A stretch of 64,000 nucleotides of DNA. Source: Acidimicrobiia bacterium. Lineage in GTDB: Bacteria; Actinomycetota; Acidimicrobiia; IMCC26256; PALSA-610. Positions 1 to 64,000 of the stretch are shown here, piece after piece (position 1 is the first letter of the stretch; each line of letters starts with the position of its first letter). The translations under genes and the position numbers were made by a program. The notes under the pieces are model-generated. The model did no database searches and was not told the origin of the DNA. It was given only the letters and a program-made list of their open reading frames with translations. The stretch covers positions 4,456 through 68,455 of the forward strand of contig JBBSFB010000002.1 of NCBI GenBank assembly GCA_038239145.1, written 5' to 3'.

Positions 1-624
1 TGCGTCTACGCCGCCGACAAGCAGGTGCAGACCGACGTCACGGCGCTGCGCGAGGAAGACGCCTACCCGGCGATGCCCGAGGACGGCTACGGCTGGGAGA
101 AGCTGTTCTCCGAGCGCATGTGCCGCCACTTCGAAGAGGACTTCGGGCTCACGACACGCGTCGCCCGCTACCACAACGTCTACGGCCCCCAAGGGACCTG
201 GGACGGTGGTCGGGAGAAGGCACCTGCGGCGATCTGCCGCAAGGTCGCAACCGCGGCGTTGAACGAGCTGCACGAGATCGAGATCTGGGGCGACGGCGAG
301 CAGACCCGCAGCTTCACCTACATCGACGACTGCGTGTACGGCACCGAGCGCCTGACGTGGAGCGACGTCAACGAGCCGTTGAACATCGGTTCGAGCGAGC
401 TCGTCTCGATCAACCAGATGGTCGACATCGTCGAGGACATCGCCGGCATCGCGCTCGAGCGCACGTACCTGCTCGACGCGCCGAAGGGCGTCCGCGGTCG
501 CAACTCCGACAACACCCGGATCCTCGAACTGTTCGGTTGGGAGCCCAGCACGACCTTGCGCGAGGGCCTCGAGCAGAACTACCGCTGGGTCTACGACCAG
601 GTCTCCAAGAGCCTCGGTCGTTGA
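1..624 (+). CDS. NAD-dependent epimerase, GDP-mannose 3',5'-epimerase-like (5' truncated by window edge)
   Basis: Frame open from base 1 (CVYAADKQ). YGWEK YxxxK motif. RYHNVYGPQGTWDGGREKAPAAICRK and GVRGRNSDN closely resemble plant GME motifs. Confidence 0.85.
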   Translation, partial: CVYAADKQVQTDVTALREEDAYPAMPEDGYGWEKLFSERMCRHFEEDFGLTTRVARYHNVYGPQGTWDGGREKAPAAICRKVATAALNELHEIEIWGDGEQTRSFTYIDDCVYGTERLTWSDVNEPLNIGSSELVSINQMVDIVEDIAGIALERTYLLDAPKGVRGRNSDNTRILELFGWEPSTTLREGLEQNYRWVYDQVSKSLGR

Positions 625-662
625 GCGAGCCGGGCTCGGGCCCGGCTCGACGAGGAGCATGC

Positions 663-1592
663 GTGGGCACCCAGACTGCGCGTGACGCGACCATCTGCAT
701 CACGACGTATCGACGACCGCAGGGCCTCGCACGGCTCCTCGAGTCGATCGACGCGCTCGAAGTTCCCGACGGCTGGGTTTTCGACGTCGTGGTCGTCGAC
801 AACGACGTCGACGGATCGGCGCGCGCGACCGTCGAAGCCGCAGGGAATCCCGACGTGCGTTACGTCGTGGAACCCGCGCGCGGCATCGCCCAGGTCCGCA
901 ACCGCGCGATCGTGGAGACGCAGACGTCACCGTGGGTCGCGTTCCTCGACGACGACGAATGGCCGGAACCGAACTGGTGGCGCCGCCTGGTCGAGGTGCA
1001 GAACGAGACCGGCGCCGACGTGGTGATCGGGCCCTCGGAGCCCGTGTTCGAGACCGACCCGCCGCAATGGATCAGAGAAGGCCGCTTCTTCGAGCGCGAC
1101 CGCTTCGCCACCGGCACCGACATCCCGTCGTGGCTCGCCCGCACGAGCGGCGTCATGATCCGGCGTTCGTGCTTCGAACGACTGGGCGAGCGACCCTTCG
1201 ACGAGCGCCATCCCCTCGCCGGCGGCGAAGACGTGCGGTTCTTCAAGGAGGTCGAAGACCTCGGCGCCCGGATTGTCTGGGTCGACGATGCGGTCGTGAA
1301 CGAGTTCGTCCCCGCGACCCGCTCGAATGCGCGGTGGCTGTTGCGACGCGCCTTTCGCATCGGTAACTCCCGCAGCGTCGCGCTCCTGCTCGACGGAGCG
1401 AGCCCGACCCGACGCCTGAAGCGCGTCGCGCGCGGCGTCGTCGACATCGGTATCGGCTTCGGCCGCCTCGTCGGCTCCCGGACGAAGGCCGAGCGGATGG
1501 CGAGCATCTCCCGCGCCGCGCTCGGGCTCGGGCTCATCGCCGGTGCGCTGGGCCTCCGCTACGACGAGTACAAGTTGACCCACGGCCGATGA
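663..1592 (+). CDS. GT2 glycosyltransferase (ExoM-like)
   Basis: ICITTYRRP, VVVDND, FLDDDE and GGED motifs. GAGGAG RBS before GTG at 663. Upstream part of ORF 120..1592 is a shadow of the epimerase. Confidence 0.85.
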   Translation: MGTQTARDATICITTYRRPQGLARLLESIDALEVPDGWVFDVVVVDNDVDGSARATVEAAGNPDVRYVVEPARGIAQVRNRAIVETQTSPWVAFLDDDEWPEPNWWRRLVEVQNETGADVVIGPSEPVFETDPPQWIREGRFFERDRFATGTDIPSWLARTSGVMIRRSCFERLGERPFDERHPLAGGEDVRFFKEVEDLGARIVWVDDAVVNEFVPATRSNARWLLRRAFRIGNSRSVALLLDGASPTRRLKRVARGVVDIGIGFGRLVGSRTKAERMASISRAALGLGLIAGALGLRYDEYKLTHGR

Positions 1593-2791
1593 CGAACGAC
1601 GCGGACATGCACGTGCTCGTCGTGACCCACTCGGAGAAGGTCTGGGGGGCCGAGCGCCAGCTCTTCGAGCTCCGGACGCGCCTCGCCGACGCCGGCATCC
1701 GGCTCACGCTCGCGTGCCCGCCCGACTCCGATCTCGCTCGAGCCTGGACCGCAACCGGTTCACCGACCGTCGCGTACACGCCCGCGGGCCCGCTCGGCCT
1801 GCGCGACGACGACGGGAGTCGCCGCGGCGCCCGATCGATCGCCGCGCAGATGCGCGTCATCGGATCCGACGCACGTCACATCCGCCGCCTGATCCGATCG
1901 GTCGGCGCCGACGTGGTCGAGTCGTACACGCTGAACGCGAACGTCGAGGTGGTGCTCGCAGGCCGGGCGTCGCACACCCCGAGCGTGCTCGACGTCCACG
2001 ACATCGTCGTTCCCGGGTTCGGCCGCCGCGTCCTCGGTCTGGCGGCGGGAGCGGGCACCGTCACGATCGCCAACAGCGGCGCCACCGCTTCGACCGTCGG
2101 GCGTGGACGCGTCGAGATCGTGTTCCCGGGCGTCGACACCGACCGCTTCGTTCCGGGTCCCGCCGATGCGGCGACCCGGGCCCGCCTCGCGGCGCACCCC
2201 GATCGGCCCGTCGTCGGCATCCTCGGCCGGGTCGACCCGGAGAAGGGCATCGACGTCGTGGCCCGCGCCGTCGCGCGTCTCCTTCCCCCGCTCGACGAGA
2301 CCCAGCTCGTCGTCGTGGGTGCGTCACTCATGGCTGCCCGCGACTTCGACACCGCGCTCCGGGCCGAGGTCGGCGGCCTCCTCGGAGGCCGGGCCCGCTT
2401 CGTCGAGCCGACCGACGACGTACCCGCCGTGATGCGTTGCCTCGACGTACTCGTGAACGCCTCGAGGGCCGAGCCTTTCGGTCTGACCGTCCTCGAGGCC
2501 CAGGCGTGCGGTGTACCGGTCGTGGCGAGCGCGGCCGGCGGTATCCCCGAGTTCGTCACCGACGACGCGAACGGTCTCTTGTTCGCGTCCGGGGACGACG
2601 ACGCGCTCGCGCGTGCGCTCACCCGACTGCTCTCCGATGCAACGCTGCGAAGCCGGCTCACGGCCGAAGCGATCATCACCGCGCGTGCGAAGTCGATGGA
2701 TCACCAAGCTGCGCTCGTTGCCGACGTGTACCGCGCCGCGGTCGCGCGCCGGCCCCGGAGACGCGCGCTGTCGAGCCTGAGCCCGAAATGA
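1589..2791 (+). CDS. GT4 glycosyltransferase
   Basis: GAERQ, GRVDPEKG and EPFGLTVLEAQACG motifs. ATGA overlap with the previous gene. Confidence 0.9.
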   Translation: MTNDADMHVLVVTHSEKVWGAERQLFELRTRLADAGIRLTLACPPDSDLARAWTATGSPTVAYTPAGPLGLRDDDGSRRGARSIAAQMRVIGSDARHIRRLIRSVGADVVESYTLNANVEVVLAGRASHTPSVLDVHDIVVPGFGRRVLGLAAGAGTVTIANSGATASTVGRGRVEIVFPGVDTDRFVPGPADAATRARLAAHPDRPVVGILGRVDPEKGIDVVARAVARLLPPLDETQLVVVGASLMAARDFDTALRAEVGGLLGGRARFVEPTDDVPAVMRCLDVLVNASRAEPFGLTVLEAQACGVPVVASAAGGIPEFVTDDANGLLFASGDDDALARALTRLLSDATLRSRLTAEAIITARAKSMDHQAALVADVYRAAVARRPRRRALSSLSPK

Positions 2792-2834
2792 ACGCTGCGA
2801 AAACGTGCCTTGCACCCGTCGTTAGGATTTTGCC

Positions 2835-4868
2835 GTGATGACGCCGCTTCCCCGTGATGACGCGCCGCCCCTGGCGCCAGTGCGCGTCACGATCGCGCTC
2901 CCTGTGTACAACGGCGAGAACTTCATCGAGCGTGCCCTCGACGCGATCCTCGGTCAGACGTACCACGACTTCGAGCTCCTCATCTCCGACAACGGCTCGA
3001 CCGACCGCACCCCTGAGATCTGCCGTCGTCACGCGGCGAAGGATTCCCGGGTCCGGTATCTCCGCAACGACATCAACCGGGGCGCGGGCTGGAACTACGA
3101 GAACGCGCGAGCCCAGGCGCGTGGCACCGACTACTTCAAGTGGGCCGCACACGACGACATCATCGCCCCCACGTTCCTGGAGCGGTGTGTCGCCGCGCTC
3201 GACGCCGATCCCGAAGCCGTCGTCGCGTTCAGCGGTGTCGCCGCGATCGACGCGAACGGCGATCTCATCCGGCTCAAGAAGCGTCAGGTCGAGGCCACCA
3301 GCCCCCGCCCGAGCGACCGGTTCCGCGGCGTGATCCGCACCGACGCCGACCCCGAGGCCGTCTTCGGCCTCATGCGCGTGAGCGCGCTCGAGCACACCCG
3401 CGGGCAGGGCGACTACGTCGCTTCCGACCGGGTGCTGCTGGCCGAGCTCGCAGTGCAGGGAACGTTCTTCGAAGTGCCCGAGGTGCTGCTCTTCAATCGG
3501 GATCATCCGAGCCGCTCGGTCCGGATCACGGGCGGCGACTTCCGCAAGCTGACGTCGTGGTTCGCGCCGGGCAAGGCCGAGCAGTTCATGCCGAACTGGC
3601 GGCTCTGGCGCGAGTACGCGCACGCGGCCCGGCACGCGCCGGTCTCGTTCTTCGAGCGCGTGCGCTGCATGTTGCTCCTCCCCGCCTTCCTGCGCGGGCA
3701 CGCCAAGTTGCTGGTCGGTGACCTCCGGTTCCTCGTACTGCGTCTGTTCCGGCCGTGGCGCAAGCCGTCGGGTACGGCGCTCCCCGACGCGGCCCCGAAC
3801 GTACTGATGGTCGACGCCTCCAACCGCGGTGGCATCGCGCGCTACACGGCCGCGCTCGTCGGCGACCTCCGCGCCGACGGCACCGCGGTCGCGCTCTCCG
3901 CGCCGAGCGGGCACGAGCTGAACGCGCGGGCGATCTCGCACATCCCGTGGGGGGACGAGCTCGTGGGCTGGCCAGGCTGGCGGGTGAAGCTCCTGTTGCT
4001 CCGCGAATTCCCCCGCCGCGCCATCGACCTCGAGGCGGCCGTGCGCCGGGCCCACCCCCGCATACTTCATCTGCAGGCCAACGTCGGTGGCCCCTTCGAC
4101 CCGATCCTCATGCGCCACTGGCGCCGCCGGAAGATCCGCATCGTCCGCACCGTGCACGACGTCGTCGCCCATGAGAGCACCCGAGCGGCGCGCCGCGACG
4201 AGAAACTCTGGCGCTTGGCCGACGTCGTCATCGTGCACGGCACCGAGGCCCGCGCTGCGGTCGAAGCGGCCGCCCCGGCAACGCGGGTCTACGTCATACC
4301 GCCCGACCCGCCCCGCGTCACCACGCCGTCGCGCCCCGATGCCCGGGTCGCGCTCGGGATCGATGATCGCCCGCGCGCCTTGCTGCTCGGCATCATCCGC
4401 TCGTACAAGGGCGTCGGCATCGTCGCCGACGCCTGGTCGGCCGTGCGCGCCGCGCTGCCCGACGCCGTGCTGACCGTCGCGGGATCACTCCCGGAGCCGT
4501 CGGCTGATCTCGAGCGCCTCGCCCGGCTCGACGGCGTCGACGTGAGGCTCGGCTGGCTCAGCGACGAGGACGTCCTCCTGTGGGCCGCCGCCGCCGATCT
4601 CTGTCTGCTTCCCTACGCGCACGGCGTCCACTCGGCGGTCATGCACAGCGCGGTGGTCGCGGGGACGCCGGTACTGGCCAGTCCCCCGCTCGCCGAGGAG
4701 TTGGAACGCTTCCGGGCCGGCCGCATCGTTCCCCTCGACGCCGCCCAGTGGTCGGAGGCCATCATCGAGGCCCTCTCCACCCACCCGTTGCCCGCGCCGA
4801 CCGTCCCGCCCCGGGGCGCCCAGGCCGAGGCGACCAACGCGCTCTACCGAAAGTTGCTCGCGCGCTGA
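2835..4868 (+). CDS. Bifunctional GT2-GT4 fusion glycosyltransferase
   Basis: N-half LPVYNGE, SDNGSTD, WAAHDD (GT2). C-half GGIARY, TVHD, GIIRSYKG, LPY..HSAV (GT4). Confidence 0.85.
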   Translation: MMTPLPRDDAPPLAPVRVTIALPVYNGENFIERALDAILGQTYHDFELLISDNGSTDRTPEICRRHAAKDSRVRYLRNDINRGAGWNYENARAQARGTDYFKWAAHDDIIAPTFLERCVAALDADPEAVVAFSGVAAIDANGDLIRLKKRQVEATSPRPSDRFRGVIRTDADPEAVFGLMRVSALEHTRGQGDYVASDRVLLAELAVQGTFFEVPEVLLFNRDHPSRSVRITGGDFRKLTSWFAPGKAEQFMPNWRLWREYAHAARHAPVSFFERVRCMLLLPAFLRGHAKLLVGDLRFLVLRLFRPWRKPSGTALPDAAPNVLMVDASNRGGIARYTAALVGDLRADGTAVALSAPSGHELNARAISHIPWGDELVGWPGWRVKLLLLREFPRRAIDLEAAVRRAHPRILHLQANVGGPFDPILMRHWRRRKIRIVRTVHDVVAHESTRAARRDEKLWRLADVVIVHGTEARAAVEAAAPATRVYVIPPDPPRVTTPSRPDARVALGIDDRPRALLLGIIRSYKGVGIVADAWSAVRAALPDAVLTVAGSLPEPSADLERLARLDGVDVRLGWLSDEDVLLWAAAADLCLLPYAHGVHSAVMHSAVVAGTPVLASPPLAEELERFRAGRIVPLDAAQWSEAIIEALSTHPLPAPTVPPRGAQAEATNALYRKLLAR

Positions 4869-4933
4869 GCAGACTTCTGCCCGAGCAAAAGATGCTCGTA
4901 CGACAAGGTCTCGGCTGACGTGCCTCGGGCACG

Positions 4934-5021
4934 GCACCCGCGAATAATCGTGGATACCACGGGCGGTATCACCGGCGGTATCACCGGCGGTATCACCGGC
5001 GGTATCACCGGCGGTATCCAC
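4934..5021 (+). repeat. Palindromic REP-like element with tandem 12-bp GGCGGTATCACC units (copy A)
   Basis: GCACCCGCGAA-N5-GTGGATACC, then four full GGCGGTATCACC units (4962-5009) and GGCGGTATCCAC. 4950-4958 and 5013-5021 are exact reverse complements. Confidence 0.9.
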
Positions 5022-5224
5022 CAGATCGTGAGCTGTCGCGGCGCTTCGCTGACAGTTGGTGGCGACGTTGCCGGATGGCGTGAAGTTGGCGCCGTGGTGC
5101 CGGAAGTTGGGGATCGCTCGGCAGAGCGCGTCCACGGGGCGGGCCCGGTATCGGACGGGCAGCGGGTCGGATCAGCGGCAAACTCGAGGACCGGATCGTC
5201 GCCGCCCGTGAACGCCCGCGGCAT

Positions 5225-5273
5225 CGCAATACCGCCGGTGATACCCCCGGTGGTTTCCACCGCATTCGCGAGC
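5225..5273 (-). repeat. Same REP-like element, inverted (copy B)
   Basis: Minus strand reads CGCGAATGCG-GTGGAAACCACC-GGGGGTATCACC-GGCGGTATTGCG. Confidence 0.8.
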
Positions 5274-5309
5274 ATGCCGACTTCGGGCCGCTCAACGACG
5301 GGAACTCGT

Positions 5310-6359
5310 CTACGACGCGAACTCGACGACGCGATCACCCGGGTGGCGATAACCGTGCGCACCTCGCACCAGTACCACGCCCCGGCACGTCACCCCGGCC
5401 TGTTGCAACATCTTGATCGCGGAAGTGATCTCCGTAACCGACGAGGCCCGATCGTCGACGGCGAGCACGCACGCCGAGAGATCCTCGGTCGCAGCGCGTA
5501 GACACGCTTCGGCGACGGGAGGTCCCGCGACGGCGCCGATGCCGGGGAGCGCCGGAGTCGACGCCGACGCCTCTACGACAAAGCGCTCGTCCTCCCGGTC
5601 GAAGCGGTCGACCAGCCAGGGTGCAAGCTGCGCGTCGCCCAACGACGTCACGACCACGCGGCCGTTCGCGAAGTCGTCCCCGAGGAGCACCGCGACGATC
5701 GATTGCAGACCGTCCCGGCCACCGCGGCGCCGCGTCGCATTCACGCTGCCGAGCACCCGGACGCCGCGCCGGCGGAGCGCGGTGACGACGTCGCGCGCTT
5801 CCTGCAGGCGCTGCGCGCCGAACGCGGTGATGACGAAGGCGAAGAATGCGAAGGCGAACAGGGCCACGAAGCTGATGATCTTGACGCGCCGCCCCGTCAC
5901 CACTGCGCCCGATGCCGGGTCGAGAAGCTGGATGCCGAGGTAGGGGTCGTTCTTCATACGCGTGACCAACGTGCGGGCCAGCGCGCCACTCCATGCAGTG
6001 GCCGTGTCGGGATCCTTCGCCTCGACGTTCACGAACAACGAGCTGTCCTGGTTGTCGAGCGAGGAGGTCACGGTGATCGGGACGTCGACGAACTCGGCCG
6101 GGACGCTCGGCGCCGCCTGCTTCTGCAACGACTCGCTCTCCGCGACGACGACGACGTTCGGGAGGATGACGCGCAACACCGTCTCGGATGCGAGCTGGAA
6201 CCGCTCTGCGCGCGGTGTGATGAGGATGGTGCTCGTCGCCTCGTACTTCTGGGGCGAGCGACCGATGGCGAGCACCCCGATGCTCAGCACCAGGATGGCG
6301 ACGACGATGCTCGCGCGAAGATGGCGGCGCAGTGCCCGACGGAACTCGATCAGATCCAT
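5310..6359 (-). CDS. Polysaccharide co-polymerase (Wzz-like) with degenerate BY-kinase-like C-terminus
   Basis: MDLIEFRRALRRH-TM-KYEATSTILITP, second TM, C-terminal LQQAGVTCRGVVLV. No intact Walker A. Confidence 0.75.
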   Translation of the reverse strand: MDLIEFRRALRRHLRASIVVAILVLSIGVLAIGRSPQKYEATSTILITPRAERFQLASETVLRVILPNVVVVAESESLQKQAAPSVPAEFVDVPITVTSSLDNQDSSLFVNVEAKDPDTATAWSGALARTLVTRMKNDPYLGIQLLDPASGAVVTGRRVKIISFVALFAFAFFAFVITAFGAQRLQEARDVVTALRRRGVRVLGSVNATRRRGGRDGLQSIVAVLLGDDFANGRVVVTSLGDAQLAPWLVDRFDREDERFVVEASASTPALPGIGAVAGPPVAEACLRAATEDLSACVLAVDDRASSVTEITSAIKMLQQAGVTCRGVVLVRGAHGYRHPGDRVVEFAS

Positions 6360-7732
6360 ACCGACTCCAAGAATTCGGTCTCTTCCGCTTCCGACTTCCG
6401 GGCCTGGGCGATGATCCCGATGAGCATCCCCAAGATCACGGTGAATCGGTATTTCTGAGTGATGCTCTCGAATAGGCCTTTGGACACGAGCTGTACGAGC
6501 AATATCCCGGACGCGAGCGCGATGGCGGCGACAGCCGAGCTTCGGGCGCCGCGCCACGTGACGAACGCGCTCCACAACGACGACGCGAACGCGAGCGAGA
6601 ACAGTCCGAGACCGACGACACCCGTCGTCACCACGAGATCGATGGCGATGTCGTGGAAGTCGCCGCCGGTGAAGGGATCCTCGGATCCGTTCGACTGGAA
6701 GATCTTGAAGTCCTGTCCGAGGCCCCAGCCGAACACCGGGCGTTCCGCTGCGAGGTGACGACCGAAGTCCCAGACCGTCAACCGGATATCGGCCGACTGC
6801 GTCTTGCCGACCCCGGTGAAGCTCCCGCCGAGGCTCGAGACGATCGGCACCGCGGTCGAGCTCGGGCTCGTACGGGCGTTGAGCACGGCGATCGTGCCGA
6901 GCGGTATGACGAGCAGCGCGAGGACCGGGAGCAGATGGGAGAGCCGGGCGCGCGATCGGCGCCGCCACGGTCGTCCCGACATGACGACCAGCGTGCACGC
7001 GATTGTGACGAGCAGGCCGATGAGCGCGGCGCGCTGCCCGGTGACGATGCCGGCGACGATCATCAACCCGCACCACGCGACGACGCCGAACCGGGGCGAG
7101 TCCCGACAGATCTCGACCATCAGCAACAAGAACGAGAGCGAGAGCAGCACCGTCGCCGAGTCGGACCCGAGGCTCGCGCCGAATCCGGCCTGCGGCAACA
7201 GCGGGAAGTTGATCTGGTGTTTGGTGAACGCGGCGAGGATCGGGACGAGCGACATCAATCCGAGCGTCCACGCGGCGCGCCCGATGAACTTCGGCGACGT
7301 CACTGACGACAGCGGCACCCCCGCCATCAGGATCGCCATGCCACCGGCTTCCAGGACGAACTTCTCCTGGAAGATCACGAGCGCCGACGCGTGCCCGTTC
7401 GCGAGTCCGAGCGGCACTGCGATGGTGAACATGGCGAAGAACGCGAACCAGAGCAGGCCGGTGCCCGTCACCCGACGGGGAAGGCCGCGCACGAACAGCC
7501 GCGCGAGCAACGCGATCACGATCACCAGGTCGGCGGCGCGGTAGTCGTGGCCGAAGATCGTCGGCCGCAGGATGCCGGCCGGCTCGGCGCCGCCGTCGGG
7601 GTACACGAGCGCGTCGAACACGACGACCGCGAGCGTCACCACCACGATGATCTCGGGACGGCCGCGCTCCTCGAGGACAACGCACGCGATGACGCCGGCG
7701 ATGGCGACCACCGCGAGGGCGATGATGATCAC
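6350..7732 (-). CDS. O-antigen ligase / Wzy polymerase family membrane protein
   Basis: About 10 or more hydrophobic segments. TGQRAA, RLTVW..RPVFGWGLG and FHD..GVVG motifs of Wzy_C. Confidence 0.85.
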   Translation of the reverse strand: MIIIALAVVAIAGVIACVVLEERGRPEIIVVVTLAVVVFDALVYPDGGAEPAGILRPTIFGHDYRAADLVIVIALLARLFVRGLPRRVTGTGLLWFAFFAMFTIAVPLGLANGHASALVIFQEKFVLEAGGMAILMAGVPLSSVTSPKFIGRAAWTLGLMSLVPILAAFTKHQINFPLLPQAGFGASLGSDSATVLLSLSFLLLMVEICRDSPRFGVVAWCGLMIVAGIVTGQRAALIGLLVTIACTLVVMSGRPWRRRSRARLSHLLPVLALLVIPLGTIAVLNARTSPSSTAVPIVSSLGGSFTGVGKTQSADIRLTVWDFGRHLAAERPVFGWGLGQDFKIFQSNGSEDPFTGGDFHDIAIDLVVTTGVVGLGLFSLAFASSLWSAFVTWRGARSSAVAAIALASGILLVQLVSKGLFESITQKYRFTVILGMLIGIIAQARKSEAEETEFLESVWI

Positions 7733-7822
7733 TGCACCCTCACCAATCCGACCCCAGCCCCGGGTGAGCGTAGTTCACGGGGCCATTGGGTTCACGGCGT
7801 CGGCGGCTCCCCGCCGGCGCGG

Positions 7823-9967
7823 TCACTTCGCGGTCATACCGCCGGTGACCCAGAGGTTGTCGAGGTTCAGGAACTGCGACGATCCCGCGTTCCGGTCCAT
7901 CCACACCTCGAGCGTGTGAACGCCGGGCGTCAGCCTCGGGCGCAGCGTCAGCATCGACCACGTGTTCCAGTCTCCGGTGCCGGGGAAGATCTTGTCGGCA
8001 GCAATTGCCTCGCCGTCCAGCATGATCGTGCGGGATGCCGGACCATTTCCGGCGGAATACCGCAGCCCCAGGCTCGTAGGGCCCCGACCGACCGTGAACG
8101 AGAAGGTCACGTACTGGCCCTGGGTGCCCCAGCAGCAAATGTACGGCGCGCTCTGCGCCCCGGACCATCGGCTCTCGGTCGGGATGTTCGTCGCCGACGA
8201 ACCCGCCGGGATCACCAGGATGGGCGAGATGGTGAGGTTGTCGAGGTTCAGGTACTCGTACGAGCCGGCGTCCTGGTCCATCCAGACCTTGACGGTGTGA
8301 CGGCCCGGCGTGAGCGTCGTCCGCAGGGAGACGCTCGACCATGTGCTCCAGTTCGCCGTCGCCGGGAACTCCTGGTCGGCGGAGAGAACCCGGCCGTCGA
8401 GGTCGATCTTGCGAGTCGCCGTTCCGTTGCCGGCGCCGTAGCGCAGGGCCAGGTTCGTCGGGCCACCGGCCGAGGTGAACGAGAAGTTCACGTATTGGCC
8501 CTGGCGGCCCCAGCAGCACACGTACGGCGTGTTCTGGGCGCCCGACCACCTCGTCTCGGTCGCCATGTCGGTCGACGACGTCCCGGCCGCAATGACCTGC
8601 GGCGCCGCGGAGGTGCCCGGCGCGATCGGCTTCGAGGGAAGCGAAGGCGAGTTGGGCACCGTGGTGGTGGGAACCGGAGCGTCGGTCGTCGGGGTGGTCG
8701 TCGTGGGTGCGGGCCGACTCGTGACCGGCGGAGCCGCGGTCGTCGGGGTCGCGGTGGTCGGGGTCGGCGCCTTCGTCGTGGGCGCCGACGCCCGCTTGGT
8801 GGTCGGCACCGCTTGCACCGTGCCGGGTGACGACGATCCGCCGAACAGCGCCTTGAAGCGAGCCTGCGCGTTCGGGAAGTGCGACAGCATGTGGTTCCCG
8901 TCCTGCGCCGCGTCCTCGTTGAAGTAGGAGTGGTAGGCGAGGCTGCCGGCGCCGGATGCCGGGAGTGCGTTCATCCAGTCGAACATGCCCTGGATGAACG
9001 TGGGGTCGTCTCCGCCCGCGTTACCGGCGGACTCGGAGCCGCCACCCGAAAGCGCCCATTCCGGATAGCTGACCTGCTTGCCGTGCCTGATGGCGAAGTC
9101 GCGTTGGAACTGGAGGTTCGGAACGACCTTCGACCAGGCGGCCGCCGGGTCGGCCCACGACTGCGTCGACGAGCTCCATGCGACGCCGAGACCCTTGTCG
9201 TACACGTCGAGGCCGATGATGTCGACGTAGCCGTCACCGGGATAGGCGCCGACCTGACCCTGCAACCATCCCGGGTCGCCGTTCCAGTCGAAGCGGAAAT
9301 TCGGCGACACCGAACGGAACACGTGCACCACGTGTTGGAACGCGCTGACCCACAGAGCGTTGTTGCCGTTCGACGACCACGGCATCCACCCTCCGTCGAA
9401 CTCCCAACCGAGCCGGATGATCGCGTCACCGAAACCACCGGCGCGCATCGACGACGCGGCCTGCTGGTAAAGCGAGTCGTTCGATCCATTCGCGGTCGCC
9501 TGCAATGCGTTACGGGCCGCCGCTTGCCCGGACGCGGTCGTCGCGTCGACGAAACCACCGAATGCCAACGGGATCGACTCGACCAAGGTCGTGCGACTCG
9601 ACACGACCTGGAACGCGCCCGCCTTCGTGACCTCACCCCACACGCTGCCTGCGAAGTTCGCCGCGTTTCCGTCGGCGAACTGGACGACGTAGTTGGCGTC
9701 GTGACCGAGCCACGACTCCAACGACGTGAGCTGCGCCACACTTCCGTAGCCCGGGTAGAAGCCGAGCTGTGAGATCGCGGGGCGACTGGCGGCCGATGCG
9801 TTCGGCAGCAACGCCGCGCCTACGAGACCGGTCGCGCACAACGCGGCGACGATCACCGTCGCCCGCGCGCGCACGCTCGCCGCGCGGTGACGGCGACGAC
9901 GGAGTCGCCCGGCACGGCTGTTTGCGATCGACCATTGTCGGTCAGCGCGAGAAGTAGACACGGACAC
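7823..9967 (-). CDS. Secreted GH26 glycoside hydrolase with Thr/Pro linker and two CBM6/CBM35-like modules
   Basis: Signal peptide (..NASAA). RLGWEFDGGW, YPGDGYVDIIGLDVYD and YPEW GH26 motifs. Two ~125-aa repeats with LRY.AGNG and LNLDNL. Confidence 0.85.
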   Translation of the reverse strand: MSVSTSRADRQWSIANSRAGRLRRRRHRAASVRARATVIVAALCATGLVGAALLPNASAASRPAISQLGFYPGYGSVAQLTSLESWLGHDANYVVQFADGNAANFAGSVWGEVTKAGAFQVVSSRTTLVESIPLAFGGFVDATTASGQAAARNALQATANGSNDSLYQQAASSMRAGGFGDAIIRLGWEFDGGWMPWSSNGNNALWVSAFQHVVHVFRSVSPNFRFDWNGDPGWLQGQVGAYPGDGYVDIIGLDVYDKGLGVAWSSSTQSWADPAAAWSKVVPNLQFQRDFAIRHGKQVSYPEWALSGGGSESAGNAGGDDPTFIQGMFDWMNALPASGAGSLAYHSYFNEDAAQDGNHMLSHFPNAQARFKALFGGSSSPGTVQAVPTTKRASAPTTKAPTPTTATPTTAAPPVTSRPAPTTTTPTTDAPVPTTTVPNSPSLPSKPIAPGTSAAPQVIAAGTSSTDMATETRWSGAQNTPYVCCWGRQGQYVNFSFTSAGGPTNLALRYGAGNGTATRKIDLDGRVLSADQEFPATANWSTWSSVSLRTTLTPGRHTVKVWMDQDAGSYEYLNLDNLTISPILVIPAGSSATNIPTESRWSGAQSAPYICCWGTQGQYVTFSFTVGRGPTSLGLRYSAGNGPASRTIMLDGEAIAADKIFPGTGDWNTWSMLTLRPRLTPGVHTLEVWMDRNAGSSQFLNLDNLWVTGGMTAK

Positions 9968-10002
9968 TCATGACCCCCCCGGTCAGGACACGGACCCTGT
10001 TT

Positions 10003-10030
10003 CAATCGGTCGGGCTACCTGAAATCTTGA
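10003..10030 (-). promoter_or_regulatory. Putative sigma28/WhiG-type promoter of the GH26 gene
   Basis: Minus strand TCAAG-N15-ACCGATTG, 35 nt upstream of the GTG. Confidence 0.5.
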
Positions 10031-10366
10031 CCAACGTGAGTCCTAGTGTCCCTATTCAGACCGCAGTGTTCACGACGAGAAGGCGCAGAGTTCACTGCGA
10101 TAGCGCGCAATTCGACAGATACCGCTTTTCTGCGACCCGGCGGTCGCGCGAGGCGCGACACAGCAGCCGTTGATGTCGCGCACAGCGCGAACCGCGCGCA
10201 CTTGCATCCGACGACGCGACCGATGAAAACGGTTGGTTTTCGAAGGTTGCAGTGCCCAGCCCCGACGCGCGTGACGACGCTGTCGCGTGCTGTGCGCGTC
10301 GATCGTGCGTCGGAGCGAGACGGATACGCGCGTCTGTCGCGCGACTTGCAGCTAGCGTCTTGAACT

Positions 10367-12748
10367 GTGACGCCTCGCGAAACGCGCCGATCGCAGTCAC
10401 GCGGTTCCGAGGTTCGATCGCTTGCATCATCATCCTCGACACCGCTGCTTCCGTGGACACAAATCACGCGCGCGAGCGTCGGTCTGATCGCGCTCGTGAG
10501 CGGCATTGTCGGCGCGACTGCCGGTTGTGCGCCTGTTGGCGGATCGTTCGCAGACCACGCCCTGACGGGCATCGCGGCTGCGCTGGTGACGTTCGCGGCG
10601 GCGCAGGCGTCGGGCCTCGCGCTCGTCGCCGCGGGCGCGGTCGTCGTGGCCGCCGGCGTCTGGTGGGAGTGGCACCTGCTCGGTATCGTCGCGGTGGCAG
10701 GCATCGTGCTGCTCGAACTCCGCAAGGAGACCCGCCCCGCGCTGCGCGCGCTTGCAGGGGTCGTGCTCGTGCAGATCGCGCTCCGCTTCCCGTGGACGTC
10801 ACCGGCGCGCGGGTCCGCGATCGTCGCGCTCGTGGTGATGCTCGTGATCTTCGCGTCGGCAACCCGCCGCGCGCCCGCGCGCACGCGCCGCGTGTCGTTG
10901 CTCGTCGCCGGAGCGCTCTGCGCGCTCGCGCTCGTCGCCACCGCGGCAGCGACGTACTCGGTGTTGCGGAGCCGGACACTGCTCGAGTCGGGAGAGGCGA
11001 CCGCGCGCAGCGGTGTCGATGCGGCACGCGCCGGCGATCGGCTCGCGGCGGCCAATCAGTTCGCGGTGGCCCAGACGAAGTTCGAAGACGCGCGCGACAA
11101 GCTCGGATCGTGGTTGACGTTTCCCGCGCGCCAACTCCCGCTCGTCGGACCGCAGCTCCGTACGCTCGACGACATCGCCTCGCTCGGTGCGCGGACGATC
11201 CCGATCGCCCGGACGGCGGCGACCAACATCGACCCCGACCGGCTCCGGCTCGTCGACGGTCGCCTCGACCTGTCGGTGCTCGCGTCGTACCGGCCCACCT
11301 TCGACGAGCTCGCCCGGGAGACCCGGCTCGTCCGCGCCGACCTGGCCCGTTTGCACCGCATGTGGCTGTTACCGCCACTCGAGCGCCAACTCGTGAAGTT
11401 CGAGACGACCGTCGTCCGGGCCGACGACAGTGCGCGGACCGCGGACGAGGCCGTGCAGGTCGCGCCTGCGCTGCTCGGCGGCTCGGGCCCGCGCACGTAC
11501 CTCGTCTCGATCGTCACCCCGGCCGAGTCACGCGGTTCGGGCGGATTGATGGCCAACTACGGCGTCCTCACCGCATCGGAGGGCCGCATCCGCCTCGAAG
11601 GCGTGGGCCGAGGCCCCGACCTCGACACCCGCGGGGTCGAACCGAAGCACCTCACGGGCCCGCCTCAGTACCTTGCGCGCTACGGCAAGTTCCAGCCGGC
11701 GGAGACCTGGGAGAACCTCACGATGTCTCCCGACTTCCCGTCGGTGGGCCAGGTGATGGCACAGCTGTATCCGCAGTCGGGCGGGACCGTGATCAACGGC
11801 GTGATCCAGCTCGACCCGTTCGCGATCTCACAGCTGCTGACGCTGACAGGACCGGTGAAGGTGCCCGGGCTCGACTTCACCATCAGCGCCGACAACGCCG
11901 TGTCGTTCCTGTTGCGCGACGAGTACACCCTCGTCACCGATCCGATCGAGCGTTCGAACCTGCTCGGCAGCGTCGCACAGGTCGTGTTCGATCGCCTGAC
12001 CTCGGGTCAGTCGGCCACGCCCTCGAGCATGGCGCAGGCCTTGAGCCCGGTGGTCGCAACCCGCGACCTTTCGCTCTGGATGCGCGATCCTCGTGAACAG
12101 GACTTCGTGCGGCGTATCGGCGCAGATGCCGCGCTCCCCCCCGTACTCGGAGACTCGTTCGGGGTCATCGTCCAGAACGGCGGCGGCAACAAGATCGACA
12201 ACTATCTGCATCGCACCATCGACTACTCGAGCGCGATCGCCGCGAGCACGGGCGAGGTGCGCTCGCACGCGGTCGTGTCGTTGCGCAACGACTCCCCGTC
12301 GAGCGGGGTTCCGCTGTACGTCATCGGGAACGAGATCAACCGACCTACCGGGACGAACACCTTGTACGTCTCGATCTATTCGCCGCTCACGCTCCGCGGC
12401 GCGCAGATCGACGGCAAGCCCTTCCCGCTTCTCGTCGAAACCGAGCTCGGCCGCAACGTCTACTCCGCCTACGTCGAGATCCCGCCCGGGGGCACGAGAA
12501 CGATCACGCTCGATCTCGGGGGCACAATGAGCCTCCGTTCCGGGACCCTCCAGTTCCAATATTTGGCCCAGGTACTGCCGAACGCCGATCTGGTCACGTG
12601 GACGGCCCACCTGACCGGCGGGCGGGTGACCTCGGCCGCGGCCCACGGCACCGTTCCCATCGCCGCCCGCCAGACCGACAGTTCGGCGAGCGTCGCTCGC
12701 GCCAGCGTCCGGGGGCCCTGGACAGTGGAATTGACGCTGCGCCGGTGA
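10367..12748 (+). CDS. DUF4012 domain membrane protein
   Basis: N-terminal TM bundle and helical region. TYLVSIVTPAESRGSGG, NLTMSPDFP, GVIQLDP and GNKIDNYL are DUF4012 hallmarks. Confidence 0.85.
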   Translation: MTPRETRRSQSRGSEVRSLASSSSTPLLPWTQITRASVGLIALVSGIVGATAGCAPVGGSFADHALTGIAAALVTFAAAQASGLALVAAGAVVVAAGVWWEWHLLGIVAVAGIVLLELRKETRPALRALAGVVLVQIALRFPWTSPARGSAIVALVVMLVIFASATRRAPARTRRVSLLVAGALCALALVATAAATYSVLRSRTLLESGEATARSGVDAARAGDRLAAANQFAVAQTKFEDARDKLGSWLTFPARQLPLVGPQLRTLDDIASLGARTIPIARTAATNIDPDRLRLVDGRLDLSVLASYRPTFDELARETRLVRADLARLHRMWLLPPLERQLVKFETTVVRADDSARTADEAVQVAPALLGGSGPRTYLVSIVTPAESRGSGGLMANYGVLTASEGRIRLEGVGRGPDLDTRGVEPKHLTGPPQYLARYGKFQPAETWENLTMSPDFPSVGQVMAQLYPQSGGTVINGVIQLDPFAISQLLTLTGPVKVPGLDFTISADNAVSFLLRDEYTLVTDPIERSNLLGSVAQVVFDRLTSGQSATPSSMAQALSPVVATRDLSLWMRDPREQDFVRRIGADAALPPVLGDSFGVIVQNGGGNKIDNYLHRTIDYSSAIAASTGEVRSHAVVSLRNDSPSSGVPLYVIGNEINRPTGTNTLYVSIYSPLTLRGAQIDGKPFPLLVETELGRNVYSAYVEIPPGGTRTITLDLGGTMSLRSGTLQFQYLAQVLPNADLVTWTAHLTGGRVTSAAAHGTVPIAARQTDSSASVARASVRGPWTVELTLRR

Positions 12749-12876
12749 CTTTCGCCACGGAGAGTGTTCTTTTGGTGGGAAACCGACGCGGCAGATGCTA
12801 CGATTTGCTCTCGAGGCGGCGGATCGACGTCAGACACGGACGGTCGGATGCGATCAGGCTCCAGGAAGGCAGAGGC

Positions 12877-13173
12877 ATGAAGGTCCGGAGAATATTCGCG
12901 AGCGTTGGCGCGGCGGCATTGCTGTCGTTGGGCATGGCGTCGGCGGCCCACGCAGCCGACTACCCCCCCACGACCAACGGTCACACGGTCATCGAAGGTT
13001 CGACCGTCACCACCGCCACGGCGGATGCCCCGACGAACGCGGCTGCGGCCGCCAACGGTGGTCTCCCGTTCACGGGCGGCAACGACGGCACGCTCGTGTG
13101 GGTCGGACTGGCGGCAGTCGGTACCGGATCGTTCGCGGCGTGGCGCTTCCGGCGCCGTCCCCGCGTTTCCTGA
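12877..13173 (+). CDS. Small secreted LPxTG (LPFTG) cell-wall-anchored protein, 98 aa
   Basis: Signal peptide (AAHA/ADYPP), Thr/Ala-rich core, LPFTG, hydrophobic helix, RFRRRPR tail. Confidence 0.85.
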   Translation: MKVRRIFASVGAAALLSLGMASAAHAADYPPTTNGHTVIEGSTVTTATADAPTNAAAAANGGLPFTGGNDGTLVWVGLAAVGTGSFAAWRFRRRPRVS

Positions 13174-13207
13174 TCCGTCCGCGTTCGCAACCGGGTTCGT
13201 TGGGGCC

Positions 13208-13234
13208 TCAGACCGCGGGTCGAAGTGCCGATAT
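13208..13234 (+). promoter_or_regulatory. Putative sigma28/WhiG-type promoter
   Basis: TCAG-N15-GCCGATAT in the intergenic gap before the glycosyltransferase at 13250. Confidence 0.6.
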
Positions 13235-13249
13235 GACCCAATATGAACG

Positions 13250-14266
13250 GTGACTCAACGTGAACGGCGAGCCAACGTGAACGACGAGCACGGGTTCCGC
13301 CACTTCTTGTTGACTCGCTTCGACGTGAATCTCGGAGATCAGAGCCGATATCGAACCGACGAGTGGTTCGACCGCCGGCTCGATCTCTTCGAGCAGTTCA
13401 CCTGCCCGTCGATCGCAAGCCAGACCGAGAAGAGCTTCACGTGGATCGTGTTCTTCCACGAGAAGAGCCGGGAGACCGTCGAGCGTCGCTTCGGGGCCGA
13501 CCCGGAGTTCTACACGGCCGTATTCACGGCCGACCTCTGGGAGCCGGCGGTAGTGCGCGCGGCAGTGCGGGCGCTCGGAACCCCGGAGCAGGGCACTGTG
13601 GTGTCGACGCAACTCGACTGCGACGACGTGCTCGCGCCCGACACCATCGAACGGATTCAACGCGCGGTGGCGCGCGACCCACGGCAGCGCACGTACCTCA
13701 ACTTTCCGTTGGGATACCAGTTCGCCCAAGGGCGCTTCTACATCGCGCTCGACCCGTCGAACCCGTTCATCACGCTCGTCGAGCCGGTGACGAACCTCGA
13801 CCAGGCCCTGTTCGCGTATCACCTGTGCCACGAGGACGCGAGCGAGCACGCACCCGTGCAACAGGTCGACTGGACCCCAGCATGGCTGCAGGTCGTGCAC
13901 GGCACCAACATCTCGAACCACACGAACGGGTTGCGCATTCGCAACGCCAAGCCGTGGGAAGAATTCCGTCATCTTCCCGGGATCGGCCGGCGCCGACCCG
14001 AATCCCGGCTCGAGGTGGAGAAGGAACGGGCCGCCAACGCAGCCCGGTTGGCCCGCAAGGCGTTCTTCCGCCCGCTCGGGCGCCGTCGCATCTACCGCGC
14101 ACTGAAGGTCGACGGCGCGATGACGAAGCTCCGGAACCGAACCGAAGGCATGGCCACGCCGGGCTCAAGAGGGCATCCGAAGTCGTCGAATCTGCAGGGG
14201 ACGCCGACCCCCGCAAGCCGCGAATTCGACGAGCCGCCGGCCCCCGAATCCCACCTTGCCCCGTAG
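13250..14266 (+). CDS. Putative rhamnosyltransferase-family glycosyltransferase (start may be 13277)
   Basis: HFLLTRFDV, RLDLFEQFTCPSIASQT, TQLDCDD and WLQVVHGTN motifs. Confidence 0.8.
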   Translation: MTQRERRANVNDEHGFRHFLLTRFDVNLGDQSRYRTDEWFDRRLDLFEQFTCPSIASQTEKSFTWIVFFHEKSRETVERRFGADPEFYTAVFTADLWEPAVVRAAVRALGTPEQGTVVSTQLDCDDVLAPDTIERIQRAVARDPRQRTYLNFPLGYQFAQGRFYIALDPSNPFITLVEPVTNLDQALFAYHLCHEDASEHAPVQQVDWTPAWLQVVHGTNISNHTNGLRIRNAKPWEEFRHLPGIGRRRPESRLEVEKERAANAARLARKAFFRPLGRRRIYRALKVDGAMTKLRNRTEGMATPGSRGHPKSSNLQGTPTPASREFDEPPAPESHLAP

Positions 14267-14356
14267 GTACCTAACCTGCGACCGGCGTTCGCTCGCCGCA
14301 GACTCCCGTCATCATCTCGAACATCCTGAAGTCGCGTGAACCGCTCGGAAGTTGCC

Positions 14357-15091
14357 ATGACAGAACTGACCTCCGACAGTCGTGGGCACTGGGACGACGT
14401 CTACGCGCGGCGCTCCGCCGGCGTTCCTCCGATCGACCAGGTCGCAGGGGCAGCCGCGCTCGCACACTTCGGCGATATTCGCGGCAAGCGTGTCCTGGAC
14501 ATGGGCTGCGGTTCGGGCGAATACTCCCTCTACTTCGCCCAACAGGGCGCCGAGGTGACCGCTCTCGACCTCAGTAACGTCGCAATTGAGTCGCTGAGCG
14601 ACGAGTGCCGACGACTTGGCATCACTTCCGTTCGCCCCGTCGTCGGCGACGCCTTCGGCATCGAGGAACATGGTCCCTTCGACGCCGTGTTCGGTTCGTG
14701 GATCCTGCATCACCTGGAACCGTTCAGCGACTTCGTCGACGTGCTCGCGCGCGCGACTTCACCGGGAGCACGTGCGTTCTTCTACGAGAACAGTGCGATG
14801 AGTCGGGCTCTCATGTGGTGCCGCGAGCATCTCACCGGTCACTACGGGATTCCGAAGTACGGCGACGACGACGAGTTCCCACTACAGCCGCAGGAGATCG
14901 ACATGCTGCGCCGATCCTTCGACGTCGAGGTCGCCTATCCGGAGCTGTTCCTCGCCCGGCTGGGTTCGCAATACCTCCTGCACAACCGGGGTGACCGCCA
15001 ACTCGGCTGGATCGACGAGAAGCTCTACCGCTACCCACGGATACGCCGATTGTCCTACAAGCAGTACGTGCTACTCGAACGCGCGTCCTGA
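14357..15091 (+). CDS. Class I SAM-dependent methyltransferase
   Basis: VLDMGCGSG motif I, FDAVFG..ILHHL. Confidence 0.85.
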   Translation: MTELTSDSRGHWDDVYARRSAGVPPIDQVAGAAALAHFGDIRGKRVLDMGCGSGEYSLYFAQQGAEVTALDLSNVAIESLSDECRRLGITSVRPVVGDAFGIEEHGPFDAVFGSWILHHLEPFSDFVDVLARATSPGARAFFYENSAMSRALMWCREHLTGHYGIPKYGDDDEFPLQPQEIDMLRRSFDVEVAYPELFLARLGSQYLLHNRGDRQLGWIDEKLYRYPRIRRLSYKQYVLLERAS

Positions 15092-15110
15092 GCCAGTCGG
15101 AGGCACGAGC

Positions 15111-16307
15111 TTGCGGGTCGTCGTACACGACTATTCCGGACATCCCTTCCAGGTACAGCTGAGCCGCGAGCTCGCGCGACGCGGTCATGAGGTGCTGCAC
15201 CTGCACTGCGAGTCGTTCGTTACCGGCAAGGGTGCACTCGGTCGACACCCCGGGGATCCGCCGACATTCGAGATCGAGCCGATCAGCCTCGGACAGAAGT
15301 TCGAGAAGTACTCGTACGGCAAACGCTTCGCCCAGGAGCTTCGCTACGGCCGTCAGCTCGTGGCGCGTGTGCGCGAGTACCGGCCCGACGTCATCTTGTC
15401 GAGCAACACGCCGCTGTTCGCCCAGCGAGTGTTCCAGCGCGATCTCGATCACTCGACCCCGTTCGTGTTCTGGCAACAGGACGTGTACAGCGTCGCTATG
15501 GGTGAGAACGCGCGGAAGCGCATCCCCGTCGTCGGCGGGGTGTTGGCCAAGGTGTTCGAAAGGCTCGAGCGCAAGGAGCTCCTCGACAGCGACCGTGTCG
15601 TCATCATCAGCGCCGACTTCCGTCCGATCCTCGAGCGCTGGGGCATCGACCAGAGCCAGGTCACCGTGATCGAGAACTGGGCGCCGCTTTCCGAGATCGA
15701 GCCGGGCCCGCGCGACAACGACTGGTCGCGAGAGCACGATCTCGGAGACTCGGTCGTCGTGCTGTACGCGGGCACGCTCGGCCTCAAGCACAACCCTGAC
15801 CTGCTGCTGCAGCTCGCCGTGCGCGGCGCGGAGACTCCCGAGGAGAACATCCGAGTCGTCGTCATCTCCGAGGGCCTCGGCGCCGACTGGCTCGCAGAGA
15901 AGAAGCGCTCGCTCGGTCTCGACAATCTCGTGCTGTTGCCGTTCCAACCGTACGAGCGGTTGTCGTCGGTGCTCGCGAGCGCCGACATCCTCGTCGCTAT
16001 CCTCGAACCCGAGGCCGGCGTGTTCTCCGTCCCGTCGAAGGTGCTGACCTATCACTGCTCCGGACGGCCGATCCTCGGCGCGATCCCACCCGAGAATCTC
16101 GCGGCGCGCATCATCGAACGTGAGGAGAGCGGCGTCGTCACCGACCCTGGCGACGTGGACGGGTTCGTGAAGTCCGCGAGCCGGCTCCTCGACGACGCGG
16201 AGCTGCGCCGCGAGATGGGCGAGCACGCCCGTCAGTACGCGGAGCGCACCTTCGACATCAACCGGATCGGCGACGAGTTCGAGACCATCCTGCAATCGTT
16301 GCTCTGA
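15111..16307 (+). CDS. GT4 glycosyltransferase (WcaI-like)
   Basis: VHDYSGHPFQ, YAGTLGLKH, SVPSKV..Y..SGRP. TTG start chosen by eye. Confidence 0.85.
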   Translation: MRVVVHDYSGHPFQVQLSRELARRGHEVLHLHCESFVTGKGALGRHPGDPPTFEIEPISLGQKFEKYSYGKRFAQELRYGRQLVARVREYRPDVILSSNTPLFAQRVFQRDLDHSTPFVFWQQDVYSVAMGENARKRIPVVGGVLAKVFERLERKELLDSDRVVIISADFRPILERWGIDQSQVTVIENWAPLSEIEPGPRDNDWSREHDLGDSVVVLYAGTLGLKHNPDLLLQLAVRGAETPEENIRVVVISEGLGADWLAEKKRSLGLDNLVLLPFQPYERLSSVLASADILVAILEPEAGVFSVPSKVLTYHCSGRPILGAIPPENLAARIIEREESGVVTDPGDVDGFVKSASRLLDDAELRREMGEHARQYAERTFDINRIGDEFETILQSLL

Positions 16308-16330
16308 GACGCGGTCCGGAGAAGCAGCCC

Positions 16331-17389
16331 ATGCGCGACGAAGCCGACGAACATGCCGACGACGAGCACGCTGACGACGAGCTTCGCCTCGACGTCGTGA
16401 GCGGTAATTCGGTCCTGGTGAACGCCGCCCGCTCCGAACGCCCACACACCGTCACGAACGACGCGATCACGAACGACGCGATCACGAACGACGCCCGCGC
16501 CGGGAGGGTCGCCGACTGCCCGTTCTGCTGGGGCAACGAAGAAGCGACGGCGGAAGAACTGGCGCGGTTGGGACCTGGCGCGCCGGGAGCTCCCGGCTGG
16601 CGCGTCCGCGTCGTGCGGAACCGGTACCCCGTTCTCGGTGGAACGGACGAAACCCCAGCTCGGTGCGAGGTCGTCGTGTTCCGGTCGCACGAGCATCGGC
16701 TCGAGGATCTCGATGTCGCCGCGGTCGCGGAAATCCTCACCGTCGTCCGCGACCGGGTCGCGGTACAACAACAGGCCGGGCGGGTCTCGGTGCAGGTCTT
16801 CGTCAACGTCGAACGCGACGCGGGTGCGTCGATCGAGCACCCGCACGCGCAGCTCATCAGCCTCGACTTCGTTCCGCCCGCACTCGCGCTCGAGTTCGCG
16901 ATGATGGCGAGCGCAGGACCGGACCCGGTGCGCGCCGACCTGGCCCGGGCTCGGGCCGATGGCCTTATCGTCATCGACGCCGAGATCGCGGCGTGGTGCC
17001 CCTGGGGAATGCCATATCCCTACGGCGTGCGAATCGCTCCGACCGTGGCCGGTGCCCCGTTTCGCGAGCTCGACGCGACTACCGTCGATGCGGTGGCACA
17101 GACGCTGCGGGACGTCCTGCGCTCCATGAACGACCTGCTGAACCGCCCCGCCTACAACGTCGTCGTCTACGCCGACCAGACCCGAGGCGAGTCGGTCCGG
17201 CGCTGGCGCATCGAGGCCATCCCCCGGGTCAACGTGGGGGGCGGCTTCGAGATCGGCACGGCCGTCACCACCCACTCCACGCCCGCCGAGGTCGCCGCGA
17301 GGGCTTACCGCCACCAGGTCGCCGGCGCCTCGGGAACCGCCGATTCACACAACTCGGGGAGAGTTTTGCCGATCAGGACGTACTCGTGA
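16331..17389 (+). CDS. galT: Galactose-1-phosphate uridylyltransferase (GalT/HIT family)
   Basis: RSERP, CPFC, VVRNRYP, GASIEHPHAQ (HPH nucleophile motif), GGFEIG. Confidence 0.75.
   Translation: MRDEADEHADDEHADDELRLDVVSGNSVLVNAARSERPHTVTNDAITNDAITNDARAGRVADCPFCWGNEEATAEELARLGPGAPGAPGWRVRVVRNRYPVLGGTDETPARCEVVVFRSHEHRLEDLDVAAVAEILTVVRDRVAVQQQAGRVSVQVFVNVERDAGASIEHPHAQLISLDFVPPALALEFAMMASAGPDPVRADLARARADGLIVIDAEIAAWCPWGMPYPYGVRIAPTVAGAPFRELDATTVDAVAQTLRDVLRSMNDLLNRPAYNVVVYADQTRGESVRRWRIEAIPRVNVGGGFEIGTAVTTHSTPAEVAARAYRHQVAGASGTADSHNSGRVLPIRTYS
16452..16494 (+). repeat. In-frame 15-bp tandem repeat (TCACGAACGACGCGA, about 3 copies)
   Basis: Directly visible; encodes TNDAITNDAITNDA. Confidence 0.9.
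17349..17375 (+). promoter_or_regulatory. Possible sigma28/WhiG-type promoter of the wzc-like gene
   Basis: ACAA-N15-GCCGATCA, 10 nt before GTG 17386. Weak -35. Confidence 0.35.
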
Positions 17390-18789
17390 ATCTCAACGAC
17401 CTGCTGCGGCTACTCCGGCGTTTCCGGTACCTCGCCATCGTCGTCATCCTCGTGGTGATGGCGATCGGTGTCGGCGTCGCGCTCAGTTCGCCCAACCGCT
17501 ACTCGTCGACCGCCACCGTGGTGGCCGACCCGACGGTCACCGGCGGCCAGGTCGGCAACGTCCAGAACATCGACTTCCTGATCCCGCAATACCTCGCGCA
17601 CCTCGACTCGGCCAAGTTCCAGAACCAGGCGCAGGCCACCGTCCCCGAGAACCTGCGCAGCGCGCCGATCACGATCGTCACCACCGGCCAGGCCGGCACC
17701 GGCATCATCGACATCCACGTCACGAGCACGACGCGTGACGCGGTCGCGCCTTGGGCCAACGCGTTGGCGAACACACTCGTCCTGACCTCGGACAAACGGT
17801 TCGCCGTGCTCAGCCTCATCGACGAGCCCAAGACCCCGGCGACACCGTACGCGCCGAACCGGACGTTCATCCTCGGCATCTCCGCAGTGATCGCGCTCTT
17901 CACCGCGATCATCGTCGTCATGCTCGCCGCGGTGCTGCGGGCCCGTCGCGACGGTGCCGCCGAGATCCGCGAGCGTTTCGGTATCCGCGTGCTCGCCGAG
18001 ATACCGACCCTCCCCCGCCGGATAGCGACGCTCGAACCACAAGAGCTCGCGATCAACGCACGCGCGCTGCCGGTCGTCGACGCGTTGCAGACCTTGCGCG
18101 CGAGCGTGTCGTATCTCCTCACCGACAAGCCGAACCCATGGATCGCGGTTGCGTCCGCGCGCGGTCGTGAAGGGAAGTCGTTCGTCGCCGTCCACCTCTC
18201 CTGGTTGTTCGGCGCCATGGAGAAGGAAACGCTCCTGCTCGACGCGAATGCCCGCAATCCCACGGCGAACCAACTCCTCGGGCTTGCGTCCGCACCCGGA
18301 ATCGAAGAGCTCGACGCGTCGAATCTCGGCTCGGTGATGCAACGCACCGCGCGTGAGCACCTCGGTTTCATCGGTGCCGGCCGACCCGACCGCCACCCGG
18401 CCGAAGTGGCGAGCGCGCACTTCCCGAACCTGTTGAAGCAGATCGACGGCCATGAGGTCACCCTCGTCGTCGATACGCCCGCGATGTCGGGCGCTGCGGA
18501 AACCGTCATCTACGCGGCCGGCTGCGGCGCGGTGCTCCTCGTGATCGACGCGCGCCGCCGTGACTTCGCCGACGTCGAGCAGATGTTGTTGACGCTCAAC
18601 GATCGCCGGATCGAAGTGCTCGGCGTGGTGATCAACCGTGCCCGCCGCGCGTCGTGGACGCAACGCCTCTCGTTGCGCCGAACGGTTCCGGGCCCGAACG
18701 CGGCGCCGGCGTTCCCGACGTGGCCGGCGAACGGGCCGGGCCCCAGCGGCTCCGACGCGCCGTCAGACCTCGTCCGCACGAACATCTGA
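17386..18789 (+). CDS. Wzc-like polysaccharide co-polymerase / tyrosine autokinase-like protein
   Basis: Wzz-type N-terminus with two TMs, Walker A SARGREGKS, LLLDAN, VVDTP, GVVINR. GTGA overlap with galT. Confidence 0.85.
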   Translation: MNLNDLLRLLRRFRYLAIVVILVVMAIGVGVALSSPNRYSSTATVVADPTVTGGQVGNVQNIDFLIPQYLAHLDSAKFQNQAQATVPENLRSAPITIVTTGQAGTGIIDIHVTSTTRDAVAPWANALANTLVLTSDKRFAVLSLIDEPKTPATPYAPNRTFILGISAVIALFTAIIVVMLAAVLRARRDGAAEIRERFGIRVLAEIPTLPRRIATLEPQELAINARALPVVDALQTLRASVSYLLTDKPNPWIAVASARGREGKSFVAVHLSWLFGAMEKETLLLDANARNPTANQLLGLASAPGIEELDASNLGSVMQRTAREHLGFIGAGRPDRHPAEVASAHFPNLLKQIDGHEVTLVVDTPAMSGAAETVIYAAGCGAVLLVIDARRRDFADVEQMLLTLNDRRIEVLGVVINRARRASWTQRLSLRRTVPGPNAAPAFPTWPANGPGPSGSDAPSDLVRTNI

Positions 18790-19032
18790 CACCGCGTCCG
18801 CAGGCCCCGGGCCGGATCCGAGCGATTCCGACGGGGCCGGCCACGCGATAGCCGCCCGCCATTTCATCTGCGCCCGGCCCTCACTATCCTGGGCCCCGGG
18901 AGGGGTCGACGGCACGCAGGGTCACCTGACCGCGAGATCGACGGCAACCGTGCCGCCGTCTCTCGGCCTGTGGTCCGCGATCGTCGAGTTGGGGGAAGTG
19001 GCGAGAACGATGAGAACGCGCGTCGGACGGCG

Positions 19033-19758
19033 ATGAGTACGACTTCACGCTCACCCAACGACCATGAAAAGTCGGTCGGCTTCGGCTGGCTCTCGCGGGG
19101 CGACGAACCGGGAGCCAGAGCCCAGCGCGAGGCGCAACTCGCCACCGCGGCCGCCACCACTCGCTCCGAACCGCCCGCCGCAAGCCCGCGCGCAGAAGCT
19201 GCTCCGGTCGACCCGGCGGTTTTGCAGCCGCGGCGCAACCCGGTCGCGACCCCGCCGGTACCGACCCGGGCGCCGGCGCCGAGTCGCATCGATCCCACCT
19301 CGATGCAGACGGTCATCAACTTCGGGCTCGTCGCCCTCTTGTGCATCGTCGGAGTAGTGGTCACATTCGAGGCCGTGAAGGCACTGCACGGATCGACCCC
19401 GTCGAGCTCGCTGCGCACCGACGTCAGCCCGGCGACGCCGGCCCCCACGTCGGCGCCGCACACGAAGCCCCCGGTGAAAGCCGCCGCTCCGGTGACGGCG
19501 ACGACGGCGCGTGTCCCCGTGACGACGCCCGTTACCTCGCCGGCCCCGACGACTCCACAGACCGCGCCGCGCCAGATCACCCGGTCGACGACTCCGCCGC
19601 GGACCACCCCGCCCGCCACTGCGCCCGCGGTCCACATCCTTTCGACGCCCACCACCATTCCCAGCCAGTCCGTCGCGGTTCCTTCGAGCCCCACCACCGC
19701 ACCGGCGGGCCCGACCGGCCCGACCGGGATCGTCGTTCCCGTCGGCCAAACCCCTTGA
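19033..19758 (+). CDS. Hypothetical single-pass membrane protein with Pro/Thr-rich extracellular stalk
   Basis: TM VINFGLVALLCIVGVVVTF followed by P/T-rich repeats. Lies directly upstream of the FN3 gene. Confidence 0.6.
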   Translation: MSTTSRSPNDHEKSVGFGWLSRGDEPGARAQREAQLATAAATTRSEPPAASPRAEAAPVDPAVLQPRRNPVATPPVPTRAPAPSRIDPTSMQTVINFGLVALLCIVGVVVTFEAVKALHGSTPSSSLRTDVSPATPAPTSAPHTKPPVKAAAPVTATTARVPVTTPVTSPAPTTPQTAPRQITRSTTPPRTTPPATAPAVHILSTPTTIPSQSVAVPSSPTTAPAGPTGPTGIVVPVGQTP

Positions 19759-19768
19759 ACGTGAGCAG

Positions 19769-22345
19769 ATGAACACCAAACCCGATCGCTCGTTCCTCTC
19801 GCGGCCCGTAGTGCGAGCACGCGTCCTCGTCGCCGTGACTGCCGTGACGGCGCTCGTCGGCGTCATCGTCGTGGCCCCCGCCGCGTTCGCCGCCGCGCCC
19901 GGCGCGCCTGCTCAGCCGGTCGCGACGGCCGCCGACGGTCAGATCTCGGTGGCATTCACCGCGCCCGTCGGCGCGACCGGGTTCGCGGCGAGCTGCCCGT
20001 CGTCCGACGGTGGTACAGCGGGATCGGTCACCGGCGCAGCATCCCCGCTCGTGGTCACCAGCGTCACCAATGGCAAGACCTACACCTGCACGGTTACCGC
20101 CTCGAACACCACCGACGGCTCCGGGCCACCTTCGCCCGCGTCGAACGCGGTGATACCGAGCGGCCTCCCCGGAACGCCGGACCCGCCGACCGCGACCGCC
20201 GGAGACGGTCGGATCGTGGTGGCTTTCACTCCCCCTCCCGACAATGGACGTCCGATCTCCAAAGTCCTAGCGACCTGTACGTCCCAAGCAGACGGATCGC
20301 TCACAAGCAATCCGGGCACGGCGTCACCGATCACCGTCGTCCCATTGACCAATGGTGTGACGTACGCGTGCACGGTCACGGCGACCAACGCGAACGGCGA
20401 CGGACCGACGTCGGGCGCTTCGAACGCGGTCACGCCGGTGGCGGCGACCTCGGTTCCGACCGCGCCCCGCAACGTCTCGGTAAACGCCTCCGACTCGCAG
20501 ATCCTCGTCAGCTTCGCGGCGCCGCTCTCCGACGGCGGCAGCGCCATCAACGGCTACACGGCCGGTTGCACGTCCTCGAACGGCGGGTCCCAGGGACTCG
20601 GTTCCGGCGGAGGCTCCCCAATCACGGTCGGCGGTCTGGACGACGGGAAGTCGTACACGTGCACCGTGGTCGCGACGAACGGCGTCGGCAACGGCGCGAC
20701 CTCGACGCCGTCGGCGTCCGTGATCCCGAAGGGTGTGCCCGCGGCCCCGGCCAAGCCGACGGTCGTCGGGAGTGACAGCAGCATTAGCGTCACCTTCGTG
20801 GCTCCGTTCAACGGCGGAACCCCGATCACGAGTTACACGGCGACATGCACCTCGTTCGACAGCGGTGTCAGCACCAGCCGGTCGGCCGCGACCGTGACGC
20901 CGATCGTCATCCCGGGCCTCAACAACGGCGTGACGTACGGCTGCAGCGTGACCGCCCGGAACGCCGTCGGCGCCAGTGACTCGTCGCCCTCCTCCGACTC
21001 CGTCGTTCCCGACCGCGGCCCGGACTCCCCCGCGACGCCGGCCGTGTCGGCCGCAAACGCGCAGATCCGGGTCGGCTTCACCGCACCAAGCAACGGCGGC
21101 AGCCCGATCACCGGGTACACGGCGCGATGCGCACCAGCGAACGGCGGGGCGATCAACACCGCGTCGGCCGGCGGCTCGGCGGCGTCGATTGTCGTCACCC
21201 ACCTCTCCAACGGCCGCACCTACCGGTGCACGGTGCTCGCGACCAACGTCAAAGGCAGCAGCCTTCCGTCTCCGGCATCGGCTCCGGTCGTCCCGAGCAC
21301 CGTGCCGGGCATACCCGCGGCACCGGGAGTCACCGCCGACAACGCATCGGTCAACGTTTCGTTCCGGGCACCCGCCAACGGCGGTAGCGCGATCACCAGC
21401 TACGTCGCCGGGTGCAGCTCCTCGAACGGCGGCCGGTCGGGTTCCCGCGCGGGCACGACCTCGCCGCTCAACGTCGCCGGCCTGACCAACGCCAAGAGTT
21501 ACCGCTGCTTCGTCACCGCTCGCAACGTTCGTGGTTCGGGCGCGCGTTCCGCCCTCTCGGCCGCAGTGTCGCCCTCCGATCTCATCACGATCCAATCGAC
21601 GCAGCGAGGCTTCCGCCTCTTCGGCGGTGACGGCGGAGTCTTCACGTTCGGCGTCGACCGGAGCTTCGGCTCGGCGTCGGGCGTTGCGACCCACGAGGTC
21701 GTCGGCATGGCGTCCACGCCCGACACCAAGGGGTACTGGCTCGTCGCCACCGACGGCGGCATCTTCAGCTTCGGCAACGCGCACTTCTGGGGCTCGACCG
21801 GCGCAATCCGGCTCAATCAACCGATCGTCGGCATGACCCCGACACCCACCGGCCACGGCTACTGGCTCGTCGCCAGCGACGGTGGGATCTTCGCGTACGG
21901 CGACGCGCACTTCTGGGGCTCGACTGGCGCAATCCGGCTCAATCAACCGATCGTCGGCATGGCGTCGACTCCGACCGGTCACGGCTACTGGCTCGTCGCC
22001 AGCGACGGTGGGATCTTCGCGTTCGGCGACGCGCGCTTCCACGGCGCACCGACCGGATCGACGCATTCCGCAGTGGTCGGCATGGCCACCACGAGCAGAG
22101 GTGGCGGCTACTGGATCGCAGCCGCCGACGGCTCCGTCTACAACTTCGGTGACGCGCCCGCACTCGGCGGCGTCACCATCCGGGCCACTCGCCTGCCGCT
22201 GCGCGGCATCGCGAGCACACCGAGCGGACACGGGTATTGGCTCGCGGCCGGAGACGGTGGCGTGTTCACGTTCGGCGACGCGCCGTTCATCGGTTGGCCC
22301 GGGCCGCTCGTGCTCCGGGCGCAGATCCAGGGAGTGAGCCGGTAA
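19769..22345 (+). CDS. Secreted fibronectin type III repeat protein with six C-terminal GYWLVASDGG repeats
   Basis: Signal peptide, six FN3 units (V.F.AP..GGS.IT.Y..C..L.NG..Y.C.V.A.N), six ~42-aa repeats. Confidence 0.85.
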   Translation: MNTKPDRSFLSRPVVRARVLVAVTAVTALVGVIVVAPAAFAAAPGAPAQPVATAADGQISVAFTAPVGATGFAASCPSSDGGTAGSVTGAASPLVVTSVTNGKTYTCTVTASNTTDGSGPPSPASNAVIPSGLPGTPDPPTATAGDGRIVVAFTPPPDNGRPISKVLATCTSQADGSLTSNPGTASPITVVPLTNGVTYACTVTATNANGDGPTSGASNAVTPVAATSVPTAPRNVSVNASDSQILVSFAAPLSDGGSAINGYTAGCTSSNGGSQGLGSGGGSPITVGGLDDGKSYTCTVVATNGVGNGATSTPSASVIPKGVPAAPAKPTVVGSDSSISVTFVAPFNGGTPITSYTATCTSFDSGVSTSRSAATVTPIVIPGLNNGVTYGCSVTARNAVGASDSSPSSDSVVPDRGPDSPATPAVSAANAQIRVGFTAPSNGGSPITGYTARCAPANGGAINTASAGGSAASIVVTHLSNGRTYRCTVLATNVKGSSLPSPASAPVVPSTVPGIPAAPGVTADNASVNVSFRAPANGGSAITSYVAGCSSSNGGRSGSRAGTTSPLNVAGLTNAKSYRCFVTARNVRGSGARSALSAAVSPSDLITIQSTQRGFRLFGGDGGVFTFGVDRSFGSASGVATHEVVGMASTPDTKGYWLVATDGGIFSFGNAHFWGSTGAIRLNQPIVGMTPTPTGHGYWLVASDGGIFAYGDAHFWGSTGAIRLNQPIVGMASTPTGHGYWLVASDGGIFAFGDARFHGAPTGSTHSAVVGMATTSRGGGYWIAAADGSVYNFGDAPALGGVTIRATRLPLRGIASTPSGHGYWLAAGDGGVFTFGDAPFIGWPGPLVLRAQIQGVSR

Positions 22346-22396
22346 CAGGACGGCCGCTAGAGTCACCGTCCGACCACCCACCGCCGGGAGCTTTCG

Positions 22397-23812
22397 ATGA
22401 CCGTCCGAGTGCTGGGCGTTGGCGCCGCAACCCCTTCGTTGCGACTCGCCGCGTCCGAGGTAGGCGCGGCATGGGGCCGCAAGGGCCGAGGCCGGTTCGC
22501 GGTGTGCGCACCCGACGAGGACACGCTCACGCTCGCCTGGCAGGCCGCGACCCGCGCGCTCGACGCGGCGGGCGTCGACGCTGCCGACATCGACGGCCTG
22601 TTCTGGGGCACGAGCCGGCCGCCGTTCGCAGAGGGGCCGAGCTTCGCGTTCCTCGCTTCCGCGCTCAGCTGCGGACCGACGATCTCGGGCTCGCTCAGCG
22701 CGGGTTGCGCGCACGCCGGAATGGAGGCGCTCGCCGCCGGCATCGACGCAGTCGGCGCCGGATCGGTGCGTACTGCGCTCGTCATCGCATCGGATGCGGT
22801 ACGCCCCGGTCCGGGGACGGGCTTCGAGGCGAGGTGCGGCGCCGGTGCCGCCGCGTTCGTCCTCTCCGCCGATGGCGCCGGAACCGCCACGATCGGCACC
22901 CGCGTCTCCCGGACCCGACCGTTCCTCGACCGGTACCGCGGCGACGGCGAGATCGACAATCGTGACCTCTACGACGGTCGCCTCTTTCGGGAAGAGATCT
23001 TCTTGCCCGTCGTCACCGACGTCGTCACTGAAGTCGTCGCCGCGGCCCCGGCATCGTCTGGCATCCGGGCGTGGTCACTCCCCGATCCCGACGGCCGGCT
23101 CGGCGCCACCGTCGCCAAGCGCGCCGGTGCCACCGAAGTCCCGTCGGCCGACGTGTACACAGCCGCGGGCGACACCGGCGCCGCTGCGGCGATGTTCGGC
23201 GGCGCCATCGCGCTGGCCGCAGCGGGCGCCGTCGCCATCGTCGGGACCGGAGGCGGACGCACCACCGGAATCCTCATCGAGGTCGAGTCGCCGGTTCCCG
23301 GTGCCGACCGCGTCGCCGACGCGCTCGGGGGCGGCCGCGACGCGAGCTATGCCGAGGTGCTCCGGTCGCGCGGCCAGCTCACCCCGGTCGGCGAGACGAT
23401 CCCGATGGGCGTGCCGCCCGAGAGCGCGATGTTCGTCCGGGGCGCCGACGAGATGCTCGGCCTGCTCGGCGGTCGCTGCGTCGACTGCGGCACGATCAAC
23501 ACGCCGCCTTCCATCCACCCGCACTGCATCAACTGCGGCGGTCCCAAGTTGGAGCCGGTCGCCCTCGCCCGCACGGGCGTCATCCACACGTTCGTCGTCA
23601 ACCAGACCATGCCGGCACCTTTCGTCGCACCGTTGCCGATCGCAGTGCTCGACATGGCCGACGGCGCCCGTTTGATGTTGCAGGCCATCGGCGACGGCAC
23701 CGACATCGAGATCGGCCGCACCGTCGATCTCGTGCTGCGGAAATATGCGCACGAGCGCGGTGTTCCCGTCTACGGATTCAAGGCCCGCGTCCGGAAAGAG
23801 GATGCCCAATGA
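22397..23812 (+). CDS. HMG-CoA synthase/KAS III-like domain fused to DUF35 Zn-ribbon/OB-fold
   Basis: PDEDTLTLA, ALVIASD, GAGAAA, GDTGAA. C-terminal CVDCG..CINCG and OB-fold ending YGFKAR. Confidence 0.85.
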   Translation: MTVRVLGVGAATPSLRLAASEVGAAWGRKGRGRFAVCAPDEDTLTLAWQAATRALDAAGVDAADIDGLFWGTSRPPFAEGPSFAFLASALSCGPTISGSLSAGCAHAGMEALAAGIDAVGAGSVRTALVIASDAVRPGPGTGFEARCGAGAAAFVLSADGAGTATIGTRVSRTRPFLDRYRGDGEIDNRDLYDGRLFREEIFLPVVTDVVTEVVAAAPASSGIRAWSLPDPDGRLGATVAKRAGATEVPSADVYTAAGDTGAAAAMFGGAIALAAAGAVAIVGTGGGRTTGILIEVESPVPGADRVADALGGGRDASYAEVLRSRGQLTPVGETIPMGVPPESAMFVRGADEMLGLLGGRCVDCGTINTPPSIHPHCINCGGPKLEPVALARTGVIHTFVVNQTMPAPFVAPLPIAVLDMADGARLMLQAIGDGTDIEIGRTVDLVLRKYAHERGVPVYGFKARVRKEDAQ

Positions 23813-23825
23813 GCTTGGACAAGTC

Positions 23826-25010
23826 GTGAGTTGGAACCGAGTCGCCGTCGTCGGTGCCGGCCTCATCAAGATGGGCGAACTGTTCGAGCAGAGCTACGAA
23901 CAGATGGCGGCCGGTGCGTTCGAGGCCGCGGTCGGCAGCGTCGACAAGGGCTTCGAACCGAGTCAGGTCGAAGCCGCGTTCGTTGCCACCCAACGAGGCA
24001 CGCTCTGGGGGCAAGAGGGCATCGGCGGCAACACCGTGCCGAGCGCGATCGGTCTTGCGGGCATCCCCTGCACGCGGATCGAGAACGCGTGCCCGTCGGG
24101 TTCCGACGCGTTCCGCGTCGGCGCGATGGCCGTCGCCAGCGGCGTGCACGACGTCGTGCTCGTGATCGGCGTCGAGAAGATGCGCGACAAGTCGTCGGAG
24201 GAAGGGCTCCTGTCGCGTGCGGCGGCCGGCCATCCCATCTTTACCCGAGGCGAGACCGCGCCCGTGTTGTTCGCACCGTTCGCGACGCGGCACATGCACG
24301 AGTTCGGGACGACCCGCGAGATGCTTGCGTCGGTCGCGGTCAAGAACCACTACAACGGAGCGCGCGATCCGTACGCGCACTTCCAGAACGAGATCACCGT
24401 CGACGACGTCTTGAAGTCGGCGCCCGTGTGTCATCCGCTGCACCTGCTCGACTGCTGCCCGCAGACCGACGGAGCCGCGGCCGTGTTGCTCGTGAGCGCG
24501 GAGCGGGCCCGCGAGTTCACCGACAAGCCGGTCTACGTCGCCGGCTTCGGCGTGGCAACCGATCATCCCTACCTGCACGAGAAGGACAGCTTCACCGAGA
24601 TCAAGGTCACGCGGATGGCCTCGCAGCGTGCGTACGCGATGGCCGGCATCGGACCGAGCGACATCGACTGCGCGGAAGTGCACGACTGCTTCACGATCAC
24701 CGAGATCCTCGATATCGAGGATCTGGGCTTCTTCGAGAAGGGCGACGGCGGGCGGGCGAGCCTCGAAGGCGAGACCGCGCTGACCGGACGGATCCCGGTG
24801 AACACGAGCGGCGGCCTGCTCGCGAAGGGCCATCCGATCGGAGCGACGGGAGTCGCCCAGATCACCGAGTGTTGGTGGCAGCTCCGGGGTGAGGCGGGCG
24901 AACGACAGATCGAGACCCGGAACGGTTACGCGCTGCAGCACAACGCCGGCGGCCGCGGTTCGGGCGTCGCCGTCGTCAACATCCTGACGACCCGGAACAA
25001 CGGCTCGTGA
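23826..25010 (+). CDS. Thiolase (SCP2/SCP-x type)
   Basis: ENACPSG catalytic Cys, GVEKM, EVHDCF, GHPIGATG, HNAGG. Start may be 23802. Confidence 0.9.
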   Translation: MSWNRVAVVGAGLIKMGELFEQSYEQMAAGAFEAAVGSVDKGFEPSQVEAAFVATQRGTLWGQEGIGGNTVPSAIGLAGIPCTRIENACPSGSDAFRVGAMAVASGVHDVVLVIGVEKMRDKSSEEGLLSRAAAGHPIFTRGETAPVLFAPFATRHMHEFGTTREMLASVAVKNHYNGARDPYAHFQNEITVDDVLKSAPVCHPLHLLDCCPQTDGAAAVLLVSAERAREFTDKPVYVAGFGVATDHPYLHEKDSFTEIKVTRMASQRAYAMAGIGPSDIDCAEVHDCFTITEILDIEDLGFFEKGDGGRASLEGETALTGRIPVNTSGGLLAKGHPIGATGVAQITECWWQLRGEAGERQIETRNGYALQHNAGGRGSGVAVVNILTTRNNGS

Positions 25011-25816
25011 CCCAGACCGACCTCCGGGTCGAGGTCGACGTCGACGGCGTCGGTCAGATCATTCTCGACCGCCCCGAAGCGAAGAACGCGCTCACCGTCG
25101 GCATGCGCGACGGCATCGTCGACGCGGTGCGATCGTTCCGCAGCGACCCGAAGGTGCGGGCCGTGCTCATCACCGGCGCGGGCGACGCATTCTGCGCGGG
25201 CATGGACCTGTCGGCGTCGACCGTCTCCCAGGCGGGGAAGCCCGGTTTCAATCCCCGCACGACCTCCGAGGCGCTACGCGTCGGTGTGCAGGCGTTCATT
25301 CGCGAGCTGTGGGAGCTCGACAAGCCGACGATCGCCGCGGTCAACGGCGCGGCGGTCGGCCCCGGCGCGCACCTCGCGCTCGCGTGCGACTTCGTGCTGG
25401 TCCACCCGCGCACGAGGTTCATGTGGTCGTTCGCGAAGTGGGGCCTCGTCGCCGATGCCGGCGGCGCTTATCTGCTCCCCCGCCTCGTCGGGCTACCCAA
25501 GGCGAAGGCCATGATCATGCTCGGCGAAGGCGCGGTCGGGCAGGAGGCCGTCGACCTCGGCCTCGCGTACCGCTGCGTCGACGATCCAACCGCGTTGGTG
25601 GGTGAGGCGCTCGCCATTGCTCGCAAGCTCGCGGCGGGACCGACGCGCTCCCTCGGCCTCTCCAAGCGCCTGCTCAACGCGTCGTTCGAGACCGATCTCG
25701 TGCACTCGCTCGAGCTCGAACGGCATTTCCAGGCGATCGCCACTGCGTCGCCGGATCTTGTCGAAGGCATGGCTGCGTTTCGCGACAAGCGCGACGCGAA
25801 GTTCACGGGCGAGTGA
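25007..25816 (+). CDS. Enoyl-CoA hydratase/isomerase family protein
   Basis: LDRPEAKNAL, AFCAGMDL, KPTIAAVNG, EGMAAFRDKR. Confidence 0.9.
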   Translation: MTQTDLRVEVDVDGVGQIILDRPEAKNALTVGMRDGIVDAVRSFRSDPKVRAVLITGAGDAFCAGMDLSASTVSQAGKPGFNPRTTSEALRVGVQAFIRELWELDKPTIAAVNGAAVGPGAHLALACDFVLVHPRTRFMWSFAKWGLVADAGGAYLLPRLVGLPKAKAMIMLGEGAVGQEAVDLGLAYRCVDDPTALVGEALAIARKLAAGPTRSLGLSKRLLNASFETDLVHSLELERHFQAIATASPDLVEGMAAFRDKRDAKFTGE

Positions 25817-26271
25817 CCGCACCCGACGACGTTCCCCTGGAGCGCATCCAGCGCGTCGCCGCGTACAACGTGTGCGTCGACGCATCGGACCGGTTGCTGC
25901 TCTGCCGGCTGTCTGATATCACCGAAGCGCCGGGCGCGTGGACGTTGCCCGGCGGCGGCGTCGAGTTCGGCGAGCATCCGGAGACGGCAGCGATACGCGA
26001 GCTGCGCGAGGAGACGGGTCTGACGGGCCACATCGAGGAGCTGCTCGCCGTCGACTCCATGCACCGACCCGTCCGCGCCGGCGAGCACGTCGCCGAGTAC
26101 CACAGCATTCGCATCATTTACCGGACGACCGTCGAGCGGGGCGAGGTGGTGCACGAGGTCGGCAATTCGACCGACCGGGCCGCCTGGTGGAGCCGCGAGG
26201 AGCTGGTGACGTTGCCGCTCGTCGCGACCGGCGAGCTCGGCGTGCGCTTGGCATACGGTGAGCGCCGATGA
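25813..26271 (+). CDS. NUDIX hydrolase
   Basis: Nudix box GGGVEFGEHPETAAIRELREETG. Confidence 0.9.
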   Translation: MTAPDDVPLERIQRVAAYNVCVDASDRLLLCRLSDITEAPGAWTLPGGGVEFGEHPETAAIRELREETGLTGHIEELLAVDSMHRPVRAGEHVAEYHSIRIIYRTTVERGEVVHEVGNSTDRAAWWSREELVTLPLVATGELGVRLAYGERR

Positions 26272-26636
26272 AGACGCGCATCCCGATCAAGTATTCGAAG
26301 GTGTGGTCGTGGCTGCTCACGAGCATGCTCCTGCCCCGGAACCTCGCCTACGTCGAGATCGACGGCGACACGATTCGCGTGCGCATGGCGTGGGCGTTCC
26401 GGGTCAAGTTCACGCGGGGCGACATCAGCACGGTCGACAAACACCGCCCGGTGGTGAGCATCGGCGTCCACGGATGGCGAGGCCGCTGGCTGATCAATGG
26501 CGCGAACCGCCCGATCGCCAGCGTGACGCTCGCCCTGCCCGCCCGCGCCCGCGTCGTCGGGTTTCCCGTGCATCTGCGTGAGCTACTGGTCAGCGTCGAC
26601 GACGTTGCCGAGCTGCGCCGCGCGCTCCTAACCTGA
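26268..26636 (+). CDS. Hypothetical protein (PH-like small actinobacterial family)
   Basis: ATGA coupling to the NUDIX gene. VRMAWAF, IGVHGWRGRWLING, LLVSVDD. Confidence 0.7.
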   Translation: MKTRIPIKYSKVWSWLLTSMLLPRNLAYVEIDGDTIRVRMAWAFRVKFTRGDISTVDKHRPVVSIGVHGWRGRWLINGANRPIASVTLALPARARVVGFPVHLRELLVSVDDVAELRRALLT

Positions 26637-26648
26637 CGCCCGCGTCAG
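26633..26648. promoter_or_regulatory. Palindromic operator CTGACG-N4-CGTCAG (site 1)
   Basis: Perfect; overlaps a TAACCT -10 box upstream of the SDR gene. Confidence 0.75.
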
Positions 26649-26692
26649 TTCTTTCGCATCAATCACACCACACTGGTCACCAGGGAGTTCTC

Positions 26693-27613
26693 GTGGGTCT
26701 GTACGACGGCAAGGTCGCGATCGTCACCGGCGCAGGGCGCGGCATCGGCCGCAGCCATGCGTTGCTCCTCGCGTCGGAAGGCGCAGCAGTCGTCGTGAAC
26801 GACCTCGGCGGTTCGAGTGGCGGCGAAGGCGCCGACGCGACCCCCGCGCAGCAGGTGGTCGACGAAATCGAAGCCAAGGGCGGCCGGGCGATCGCCAACT
26901 ACGACAGCGTCTCGTCGTGGAGCGGAGCCGAGGCGATGATCCAACAGGCCGTCGACACGTACGGCGCCCTCGACGTGCTCATCAACAACGCCGGGATCCT
27001 GCGCGACAAGATGAGCTTCAACATGGACGAGTCCGAGTGGGACCAGGTCATCGACGTCCACCTCAAGGGCCACTTCGCGACGTCACGGTTCGCCGCGTCG
27101 TACTGGCGCCTGAAGTCGAAGGAGACCGGCGCGCCGGTCAACGGCAAGATCGTGAACACCGCGTCGGAGTCGGGGCTCTACGGCAACGCGGGCCAGGCGA
27201 ACTACGCGGCGGCCAAGGCCGGTATCGCGTCGATGACGATCGTGATGGCACGTGAGCTCGAGCGCATCGGGGTACGCGTGAATGCGATCTGCCCGGTTGC
27301 GCGCACACGCCTCACCGAAACGGTCGCCGGCGACTTCATGAACGCCAAGGAAGGCGAGTTCGACCGATTCGCACCGGAGAACATCTCTGCGGTCGTGTGC
27401 TGGCTCGCTTCGGATCTCTCCGTTGGCGTGACCGGTCAGGTCGTGAAGGTGATGGGTGGTCAGGTGCAGCTCGTACGGGGTTGGCGTCCGATCACCGAGG
27501 CGACCGACGACAAGCCGTGGACGATCGAGTCCATCAACGACGTCGCGTCGACCCTGTTCGCCAAATCGGACAAGGGTGCCCCGCCGTTCATGCCGAACGT
27601 GGGCGACAACTAA
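26693..27613 (+). CDS. SDR oxidoreductase (3-hydroxyacyl-CoA dehydrogenase/MFE-2-like)
   Basis: TGAGRGIG, VVVNDLGG, NNAGILRD, YAAAK. Confidence 0.92.
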   Translation: MGLYDGKVAIVTGAGRGIGRSHALLLASEGAAVVVNDLGGSSGGEGADATPAQQVVDEIEAKGGRAIANYDSVSSWSGAEAMIQQAVDTYGALDVLINNAGILRDKMSFNMDESEWDQVIDVHLKGHFATSRFAASYWRLKSKETGAPVNGKIVNTASESGLYGNAGQANYAAAKAGIASMTIVMARELERIGVRVNAICPVARTRLTETVAGDFMNAKEGEFDRFAPENISAVVCWLASDLSVGVTGQVVKVMGGQVQLVRGWRPITEATDDKPWTIESINDVASTLFAKSDKGAPPFMPNVGDN

Positions 27614-27639
27614 ACCGGGCGGTCGTAGGCTCGGTGCCG

Positions 27640-28947
27640 ATGAGCATCGAGACTCCCGACACCGAATCGCCGACAACTGCGGTCCCGACGACTGATCTGG
27701 GCGTCGACGACATTCACCTCGGCGACATCGAGCAGTGGATGCGACCCGATCGCGAAGGGATCTTCGCCAAGCTCCGCGCCGAACGACCCGTGTCGTTCCA
27801 CGCGGAGCCGGTGCCGCCGCCCGAGATCGGCATCCCGCAGGGTCCGGGCTTCTGGGCGCTCACGCGTTACGCCGACGTCGTGCAGGTGTCGCGCGACCCG
27901 GAGACATTCCATTCCGCCCCGACGTCGACCGTCGGCGACATGCCCGAAGGCATCGCGGAGTGGCTCGGATCGATGATCAACATGGACGCGCCCAAGCACA
28001 CGAAGATGCGACTCATCGTCAACCGCGGGTTCACGCCCCGCCAGGTCGCGCGCATCGATGACTCCGTGCGCGAGCAGGCGAAGGACATTGTCGATCGCAT
28101 CGCGCCGCTCGGCGAGTGCGACTTCGTCAGCGAGATCGCGGCGGCGCTTCCCCTCCAGATCATCTGCGACATGATGGGCATCCCGCGCGAGGACACGCAG
28201 CAGATCTTCGAGCACACGAACGTGATCCTCGGCGTCGGCGACCCCGAGTACGTGCAGACGATGGAACAGCTCATGGCCGCGGGCATGGGCCTTTTTCAAT
28301 ACGGGCTCGCACTCGCCCAGGACCGGCTGGACAATCCACGCGACGACATCACCACCGCGCTCATGCAGGCCGAGGTCGAAGACGAGGACGGGAAGCACCG
28401 GCTCACCACCGGCGAGCTCGGGTCGTTCTTCCTACTCCTCGTCGTGGCCGGCAACGAGACGACGCGCAATGCGATCAGTCACGGCATGCGCGCGTTGACC
28501 CAGCATCCGGACCAACGCAAGATCTGGACCTCCGACTTCGAGACGGTGTCCCCGACCGCGGTCGAGGAGATCGTGCGGTGGGCCACACCCGTCATCAACT
28601 TCCGGCGCACCGCGAGCCGCGATGTCGTGGTGGGAGACGTCGAGGTCGAGGCCGGCCAGAAGGTCGTGATGTTCTACAACTCCGCGAACCGCGACGAGCG
28701 CGCCTTCGACGACCCGTTCCGTTTCGACGTGCAGCGGACACCCAACGAGCACTTCGGTTTCGGGGCGGGCGGTCCGCACTTCTGCCTGGGCGCGAACCTC
28801 GCCCGCCGGGAGATCCGGGTGATGTTCGAAGAGGTGCTCCGGCGCCTCCCCGACATCGAGGTGACCGGTGAACCCGACATGCTGCAGAGCAACTTCATCC
28901 ACGGCATCAAGCGCATGCCCTGCGCCTGGCACACCGTCAACGACTGA
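27640..28947 (+). CDS. Cytochrome P450 (CYP124/CYP125-like)
   Basis: AGNETT I-helix, EEIVR, FGAGGPHFCLG heme motif. Confidence 0.92.
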   Translation: MSIETPDTESPTTAVPTTDLGVDDIHLGDIEQWMRPDREGIFAKLRAERPVSFHAEPVPPPEIGIPQGPGFWALTRYADVVQVSRDPETFHSAPTSTVGDMPEGIAEWLGSMINMDAPKHTKMRLIVNRGFTPRQVARIDDSVREQAKDIVDRIAPLGECDFVSEIAAALPLQIICDMMGIPREDTQQIFEHTNVILGVGDPEYVQTMEQLMAAGMGLFQYGLALAQDRLDNPRDDITTALMQAEVEDEDGKHRLTTGELGSFFLLLVVAGNETTRNAISHGMRALTQHPDQRKIWTSDFETVSPTAVEEIVRWATPVINFRRTASRDVVVGDVEVEAGQKVVMFYNSANRDERAFDDPFRFDVQRTPNEHFGFGAGGPHFCLGANLARREIRVMFEEVLRRLPDIEVTGEPDMLQSNFIHGIKRMPCAWHTVND

Positions 28948-28967
28948 GCGCCGTCGCTGCAGCACGT

Positions 28968-29011
28968 CCAGAAAATCGGTGGTGCCGCCGGTGGTACCAC
29001 TCCGATTCTGG
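28968..29011. repeat. Degenerate member of the REP-like palindrome family (copy D); possible terminator
   Basis: CCAGAAAATCG-GTGGTGCCGCC/GGTGGTACCAC-TCCGATTCTGG hairpin just after the P450 stop. Confidence 0.55.
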
Positions 29012-29222
29012 GGATGTCCCGCGTTGTCCTACGGGAGCCGATCGATGCGCTCCCACCAACCGTCGAGCACGGGAGTCAGATGCGGGCGAAGTCACGCTCG
29101 GCATCGAGACCGGCCGCGCCACCAACAACAACGGCATCACCTCGGCCGGAGTGATCACGGACGGAATTATCGTCGAGGGCCACCCGGGCCCGGACAGTCC
29201 TTGCGGCCGACGCGCTACCTTT

Positions 29223-29240
29223 CCTGACGCGTACGTCAGG
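29223..29240. promoter_or_regulatory. Palindromic operator CCTGACG-N4-CGTCAGG (site 2)
   Basis: Perfect 7-bp arms, just after a TACCTT -10 box, upstream of the ACAD pair. Confidence 0.8.
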
Positions 29241-29279
29241 TACGACTGGCGTCAGGTTCCGTAGTCGGAGGGAGTCCAG

Positions 29280-30455
29280 GTGCAGCTTGCGTGGAGCGCC
29301 GAAGACGAGGAGTTTCGCGCCGAGCTGATCGCCTTCCTCGACAACAACACGCCCGAGGAGATGATCGGCGGCTACGACTTCCAAGACGTCGGTGACGAAG
29401 CGGAGCTCGTACCGCAGTGGATGCGCGACTGGCAGGCCACCCTGTTCGACCACGGCTGGATGATCCCGGGCTACCCGCCCGCGCTCGGCGGCCGGAACTG
29501 CACACCCGTGCAGACCCTCATCTATCTGGAGACGCTCGCCAGCCGTCGCCTCCTGCGCAGCTCACACTTCCCCGGCTACGCGATCGTCGCACCGAGCCTG
29601 CTCGAGTACGGCAACGACGAGCAGAGGAAGCTCGTACCCGCCGCGATCCGGGGCGACACCATCTGGTGCATCGGGATGAGCGAGCCGAACGCGGGCTCCG
29701 ACCTCGCGGGCCTGCAGACCCGGGCCGAGGTCCACGACGACCACTTCGTCGTTAACGGGCAGAAGGTCTGGACCAGCTACGCGATGATCGCCCAGAAATG
29801 CTTCTGTTATGTGCGGACGGATCCGACGCTGCCGAAGCACAAGGGCATCTCGCTGCTCATCATCGACATCGACTCCCCCGGCATCGACATCCGCCCGCTG
29901 CGCCACATCAACGGCACCGCCGGTTTCGCCGAGGTCTTCTTCACCGACGTGATCGTGCCGCGCGAGAACCTCGTCGGAGGCTTGAACGGTGGCTGGGCGA
30001 TCACGCAAGGATCGCTCGCGCACGAGCGCGCCGGACTCTGGGTCGAAGGCGTCGCGCGTTTCGAACAGACCATCGACGGGCTGGTCGCCCTGGCGCGCCA
30101 ACAGGGACAGGCGGGCGACCCGATCATCCGGCGCAAGATCGCGGCCGCCTACGAGCTCGCGGCATCGCTGCGCGCGCTCGGCTACAAGGGATTCGCGTCG
30201 TTCGCACAAGGATCGAGCGCACCCGAGCACAGCTACATGAAGATGGCGATGTCGGAAGCGAGCAAGGCCGCGTTCGAGTTGGGCATGGAGATATCGGGGC
30301 CGCTCGCACCCGTCACCGACCCTGAACTCGGTGAGACGACGAACCGCTTCGTACACGGGTTCTTCATGTCGTTCGCGAACACGATCGCGGGCGGCAGCTC
30401 CGAGATCCAGCGCAACATCATCGCCCAGCGCGTGCTGGGCCTTCCGAGGCACTGA
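29280..30455 (+). CDS. Acyl-CoA dehydrogenase (large partner of a likely heteromeric pair)
   Basis: MSEPNAGSDL, NGQKVWTS, FAEVFFTDV, IAGGSSEIQRNII. Confidence 0.92.
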   Translation: MQLAWSAEDEEFRAELIAFLDNNTPEEMIGGYDFQDVGDEAELVPQWMRDWQATLFDHGWMIPGYPPALGGRNCTPVQTLIYLETLASRRLLRSSHFPGYAIVAPSLLEYGNDEQRKLVPAAIRGDTIWCIGMSEPNAGSDLAGLQTRAEVHDDHFVVNGQKVWTSYAMIAQKCFCYVRTDPTLPKHKGISLLIIDIDSPGIDIRPLRHINGTAGFAEVFFTDVIVPRENLVGGLNGGWAITQGSLAHERAGLWVEGVARFEQTIDGLVALARQQGQAGDPIIRRKIAAAYELAASLRALGYKGFASFAQGSSAPEHSYMKMAMSEASKAAFELGMEISGPLAPVTDPELGETTNRFVHGFFMSFANTIAGGSSEIQRNIIAQRVLGLPRH

Positions 30456-30466
30456 GGATCAGGTCC

Positions 30467-31399
30467 GTGGACTTCTCGCTCACCCCCGATCAGGAACTGT
30501 TGCGCGACACCGGGCACAAGCTGCTCGACCGCGAATGCCCGGCCGCGCTCGTGCGCGCGCACATCGAAGACCCGTCGGTGTACGAGCCGCTGTGGCGTCA
30601 CCTCTGCGAGTACACCGCGCTCGGTGCCGGCGATGCGACCGACCTGTGCCTGTTTCTCGAAGAGACCGGCTACGTCGCCGCGCCCGGCCCGTTCCTCGCA
30701 ACCGCCACCTACCTTGCGCTCACCGGCGACGAAACCAACACCGGCACCGTGTGCCTCGTCGACGATCCGATCCTGCCGTTCGTCCTCGAAGCCGATCGCG
30801 TCGACCGGATCGCAGTGGTATTCCCCGGGGCTCGGATCGCGGTGGTCGACGCGACCGACCTTCCCGCGCGCTTCGTCTCGACCGTTGACTTCTCTCGGCG
30901 ACTGTTCACCCTCGACGTGCCGGAACTCGCGACCGAACCGCTCGACGCGGAGTTGTACGCGCGCTGGCGCGACCGCGCCTTCGCGAGCGTCGCGGCGGAG
31001 ATGGTCGGCACCGCCCGTCGCATCTTCGACATGTCGTTGGAATACGCCAAGGAGCGCAAACAGTTCGACGTTCCCATCGGTTCGTTCCAGGCCATCCAAC
31101 ACAAGCTTGCCGACATGTCGCTCGCGCTCGAGCGCGCGACGGCGGCGGTGCACTACGCCGCGATGACCATCGACGGCGGCGACCCCGAGCGCGGCCGCGC
31201 TTGTCACGTCGCCAAGGCGGCCGCGGGCGAAGCGGCGCGCCGGATCCTGAAGGACGGAATCCAGATCCACGGCGGCATCGGCTACACGTGGGAACACGAT
31301 CTCCACATGTACCTTCGTCGCTCCACCGCCGACGAGTCGCTCTTCGGAACCACCGGCTGGCACCTCGATCGGCTCGCCGACCTCCTCATCGACGCCTGA
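30467..31399 (+). CDS. Acyl-CoA dehydrogenase (short partner)
   Basis: RKQFDVPIGSFQAIQH, QIHGGIGYTWEHD. Short N-terminus typical of alpha2beta2 ACAD partners. Confidence 0.9.
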   Translation: MDFSLTPDQELLRDTGHKLLDRECPAALVRAHIEDPSVYEPLWRHLCEYTALGAGDATDLCLFLEETGYVAAPGPFLATATYLALTGDETNTGTVCLVDDPILPFVLEADRVDRIAVVFPGARIAVVDATDLPARFVSTVDFSRRLFTLDVPELATEPLDAELYARWRDRAFASVAAEMVGTARRIFDMSLEYAKERKQFDVPIGSFQAIQHKLADMSLALERATAAVHYAAMTIDGGDPERGRACHVAKAAAGEAARRILKDGIQIHGGIGYTWEHDLHMYLRRSTADESLFGTTGWHLDRLADLLIDA

Positions 31400-31461
31400 C
31401 GCCGACGAGCGCGCATGGTCGGGCTCGTTGGTCGGGTCCGGGGGCAAGGTCTAGACTTTCC

Positions 31462-31477
31462 CTGACGTCTGCGTCAG
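31462..31477. promoter_or_regulatory. Palindromic operator CTGACG-N4-CGTCAG (site 3)
   Basis: Perfect; 4 nt after a TAGACT -10 box (31452-31457), upstream of hydantoinase B. Confidence 0.8.
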
Positions 31478-31496
31478 TTTCGCGAGGGGGAAGCAC

Positions 31497-33344
31497 ATGA
31501 CCAATGTCGACCTGGTTCGTCTCGCGGGGAGCCGGGGCCGGATCTCGGATTCGCCCACCGTCGACCTGGTGACCGCGGAGGTCATCCGGGGCGGCATGGA
31601 GACGGTCTGCTTCGAGATGGCGGAGTACGTCTCCCGCACCGCCACGACTCCGATCCTCAACCAGTCGAACGAGCGCAACGCGACCGTGCTCGACGCCCGG
31701 GGGCGGCTCGCAGCGCTGTCCGTCGGCATCCCGCAGTTCATGCTCACCTCCACCCTGCCCGTGCGCTTTGCGCTCGAGTTCCTGGGCGTCGAGGAGTTCC
31801 GCGAAGGCGACGTCTTCGTCGCCAACGACCCGTACCACGGCGGTGGTCACCTTCCCGACTACAACGTGTTCGCGCCCGTGTACGCGAACGATCCTGCCGC
31901 GCCGGGCGGGCGGCGCATGGTGCTGATCGCGAGCATCCAGTGCCACCACGGCGACACCGGCGGCGGTGTCCCGGGCGGTTACAACATCACCGCGACCGAC
32001 ATCTGGGGCGAAGGCGTCCGCTGGCCGGTCGTGAAGGTGCTCGACCGCGGCATCGAACGCCGCGACGTGCTGTACGCGCTGCAGGCGAACAACCGCATCC
32101 CGAGCTACATCGGCGACCTGCGCGCACAGATCGGTTCCGCGCAGCTGGGCGCGCAACGGTTGGGCGACCTGATCGACCGCTACGGCGTCAGCGCGATCGA
32201 AGACTCCGTCGACTACATGATCGACTACGCGGCCCGCCGCTTCCGCGAAGAGGTCGCGCAGTGGCCCGACGGCGAGTACGAGGCCGACTCCTATGTCGAC
32301 CACGACCCGCTCGGTAATCCCGACATCCACCTGCACGTGAAGGTGAGCGTGGCCGGCGACGAGCTGACCATCGACTTCACCGGCACCGACACCCGGCCCG
32401 AGCTGCAGTCGTGGTCGACGTTCGGCAACACCCGCGGGTACACCGTCGGCCAAATCGCGGCCATGATGGATCCCGAGATCCCCAAGAACGAAGGCTTCTT
32501 CGAGCAGATCAAGCTCGTGGTGCCGAAGGGCTGCCTCCTCAACCCGGAAGCGGGCAAGCCCGTCTCCGCCGGCACGCACCACCCGGGCGCTGACGTGGGC
32601 GAGGTCATCGCCAAGGCGATGCAGTACGTGCTCCCCGACCGGGCCGTGCCCCAGACCTACAAGACCGGCATCCCGACGATCATCGTCGGCGTCGATCCCC
32701 ACACGGGCGCGAGCTTCACCGACCACTCGGCCGAGGTGTACTCGGGCTGGTGCAACGCGTCGAAGGGCATGGACGCCTGGGGCGCGCTCAACGCGAGCTT
32801 CGGCAACCTCTGGAAGGCGACGGCCGAGATCAACGAGTCGCTGTATCCGCACGTGCAGTGGAGCCGCGACTACCGCACCGACGGCGGCGGGCCCGGGCAG
32901 TGGCGAGGCATCTGTGGCTCGCACTACGAGAAGGAAGTACGCGTCGACGCCAAGGTGTACACGTACGTGGTCGGGATGAAGTATCCGATGCCCGGTATCT
33001 GCGGAGGGCGCGATGGCTCCCCGAACGAGATGATCCTGCGTTACGGCAGCGACGACGAGTTCAAGGTGAAGCACACCGCGGAATGGGTGCCGATCCACGC
33101 GGGCGAACGGATCATGTTCGACTACGGAGGCGGCGGCGGTTGGGGTGATCCTCTCGAACGCGATCCCGAAGCGGTACTCGACGACGTGATCGACGAGTAC
33201 GTGTCCGTCCTGGGTGCGAGTCGCGACTACGGAGTCGTGCTCGACGGTTCGCTCGAAGACCTCACCCTCGAGATCGACCACGTCGGCACGCGTGCACTGC
33301 GCGAGCGGATGCGGGCCGAGCGGACGCCGGCCGAGCGCGCTTGA
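31497..33344 (+). CDS. Hydantoinase B / oxoprolinase family subunit
   Basis: NDPYHGGGHLPD, HHGDTGG, DFTGT, GGGGWGDPLERDP. Confidence 0.9.
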   Translation: MTNVDLVRLAGSRGRISDSPTVDLVTAEVIRGGMETVCFEMAEYVSRTATTPILNQSNERNATVLDARGRLAALSVGIPQFMLTSTLPVRFALEFLGVEEFREGDVFVANDPYHGGGHLPDYNVFAPVYANDPAAPGGRRMVLIASIQCHHGDTGGGVPGGYNITATDIWGEGVRWPVVKVLDRGIERRDVLYALQANNRIPSYIGDLRAQIGSAQLGAQRLGDLIDRYGVSAIEDSVDYMIDYAARRFREEVAQWPDGEYEADSYVDHDPLGNPDIHLHVKVSVAGDELTIDFTGTDTRPELQSWSTFGNTRGYTVGQIAAMMDPEIPKNEGFFEQIKLVVPKGCLLNPEAGKPVSAGTHHPGADVGEVIAKAMQYVLPDRAVPQTYKTGIPTIIVGVDPHTGASFTDHSAEVYSGWCNASKGMDAWGALNASFGNLWKATAEINESLYPHVQWSRDYRTDGGGPGQWRGICGSHYEKEVRVDAKVYTYVVGMKYPMPGICGGRDGSPNEMILRYGSDDEFKVKHTAEWVPIHAGERIMFDYGGGGGWGDPLERDPEAVLDDVIDEYVSVLGASRDYGVVLDGSLEDLTLEIDHVGTRALRERMRAERTPAERA

Positions 33345-33345
33345 C

Positions 33346-35406
33346 ATGGGCTTCCGAGTAGGAGTGGACGTCGGCGGCACGTTCACCGACCTCATCTGTG
33401 TGACGCCCGCGGGCGAGATCGTGCTCGACAAGACCCCGACCACCCTCGATGACCAGTCGTCGGGCGTGATGAACGGGCTCGGCCAACTCGCCCAGCGATT
33501 CGGAATCGAGCTCGACGCGTTCTGCAAGGACCTCGACATCCTCGTGCACGGCACCACCACTGCCGACAACACGATGATCGAGATGAACGGCGCGCCCACC
33601 GGCCTGCTCGTGACCGAGGGTCACCGCGACGAAATCGAGCTCCGGCGGTGCCATAAAGAGGAGATCTGGGACCCGAACTATCCGGGCCCGATCCCGATCG
33701 CGCGTCGGCGCGCCCGCATCCCGATTCCGGAACGCATGGACTTCGAAGGCAATGTGCTCCTCGACCTCGACGAAGAAGCCGTTCGCCGGGGCGTGCAACG
33801 GTTAAAGAAGCTCGGCGTGCGTTCGATCGCCGTCATGTATCTCTTCTCGTTCGTCAACCCGGTGCACGAACGGCGTACGCGCGAGATCGTGTTGGAAGAG
33901 TTTCCCGACGTCGAGCACATCTCGCTGTCGCACGAGGTCATGCCGCGCGGTCCGGAGTTCGAACGCGTCTCGACCACCTTGGTGAACGCGTACGTCGCGC
34001 CCCGCATCGCGAACTACACCCAGAACCTGCAGGACAAGCTGCGCCGGGCCGGATACCTCGGGCCGCTGCTCATCATGCAGTCGACCGGCGGGGTCATGCC
34101 CCCCGAGTACGTGTCGCGCCGCGCGGTCACGTTGCTCGCGAGCGGACCGACCGGCGGAGTCATGGGCGCAACGGTCGCCGCGCAGGCCGCCGGCATCGGC
34201 GACTTCGTCGCGGTCGACATGGGTGGCACCAGCTTCGACATCTGTCTCGTGCGCCACGGGCGACCCGAGATCAAGACCGACTGGAACTGGCGGTACCGCT
34301 ACTACATCGGACTCCCGATGGTCGACGTTCAGAGCGTGGGCGCGGGCGGCGGTTCTATCGCTCGCGTCCGCCAAGGTGCGCTGCTCGTCGGTCCCGAGTC
34401 GGCCGGTTCGACTCCGGGCCCGGCCTGTTACGGACGCGGCGGAACCCGCCCAAGCGTCACCGACGCCGACGCCGTGCTCGGATACCTGCCCGTCGACGGG
34501 TTCGCGGGCGGTCGCATGCACCTCGACATCGCCGCGGCCCGGGCCGCGATCACTCACCACGTCGCGGAACCGCTCGGGATCGAGCTCACCGAGGCCGCCT
34601 GGGGCATCGAGCGCATCGTGAACGCGAATATGGCGAACGCCACCCGCAAGGTGCTCGCCGGTCACGGGGCTGATCCGCGCGACCTTGCGCTGATCGCGTT
34701 CGGCGGCAACGGCGCCGTGCACGCGGCCGCAATCGCGCGCGAGCTCGGCGTCGATCGCATCGTCGTACCGAAAGCCGCGCCCGCGTTCAGCGCGCTCGGC
34801 GTGTTGGTGGCCGACTACGTCGTCGATCTCGTGCGCTCGTATGTCACGCCCCTGTCACAGGTCGACCTCCGTCGCGTCCGCGATCTTCTCACCGACCTCA
34901 TACAGGAGGTCGACAAGGAGCTCGACCCGACGGGCGTTGTTCCCGCCGACGTCGAAACGAACCTGTACGCGCAGATGTGTTACCCGGGCCAGAACTTCGA
35001 CATGAGCGTTCCCGTGCCCGAAGGTGTGGCGCTCGACGAGCCGGGACTGCTCGACCTCGCCGAACGCTTCCACGACCTGCACGAGACCGAGCGCGGCTTC
35101 AGCTTCCGTTCTCAGCAACCGCTGATGCGGGGCGTGCGCGTCATCGCGCGCGGCAACACGCTCAAACCCGATCATCTCGCGGAGACAGGTGCGCTCGCCG
35201 ACGCCGACGAGGCCCGGCGCGGTATTCGCCACGCGTACTGGGGTGACGGCTTCGTCGACACGCCCGTGTACGACGGCAGCCGCCTCGGAGAAGGCGCGAG
35301 TGTCGAAGGCCCCGCGCTCATCGAAGAGCCGTTCACAGTGGTGGCTCTCCCGCCGGGCGCGGCCGCCACCCTCGACGGCCTCGGCAACTACATCATCTCC
35401 GTGTGA
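33346..35406 (+). CDS. Hydantoinase A / oxoprolinase family ATP-binding subunit
   Basis: GVDVGGTFTD, HGTT, SGPTGG, DMGGTS, GAGGGS, GPESAG. Confidence 0.92.
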   Translation: MGFRVGVDVGGTFTDLICVTPAGEIVLDKTPTTLDDQSSGVMNGLGQLAQRFGIELDAFCKDLDILVHGTTTADNTMIEMNGAPTGLLVTEGHRDEIELRRCHKEEIWDPNYPGPIPIARRRARIPIPERMDFEGNVLLDLDEEAVRRGVQRLKKLGVRSIAVMYLFSFVNPVHERRTREIVLEEFPDVEHISLSHEVMPRGPEFERVSTTLVNAYVAPRIANYTQNLQDKLRRAGYLGPLLIMQSTGGVMPPEYVSRRAVTLLASGPTGGVMGATVAAQAAGIGDFVAVDMGGTSFDICLVRHGRPEIKTDWNWRYRYYIGLPMVDVQSVGAGGGSIARVRQGALLVGPESAGSTPGPACYGRGGTRPSVTDADAVLGYLPVDGFAGGRMHLDIAAARAAITHHVAEPLGIELTEAAWGIERIVNANMANATRKVLAGHGADPRDLALIAFGGNGAVHAAAIARELGVDRIVVPKAAPAFSALGVLVADYVVDLVRSYVTPLSQVDLRRVRDLLTDLIQEVDKELDPTGVVPADVETNLYAQMCYPGQNFDMSVPVPEGVALDEPGLLDLAERFHDLHETERGFSFRSQQPLMRGVRVIARGNTLKPDHLAETGALADADEARRGIRHAYWGDGFVDTPVYDGSRLGEGASVEGPALIEEPFTVVALPPGAAATLDGLGNYIISV

Positions 35407-37889
35407 GCCCCGAACTCCTGCTCGTCTCCCATTTCCACTGGGACCGCGAGTGGTATCGATCGTTCGAGGTGTTCCGCGGGCGGCTCGTCGACGCGATCGA
35501 CGCCGTGCTCGACCTGGTTGCGGCCGATCCCGGCTTCCGGTTCGTGCTCGACGGTCAGGCCATCGTCCTCGAGGACTACCTCTTGGTCCGACCCGACCGC
35601 CGCGACGAGATCGTCGCCGGGCTGCACGAGGGGCGGCTCGCGGCCGGGCCCTGGTATGTGCAACCCGACTCGCTGCTGCCGGCCGGCGAGACCCACGTGC
35701 GGAACCTGCTGCTCGGACGCCAGGTCGCCGGCGCGCTCGGACCGGTCTCCGCGGTCGGGTACGTCCCCGATTCGTTCGGCCATCCCGCCCAGCTGCCCCA
35801 GCTCCTCGCCGGCTTCGGGCTCGACCCGTTCGTGTACTGGCGCGGGAACGGCGCCGAGCTCGACGCCCTCGGCCCGATGTACCGGTGGTGCGCGCCCGAC
35901 GGCACGTCGGTGCGTGCGTGGCAGCTCCCCGAGGGCTACTTCGCCGCAGCCGGGCTCGACGCCGACCACGACCTTGCGACCACGATCGCCCGGCTCCGGC
36001 CGGTGATCGACCGCATTCTCGCCGCCGGCGGCGATCCGGTCCTGTTGATGAACGGCTTCGACCATCTCCCGGCCGACACCTCGACCGAGCACGTCGCCGC
36101 GCTCCTCGGCGCGGAGCGGGTGTTGCTCGACGATGCCGCGCAACACCTGCCCGACGCGTCCGCGCTCGTCCCCTGGGCGGGCGAGCTCATGGGTGCACGG
36201 ACCGCGAACCTCCTGCCGGGCGTGTGGTCGACCCGCATGCCGTTGAAGTTGCGCAACCGCGCGGTCGAATCGCTGCTCACCGATTGGGTCGAGCCGTGGT
36301 CGGCGTTCGCCCATACGTTCGGTATCACCGACGAGCGCCCCGCGCTCGAGGTCGCGTGGCGGTCATTGCTGCGCAATCAGGCGCACGACTCGATCTGCGG
36401 CTGCTCGATCGACCCGGTGCACGAGCGCATGGTCGCGCGCTACGACGACGCCGACGGACTCGGCACCGCGACGTTGCAACGCGTCCTCGAACGGCTCGCG
36501 GGGCGCAACCTGACCCGGGACACGCCGTGGCAGAACGAGCAGGACATCGTCGTGTTCAACGCGTCGGCGACCCCGCGCTCCGACGTGGTACGGGTTCCGC
36601 TCGAAGGCTTCCCGTCGTGGCGCGTCAGCGTCACCCGGTTCGACATGCACCCGTTCGCCATGCCCTCGTTCCAAGGCATGACCGTCGACGGGCGCCCGGC
36701 CCGGCTCGTGCACAGCGACGATCCGAACCGGGTGCGGTTCCTGCCCGGTATGGGTGGGCTCGACGTCGAGTTCGTCGCCACCGACGTTCCCGCGTTCGGC
36801 TGTCGCCGCTACGCGCTGGAGCCGGCGCCCGAGGTGCTCGACGAGGTGGATGAAGGCCGGGAGATCGAGGCCAGTGACGTGCGGGTCGCGGTCGCCGACG
36901 ACTCGACCCTTTCGGTCACCCTCGGCGACCGCACGTATCACGGTCTGTTCGGGGTCGAGGACGTCATCGACCGCGGCGACTCTTACGACTGCGATCCCGA
37001 CCCGGAGCGCGACCTCCGCGTGCGCTTCGTCACCGTGCAACGCACGCGCCACCCGTCGGGCGTGTCCCGCTTGAAGGTCGTGCGCGAGCTCGACCGCGTC
37101 GGCCCGCTCACCGTCGAGGTCTGTGTCGCGCCCGGCCTTCCCTTCGCTCGTTGCCAGGTGACGCTCGACAACCGGGAGACAGATCACCGGCTACGGCTGC
37201 GCTTTCCCACCGGCGCCCCGGTCGATCACTTCGACGCTGCGACCACGTGCGACACCGCGCACCGCGCGACCGCGCCGACCGACGACACCGGCTGGGTTCA
37301 TCCCGCACCGCGCACGTTCCCGCAACAAGGGTGGGTCGCCGCGAACGGCTTGGTCGTCGGCGCGCCCGGACTCCCCGAAGCCGAGGTCACGCCCGACGGT
37401 GAGGTGTTGGTGACGCTCGTGCGCAGCGTCGGAGTACTAGCGCGCATCGAGCTGCGGACCCGTCCGATGCCCGCGGGCCCGGAGATGCTCGTTCCGGGCG
37501 CGCAGACGCAGGGCCGGATCGCGGCGACGATCACGCTCGCCCGCAGCACGGCCGACGCCCGCGCCTCCGAGGTCGGGCTCCGCGGCGTGCTCGGCGGCGA
37601 GACCCCTGCGCTTGCGCCCGACGTCTCGCTGCTCACGATCGAGTCGGATCACTCGACGCTGTCGACGTGCAAGCCCGCGCAGGAGGCGAATCGCATGGTC
37701 GTGCGCGTCCTCAACCCGACCGACGAGCCCGACGACGTCATGCTGCACTTCGGTCTCGACGTGCAGCGGGCGCACCCCGTCGGACTCGACGAGGGCCCCG
37801 CCGACTTTTTCCTCACGCACAACGGCCGCGACGTGGGCTTCCACGTCCCGCCCCACGCCCTCCGCACTCTGCGCATCACCTTCGGCTGA
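35403..37889 (+). CDS. GH38 alpha-mannosidase (MngB/mannosylglycerate hydrolase-like)
   Basis: SHFHWDREWY, LDGQ, GPWYVQPD, PDSFGH, NQAHDSICGCSID. GTGA overlap with hydantoinase A. Confidence 0.9.
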   Translation: MSPELLLVSHFHWDREWYRSFEVFRGRLVDAIDAVLDLVAADPGFRFVLDGQAIVLEDYLLVRPDRRDEIVAGLHEGRLAAGPWYVQPDSLLPAGETHVRNLLLGRQVAGALGPVSAVGYVPDSFGHPAQLPQLLAGFGLDPFVYWRGNGAELDALGPMYRWCAPDGTSVRAWQLPEGYFAAAGLDADHDLATTIARLRPVIDRILAAGGDPVLLMNGFDHLPADTSTEHVAALLGAERVLLDDAAQHLPDASALVPWAGELMGARTANLLPGVWSTRMPLKLRNRAVESLLTDWVEPWSAFAHTFGITDERPALEVAWRSLLRNQAHDSICGCSIDPVHERMVARYDDADGLGTATLQRVLERLAGRNLTRDTPWQNEQDIVVFNASATPRSDVVRVPLEGFPSWRVSVTRFDMHPFAMPSFQGMTVDGRPARLVHSDDPNRVRFLPGMGGLDVEFVATDVPAFGCRRYALEPAPEVLDEVDEGREIEASDVRVAVADDSTLSVTLGDRTYHGLFGVEDVIDRGDSYDCDPDPERDLRVRFVTVQRTRHPSGVSRLKVVRELDRVGPLTVEVCVAPGLPFARCQVTLDNRETDHRLRLRFPTGAPVDHFDAATTCDTAHRATAPTDDTGWVHPAPRTFPQQGWVAANGLVVGAPGLPEAEVTPDGEVLVTLVRSVGVLARIELRTRPMPAGPEMLVPGAQTQGRIAATITLARSTADARASEVGLRGVLGGETPALAPDVSLLTIESDHSTLSTCKPAQEANRMVVRVLNPTDEPDDVMLHFGLDVQRAHPVGLDEGPADFFLTHNGRDVGFHVPPHALRTLRITFG

Positions 37890-37921
37890 CGTCCAGAACC
37901 CGAACCCCAACACAAGTTCCA

Positions 37922-37976
37922 CCAACAGTTGTCGGAGTAGACCGCACTATGTGCGGAACACTCCGACAACTGTTGG
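37922..37976. terminator. Long hairpin between convergent genes (bidirectional terminator or REP-like)
   Basis: 17-bp perfect inverted repeat CCAACAGTTGTCGGAGT...ACTCCGACAACTGTTGG enclosing CCGCAC-TAT-GTGCGG. Confidence 0.75.
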
Positions 37977-37992
37977 CGGAGTTCTTGGGGGG

Positions 37993-38814
37993 TCAGACCT
38001 TGCGGCGGTACATGCGGACGGCGAGGGGCGCCGAGATCGCGATGATGGCGATGCTCCACGCGATCGCGCCGAGCACCTTGCCCGTCGACGCGAACTGCCC
38101 GCCGTACGTCAGGGCGCGCACCGCGTCGATCACGATCGACACGGGCTGGTGATTGGCGAACCAACGCAACGGGCCCGGCATCGACGCGGCGGAGACGAAC
38201 GCGGTGGATGCGAAGACGAGCGGCGCGAGGATCGGGAACGACGCGGCCTGGGCCGCCTCCGCACTCGACGCCGAGAGCCCCACCAGCGCGAACACCCACG
38301 ACAGCGCGTGCGCGAAGAGCAGCATCATGGCAATGCCGCCGATCAGACCGAACACGCTCGTGTGGATGCGCCATCCGACGATGAACCCGACGCACACCAT
38401 GAGCCCGACCACGAACACGTTCCGCACAAGGTCGGCGAGCGTGCGCCCGGCCAACACCGCGGATCGCGCCATGGGCAACGACTGGAACCGTTCGATCAGA
38501 CCCTTCTGCAGGTCTTCGGCGAGCGCCACCCCGGTCTGGATCGATCCGAACACTACGGTCTGCGCGAACACGCCGGGCATGAGGTAGTCGACGTAGTGGT
38601 CGACGCCCGGGATCCGGATCGCGCCGCCGAACACGTACCGGAACATCAACACGAAGATGATGGGCTGGATCGTGGAGAACACGAGCACCTGCGGGGTGCG
38701 CTTCATCGCCACGAGGTTGCGCCAGGTGACGGTCATCGCGTCCTGGACCGCCCAGCTGAACGCGCTGTGCTTCTCGCGTTCGATCGTCGCCGGAATGGCA
38801 ATCGTGGCGGTCAT
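37993..38814 (-). CDS. ABC-2 type exporter permease (DrrB-like)
   Basis: Six TM segments, YVFGGAI, ERFQSLPMAR, FANHQP. Confidence 0.9.
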   Translation of the reverse strand: MTATIAIPATIEREKHSAFSWAVQDAMTVTWRNLVAMKRTPQVLVFSTIQPIIFVLMFRYVFGGAIRIPGVDHYVDYLMPGVFAQTVVFGSIQTGVALAEDLQKGLIERFQSLPMARSAVLAGRTLADLVRNVFVVGLMVCVGFIVGWRIHTSVFGLIGGIAMMLLFAHALSWVFALVGLSASSAEAAQAASFPILAPLVFASTAFVSAASMPGPLRWFANHQPVSIVIDAVRALTYGGQFASTGKVLGAIAWSIAIIAISAPLAVRMYRRKV

Positions 38815-39806
38815 GCTGCACCTCGGGTCCGCTTGCGGCCGGCTTCGGCCTGTTCTTGCTCGGCAACTTCCTCTTCGGCCTTGTGGCCGGTGAGCGACAA
38901 GAACACGTCGTCGAGCGTGGGCTCGCGGACGTTCAGCGTCTCCGGCTCGAGGTGCGCGTGGTCGAGCGCGCGCACGACGTCGAGCACGACTCTGGCGCCG
39001 GCGTCGACCTTCAGCTCAACCAACGTCGACGCAGTCCCGACGTCGCACAGACCGATGCGGGCCAGCTCGGCCTGCGCCCGCTTCGCCGTCGCCGGGTCGG
39101 CGAACCCGACCTCGACAATCGTGGCGCCCATCGTCGCTTTCAATTCCGGTGCAGTGCCTTGGGCGATGACGCGACCGTGATCGATCACGACGATGTTGTC
39201 GGCGAGGCGATCGGCCTCTTCCAGGTACTGGGTGGTGAGCAACAGCGTGGTGCCTTCTCGCACGAGGTCTTCGATCACGCCCCACAGGTCCTGACGACCG
39301 CTCGGGTCGAGACCCGTCGTCGGCTCGTCGAGGAACAACACCGGCGGCCGGTGGACGAGCGCGGCCGCGAGGTCGAGCCGGCGCCGCATACCCCCCGAGT
39401 ACGTGCGCACCGGGCGGTCGGCGGCGTCGGCCAGGCTGAAGCGTTCGAGCAACTCCCCCGCCCGCGTCAGCACGACCGACTTCGACAGGTGCGAGAGCCG
39501 GCCGATCATGCGCAGGTTCTCGTGACCGGTGAGGTTCTCGTCGACCGCGGCGTACTGCCCGGCGAGTCCTATGCGTTCCCGCACCGCTTGCGCGTTGCGG
39601 GTGACGTCGAGACCGAGCACCTCGGCCCGGCCCGAGTCGGGGCGCAAGATGGTGGTGAGCACCCGCACCGCCGTGGTCTTGCCCGCGCCGTTGGGCCCGA
39701 GCAGACCGAGCACGGTGCCGGTCGGGACCGAGAAACCGACCCCGTCGAGGGCGACGACCGAACCGAAACGCTTCTGGAGGTTTTCGACGATGATGGCGTC
39801 CGTCAT
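38811..39806 (-). CDS. ABC exporter ATP-binding protein (DrrA-like)
   Basis: GPNGAGKT, YSGGMRRR, LDEPTTGLDP, PTLDDVFLSLTG. Confidence 0.92.
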   Translation of the reverse strand: MTDAIIVENLQKRFGSVVALDGVGFSVPTGTVLGLLGPNGAGKTTAVRVLTTILRPDSGRAEVLGLDVTRNAQAVRERIGLAGQYAAVDENLTGHENLRMIGRLSHLSKSVVLTRAGELLERFSLADAADRPVRTYSGGMRRRLDLAAALVHRPPVLFLDEPTTGLDPSGRQDLWGVIEDLVREGTTLLLTTQYLEEADRLADNIVVIDHGRVIAQGTAPELKATMGATIVEVGFADPATAKRAQAELARIGLCDVGTASTLVELKVDAGARVVLDVVRALDHAHLEPETLNVREPTLDDVFLSLTGHKAEEEVAEQEQAEAGRKRTRGAA

Positions 39807-39825
39807 GGCTCCACACTTGCACATT

Positions 39826-39899
39826 TGCTTGAACAGTGTCAAGTATTTAGCTCATCAACCTTCGATGTACTTGAAACATCTGAGCAACACCCGTACGAT
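39826..39899. promoter_or_regulatory. Divergent MarR/ABC promoters with palindrome CTTGA-N6-TCAAG
   Basis: Palindrome 39828-39843 overlaps minus-strand TTGACA (39837-39842). Plus strand TTGAAA(39871)-N17-TACGAT-N6-GTG. Confidence 0.7.
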
Positions 39900-39905
39900 C
39901 GGGTG

Positions 39906-40370
39906 GTGACCACCGAAGCGGTTTCGAGCGAGCCGACCCGAGGCTGTGACCCGGCCGACGAGGTGTGGCGCCTGCTCACGAACGTGATGATGGTTCGCAA
40001 GGAGGAGTTCCCCGCCCTCGCAGCCTCCGTCGGCCTCAACCCCGGCGCGATGCACGCGCTCCTCCAGCTCGACCCGGACGAGCCGCAGTCGATGAGCTCC
40101 CTGGCCGGGGCGTGGAAGTGCGATGCGTCGAACGTGACCTGGCTGGTCGACCGGCTCGAGGAGCACGGGTTGGCCGAGCGCCGGGCCCACCCCGGTGACC
40201 GCCGGATCCGCACCGTCGCGCTCACGGCCAAGGGCGCCGAGGTGCGCGCGCAGGTCGAGGCCCGCATCTACGAAGCGCCGGAGATGCTCCGATCGCTTAG
40301 TGCCAAAGACCTCGAGGTGCTCGCGAAGATCCTCCGCAAGCTCGGGCCCGCGACCCCCCCGCGCCACTAG
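39906..40370 (+). CDS. MarR family transcriptional regulator
   Basis: CDASNVTWLVDRLEEHGL, DRR..VALT.KG. Divergent from the ABC exporter. Confidence 0.9.
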   Translation: MTTEAVSSEPTRGCDPADEVWRLLTNVMMVRKEEFPALAASVGLNPGAMHALLQLDPDEPQSMSSLAGAWKCDASNVTWLVDRLEEHGLAERRAHPGDRRIRTVALTAKGAEVRAQVEARIYEAPEMLRSLSAKDLEVLAKILRKLGPATPPRH

Positions 40371-40936
40371 TGCCGCGCTTCCTCTCCGACCACGAATACG
40401 GCGTCGTGGCGGCCGCGGCCGACCTGCTCATCCCACCCCTCGACGGGCACCCGGGCGGTTCGGTGCTCGGCGTCGCCGACTACATCGACAACCTGCTCGG
40501 CGCGTTCACGTTCGACCCGCCGTTGATCTTCGCAGGGGGGCCGTTCAGTGGACGCTTCGGCGGCGAAGCGTCGTTCTCGGAGTTCATGACCCTGTCGCCG
40601 CACGAAGAGCTCGCGTGGCGCACGCGCGTCGAAGGCTCACTCGGCGTCTCGGAACGCGAGTTCAACGGGCCCCGACGCGGTTGGCAGGAGATCTACCGCG
40701 ACGGCATCGCTGCACTCGGTGACGACTTTTGCCGCGTCGACGCCGACGAGCAGCAACGGCGCCTCGACGGGCAGGGCGAGCTTCTCGCAGAGTTGTACAT
40801 GCACGCGTGCGAAGGTGCGTACGGCGCGCCCGAGTACGGCGGCAACCACGACCTCGCCGGTTGGCGCGCCATCGAATGGGAAGGCGACGTGCAGCCGCGT
40901 GGCTACACCGACGAAGAGGTCAGCGGGCGTGACTGA
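40370..40936 (+). CDS. Gluconate 2-dehydrogenase subunit 3 family protein
   Basis: LIPP..GVADYID, EGAYGAPEYGGN..GW motifs. Precedes a GMC flavoprotein. Confidence 0.8.
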   Translation: MPRFLSDHEYGVVAAAADLLIPPLDGHPGGSVLGVADYIDNLLGAFTFDPPLIFAGGPFSGRFGGEASFSEFMTLSPHEELAWRTRVEGSLGVSEREFNGPRRGWQEIYRDGIAALGDDFCRVDADEQQRRLDGQGELLAELYMHACEGAYGAPEYGGNHDLAGWRAIEWEGDVQPRGYTDEEVSGRD

Positions 40937-42629
40937 GAACCTCGACTGCGACGCGGTCGTGATCGGCACCGGGCCCGCGGGCGCGACCGCAGCCGACGTG
41001 TTGACGAGCGCAGGATGGTCGGTAGTGATGCTCGAGAAGGGCCGCAACCACCTGCTCTCGCTCGAGGCGCCGTTCGCACCGCTCGGCCACGTGTCGAACG
41101 ACGAAATCAAGTTCAGCCGCCGGCACTTTCTCGGCCCGGATCCGCTCCTCGAACCCCGCAGCTATCGCCGCGACGAGGCCGACGGCGACCGCTTGTTCGC
41201 GGGCGACGTCAACAACCTGCCGTCGACCGTCGGGGGCGGCGGCTTCCACGCCGACGGCAAGCTCCCCCGCTTCCGCTCCGTCGACTTCAAGGCCCTCTCC
41301 GAGCTCGGCCCGATCGACGGCGCCGACATCGTCGACTGGCCCGTCGACTACGACGAGATGGAGCCGTACTACGCCGAAGCCGAACGCCTCATCGGCGTGG
41401 CCGGCGACGCCGAGGCGAATCCGTTCGCGGAATGGCGCAGTGGTCCGTACCCCATGCCGCCCGGCGCCGACATGTTCGGCGCAGTGCTCACCACCGAGGC
41501 CGCCACGCGGCTCGGCTATCACCCGTACCGCGCGCCGACTGGTGTCAACTCGGTGCCGTACGACGGTCGGCCCGCGTGCAACAACTGCGGATTCTGCGCG
41601 TTCTACGGATGCCCGATCGAAGCCAAAGGTGATCCGGTCGCGCCGTTGCGCAACGCGCTCCGTACCGGCCGCTGCGACATCCGCGTCGACTCGTACGTCG
41701 AGCGCGTGCTGCTGGACGCGACCGGCAAACAGGCGCGCGGCGTGCGGTACATCGACATCGACGGCAACGTGCACGAGGTGACGGCGCGCGTCGTAGTGGT
41801 GGCCGGCGGAGCGTGGGAGACGCCCCGACTGCTGTTGCGCTCCGAGATCGCGAACTCTTCCGGCCTGATCGGCCGCTACCTGATGTACCACTTCCAGACG
41901 TTCGTGATCGGCCAGTTCCCGTTCCGGCTTCACGGTCATCGCGGCCGTTCCGTCACCCATCTCCACGACGACCACATGATCGTCGACGACGACATGCTCG
42001 CGTTCGCACGCGAGCACGGGCTCCCCTATTTCCGCGGCGGGCTCACCGAGCACGGCGGCGGCGGGAGTCCGGTCATGGAGGGCATCTACACGACGCCCGG
42101 CGTCGCGCACTCGCGCGAGATGCTCGACTCCAAGTTGCGCGACCGCCTCTGGGCGTTCACGGTGCAAGGTGAAGACCTCCCCCAGATCACGAACCGGATC
42201 GACCTCGATCCGACGGTACGAGACGTCTACGGCTTCGCGGCCGGTCGGGCCACGTACGACGTGCACCGGCACGAGGTCGTGGCCTCGCGCTACATGACCC
42301 CCCGCTTGCAGAACATCATGCGGGAGGCGGGCGCGGAGTCGACGTTCGCGGCGTCGTCGCCTCCGCTCGAAGGTGTCCGGGCCGGGACCCGGAGCGCGTC
42401 GATGTCGCGGCACATCATGGGAACGTGCCGGATGGGCGACGACCCGACAACGAGCGTCGTCGACCGCTGGCAGCGCTTTCACGACGTCGAGAACATGGTC
42501 TGTACTGACTCGTCGGTGTTCCCGACCTCGACCGGCTACGGCCCCACGCTGACGATCGTCGCGCTCGCGATCCGGGCCTGCCGCGAGCTGGCCGCACTGC
42601 CGAAGCTCACGAGCACCCCGACCCGCTAA
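40929..42629 (+). CDS. GMC family oxidoreductase with Fe-S Cys motif
   Basis: IGTGPAG FAD motif, WPVDY, CNNCGFCAFYGC, HIMGTCRMG, PTLTI.A. Confidence 0.9.
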   Translation: MTENLDCDAVVIGTGPAGATAADVLTSAGWSVVMLEKGRNHLLSLEAPFAPLGHVSNDEIKFSRRHFLGPDPLLEPRSYRRDEADGDRLFAGDVNNLPSTVGGGGFHADGKLPRFRSVDFKALSELGPIDGADIVDWPVDYDEMEPYYAEAERLIGVAGDAEANPFAEWRSGPYPMPPGADMFGAVLTTEAATRLGYHPYRAPTGVNSVPYDGRPACNNCGFCAFYGCPIEAKGDPVAPLRNALRTGRCDIRVDSYVERVLLDATGKQARGVRYIDIDGNVHEVTARVVVVAGGAWETPRLLLRSEIANSSGLIGRYLMYHFQTFVIGQFPFRLHGHRGRSVTHLHDDHMIVDDDMLAFAREHGLPYFRGGLTEHGGGGSPVMEGIYTTPGVAHSREMLDSKLRDRLWAFTVQGEDLPQITNRIDLDPTVRDVYGFAAGRATYDVHRHEVVASRYMTPRLQNIMREAGAESTFAASSPPLEGVRAGTRSASMSRHIMGTCRMGDDPTTSVVDRWQRFHDVENMVCTDSSVFPTSTGYGPTLTIVALAIRACRELAALPKLTSTPTR

Positions 42630-42655
42630 TCAGGACTCCTTAGTAGGCTGGCGGT

Positions 42656-43186
42656 ATGGATATCGCCATGCTCTCCGACACTTCGCTCTCCGACGCCACC
42701 GGCACCAAGCACCGGCTCGGCGACCTCTGGAACGACCAGCCGGTCGTGCTCGTGTTCCTCCGCCATTTCGGTTGCCTCCACTGCCGTGAGCACGCGGTGC
42801 AGCTCCGTGATCGCTACGACGACATCAAAGCGGCGGGCGGTGACATCGTCGCGGTCGGCACCGGCGACCAGCGCTACGCAGAGGCGTTCGCGCGCGACGA
42901 GCAGATCCCCTTCCTCGTATTGGTCGACGACGACGCCGTCGCGGCGCACGCGGCGTCGATCAAGACACTCAACTGGTACCAGCTCCTCCACCCGCGCACT
43001 TGGAAGGCCACGTGGCACGCCTCGCGGCGGGGGCACCACGTGCACAAGCCCGGTATGCGCGTGAAGCAGATCGGCGCGACGTTCGTCATCGGCGCCGGCG
43101 ACACGGTGCGCTACGAGCACATGGACTCCGACAGCACCGATCACGCCGGCATCGACCAGCTCGTCGCCGCCCTGCGCACCGCCTGA
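42656..43186 (+). CDS. Peroxiredoxin-like AhpC/TSA-2 (SelL/PRXL2-related) protein
   Basis: VLVFLRHFGCLHCRE CxxC motif, QIGATFV. Confidence 0.8.
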   Translation: MDIAMLSDTSLSDATGTKHRLGDLWNDQPVVLVFLRHFGCLHCREHAVQLRDRYDDIKAAGGDIVAVGTGDQRYAEAFARDEQIPFLVLVDDDAVAAHAASIKTLNWYQLLHPRTWKATWHASRRGHHVHKPGMRVKQIGATFVIGAGDTVRYEHMDSDSTDHAGIDQLVAALRTA

Positions 43187-43234
43187 CGCGACTGCGGTCG
43201 GGAAGGCGGCGCACTCATCTGCGAGAATCGACGG

Positions 43235-43951
43235 ATGGTGAAGGCCGTCATCTTCGACTTCTACAACACCCTCGCGGAGACCACGAACTTCGGTCCGTCG
43301 TGGGAGGAGCTCATCAACGAGCTCGGCTATTCGCTGCCCCCCGACATCCGGGAACGCTGGTGGAACGACGGGATCGACGGCACCGAGCACGACGAGCACT
43401 CCGTCTCCCGCGATCACTACGTCGCCTGGCAGCAGTCCCGAGTGCGCTCGATGCTGACCGAGTGCGGCGTTCCGGACTCCGCTCACGACGAGTTCATCGT
43501 CCGGGTCCGTGAGATCGGCGCCCACAATCGCATCGACGCGTACGAAGAGGTCTCGGGCGTTCTCGCCGGTTTACGCGAGCGCCGTGTCGCCCTCGCGATC
43601 TGCTCGAACTGGGACTGGGACCTGCACGAAGCGATCGAATCGGCCGGCCTCACCGGCGCCGTCGACCTCGTGGTGTCGTCCGCGTGGATCGGCGCCCGCA
43701 AGTCGCACCCGCGCATCTACACGCACACCTTGGACGAGCTCGGCATCTCGCCGCAAGACGCGCTCTTCGTCGGCGACACGTGGACGTGCGACGTCGGCGG
43801 TCCCCGCGCCGCGGGCATGGAAGCGATCTATCTCCGCCGCGCCCATCTCGGCGTCGACCAGACCGCGCCCGAGCCCGAGCGCAGACCCCGCGCCGTGCAG
43901 CACGCACTCGACCTGGGTGCGCTCGAAACCCACCCCGCGCTTCAGCCGTAG
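43235..43951 (+). CDS. HAD-superfamily hydrolase
   Basis: FDFYNTL, CSNWD, RKSHPRI, FVGDTW.CDV.G. Confidence 0.88.
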   Translation: MVKAVIFDFYNTLAETTNFGPSWEELINELGYSLPPDIRERWWNDGIDGTEHDEHSVSRDHYVAWQQSRVRSMLTECGVPDSAHDEFIVRVREIGAHNRIDAYEEVSGVLAGLRERRVALAICSNWDWDLHEAIESAGLTGAVDLVVSSAWIGARKSHPRIYTHTLDELGISPQDALFVGDTWTCDVGGPRAAGMEAIYLRRAHLGVDQTAPEPERRPRAVQHALDLGALETHPALQP

Positions 43952-44595
43952 AAGCGGTCGATCGCGGCGTCGATGTCGGCGCGCGTCGCGAGGAACAGTC
44001 GCATCGGCGCGCCCAGCAGCGCCATGAGCTCGGCGACACCGCTGTCGTCCGTCGGTTCTGCGACCGCGACCTCGATCAGTCCGTCGACGCTCCGCAAAGG
44101 CAGCGCGACCCGGCGCCGGGCGTCGGCTTTCGTCAGCCGCGCGAGCACCGTCGGGTCGCGGTCGACCCGGCTCAGATCGACGACCTGCATCCGGAGCTGC
44201 TCGGCCAGGAGCTCGACCAGATCCCGGTCGGTGATCAGGCCCAGGTCGACCAGGATCCGCCCGATCGGATCCGAGCTACCCGCCTGGCGCGCCAACGCAT
44301 AGTTCAGCTCCGTCTCGACGATGTACCCGCGGGTGACGAGGAGGTTCCCGAGGAGACGACCCGAGTGCCGAACCCCGACGACGCCTCCGACCACCGGGCC
44401 CGGCGGGGGCCCGGTCGTGGGGACGGGTTTCGCGCGCCGGCCCTCGACCAGCGCCGCGAGTCGCTCGGCAACGAGACTGGCCTCTTCCTGGCGGGTCGGG
44501 ACCGTCGGGAGGTCCCCGGCGCCGCGTGGGGATGCCCGGGCGCAATCAGGGTCGGTTTCGCCCTCCGGGGCCCGATTGCTCCGCACGCGACGCAT
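43942..44595 (-). CDS. Stand-alone MshEN / GspE-PilB N-terminal domain protein (no ATPase)
   Basis: RLLGNLLVTRGYI..ELNYALARQ and PIGRILVDLGLI..LVELLAEQ, then ALPL..VAVAEP.D..IDRFYG stop. GGGGA RBS before ATG 44595. Confidence 0.8.
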   Translation of the reverse strand: MRRVRSNRAPEGETDPDCARASPRGAGDLPTVPTRQEEASLVAERLAALVEGRRAKPVPTTGPPPGPVVGGVVGVRHSGRLLGNLLVTRGYIVETELNYALARQAGSSDPIGRILVDLGLITDRDLVELLAEQLRMQVVDLSRVDRDPTVLARLTKADARRRVALPLRSVDGLIEVAVAEPTDDSGVAELMALLGAPMRLFLATRADIDAAIDRFYG

Positions 44596-44614
44596 CCTTG
44601 GTTGTCCCCTGGAT

Positions 44615-44641
44615 GCATCGGCACGCGACGCCGAAAACTGA
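44615..44641 (-). promoter_or_regulatory. Putative sigma28/WhiG-type promoter of the MshEN-type gene
   Basis: Minus strand TCAG-N15-GCCGATGC, 19 nt before the ATG. Confidence 0.6.
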
Positions 44642-44669
44642 CGCCTTCGCACTGCCCGCCGGCCGGCAC

Positions 44670-46223
<1,554 letters not shown>

Positions 46224-46254
46224 CGCCTCGTCCTTGTCTCGAGCGCGGATCTGA

Positions 46255-46884
46255 TCACACGCCGAAGCCGGCGGCGCGCACGATGGCGACCGCGGCGGGA
46301 TCGCCGTCGAGCGTGACCGCTGCGGCTTCCTTCCGTCCCGACATGTACAAGGCGAGCTCGCCGGGAGGGCCGGTCATCCTCACCGGGCCGCCGTCAGTGG
46401 AGACGACCCGCTCGCGGCCGTCGGGCGTGCGCAGCGTGAGCGCGGCTCCGCGCACCGCCTTCTTCGACATCCGGGCACCGAACCCGAGCATCTTCCACAG
46501 GATCGCATCCATCTCGGGATCGAGCGCGCGCGGCCCCTCGCCCGAAGCGCGCCGCACGTCCTCGTGGTGGATGAAGTTCTCGTTCACGTTCGCCGTAGCG
46601 AGGGGTCCGGTGCGATGCATCCACGGCGGACCGCTCCGCAGGCTTGCGATCAGCGGGCCGTAACCCTTCTGCTTGTACTTGTCCATCACCTTCTGCAGGT
46701 GCCCGGCCAGGGGTGGGACGACCAGCCCGAGCGCGGCATCGGAACGCGCTTCCCGGGCCATGAGATGCGCGGCGACGTCGAGGGTGACCCATCCTGTGCA
46801 CAGGGTCGGCGCATCGGGACCGTATTTTTCCAGCGTGTCGCAGAGCGCCGCCCGCTCCTTCAACAGCACTTCGGTGGCAGCCAT
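46255..46884 (-). CDS. TIGR03085 / MDMPI-superfamily metal-binding protein
   Basis: ERAALCD, PTLCTGW..VAAHL, FIHHEDVRRA. Confidence 0.85.
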   Translation of the reverse strand: MAATEVLLKERAALCDTLEKYGPDAPTLCTGWVTLDVAAHLMAREARSDAALGLVVPPLAGHLQKVMDKYKQKGYGPLIASLRSGPPWMHRTGPLATANVNENFIHHEDVRRASGEGPRALDPEMDAILWKMLGFGARMSKKAVRGAALTLRTPDGRERVVSTDGGPVRMTGPPGELALYMSGRKEAAAVTLDGDPAAVAIVRAAGFGV

Positions 46885-46886
46885 GA

Positions 46887-47273
46887 TTACTCCTCGTAGA
46901 ACCTGAGCTCGATCGTGTTGCCGTCGGGGTCCTGTATATACACGCTCGACGCGTACCCCTGGGCCCCGAACAGACCGTCGGCGCGGTTTGCGCCCGGGAA
47001 GCGCGCCGCCAGCGCGTCGAGGTCGGTCGGCTCGATCACGAGGCAGATGTGGCCCATGTTCACGCCGGTGGGCGCGGCCGGGAAGAGGTCGATGAGTGTG
47101 TCCGGGGTGACCCGGACCGAGGGGAACAGCACCTCGCCCCGCCGCCATTCGTCGACCCGCACCGGCTCGAGTCCGAGCTCCCCGCAATAGAACGCCAGCA
47201 GCACCTCGGCATTGACGGTGTTGATGACGACGTGGTCGAACCCGACGACCTTCATGGCGGGTAAGCCCTTCAT
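46887..47273 (-). CDS. VOC/glyoxalase family protein
   Basis: FDHVV, FPSVRV, HICL, YIQDPDGNTIELR. Start 47273 or 47255. Confidence 0.88.
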   Translation of the reverse strand: MKGLPAMKVVGFDHVVINTVNAEVLLAFYCGELGLEPVRVDEWRRGEVLFPSVRVTPDTLIDLFPAAPTGVNMGHICLVIEPTDLDALAARFPGANRADGLFGAQGYASSVYIQDPDGNTIELRFYEE

Positions 47274-47392
47274 ACCGCGCAGGTTACGTCAGCCCACGTG
47301 ACCGACGATCCGGAATCGGGAACCTTTCGAGTGCCGGTCGCGTCAAGGAGGCTGTGATCGCGGTGCACGACCAGCCGACCGACGCGGTCGGG

Positions 47393-47755
47393 ATGAGCGA
47401 GCCGACGGCCGAGGTCCGGGCGGTGGAACCGACCACCTACGAGACTGGCAACGAGACGGGCGACGAGACCGTGCGCTTCCACCTGTCGAGCGCGCTACGG
47501 CTTGCCCGCATGCTGGTCGGCAACCAGTCGGTGGCCCGAGGACATCGCCGCCGAATCGGTCGCCCGTCTTCTGGCAGCCCGCCGGCGCGTCCACATCGCG
47601 AACGCGGATGCCTACCTCCGGCGAATCGTCGTCAACCAGGGTCGTCGTCAACCAGGGTCGTCGGCAACCAGCGACGGTTCGCGACGGAGCGAACGTTCGG
47701 TCACCGCGTCGCGGTCGACACGACCGTGCCCGAGACGACGACGAGCGCGCCCTGA
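47393..47755 (+). pseudogene. Frameshifted, truncated ECF sigma factor (region 2 only)
   Basis: ALRLARMLVGNQSVA, then an extra C at about 47537, then EDIAAES..AYLRRIVVNQ. 16-bp duplication at 47626-47657. Stops before region 4. Confidence 0.75.
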
Positions 47756-47801
47756 GGTCGGGCTCCGCACGCGCAGAGCCCGACGTGTAACGCGCGACTG
47801 A

Positions 47802-49979
47802 TCAGAGGATGAAGAGCATCTCCTGGTAGGTCGGCAAGGGCCACAGGTCGTCGGCGACGAAGGTCTCCAGCGCGTCGGCCGCGGCTCGCACGGACGCCAT
47901 CGCCGGCAGCAACCCCGCTCCCGCGTGCTTCGCCTCTTCCTCGACCGTCGCATCGCCGTCGTGTCCCAGCTCGGTACGAAGGATTGCGATAGCGGAGCGG
48001 AGGCTCGCCATCGCGTCCGAGACTTCGTCGAGCGTGGAGGTGTCGCCCTCGATACCGATCGTCCGCAGGCTCGCGATGTTGCCGGCCAGCTCGGTCTGGT
48101 ACCGCAACGCGGCCGGCAACACGACGGTATTGGCGATCTCCAGCGTCAACCGGGCTTCGACACCGATGCTCAACGCGTACTGTTCCATCGCGACGTCGTA
48201 ACGACTGTGCATCTCGCGCGGGCTGAACACGCCGTAGTGGTCGAAGAGCTCCATAGAAGCGTCGGTGATCAGTTCGGGTAGCGCGTCGAGTGTCGTGCGG
48301 AGGTTCGGGAGCCCACGCGCCGCGGCCTCGACCTGCCACTCGTCGGAGTATCCGTCGCCGTTGAAGATAACGGCACCGTGCACCGTGATGATCTCCTCGA
48401 GCACCTTCTGCACCGCAACGTCGAAGGGCGTGTCGTCAGCGACGCGCGACTCGATCGCCGTGGCGATGTAATCGAGCGCCTCGGCCAGGATCGTGTTGAT
48501 CGTCACCATCGGACCCGCGATCGACTGCAGCGATCCCGGGGCACGGAACTCGAAGCGGTTCCCTGTGAAGGCGAACGGGCTCGTCCGGTTGCGATCCCCG
48601 GGGTCGGTCGGGAGCACCGGGAGCGTGTCGACGCCGATCATGAGCGTCCCCCGCTCCTTCGAGTTGGTCGCGCCGCCCTTGGCGATCTGGTCGAAGACGT
48701 CGGTCAGCTGATCGCCCAGGAAAATGGAGATGATCGCAGGGGGAGCCTCGTTCGCACCGAGCCGATGATCGTTCGTCGCCGACGCGACGGACGCCCGGAG
48801 CAGTCCGCCGAACTTGTGCACCGCTCGGATCACCGCCGCGCAGAACACCAGGAACTGCGCGTTGTCGTGCGGCGTGTCGCCCGGGAGCAACAGGTTGCCC
48901 TCGGTGGCGTTTCCGAGCGAGAAGTTGACGTGCTTCCCGGAGCCGTTGATGCCGTCGAACGGCTTCTCGTGGAACAGACATTCGAGGCCGTGCTTCTGCG
49001 CCACCTTCTTCAGCACGACCATCAACAGTTGTTGATGGTCGGTCGCGACATTCGACCGTTCGAACATCGGCGCGAGCTCGAACTGGCCGGGCGCGACCTC
49101 GTTGTGTCGGGTCTTGGCCGGAATGCCGAGCTTGAACAGTTCGCGTTCCGATTCGAGCATGAATCCCAGCACACGTTCCGGGATCGCGCCGAAGTAGTGA
49201 TCGTCGAATTCCTGACCCTTGGGCGGCTTGGCCCCGAACAAGGTACGGCCGCTGTTCAAGAGGTCGGGTCGACCGAAGAAGAAGCTCCGGTCGATCAGGA
49301 AGTACTCCTGCTCGGCGCCCGCGAACGAGACGACGGCGTCGGGGTCGTCGTGCCCGAAGAGCCGCAGCACCCGCTCTGCTTGCACGGCCATCGCCTGCTG
49401 CGACCGCAGCAGCGGGGTCTTGTGGTCGAGTGCTTCGCCGGTCATCGAGACGAACACAGTCGGGATGCAGAGCGTGTTGCCGTTTGCGTTCTCCAAGATG
49501 TACGCGGGGCTGGTCACGTCCCAACCCGTGTAGCCGCGCGCTTCGAACGTGGCCCGGAGCCCACCGTTCGGGAAGCTCGACGCGTCGGGCTCGCCCTGGG
49601 TGAGCGTCTTGCCCGCGAACTCGGCGATCGCCGAACCGTCACTGCCCGGCTCGAAGAAGCTGTCGTGCTTCTCCGCGGTGAGGCCGGTCAGTGGATAGAA
49701 GACGTGCGCGTAGTGGGTCGCGCCCTTCTCCATCGCCCAGTCCTTCATCGCCGACGCGACGATGTCGGCAACCGTGGGATCGAGAGGCTTGGAGTGTTCG
49801 ATCGTCGCCATCAGCGACTTGAAGATCGGCTTCGGGAGGCGCTGCCGCATCACCGCCTTGGTGAAGACGTTCGCACCGAACACCTCACCCGGAACTCCAG
49901 CTGTGGAGAAAAACGACAGAGGCGGCGCGAAACCTACGACGGCTTCGATCGCCTGCAGCCGGCTCTTGCTCCCGCTCAT
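47802..49979 (-). CDS. glnN: Glutamine synthetase type III
   Basis: [74 protein letters not shown]. Confidence 0.95.
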
Positions 49980-50072
49980 CGCACACTCCTCTGCGTGTAG
50001 TGCTTCACCGGTCAGGGCGGATCCAAGTAGACCGGACAAGCCCGTCGGCCCCACGCAGCTAACTCCGCCCGC

Positions 50073-50099
50073 GTGTCGGGCATGTTTCCGTCGAGTGAA
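50073..50099 (-). promoter_or_regulatory. GlnR-type box upstream of GSIII
   Basis: Minus strand TTCAC-N6-GAAAC-N6-GACAC fits the actinobacterial GlnR a/b-site pattern gTnAc-n6-GaAAc. Confidence 0.7.
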
Positions 50100-50106
50100 G
50101 CCCGAC

Positions 50107-50430
50107 CTAGCGTTGCGCCGCGCTCATGACTCGGGGCGCCGCGTCGGGAACATCCGGCCACAGCACGTATCCGGTATTGCGAATACAGACGATCGTGAGC
50201 CCGATCGAGCGCAGTCGACGACGCAGGCGTGAAATGCGTACGCGCAGCGCCTGTTCAGTTCCGGCGTCGGACCATGTCCCCTGCCGCAGGGCGTCGCCGT
50301 CAACGACCCTCGACCAGCTCTCGACCAACCGGCTCACGATGCGCTGATCGAGATTCGAGAGGTACCGCGCGCATCGGCGCTGACGCCGAATCCGCGCACA
50401 CTGATCCAGCTCGACCGGTGGCGCAGGACT
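50107..50430 (-). pseudogene. OmpR/PhoB-type winged-helix DNA-binding domain remnant
   Basis: LSNLDQRIVSRLV..VV..L..W..ALRVRISRLRRRL..GL.I..IRNTGYVL. No in-frame start upstream of the internal GTG at 50337. Confidence 0.6.
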
Positions 50431-50546
50431 GTGCGCACCGCGAGCAGGATGACAGCGATCAGTGCGATAAAGAACAGGGTCGACATGACCAAGACAGTTT
50501 CGCGCGTGCGAACCGGCGCTGGTAGCGTTACGACGAGGAGTATTCG

Positions 50547-50765
50547 GTGCTGACTGTGTACGGGATCGTCGTCATCACGTTCATGATGCTCATGTACGCG
50601 TTCGAGCGTCGAGGTCCCAACTTCGTCGTCGCCTTCGCCGCCGGATGCGCGCTCTCCAGCTCGTACGGTTTCCTCAGTGGGGCGTGGCCCTTCGGCGTCG
50701 TGGAAGCGATGTGGTCCGTGATCGCGCTTCGCCGCTACCTCGACCTGCGCGCCTCAGCGGGGTAG
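50547..50765 (+). CDS. Small three-TM hypothetical membrane protein (72 aa)
   Basis: GAGGAG RBS, hydrophobic, YGFLSGAWPFGVVEA.W. Confidence 0.7.
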   Translation: MLTVYGIVVITFMMLMYAFERRGPNFVVAFAAGCALSSSYGFLSGAWPFGVVEAMWSVIALRRYLDLRASAG

Positions 50766-51914
50766 GCCGAGCATCCGTTCGCCGATGATCGTGCGTTGCA
50801 CCTCGCTGGTGCCGCCCGCGATCGACGCCGCTTTCGACCACAACCACTGACGCTGCCAGAAGCCGCCACCGGGGTTGTCATCGGCGCCCCACCACAACGG
50901 CGCCGCCGCACCGACCACCTCAAGCGCGCGAGCCGAGAGGGCTTGGGTCATATCGGTCCAGGCGAGCTTGGTGACGCTCGACTCGGGTCCGGGTTCGATG
51001 CCCTTCGAGAGTCGCGACAATGTGCGCCAGTTGTGCAGACGCAGCACACGCAGCTCCACGAACGATTGCGCAAGTGCGTCGGCGATCTCGACGTCGTCGA
51101 GAATTCCCCGCGCCGCCGCGAGCTGCCACAGCTCGTCGAGATAGACCTCGTGCACCACCTGTTCCTTGAAGGGGAACGCGGTCCCGCGCTCGTGCGCAAG
51201 CGTGGTGTTCGCGACCGCCCAGCCGTTGTGCAACGCGCCGACGACCTGGTCGTCGGGGATGAACACCTCGTCGAGGAACACCTCGTTGAATTCGGCGTCG
51301 CCGGTGATCTGCACGAGCGGCCGGACCTCGATGCCCGTCGCCGTCATGTCGACCACGATGTACGAGATGCCCTTGTGCTTGGGGACGTCGGCGTCGGTCC
51401 GGGCCAGGCAGATGCCCCAGCGCGCGAACTGCGCGTACGACGTCCACACCTTCTGCCCGGAGAGCAGCCAGCCATCGTCGACGCGAACGGCTCGCGTCTT
51501 CAGCGACGCGAGATCGGAACCGGCGTCCGGCTCCGAGAACAGCTGGCACCAGATCTCGCCCGCGGTGAGGATCGGCGGGAGCCAACGCGCCTTCTGGTCG
51601 CCGGTGCCGTGCGCGAGCAGTGTGGGTCCGGCGAGATTGATCCCGACCCGGTTGATCGGTTGGAGCGCACGTGAGCGGGCGTACTCCATGTTGAAGATCG
51701 CAACCTCCACCGGCGATGCGCTCCGACCGCCGTACGCCGAAGGCCAATGGATACCGACCCAACGGGCCGCGGCGAGGCGGGCCTGCCAGCGCCGCCCGAA
51801 CTCGACCTCGTCGGCGATGTTCTCGAAGCGGGGCGGTACCTCGACGTTGGCGGCGAGCCAACCCCGCACCTCGAGTGCGAACGCGAGCTCTTCGGGAGTG
51901 AACGAGAGATCCAC
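50754..51914 (-). CDS. Acyl-CoA dehydrogenase
   Basis: WCQLFSEPDAGSDL, GQKVWTS, FNEVF, IAGGTSEVQR. Confidence 0.92.
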   Translation of the reverse strand: MDLSFTPEELAFALEVRGWLAANVEVPPRFENIADEVEFGRRWQARLAAARWVGIHWPSAYGGRSASPVEVAIFNMEYARSRALQPINRVGINLAGPTLLAHGTGDQKARWLPPILTAGEIWCQLFSEPDAGSDLASLKTRAVRVDDGWLLSGQKVWTSYAQFARWGICLARTDADVPKHKGISYIVVDMTATGIEVRPLVQITGDAEFNEVFLDEVFIPDDQVVGALHNGWAVANTTLAHERGTAFPFKEQVVHEVYLDELWQLAAARGILDDVEIADALAQSFVELRVLRLHNWRTLSRLSKGIEPGPESSVTKLAWTDMTQALSARALEVVGAAAPLWWGADDNPGGGFWQRQWLWSKAASIAGGTSEVQRTIIGERMLGLPR

Positions 51915-51917
51915 CGG

Positions 51918-53573
51918 CTACAGATCCCAGAAAGGTTCGCGCTGGTAGCGCACGAACGACTCGTGCAACGCACGTTCGTCATCGTCAGTGAACAGTGGGT
52001 AGGCGTCGTCGCCGCGCAGTCGGACGAAGAGCTCGCCGCCGCCGACGAGATCGTGGCGGAACTTCTGCTGTACGAGCGTGCGTTTCACGACCTTGTTCGT
52101 TACGGTCGTCGGCGGGTCGTGCATCAGCCGAACGTAGCGGGGCCGCCACTTCGGGCCGATCGACTCCCGCGCGTCGAGCCCGCGCGCGAACTCGACCGGG
52201 TCGAACGACGCGTGCTCGGCGATCACGAGCCCCGCCATCACCTGATCGCCGGCCTGGTCGTCGGGCACGCCGTACAGGGCCGAGAGCACGATTCCGGGCG
52301 CCTTGCGCAGGGTGTCCTCGATCGGCCCGGCCGGGAAGTTGTCCCCGCCGACGCGGATCCAATCCGCGGTGCGCCCGGCGAAATAGAGGAAGCCGTGCTC
52401 GTCCTTGTAGCCGAGGTCGCCCGACCAGTACCAGCCGTTCCGCGTCGCTTTCTCGGTCGCGACCGAGTTGTTGTAGTAGTCCTCGAACGGCCCGACGCCC
52501 TGCGTGTTGACGATCTCGCGCACGCACTCCTCCGCGTTCTGCACGCCGCACCGTACGCGTCGATGACCTCGATGCGGTAGCGCTCGGAGAAGTTCGCGAC
52601 CACTTCCGGCGACCCTTCGTTGCCGAACGCGATGCGCAGTGAGTTCTGCGCATCGTCGGGGAGCTGCGGCTGCGCGAGCAGATACGCGAGCGGCTTTCCG
52701 GTGTAGTTGAAGTACGTGGTGCCGTACCGGCGCACGTCGGGGAGCCAACGCGACGTCGAGAACCGGCGGCCGAGGCCGACCGCGCACCGAGTGACGAGCG
52801 ACGGCGCCCACCCCACCTGCACCGCGTTCGAGTGGAAGAGCGGCATACAGACGAACCCGATGTCGTCGGCCTCGAAGCCCATGATCTTCACCACGCGATT
52901 GCCGGTCACCAGAAGCCGACGTTGCGAACAGGTGACCGCCTTGGGCGCGTCGGAGGTTCCCGAGGTGCAGATGAGCGCCCAGATCGAGTCGACGTCGGGC
53001 TCGATCCCCTGCGTCGACCGCGCCGTCGTGCACCCCGAGCACGTCGCTCAACGCCGAACCGAGCGAGGTCGCCGGAACATCGTCGTCGTCGTCGAAGCGA
53101 TCGGACATCAACACCGGCGGCAGGTCGTCGGCGACGGGCTCGAGCAACGCCGCGTGCCGGGGCTCGGTGATTGCCAAACCGCAGTGCGAGTGCTGTACGT
53201 CGCGCAGCAAATGCACGCCGCGGCGGGTGTGGTTCCGGCCGACGACGGCCGCGCCGATGAGCGCGGCGCCGCCGAACGCAAACAAGTAGTCGGGTGTGTT
53301 GTCGACCAACATCGCGACGTGGCGGGGACCGTCGGCCGGCAACTGCGCATCGAAGAGCGCCGCGAACCGCACCGACTCCGCGGAGTACTCCGCGTGCGTC
53401 CATTGGGCGTCGCCGAACTTGATCGCGACCCGGTCGCCCGACTCCTGCGCGTTGCGCCGGAGCAGCGCCGCCGCGTTCGCGGCGACGAGGGGAGCCTGGC
53501 CCGGGGCCGTCTCCGGCGCCGACCTCGGCTCCCGGCTCGGGCTCGGGCTCGGGCGCGGTATGGAAACTGACAT
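51918..53573 (-). pseudogene. Disrupted acyl-CoA synthetase (FadD1/FadD17-like)
   Basis: Extra G in the run at 53006-53009 shifts the frame before TSGTS..PKA. Out-of-frame deletion near 52547 joins DAYGA to VQNAEE. Several conserved motifs are mutated. Confidence 0.8.
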
Positions 53574-53582
53574 CGGCGTCAG
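53567..53582. promoter_or_regulatory. Operator CTGACA-N4-CGTCAG (site 4)
   Basis: One mismatch. Directly after minus-strand -10 TAGTCT and just upstream of plus-strand -10 TAAGCT, between divergent operons. Confidence 0.7.
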
Positions 53583-53606
53583 AGACTACGCGTAAGCTCC
53601 CCGCCG

Positions 53607-54458
53607 ATGAGCGTTGACCTGACGGGCGCAGCCGACCTGCATTGCCACTTCGGGCCCGACCCCCACCGCGAGCGATCCGTCGACGCGTTCGAGGCCGCGG
53701 GCGAGGCGGGCGCCGCCGGGCATCGGGCCGTGGTGCTGAAGTCGCACGACTCCCCTACCGCGTCGCTCGCCTGGGCCGTGCAACGGGAGGTCGGCGACAC
53801 GATCTCGGTGTTCGGGGGCATCTCCTGCGATCGCGAGGTGGGAGGCGTGAATCCCGCCGCGGTGGAGGTCGCGCTCGGCCTCGGCGCCCGCATCGTGTGG
53901 CTGCCGACCCTCAGCAGCCGCCAGGACTTCGACAACGGCATTGCCGCCCAGCTGGGCATTCCCGGTCCCGGTCTCGTCGTCACCGACGCCAACGACCAGC
54001 TCCTCCCGGAGACGCGCGAGATCCTGGCGCTGGTGAAAGACCACGACGCGATCCTGGCGACGGGCCACGTCAGCGCGGCCGAGCACTACGCGGTCGTGCA
54101 CGAGTTCGCGCGTACCGGCCGGGTGATCGTCACCCACGCGACCGAAGACCTCGCGGGCCCGAACCTCAGCGCCGCCCAATGCCGCGAGCTGGCCGATCTC
54201 GGGGCCTGGATCGAGCTCTGCGCGATGACGTGTATCGGTGGGCTCGCCACCCGTACCGTCGGCGAGATGGTGACGACGATCGGTGCCGTCGGCGTGGAGC
54301 GCGTGACCTTGGGAACCGACTTCGGCCAGAAGATCAACCCCCATCCGGCGGCCGGATTGCAGACCTACGCTGATGCCCTGTACGCAGAAGGCATGACCGA
54401 GGCCGAGATCAGGCAGATGGCGTGCGCCAACCCCTGCGAGCTGTTGGGAGTCGAGTAG
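53607..54458 (+). CDS. DUF6282 family amidohydrolase-like TIM-barrel protein
   Basis: DLHCHFGPD, LKSH, GGVNP.AV, VWLPT, ATGH, VTH, GTDFGQ, ANP..L. Confidence 0.8.
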   Translation: MSVDLTGAADLHCHFGPDPHRERSVDAFEAAGEAGAAGHRAVVLKSHDSPTASLAWAVQREVGDTISVFGGISCDREVGGVNPAAVEVALGLGARIVWLPTLSSRQDFDNGIAAQLGIPGPGLVVTDANDQLLPETREILALVKDHDAILATGHVSAAEHYAVVHEFARTGRVIVTHATEDLAGPNLSAAQCRELADLGAWIELCAMTCIGGLATRTVGEMVTTIGAVGVERVTLGTDFGQKINPHPAAGLQTYADALYAEGMTEAEIRQMACANPCELLGVE

Positions 54459-54943
54459 TGCCGCACATCACCGTTCCCGAAGGAAAGGCCGATCCCGAGG
54501 TACGGGTCTGGGCCCTGCGCCCCGACATGGGCATCGGCGCAGGCGCGCTGAGTCACGCGATCTACGACCAGAGCATCGTCCCCGTGCGCGAGCGTGAGCT
54601 CGCGCGTATGCGCATCGCCCAGATCAACGGATGCGTGATCTGTCAGCAGTGGCGCGCGACGCCCGGAGCCGAAGGCGCGGTCACCGAGAACGACTACGCG
54701 CATGTGCTCGAGTGGCGGACCCACGATGGTTACTCGGCTCGCGAACGGCTCGCAGTCGACTACGCGGAAAAGTTCGCGCTCGACCATCACAGCATCGACG
54801 CCACGTTCTACGACGAGATGCGCGCCGCCACGTTCACCGACGCCGAGATCCTCGATCTGACCGTGTGCATCGGCGGCTGGCTCGCGCTCGGGCGCACGCT
54901 CCACGTGCTCGGTCTCGACGACGCCTGCAAGATCACCCACTAG
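54458..54943 (+). CDS. Carboxymuconolactone decarboxylase/AhpD-like protein
   Basis: RELARMRIAQINGCVIC CxxC motif, ERLAVDYAE. Confidence 0.85.
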   Translation: MPHITVPEGKADPEVRVWALRPDMGIGAGALSHAIYDQSIVPVRERELARMRIAQINGCVICQQWRATPGAEGAVTENDYAHVLEWRTHDGYSARERLAVDYAEKFALDHHSIDATFYDEMRAATFTDAEILDLTVCIGGWLALGRTLHVLGLDDACKITH

Positions 54944-54947
54944 CCCG

Positions 54948-55781
54948 ATGGGCGACCTCGCCGCCGATACCGCCGTTCACGGAAGTGTCGGCCGTTACTC
55001 CGCCCGGTTGTCGCGCGACTGGGAGATCTGGGGACCGAATGGCGGGTACATCGCCGCGATCGCGCTGCGGGCCGCGGGCCGGCACTCGCAGTTCGGTCGG
55101 CCGGTCAGCATCTCCGGTCATTTCGTCGGTGTCGCCACGTTCGACGACGTGATCATCACCGTCACGACGGTACGGCTGTCCGAGCGGGCCGAGTCGATGC
55201 GGGTCTCGATGAAGCAGGGCTCGCACGCGATCTTCGAGGCACTCGTGTGGACGTGCGCGCCGATGGAGGGCCTCGAACACGAATTGGCGCTCAGCCCCGC
55301 CGACTACGAACCCGAATCGGTTCCGTCGACCGCGCAGCGCATGGCGCAGGCGGGGATCGATTCCGTCTACCGGTTCTGGGCGAACCTCGACGAACGTTCG
55401 AACGACTGGATCTCGGGCGAGGCGTGGCTCGACCGCACGCCCGAGTACCCGTCGTTCGAACGCTGGTACCGGTTCCTGCCGACCTCGACGTTCGACGACC
55501 TCTGGGTCGACGCGTGCCGCTCGCTCATCCTCATCGACACGCTCGGATGGCCTGCGGTCTGTCGGCTCCACATCGACGACGCCTACATCGCGCCGAGCAT
55601 CGACATCACATGCACGTTCCACCGCGCCCGCATCCAAGAGCCCTGGTTGTACGCACAGGCGACGTCGGTGAGCGCAAACGCCGGCATCGTCGGCTGCGAA
55701 GGCAAGGTCTGGGCGCGCGACGGCGCGCTGCTTGCGATGGGTACCAGCCAACTCCTGTGCCGGCCGATCCCGGCCTCCTGA
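54948..55781 (+). CDS. Acyl-CoA thioesterase (TesB-like double hot-dog)
   Basis: WEIWGPNGGY, APSIDI..FH, VWARDGALLA..SQ. Confidence 0.85.
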   Translation: MGDLAADTAVHGSVGRYSARLSRDWEIWGPNGGYIAAIALRAAGRHSQFGRPVSISGHFVGVATFDDVIITVTTVRLSERAESMRVSMKQGSHAIFEALVWTCAPMEGLEHELALSPADYEPESVPSTAQRMAQAGIDSVYRFWANLDERSNDWISGEAWLDRTPEYPSFERWYRFLPTSTFDDLWVDACRSLILIDTLGWPAVCRLHIDDAYIAPSIDITCTFHRARIQEPWLYAQATSVSANAGIVGCEGKVWARDGALLAMGTSQLLCRPIPAS

Positions 55782-55790
55782 GAAAGACCG

Positions 55791-56453
55791 ATGGAAGACC
55801 GCATCACGCCCGGACTCTACCTGGAGATGACCGATCTCCCGATCGCCGACTACGTACGCGACCGCGTTCCCGTCGTGCTCCGGCGCGCAGGTGCGCAACG
55901 GGCGACGTGGTGGCGCAACGTGAAGCGCGGGCGTACAGACCTGCCTGCCGTGCTCCCCGAGTTCGGCCATCTGGCCGTGTACGAGGTCGACGTCACCTTC
56001 GCGGCGCCCGAGCCGGTCGACGAGATCAGGAGCCACCATTTCCGCCACTACCGCCGCCCGGGCCAAGGCATCGTGAGCGGCCGCCCGACACTCGGGCTCT
56101 CCTTGGTGCTCATCTCACCGAAGGACGAGTCCCGAGCCCAGGAGCTGCGGGACTGGGGCGACTTCGTCCACATCCGTCACATCGCCGAAGCGGCCGTTCC
56201 CGGGTACTGCATGATCACGCCGTATGAGAACGTCAGCGGCGGAGATCCCCGGTTCATGCACTTCTACGAGATGGACACCGACGATCCCGAAACCGCGTTC
56301 AAGTCGATGACCCCACTCGTCGCGCAGCGCATCGGCGCCGACACCACCGATGCGTTCCGCCACTGGGCGCGTGGCCCCAGCCTGCGAATCATGTACGTGA
56401 ACTCGTTCGCACGGGTCGGAACCAGCGACACGAACGGCCCGAGCGGCGCATGA
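55791..56453 (+). CDS. Hypothetical protein, tandem EthD/DUF4286-like alpha-beta barrel
   Basis: Two units ending LAVYEVD and FMHFYEMD. DW.D.VHI..I..VPG motif. Confidence 0.6.
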   Translation: MEDRITPGLYLEMTDLPIADYVRDRVPVVLRRAGAQRATWWRNVKRGRTDLPAVLPEFGHLAVYEVDVTFAAPEPVDEIRSHHFRHYRRPGQGIVSGRPTLGLSLVLISPKDESRAQELRDWGDFVHIRHIAEAAVPGYCMITPYENVSGGDPRFMHFYEMDTDDPETAFKSMTPLVAQRIGADTTDAFRHWARGPSLRIMYVNSFARVGTSDTNGPSGA

Positions 56454-57052
56454 CGGAAAGCGACTACTTCGACGTGGTGGCACGCCAACGCGCCCATCGA
56501 TCCTTTTCGGCCGAGCCCGTCGACGACGAGACCATCGGTCGCATCCTCGCGGCGGCGACGTTCGCGCCGAGCGCGGAGAACAAACAGCCGTGGGAGTTCC
56601 TCGTCGTGCGCGACGAGTCGACCCGGGCTGCCATCGGCGACCTGTCCCGCCGGGCGTGGGAAGCACGCGGCCGCTCATTCTCGGAGACCCGGCTCACCCC
56701 GAAGATGCTGGCCGACGTCGACCGAGGTGCGACCGGTGGCGTCGCCGAGGCGCCCGTCAACATCGTCGTGTGCGCCGACGTGCAACGCGGTCTCGAGGCG
56801 ACGATCCCGTCGTCGATCTTCCCGGCCGTGCAGAACCTCTTGCTCGCGGCCACTGCGCTCGGCCTCGGCAGCGCGCTGACGACGATCACGTCGGGGTTCC
56901 GTGCCGAAATGCAGGAGATCCTCGGTCTCCCCGACCACGTGTGGCCGATCGCGCTCGTGCCGATCGGCCATCCGGTCAAGCCCCTCGGACCGCCGCGCCG
57001 AACCCCCTACACCGAACGCACACACCGCGACCGGTACGGGCGGAGCTGGTAG
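56450..57052 (+). CDS. Nitroreductase family protein
   Basis: RAHRSF, APSAENKQPW, AVQNLLLAATALGLG, IGHP. Confidence 0.9.
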   Translation: MTESDYFDVVARQRAHRSFSAEPVDDETIGRILAAATFAPSAENKQPWEFLVVRDESTRAAIGDLSRRAWEARGRSFSETRLTPKMLADVDRGATGGVAEAPVNIVVCADVQRGLEATIPSSIFPAVQNLLLAATALGLGSALTTITSGFRAEMQEILGLPDHVWPIALVPIGHPVKPLGPPRRTPYTERTHRDRYGRSW

Positions 57053-57055
57053 CTG

Positions 57056-57544
57056 CTACTTGGCTTTGTGCTTGTCCGTGTGCTTGTCCGTGTGCTTCTC
57101 CGCATCGGCCGCAGGCCGGACGACGAGCACCGGGCACGGCGCGTGGCGCACGACCTGCTCGCTCACTGACCCGAGCAACAGCCGTTCGATCGCGCCGCGC
57201 CCGTGCGAGCCGACCACGATCACGTCGACGGCCAGGTCGGCTGCGACCCGGCACACCGTCCCGCCGACGTCGCCGACCTCGATGCGTTTGTCGACCTTGG
57301 CGCTCGTGAGCTCACCCGCTGTGCGTTCGAGCTCCTCGCCCGCTTCGGCCAACTCCTGCTTCCAGAGCGCCTCCTGCTCACCCGGCGAGTAGACGGAGCC
57401 TTCGAAGCCGCCGGCGTCGTCGCCCGGCACCTCCGTCAACACGCTCAGCAGCGTCACCTTGTCGGCGGCGCGCAGGAGAGTGCCGGCCTGGCGGGCGGCG
57501 TCGATCGAGCTCGGGGAACCGTCGGTGGCGATCAGTACGTGCAT
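57056..57544 (-). CDS. Universal stress protein
   Basis: IATDGS, VVGSHGRG..LLGSVS..VVRHAPCPVLVV. Confidence 0.92.
   Translation of the reverse strand: MHVLIATDGSPSSIDAARQAGTLLRAADKVTLLSVLTEVPGDDAGGFEGSVYSPGEQEALWKQELAEAGEELERTAGELTSAKVDKRIEVGDVGGTVCRVAADLAVDVIVVGSHGRGAIERLLLGSVSEQVVRHAPCPVLVVRPAADAEKHTDKHTDKHKAK
57067..57102 (-). repeat. In-frame 12-bp tandem repeat (3 copies) at the USP C-terminus
   Basis: Plus strand TGTGCTTGTCCG twice, then TGTGCTTCTCCG; encodes EKHTDKHTDKH. Confidence 0.85.
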
Positions 57545-57555
57545 GGTTGCCTCCT

Positions 57556-58620
57556 CTACCCCGGAAAGGATACGACGACGCCGCCGCCGGCCGCCGAGGT
57601 ACGGATCGCGTCGATCACCTGCATCTCGGCCACGCCGTCGGCGAAGGTCGGGAGCGGCACCGCGGCGGGGGCGGGACGGCCCTCGACCCCGGCCCGCAGA
57701 GCCTCGGCCAGGCGCGTGTAGGGGCCGAGTTCGAGATGGGTGTATCGATCCCGGGGGTCGTCGGAGCGCGTCGGAGGTTGGGGCAGGGCGAGATCGTCGG
57801 GGACCACGAGCAGCCGCCGGCCCCGGCGATCGGAGCAATACACGCCGTCGGCGGCGACCTCGATCGTGCCCTCGGTGCCCGCCACCATCGATAGGCCGAT
57901 CGGCTGCGTCGTCCACGAGGCCGCAGTCTGCTGGATCAAGCCGTGCACCCCGCTCCGCATCGTCGCACGCACCACGAATGTGTCTTCTGCGCCATCGGTG
58001 CGCGCGCTCACGGTCGGCAACGTGGCGCTGACCGAGGAGAACTCGCCGAACCACGTCCGGAGCTGGTCGACGATGTGGGAGCCGGACGCTCCGAGCCACC
58101 CGCCGCCCCGCGCACCGTCGAACCACCACTCGGGTACGCGCGCGTCGGGATCCGCCACCAGGGGGACGAACGACACCAACGAGAACAGGCGGGGTTCCCC
58201 GATGACGCCGTCGGCGATGGCGCGCGCGACCAGCGCGCGGTCGGGCGCCCAGCGGAACTCGTGCCCGACGAGGTGTGACACCTGTGCCCGTTCCGCGGCC
58301 GCGAGCATCTGTCCGGCTTCGTGCGCGTCGAGCGCGAACGGCTTCTCGCAGATCACGTGCCGGCCCGCGGTGCACGCTTCGATCGCGAGCGCGGCGTGGG
58401 TGTCGGGCGGCGTCGCGATCGTGACCGCGTCGACCTGCGCGAATGCGAGCGCGTCGGAGAGCGACGTGAACGCTCGTTCGATACCCAGCCGCTCGGCTCG
58501 GCGTTGCGTGCGATCGACGTCCGTGCCGACGAGACCGTGCACGGTGAACCCTGCGTTCCGTAGCGCAGGCACGTGGACTCGACAGCCGAACCCCGTGCCG
58601 ACCACGACCGCGCCCGGCAT
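57556..58620 (-). CDS. Gfo/Idh/MocA oxidoreductase
   Basis: VVGTGFG, IATPPDTH, CEKPFA, GGGWLGASGSH..D. Confidence 0.9.
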   Translation of the reverse strand: MPGAVVVGTGFGCRVHVPALRNAGFTVHGLVGTDVDRTQRRAERLGIERAFTSLSDALAFAQVDAVTIATPPDTHAALAIEACTAGRHVICEKPFALDAHEAGQMLAAAERAQVSHLVGHEFRWAPDRALVARAIADGVIGEPRLFSLVSFVPLVADPDARVPEWWFDGARGGGWLGASGSHIVDQLRTWFGEFSSVSATLPTVSARTDGAEDTFVVRATMRSGVHGLIQQTAASWTTQPIGLSMVAGTEGTIEVAADGVYCSDRRGRRLLVVPDDLALPQPPTRSDDPRDRYTHLELGPYTRLAEALRAGVEGRPAPAAVPLPTFADGVAEMQVIDAIRTSAAGGGVVVSFPG

Positions 58621-59561
58621 CAATAGCCCTCGGTTGCGTCGACGACGTTGAGGAGCGGTTCGTGTCGGAGGAACCGACCGATGTTCTCGATCAAGACCTC
58701 GACCGCGGCGGCCTGCAGCTGCGGCGTGTACCACGAGACGTGGGCGGTCATCCGCACCTTGGGATGCGAGTACAGCCAGTGTCCGGCCGGAAGCGGCTCG
58801 GGATCGACCGTGTCGAGCGTCGCCATCGCGACGGTGTCGTCATCGAGCGCAACGCGGAGCGCGTCCTGGTCGACGATGCTGCCGCGCGCGATGTTGACCA
58901 GGTGGACTCCCGGTTTCATCCGCGCGAACGCGGCGGCGTCGATCAAGTGCCGGGTGCGCGCGGTTGCCGGCGCGGCGATCACGACGTGGTCGGCGCCATC
59001 CAACAGTTCGTCGAGGGAACGCACCACGTGCACACCGTCTACCGGACTCGGCGCATCGGTCCGGCGGAGTGCCCGCACGTGCACCCCGAACGCGAGGGAA
59101 CGCGTCGCGATCGCGGTGCCGATCCCACCCAGCCCGACCAGCGCGAGTGTCGAGCCCTCGACCCGGTCGAGCTTCGGGTCGGGGAAGTTCCAATACTTCG
59201 GCTTCTCCGACAGGAAGGTCTCCGGGAAACGTTTTGCCCAGGCGAGGATCGCGGCGAGCACCCACTCCGAGATCGGCACCGCGCTGGCGCCGCGCGCGCA
59301 CGTGACGATGCGATCGTGCTCGAACACCGCCGGTGCCACGTTGTCGGCGCCCGTCCCCGACAGCTGGACCCAGCGGACACGAGCGGCGTCGAGCCACGGA
59401 ACGATCGCGTCCCACGCGTGATAGCCGCCGAAGAACGCCGCGGCGTTGAGCCCTGCGGGCGGATCGCCGGCCGTGAACTCGACCAGCTCGACCTCCGGAT
59501 ACGCCTCCTGCACACGCCCGGCTTCGGCCGAGGCGAGGTCGAGCTGGGCGATGATCCGCAC
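58620..59561 (-). CDS. D-isomer-specific 2-hydroxyacid dehydrogenase
   Basis: VGLGGIG, VNIARG, LDTVDPEPL, TAH. Confidence 0.9.
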   Translation of the reverse strand: MRIIAQLDLASAEAGRVQEAYPEVELVEFTAGDPPAGLNAAAFFGGYHAWDAIVPWLDAARVRWVQLSGTGADNVAPAVFEHDRIVTCARGASAVPISEWVLAAILAWAKRFPETFLSEKPKYWNFPDPKLDRVEGSTLALVGLGGIGTAIATRSLAFGVHVRALRRTDAPSPVDGVHVVRSLDELLDGADHVVIAAPATARTRHLIDAAAFARMKPGVHLVNIARGSIVDQDALRVALDDDTVAMATLDTVDPEPLPAGHWLYSHPKVRMTAHVSWYTPQLQAAAVEVLIENIGRFLRHEPLLNVVDATEGY

Positions 59562-59712
59562 GACCGCAGAAGCTAGCCCGAGCGGCTCGCACCGCCGGTC
59601 CGGTGGGTCCTCGAGGTTGCAGGGCTCGACGTCGGGTTGGCACCCGGCGAGCCGCAATCCAACTGACACCGCACTGCGGCGTGATCCGGCGCGTCGGCGT
59701 ACGGTTCCCGCC

Positions 59713-60582
59713 ATGCAGTCGGTCGTGGTGGGTCAAGGCATCCCGTTCGCGGAGGGACCCGTGTGGTGTCCCGACGGCACCGTCGTGGCAACGAGCGTCG
59801 CCGCAGGCGCGCTGTTCCGCGTCGAGCCGGGGTCGGCAACCGTGACCCGCATCGCCGATACAAGCGGGGGCGCGAACGGTGCTGCCCTCGCGGCCGACGG
59901 CTCGATCCTCGTGACCCAGAACGGTGGCATCGACTTCTCGGTGTTGCCCGGGGTGTTCGCCACACTGCCTGCGTGCGTGCCGGCCGTGCCCGGCTTACAA
60001 CTCGCCGCGCCCGACGGGAGCGTCACATATCTCACCGACGACGGCTACCGAGGCCCGAATGATCTCGCCGTCGACAACACCGGCGCGGTGTACTTCACCG
60101 ACCCCGGGCACTTCCCTCCGCCCGAGGACGGTCGGGGCCGCGTGATGGTCTTCGAACGCGACGGCACGGTCAGCACATTCGCGGGCGGTTTCCACTACTG
60201 CAACGGCATCGCGCTCGAACCCGACGGCACCATCGTGGTCATCGAGCGCCGAGGGCTGCAGCGCGTGCACCCCGACGGTTCCTGCGAGTGGGTCGTGGAG
60301 CATCTCGGGCCGGGCGGGGGCGACGGGTTCTGCCTCGATGCCGACGGCCGCTTCTACGTCGCGTCGACGATCGAGCACGGCATCCGTGTGGTCGACCGCG
60401 ACGGCGCGGTCCTCGACTTTTTGGCGATCGAAGGCGAGGGGCTGACGACGAACTGCTGCTTCGGCGGCGCCGACATGCGCACGTTGTTCGCTACCGACGC
60501 GATGCCCGGCAATCTCATCGCATTCGAAGGGATGCCGACGCCCGGTCTCGAGCTGCCGACCTGGCCCGGACTCGCTCCGTAG
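59713..60582 (+). CDS. SMP-30/gluconolactonase/LRE family protein
   Basis: AEGPVW, GPND, CNGIA, GDGFCLD, TNCCFGG. Confidence 0.9.
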   Translation: MQSVVVGQGIPFAEGPVWCPDGTVVATSVAAGALFRVEPGSATVTRIADTSGGANGAALAADGSILVTQNGGIDFSVLPGVFATLPACVPAVPGLQLAAPDGSVTYLTDDGYRGPNDLAVDNTGAVYFTDPGHFPPPEDGRGRVMVFERDGTVSTFAGGFHYCNGIALEPDGTIVVIERRGLQRVHPDGSCEWVVEHLGPGGGDGFCLDADGRFYVASTIEHGIRVVDRDGAVLDFLAIEGEGLTTNCCFGGADMRTLFATDAMPGNLIAFEGMPTPGLELPTWPGLAP

Positions 60583-60608
60583 GAAGATCGCACCGAACGA
60601 CGGTGAGT

Positions 60609-60671
60609 GCACCCGCGAACTACGTGGATACCGCCGGCGGCATCACCCGCAGTATCACCGGCGGTATCAAC
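60609..60671 (+). repeat. REP-like element (copy C) between convergent genes
   Basis: GCACCCGCGAA-CTAC-GTGGATACCGCC-GGCGGCATCACC-CGCAGTATCACC-GGCGGTATCAAC; matches copy A. Confidence 0.85.
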
Positions 60672-60726
60672 CCCGATTCACACGACGCGACACCGGGCCG
60701 AAAACGATCGCAACGAACGGATCGCG

Positions 60727-61362
60727 CTACGCGCTGCGCACGCGGGCGGCAAGATCGCAGGCCCACTGCACGGGATCGTCGAGGCCCCAACCGATGTCGG
60801 GAAGGTCGAAGTACTCGATGCTCAGCTTGCCGCGATAGTCGAGTCGCTCGAGCTCACGGAACACTGCATCGAAGTCGACCGCGCCGGTGGGGTCGTCGAC
60901 GTGGACCTGGGTGTGACCGGGCTTGCCCTGTCGCAACTGCACGTGATCGGCCAGCGCGAGGAGCTCACACGGATCACCGCCCCAGTCGGCGACGTGACCC
61001 GTGTCGACCAGGATGCGGACGTCACCGACCTCGTCCCGGAACGCCCGGATCGATTCGGCCGAGTTCACGATCGCGCCTGCCCACGGCTCCAACAACGCCT
61101 GCGGCGCGCGCCGCCACCACCGCACCGCCCGGTCCCACGCGCCGTCGAGCTGTGCGCTCGGAGCGGGCGTCGTGCACCACGCGTCGACCGGCTTCGGGTA
61201 CGCGGTCGGGCACCCGATCGGCAAGGCGAGACTGTCGGGATCGGTGCCGATCATGCAGTCGATGTGCTCGAAGCCGTCGGCCTTGGCGGCGGCGGCGCGG
61301 TCGGCGATCCCGGCGTGCCGGGCGTAGGTGACGTCGACGACACCCAACGGCCAGTCCGTCAC
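60727..61362 (-). CDS. Sugar-phosphate isomerase/epimerase-like TIM-barrel protein
   Basis: LLEP, VDTGH, HVQLR, G.VDF..Y.G.LSIEY metal ligands. GTGA overlap with the SDR gene. Confidence 0.75.
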   Translation of the reverse strand: MTDWPLGVVDVTYARHAGIADRAAAAKADGFEHIDCMIGTDPDSLALPIGCPTAYPKPVDAWCTTPAPSAQLDGAWDRAVRWWRRAPQALLEPWAGAIVNSAESIRAFRDEVGDVRILVDTGHVADWGGDPCELLALADHVQLRQGKPGHTQVHVDDPTGAVDFDAVFRELERLDYRGKLSIEYFDLPDIGWGLDDPVQWACDLAARVRSA

Positions 61363-62249
61363 TTCTCCATCGACTTCGGCATCACCATGCCCACCGTCTG
61401 CATGTGCTGGCCGAGCGTGGCGTCGAACTTCTCTGCGACCTCGCTCGCGCTCCAGCCGCCGTCCTTCCACATCCACGCAATCTGCTTCGGGTGCTGGAAG
61501 AGTGTGTACGCGTACTCGGTCCGGCCGAGGATCTGACCGTTCACGTGGGCGGCGCCTTCGGACGCCAAGAACGCGACGAGCGGCGCGTTGAGGGCCGGAT
61601 TCTCCTCGGGCGGCGCTTCCTTGCCCGAGCGCTCGTACAGCGCGGCCGTCATCCGGGTCGCGCCCGCGGGCGCGACCGCGTTGACCGTGACGCCGTAACG
61701 GCCGAGCTCCATCGACCACACGAAGGTCATGCCCATGATGCCGGCCTTGGCCGCGCCGTAGTTGGTCTGGCCGAAGTTGCCGCGCAGACCCGCCGACGAC
61801 GTGATGTTGATGATCCGGCCGTAGCCCTTCTCCTTCATCACCTCGGCCGCGTGGCGCGTGCAGTTGAAGGTGCCCTTCATGTGCACGCCGACGACCGAGT
61901 CGAAGTCGGCTTCGTCCATCTTCAGCAACGTCTTGTCGCGCACTATTCCCGCGTTGTTGACGAGGATGTCGACAGTACCGAAAGCCTCGACCGCCGTGCG
62001 CGTGATGTTGGCGGCGCCGTCGAAGTCGGTGACGGAGTCGTAGTTCGGGACGGCTTTCGATCCGAGCGCCCCGATCTCGGCGCACACCTGTGCAGCCGGA
62101 TCCTCCTCGGTGCCGCGTCCGTCGAGGGAAACTCCGACGTCGTTCACGACGACCGACGCGCCCTCGCGCGCGAAGCACAGCGCGAACTCGCGACCGATAC
62201 CGCGACCGGAGCCGGTCACGATCGCGACGCGACCGTCGAGCACACCCAT
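61359..62249 (-). CDS. SDR oxidoreductase (MFE-2-like)
   Basis: TGSGRGIG, NNAGIVRD, YGAAK. Confidence 0.92.
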   Translation of the reverse strand: MGVLDGRVAIVTGSGRGIGREFALCFAREGASVVVNDVGVSLDGRGTEEDPAAQVCAEIGALGSKAVPNYDSVTDFDGAANITRTAVEAFGTVDILVNNAGIVRDKTLLKMDEADFDSVVGVHMKGTFNCTRHAAEVMKEKGYGRIINITSSAGLRGNFGQTNYGAAKAGIMGMTFVWSMELGRYGVTVNAVAPAGATRMTAALYERSGKEAPPEENPALNAPLVAFLASEGAAHVNGQILGRTEYAYTLFQHPKQIAWMWKDGGWSASEVAEKFDATLGQHMQTVGMVMPKSMEK

Positions 62250-62666
62250 CTACGCGACCGCCGCGGTGGCCTCGCCGATGACCGCGGTCACGCCGTCCTG
62301 GTTCGCCACCGTGAACGTGAGGTCGACGAGGTGCTCGCCGCCTTCGTCGCGCTTGCCCGTGACGGTCGCCAAACAGGTGAGCACGTCGCCCGGCCACACC
62401 TGCTTGGCAAAGCGCACCTGCAGCCGGCGGAGCGCCTCGGCGCCGAACCAGTCCTTCACAACCCGGGCTGCGAGTCCCATCGAGAGCATCCCGTGTCCGA
62501 ACACCGACGGGTTGCCGACCTGGGTCGCGATCGTGTCGTCGTGATGCATGGGGTTGAAATCGCCACTGGCTCCGGCGTACTTCACGAACATCGTGCGCGT
62601 GAGCGCAGGGAATTCCTGGGTCCGTTCCTCGCCAACCGAAACGGCGTCGTACGTGGTCGCGCTCAC
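62250..62666 (-). CDS. MaoC-like (R)-enoyl-CoA hydratase
   Basis: YAGASGDFNPMHHD..FGHGM hydratase-2 motif. GGAGG RBS. Confidence 0.9.
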   Translation of the reverse strand: MSATTYDAVSVGEERTQEFPALTRTMFVKYAGASGDFNPMHHDDTIATQVGNPSVFGHGMLSMGLAARVVKDWFGAEALRRLQVRFAKQVWPGDVLTCLATVTGKRDEGGEHLVDLTFTVANQDGVTAVIGEATAAVA

Positions 62667-62681
62667 TTGTCCCCTCCGATG

Positions 62682-62697
62682 CTGACGTCGGCGTCGG
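62682..62697. promoter_or_regulatory. Operator CTGACG-N4-CGTCGG (site 5)
   Basis: One mismatch; directly after minus-strand -10 TACGCT, upstream of the MaoC gene. Confidence 0.7.
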
Positions 62698-62744
62698 AGC
62701 GTAGCGGTGCAAGCCCGCTCCAGTCAGGGCGAGACACCGGAAAC

Positions 62745-62774
62745 ATGACACGAACGTCGGGTCCGACCTAGCCT
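62745..62774 (+). promoter_or_regulatory. TetR gene promoter with degenerate operator (site 6) over the -35
   Basis: ATGACA-CGAA-CGTCGG (62745-62760). ATGACA-N18-TAGCCT-N6-GTG leaderless layout. Confidence 0.55.
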
Positions 62775-62780
62775 TCCCAG

Positions 62781-63419
62781 GTGCCCCGGGCCGGTGGAAA
62801 CCAATCCGCGGCGCGCGGGCGGGCGACGAGTGAGCCCCGAGAGCTGCGCGCCCGAGGCCGCAACACGCAACGACGCCTCCTCGATGCCGGCGCCATCGTC
62901 CTGGCGACGAAGGGGTATCACGCCACCCGGGTCGACGACGTGGTGAAACTGGCCGAGACCTCGCACGGAACCTTCTACCTGTACTTCTCCAACAAGGAGG
63001 AGCTGTTCCGTGCCCTCGCAGCCGAGGTCGCCGAGGAGATGCAAGCGCTCGCCGAAGCCCTGGAACCGCTCCGGGCCGGAGCCACGGGGCAAGCACGACT
63101 GCAACGCTGGATCGCGGAGTTCGTCGCCCTCTACCGGCGGCACGGTCCGGTCATCCGAGCGTGGACCGAAGCCGAGATCGGCGGCAGTGAGTTCGGCCGC
63201 CTGGGCACCGATCTGCTCACGCAGTTCACCGGCGTGATCGTCGGCCGGGTCGGCGAGGTCGCCCCCGCCGACGTCGATCCCGCAATCGCCACACTCGTGC
63301 TCGTTGCGATGCTCGAGCGCCTGAACTACTACGCGCTCACGGAGCAAGTGCACGTCGAGCCCGACGTGATCGCGGCGACGCTGGCGCGGGTCACCCACGC
63401 GTCGCTGTTCGGCGGTTGA
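62781..63419 (+). CDS. TetR/AcrR family transcriptional regulator
   Basis: LLDAG..GYHATRVDDVV..SHGTFYLYFSNKEELF HTH. Confidence 0.92.
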   Translation: MPRAGGNQSAARGRATSEPRELRARGRNTQRRLLDAGAIVLATKGYHATRVDDVVKLAETSHGTFYLYFSNKEELFRALAAEVAEEMQALAEALEPLRAGATGQARLQRWIAEFVALYRRHGPVIRAWTEAEIGGSEFGRLGTDLLTQFTGVIVGRVGEVAPADVDPAIATLVLVAMLERLNYYALTEQVHVEPDVIAATLARVTHASLFGG

Positions 63420-63434
63420 TCGACGCTTCGGGGG

Positions 63435-64000
63435 CTACGGAGCGGGGTGGCCGGGCGTTCCGCCGCCACCGAGGACACGCGCCTGCAGGTCGCCCAGCTC
63501 CGATACCGGGCCCCAGTATGCGACCTCGCCCTTCACCAACACGATGGCCTCGTCGGCGATCCCGAGCGCGTGGTGCACGTGCTGCTCCACGATCAGCAGC
63601 GTGGTCCCCGAGTCGCGGATCTGCTCGAGCGTCCGGTACACCTCGTCGACGACGATCGGGGCGAGACCGAGCGAGAGCTCGTCGGCGATCAACAACCGCG
63701 GCTTCTCGACCATCACCCGCGACAGCGACAGCATGCGCTGTTCACCACCGGACAACGTGCCTGCGACCTGGCGGCGCCGCTCCCCCAGCCGGGGGAACAT
63801 CGTGAACGCCTGGTCGACTGCTTCCCGCACCCCGCTGCGACCCCGACTCCGCCGGAACGTCAGCTCGAGGTTCTCCTCCACCGAGAGCGACGCGAACACC
63901 GACCGCCCCTCCGGTGCGTGCACGATGCCGAGACGCGCGTAGCGAAAAGCCGGGCGACCGGTGACGTCGTCCCCTGCGAACATGACCTGGCCGGCCGTTG
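63435..64000 (-). CDS. Branched-chain amino acid-type ABC ATP-binding protein (LivF-like; 5' part outside window)
   Basis: PEGR.VF..LSVEENL, LSGGEQRML, DELSLGLAP, VEQH. Confidence 0.88.
   Translation of the reverse strand, partial: TAGQVMFAGDDVTGRPAFRYARLGIVHAPEGRSVFASLSVEENLELTFRRSRGRSGVREAVDQAFTMFPRLGERRRQVAGTLSGGEQRMLSLSRVMVEKPRLLIADELSLGLAPIVVDEVYRTLEQIRDSGTTLLIVEQHVHHALGIADEAIVLVKGEVAYWGPVSELGDLQARVLGGGGTPGHPAP

Follow-up and report, generated by a model that had tools for sequence, protein, structure and literature searches.

The palindrome CTGACR-N4-YGTCAG recurs at promoters across the genome of an uncultured soil actinobacterium, and its occurrence follows that of one clade of TetR-family proteins. 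We consider it, with a probability of about three in four, to be the operator of the TetR-family regulator encoded at 62781..63419 in the window (the whole 64-kb stretch of DNA analysed here), which is predicted to repress a genome-wide set of catabolic and uptake genes.

Candidate operator sites in the window

The window contains three perfect copies of CTGACG-N4-CGTCAG (operators 1–3 in Table 1), compared with 0.03 expected, and none of 100 shuffles reached three. At up to one mismatch there are five copies (operator 4 and O1 being the one-mismatch pair), compared with 0.66 expected and again reached in none of 100 shuffles. The sequence-only reading had listed these five positions and had argued that twelve fixed bases should rarely occur by chance; the scan and shuffles bear out both statements. 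At the two-mismatch level the nine matches in the window are at chance level (9.94 expected), and the four additional ones are intragenic. Genes were called with a GC3-based caller of our own, by which at least one gene (fadD) was split incorrectly.

All five copies overlap a TANNNT box or lie 0–4 nt after one (TAACCT, TACCTT, TAGACT, TAGTCT and TACGCT, respectively), exactly as had been described from the letters. The region of operator 4 also holds TAAGCT (53593-53598), 8 nt upstream of the ATG of the DUF6282 gene, and a 36-bp block is unchanged in 20/20 same-genus loci between variable flanks, which makes a clean footprint. An additional half-site, CGTCAG, is located near operator 2 (29250-29255).

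The sixth, weak copy (O2), which had been noticed over the −35 of the TetR gene, is conserved in relatives. Its distance from O1 is 63 bp. TAGCCT (62769-62774) follows its end after 8 nt, and another 6 nt separate this hexamer from the GTG start of the TetR gene; the transcript from this GTG is probably leaderless. O2 is retained in same-genus orthologs as CTGACACGAACGTCGG or similar, and its counterpart in distant orthologs is GTGACACGCGTGTCGG or TGACACGGGTGTCAA, preceding TAGCCT. O1 is also kept in the TetR–MaoC intergenic region of relatives, and the divergent TetR/MaoC–SDR layout is kept across genera.

Table 1. Candidate operator sites, site-bearing transcription units and regulator gene in the window
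Feature	Position	Strand	Context or evidence
Operator 1, CTGACGCCCGCGTCAG	26633..26648	.	2-nt overlap with TAACCT (26629-26634); SDR start 44 nt downstream
SDR (PRK07791-type, 306 aa), then cytochrome P450 (437 aa)	26693..28947	+	Pfam, NCBIfam
Operator 2, CTGACGCGTACGTCAG	29224..29239	.	TACCTT ends 2 nt upstream
Acyl-CoA dehydrogenase gene pair (391 and 310 aa)	29280..31399	+	Pfam
Operator 3, CTGACGTCTGCGTCAG	31462..31477	.	TAGACT ends 4 nt upstream; ATG 19 nt downstream
Hydantoinase B, hydantoinase A and GH38-like gene, with stop/start overlaps	31497..37889	+	Pfam
fadD-like AMP-binding gene (mid-gene frame disturbance) and acyl-CoA dehydrogenase	50754..53573	-	Pfam, frame analysis
Operator 4, CTGACATCGGCGTCAG	53567..53582	.	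Common to divergent promoters; adjoined by TAGTCT (- strand, 53583-53588)
DUF6282, CMD-family protein, acyl-CoA thioesterase, unknown protein, nitroreductase	53607..57052	+	Pfam
MaoC hydratase (138 aa), SDR (294 aa), xylose-isomerase-like TIM-barrel protein	60727..62666	-	Pfam
Operator O1, CTGACGTCGGCGTCGG	62682..62697	.	Adjoined by TACGCT (- strand); 15 nt before MaoC GTG
Operator O2 (weak copy), ATGACACGAACGTCGG	62745..62760	.	Covers -35 region of TetR promoter
TetR-family regulator, 212 aa (P0001), proposed operator reader	62781..63419	+	PF00440, model, comparative evidence

The window TetR as the probable reader of the palindrome

The protein belongs to the TetR family by both sequence and predicted fold. 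PF00440 (TetR_N HTH) matches residues 33-79 with 56.2 bits (cut-off 24), and the AlphaFold2 model (pLDDT 83.4) is a standard TetR with eight helices behind a disordered N-terminus, in keeping with the all-helical two-domain fold of about nine helices that defines the family. Foldseek retrieved at least 265 PDB chains at E≤0.001 with this model; each of the 50 listed is a TetR-type regulator, and among the matches listed the closest solved structures are B. subtilis FadR and, after it, EthR and FasR. The best 120 of its 3275 homologs carry generic names only.

Several observations tie the palindrome to this protein. A non-coding site lies within 1 kb of just one of the 44 PF00440 genes, that of the window TetR (at 195 nt); the next nearest distance is 772 nt. 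Its own promoter carries what sequence comparison identifies as a conserved palindrome, and the regulator is probably autoregulated. A site with at most one mismatch is present at 28 of the 30 ortholog loci (own locus included), mostly within the conserved TetR/MaoC–SDR intergenic region; L026 and L030 have none at this level. At 80 loci of TetR orthologs in named Acidimicrobiia MAGs, the 14-bp core occurs within 250 nt upstream in 71/80 and the 16-mer between −300 and +900 in 50/80, the other 30 showing the weaker core only.

The TetR is present in 35 of the 41 genomes of the order, with 8–30 motif copies each, and five genomes without it (G023, G032, G033, G035 and G036) have 0, 0, 0, 1 and 0 copies, counts that overstate the support because related genomes are not independent. 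One further genome, G017 (69% complete), is without the TetR yet has 17 copies. In 150 other Actinomycetota genomes the motif occurs 0–5 times, and just six of them, all from one family, encode a homolog at E≤1e-25. In the samples searched, the TetR clade is confined to one order of Acidimicrobiia.

A different reader is conceivable, namely the paralogous TetR encoded at G000:C4:113750-114367, either by itself or jointly with the window TetR, which would then be a local regulator of the MaoC–SDR operon only. The paralog (43% identity to the window TetR) has the same recognition-helix stretch, TSHGTFYLYF, and lies on contig C4 within 35 kb that contain four sites. Both proteins are missing from the five genomes without motif enrichment, so co-occurrence cannot separate them. 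Their own loci nevertheless differ: at the 20 paralog loci no site with one mismatch or fewer was met within about 500 nt, as against the conserved sites on the promoter of the window TetR ortholog. Moreover, G028 encodes only the ortholog-type gene (by best hit and synteny), yet it holds nine motif copies compared with one for the control, even if no site, at up to two mismatches, lies within 2 kb of that gene. We therefore regard the paralog as an unlikely sole or joint reader and retain the window TetR as the best candidate.

A predicted genome-wide regulon with sites at promoters

Across the 4.66-Mb genome, 71 sites match the consensus (core TGACR-N4-YGTCA) with one mismatch or none. Non-coding DNA makes up 17% of the genome and holds 48 of them, mostly 0–90 nt 5′ of start codons. 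The strict palindrome has ten perfect copies (nine non-coding), exact copies of the degenerate consensus number 22 compared with one for the reversed control, and for 39 distinct sites a start codon is no more than 200 nt away. The flanking genes encode acyl-CoA dehydrogenases, SDRs, MaoC hydratases, a thiolase, CoA-transferases, amidohydrolases, P450s and importers.

Part of this gene content is conserved. In G034 and G029, which represent other families, 20 of the 29 site-flanking genes have a site-flanking gene of G000 as best BLASTP match, compared with a background of 49/4332 genes. For the SDR unit of the window, both the G034 ortholog (69% identity) and the best match in G029 have an upstream site, and in G034 the HydB ortholog (83% identity) is preceded by one at 15 nt. 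In G038, none of the seven site-flanking genes has a G000 regulon gene as best match; regulon content therefore drifts.

The sequence-only reading had proposed that the window TetR autoregulates and controls a single CoA-dependent pathway encoded by the catabolic region. The first half is probably right, with sites beside the orthologs and a presence that tracks motif enrichment; the second is not supported. Five site-bearing transcription units do lie within 37 kb, and the neighbourhood from DUF6282 to TetR is kept across families, the two being 8–12 kb apart on one contig in G021, G024, G026, G029 and G034. A local, pathway-specific regulon defined by the six window sites is nevertheless very improbable, since the non-coding sites (about 46) are spread over at least 25 contigs, the targets fall into many enzyme classes and at least three uptake systems, and unrelated genes separate the units of the window (ABC-2 exporter, MarR, GMC oxidoreductase, peroxiredoxin and glutamine synthetase III between 37993 and 50000). 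What emerges is a regulon of the whole genome rather than of one region.

The placement of the sites bears on the sign of regulation. Relative to 53 oriented sites, TANNNT starts cluster at −10 to −4 (13/53, seven of them at exactly −4), at +7 (four) and at +15 to +27 (ten), with just five in the remaining ~73 positions scanned; the palindrome is an operator-like site at promoters. In the +15 to +27 class the site lies at the −35 position upstream of the −10 box, a position that is open to activators too, and FasR is a TetR-type activator. That the TetR activates some promoters, or acts on them in a dual manner, has in our estimate only a slight chance of being correct: at the sites of the first cluster the palindrome touches or overlaps the −10 box and extends over the start point, four boxes fall inside the site, and binding over the −10/start point would block RNA polymerase. 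TetR-family proteins are mostly repressors. Finally, the perfect inverted repeat could fold into a 6-bp stem with a 4-nt loop, but a structural element without a bound protein (hairpin, terminator or REP-like element) is almost certainly the wrong reading, as the spacer sequence varies freely, the sites lie 5′ of start codons beside −10 boxes and not behind stops with T-runs, and enrichment tracks the presence of one TetR clade.

Known regulators, proposed mechanism and meaning

KstR (Rv3574) of Mycobacterium and Rhodococcus is a one-domain, autoregulated TetR repressor whose regulon, made up of tens of operators, is shared across a wide taxon, and its targets in lipid- and steroid-type CoA-dependent catabolism include ACADs, MaoC/ChsH-type hydratases, an Hsd4A-type SDR, thiolases and P450s. 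The window TetR resembles it as a one-domain protein with a short palindrome on many CoA-dependent catabolic promoters. It is not KstR: it scores 29.6 bits with the KstR model (NCBIfam NF033703; cut-off 280), the KstR operator TnnAACnnGTTnnA differs from the window palindrome, and separate KstR-like TetRs are encoded in the same genome with TAGAAC..GTTCTA boxes beside them. The initial statement that the palindrome is distinct from the KstR and KstR2 boxes was correct. Steroid ring degradation was also rejected as the theme of the regulon: contig C78 carries a KshA_C gene, but contigs C78 and C96 have no site with at most one mismatch and just three two-mismatch matches, none beside the KshA_C genes.

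FadR of B. subtilis represses beta-oxidation genes and is released by long-chain acyl-CoA. FadR/YsiA (PDB entries 3whb and 3whc) is the best sequence match among solved structures (E 3.6e-9), with a fold similarity to the window TetR (Foldseek E 4.2e-6, TM 0.63/0.70) that is weak and does not identify the ligand. The two proteins share 18% identity and differ in operator sequence and taxon, and the window TetR reaches 43.7 bits with the Bacillus-type FadR model (NCBIfam NF053878; cut-off 200). Mce3R (Rv1963c), a TetR-type repressor of lipid-metabolism genes in M. tuberculosis, shows weak HTH similarity (PDB entry 9b7y, E 6.4e-7). It can be rejected as a known equivalent because, according to PMC11667970, it is a 406-aa double TetR with a 25-bp non-palindromic site, unlike the window TetR, which has one domain with one HTH in 212 aa and a symmetric site.

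In the full texts searched, the motif was found neither as CTGACGNNNNCGTCAG nor as TGACGNNNNCGTCA, and no published description of the operator was retrieved. The half-site letters occur in primers only in PMC6921075, searches on Acidimicrobiia TetR operators gave unrelated matches only, and PMC3388012 describes KstR and a TAC..GTA motif, which differs from the window palindrome.

In the mechanism that we propose, a TetR dimer on the palindrome would sit over either the −10 box and start point or the −35 region of its target promoters (many of these seem to be leaderless), and RNA polymerase would thereby be blocked; it is the position of the operators that argues for repression. The TetR would repress its own gene via O2 and the divergent MaoC–SDR operon via O1. 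Its further targets would comprise some 40 transcription units for CoA-dependent breakdown and uptake of carboxylic acids or lipids, and release would most likely be set off by an acyl-CoA intermediate.

A bolder version of this model, which we put forward as doubtful, would give the TetR clade the role of master switch: carboxylic-acid and lipid catabolism would answer to it throughout an order of soil Acidimicrobiia that is mostly uncultured. It would act at 10–30 promoters per genome, including those of Liv-type binding proteins and of an unusual MFS–ABC-ATPase fusion importer, and would be paired with a paralog of identical recognition helix, so that one operator set would integrate two distinct acyl-CoA signals.

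Mechanistically the switch is of a conventional, familiar type, here in a bacterial group that has received little study. Acidimicrobiia abound in soils, nearly all of them are uncultured, and to our knowledge no regulator from them has been characterized. An operator with an assigned regulator would provide a map of co-controlled catabolic and uptake genes in the order, taking in genes of unknown role such as DUF6282, the hydantoinase–GH38 unit, the Amidohydro_2 paralogs and the MFS–ABC fusion importer. The operator/TetR pair would also offer a simple in vitro handle on the substrates, by way of effectors acting on the purified TetR.

Candidate operator sites in the window and across the genome

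The strict palindrome CTGACG-N4-CGTCAG occurs three times in the window (operators 1–3), against 0.03 copies expected, and a search allowing one mismatch adds operator 4 and O1, giving five matches against 0.66 expected; none of 100 dinucleotide-preserving shuffles of the window reached three or five copies, respectively. At two mismatches the window shows no excess (nine found, 9.94 expected), and the four additional matches are intragenic according to our own gene calls. The palindromic sites put forward by the sequence-only reading were thereby borne out as a real feature, and the −10-like hexamers that it named, at distances of 0–4 nt, were found again on reading the sequence. The weak copy O2 ends 8 nt before a TAGCCT hexamer, and 6 nt separate this hexamer from the TetR start codon, GTG; so arranged, the promoter looks leaderless, with O2 covering its −35 region. 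Operator 2 has an additional CGTCAG half-site 10 nt on its 3′ side, making three half-sites in 32 nt. The operon that precedes operator 1 ends inside it, its TGA stop being part of a CTGACG half-site; no operator site was seen upstream of this operon.

Features of the window and of other contigs (C-numbers) of the source genome, annotated with Pfam and NCBIfam
Feature	Position	Strand	Content
Operator 1, strict	26633		Downstream: SDR, PRK07791 type, then P450
Operator 2, strict	29224		Downstream: two acyl-CoA dehydrogenase (ACAD) genes
Additional half-site	29250–29255		CGTCAG
Operator 3, strict	31462		Downstream: hydantoinase B, hydantoinase A, GH38-like gene
Operator 4, one mismatch	53567		Left (−): fadD-like gene, ACAD; right (+): DUF6282-CMD-thioesterase-unknown-nitroreductase row
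O1, one mismatch; O2, weak	62682; 62745–62760		Between MaoC-SDR-TIM-barrel operon (−) and TetR (+)
Window TetR	62781–63419	+	212 aa, PF00440
Operon before operator 1	22502–26636		ChsH2-OB/zinc-ribbon protein, SCP-x-type thiolase, enoyl-CoA hydratase, NUDIX protein, unknown protein
GH38-like gene	35403–37889
Unrelated genes	37993–50000		ABC-2 exporter, MarR, GMC oxidoreductase, peroxiredoxin, HAD hydrolase, glutamine synthetase III
fadD-like ORF	51918–53573	−	Out-of-frame stretch 52500–53040
Paralog	C4:113750–114367		Second TetR
Paralog upstream block	C4:113733–113830		ggccgaagcgtacaagtcg
MFS + ABC-ATPase fusion	C50:2855–5074	−	Exact operator at C50:5136
Duplicated contig end	C57:1–200; C68:21500–21930		Site pair
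KstR-like system	C22:40832–41532; C74:13364–13964; C78:16823/16887; C70:11889; C19:46021; C36:18192		TetRs and boxes
KshA_C genes	C78:3–1121; C96:11756–11935		122 bits; 49 bits

The source assembly (4.66 Mb, 67.7% G+C, 137 contigs), in which the window occupies C2:4456–68455, contains ten perfect strict copies, nine of them non-coding. Because the sixth base of each half-site is A or T in many good sites, the consensus is CTGACR-N4-YGTCAG, with the first spacer base mostly C or T and A-rich flanks; it has 22 exact copies, against one for the reversed pattern. Sites with at most one mismatch number 71, of which 48 are non-coding, in a genome with 17% non-coding DNA as defined by our own GC3-based gene caller. 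Two of the 48 are a contig-end duplicate (the start of C57 equals the end of C68), leaving 46; the two stretches are identical in sequence and carry a site pair 61 bp apart, a single locus that appears twice in the raw counts. A start codon lies within 200 nt of 39 distinct sites. TANNNT hexamers cluster near the oriented sites: among 53 site–gene pairs they start at −10 to −4 in 13, lie inside the site in four and start at +15 to +27 in ten (the start codon often being 6–8 nt past the hexamer), with only five at all remaining scanned positions. The first arrangement puts the operator over the start point and the last over the −35 region, and these positions agree with repression by occlusion.

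Assignment of the probable regulator

Only one of the 44 genes with a PF00440 match in the source genome adjoins a non-coding site: the window TetR lies 195 nt from one, and the second-shortest distance is 772 nt. Its orthologs are present in 35 of the 41 genomes of the same order, the source genome counted, and in 28 of 30 fetched loci a site with one mismatch or none adjoins the ortholog (L026 and L030 lack one), mostly within a conserved divergent TetR/MaoC-SDR intergenic region. In a further sample of 80 publicly named loci, with titles nearly all Acidimicrobiia, Actinomycetota or Actinomycetes MAGs, the 16-mer was found within −300 to +900 of the gene in 50 and the 14-bp core at most 250 nt upstream in 71; the remainder of these loci holds 15 sites in 319 kb. 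Loci negative for the 16-mer carry the variant GTGACACGCGTGTCGG or TGACACGGGTGTCAA at the equal position, 8–10 nt before TAGCCT and the ATG.

TetR-bearing genomes hold 8–30 exact motif copies compared with 0–3 for controls, counts that are descriptive since the genomes are related and not independent. Five genomes from five families (G023, G032, G033, G035 and G036), with no TetR homolog at E ≤ 1e-20, hold 0, 0, 0, 1 and 0 copies; the sole exception is G017, 69% complete and without a TetR homolog, with 17 copies. In 150 genomes of the phylum outside the order, ten of which belong to other orders of the same class, we found 0–5 copies, and a TetR homolog at E ≤ 1e-25 in only six, all of one family (39–45% identity). 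By these counts, neither motif nor regulator matches a regulon of the well-studied actinobacteria in this sample. Among genomes marked unpublished, G015 enters the ortholog, locus, motif-copy and operator 4 counts, and G041, G058, G108, G160 and G186 enter the 150-genome counts; no claim depends on unpublished genomes alone. The assignment of the window TetR as the probable regulator of the operator is well supported by these comparisons.

A paralog, 43% identical to the window TetR, has an identical recognition-helix stretch, and both proteins may possibly read the sites; yet the motif was found, at up to one mismatch, in none of 20 paralog loci. Since, moreover, G028 has only the ortholog-type TetR (by best hit and synteny), yet holds nine motif copies, with no site near the ortholog, the data favour the window-type protein as the reader. 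The paralog has its own conserved upstream block directly after the start of the divergent gene, kept at at least 13 same-genus paralog loci (L155–L167); TGACR-N4-YGTCA is absent from the block in the source genome and at these loci.

Relation to known TetR systems

The window TetR reaches no equivalog cut-off among the NCBIfam models. Its best solved sequence relative is B. subtilis FadR (E = 3.6e-9), and its predicted structure is a standard TetR fold (pLDDT 83.4), the nearest solved chains being FadR (3whb; 3whc with stearoyl-CoA), EthR, FasR and similar, at 18–22% identity. Of 3275 sequence homologs, the top 120 all have generic names only. Like KstR or TetR-type FadR, it is proposed to be an autoregulated repressor with a short palindrome at many catabolic promoters, a conventional mechanism, but it lies outside both families, membership being ruled out by NCBIfam. 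Mce3R differs in architecture and in site symmetry (PMC11667970). The operator was not found described in the literature, RegPrecise and paper supplements being outside this search.

The operator had been said to be distinct from the KstR box, and this holds. The source genome separately has KstR-like TetRs with TAGAAC..GTTCTA boxes. This second system has two TetRs, whose scores against the KstR model are 141 and 119 bits, below its cut-off of 280; TAGAACnnGTTCTA-type boxes adjoin both and occur at four other non-coding places. The genome also has two KshA_C genes (3-ketosteroid 9-alpha-hydroxylase type), with no CTGACR-N4-YGTCAG site nearby.

Conservation and content of the predicted regulon

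The sites had been placed in one 'catabolic region', but unrelated genes lie inside it, and it is therefore not a single cluster. The GH38-like (alpha-mannosidase family) gene overlaps the hydantoinase A stop by 4 nt and so appears to be co-transcribed with the hydantoinase/oxoprolinase pair, an odd combination. In the fadD-like ORF, the GC3 coding signal departs from the frame of the ORF; over some 180 codons, which contain the AMP-binding signature, it follows the +1 frame, and the 551-aa translation has Pfam matches at its two ends only; this break reflects either two compensating assembly indels or a pseudogene.

We sampled 4 kb around 34 stretches in three genomes from other families (G034, G029 and G038), covering 35 of their 37 exact sites; the TetR-proximal site was left out in G034 and in G029, two G038 sites share one stretch, and three sampled sites are intragenic. 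When the 36 flanking genes were compared with our own proteome of the source genome, the best hit was a site-flanking gene for 20 (11/15 for G034, 9/14 for G029 and 0/7 for G038, the targets of which are different), and such a gene was among the top three hits for 25, against a background of 49 in 4332 genes. Among the conserved members are the divergent CoA-transferase/Amidohydro_2, SDR/hotdog and cupin/ureidoglycolate-lyase-like pairs, the hydantoinase B gene (83% identity) and first SDR of the window, an AMP-binding enzyme and a thiolase. Operator 4 was compared in 26 of 29 loci, after dropping L235 at a contig end, the partial match L241 and L243, the latter half of a split gene. A 36-bp block with this operator and both −10 boxes is kept in 20/20 same-genus loci (our own counted), with variable flanks; a site is kept in 1/6 loci of other genera.

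By Pfam, the genome-wide targets comprise at least eight acyl-CoA dehydrogenases, four SDRs, four MaoC/hotdog hydratases, five Amidohydro_2 proteins and one Amidohydro_3 protein, two each of AMP-binding enzymes, family-III CoA-transferases, P450s and Peripla_BP_6 binding proteins, and one each of an OB_ChsH2_C protein, a thiolase, an ADP-forming acyl-CoA synthetase, a ferredoxin-reductase-type flavoprotein, a Zn-dependent alcohol dehydrogenase, a 2-hydroxyacid dehydrogenase, an O-methyltransferase, a cupin, an ABC exporter-type protein and an MFS-ABC-ATPase fusion. The fusion gene (739 aa), with its exact operator 61 nt upstream, is divergent from the O-methyltransferase gene. With so many enzyme classes plus uptake proteins, the proposal of one pathway for all sites did not stand. 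We take the enzyme mix to resemble side-chain or branched-lipid and aromatic-acid beta-oxidation. Regulon content and the known TetR regulators of beta-oxidation suggest that the effector may be an acyl-CoA, and the predicted regulon is one of broad CoA-dependent catabolism and uptake.
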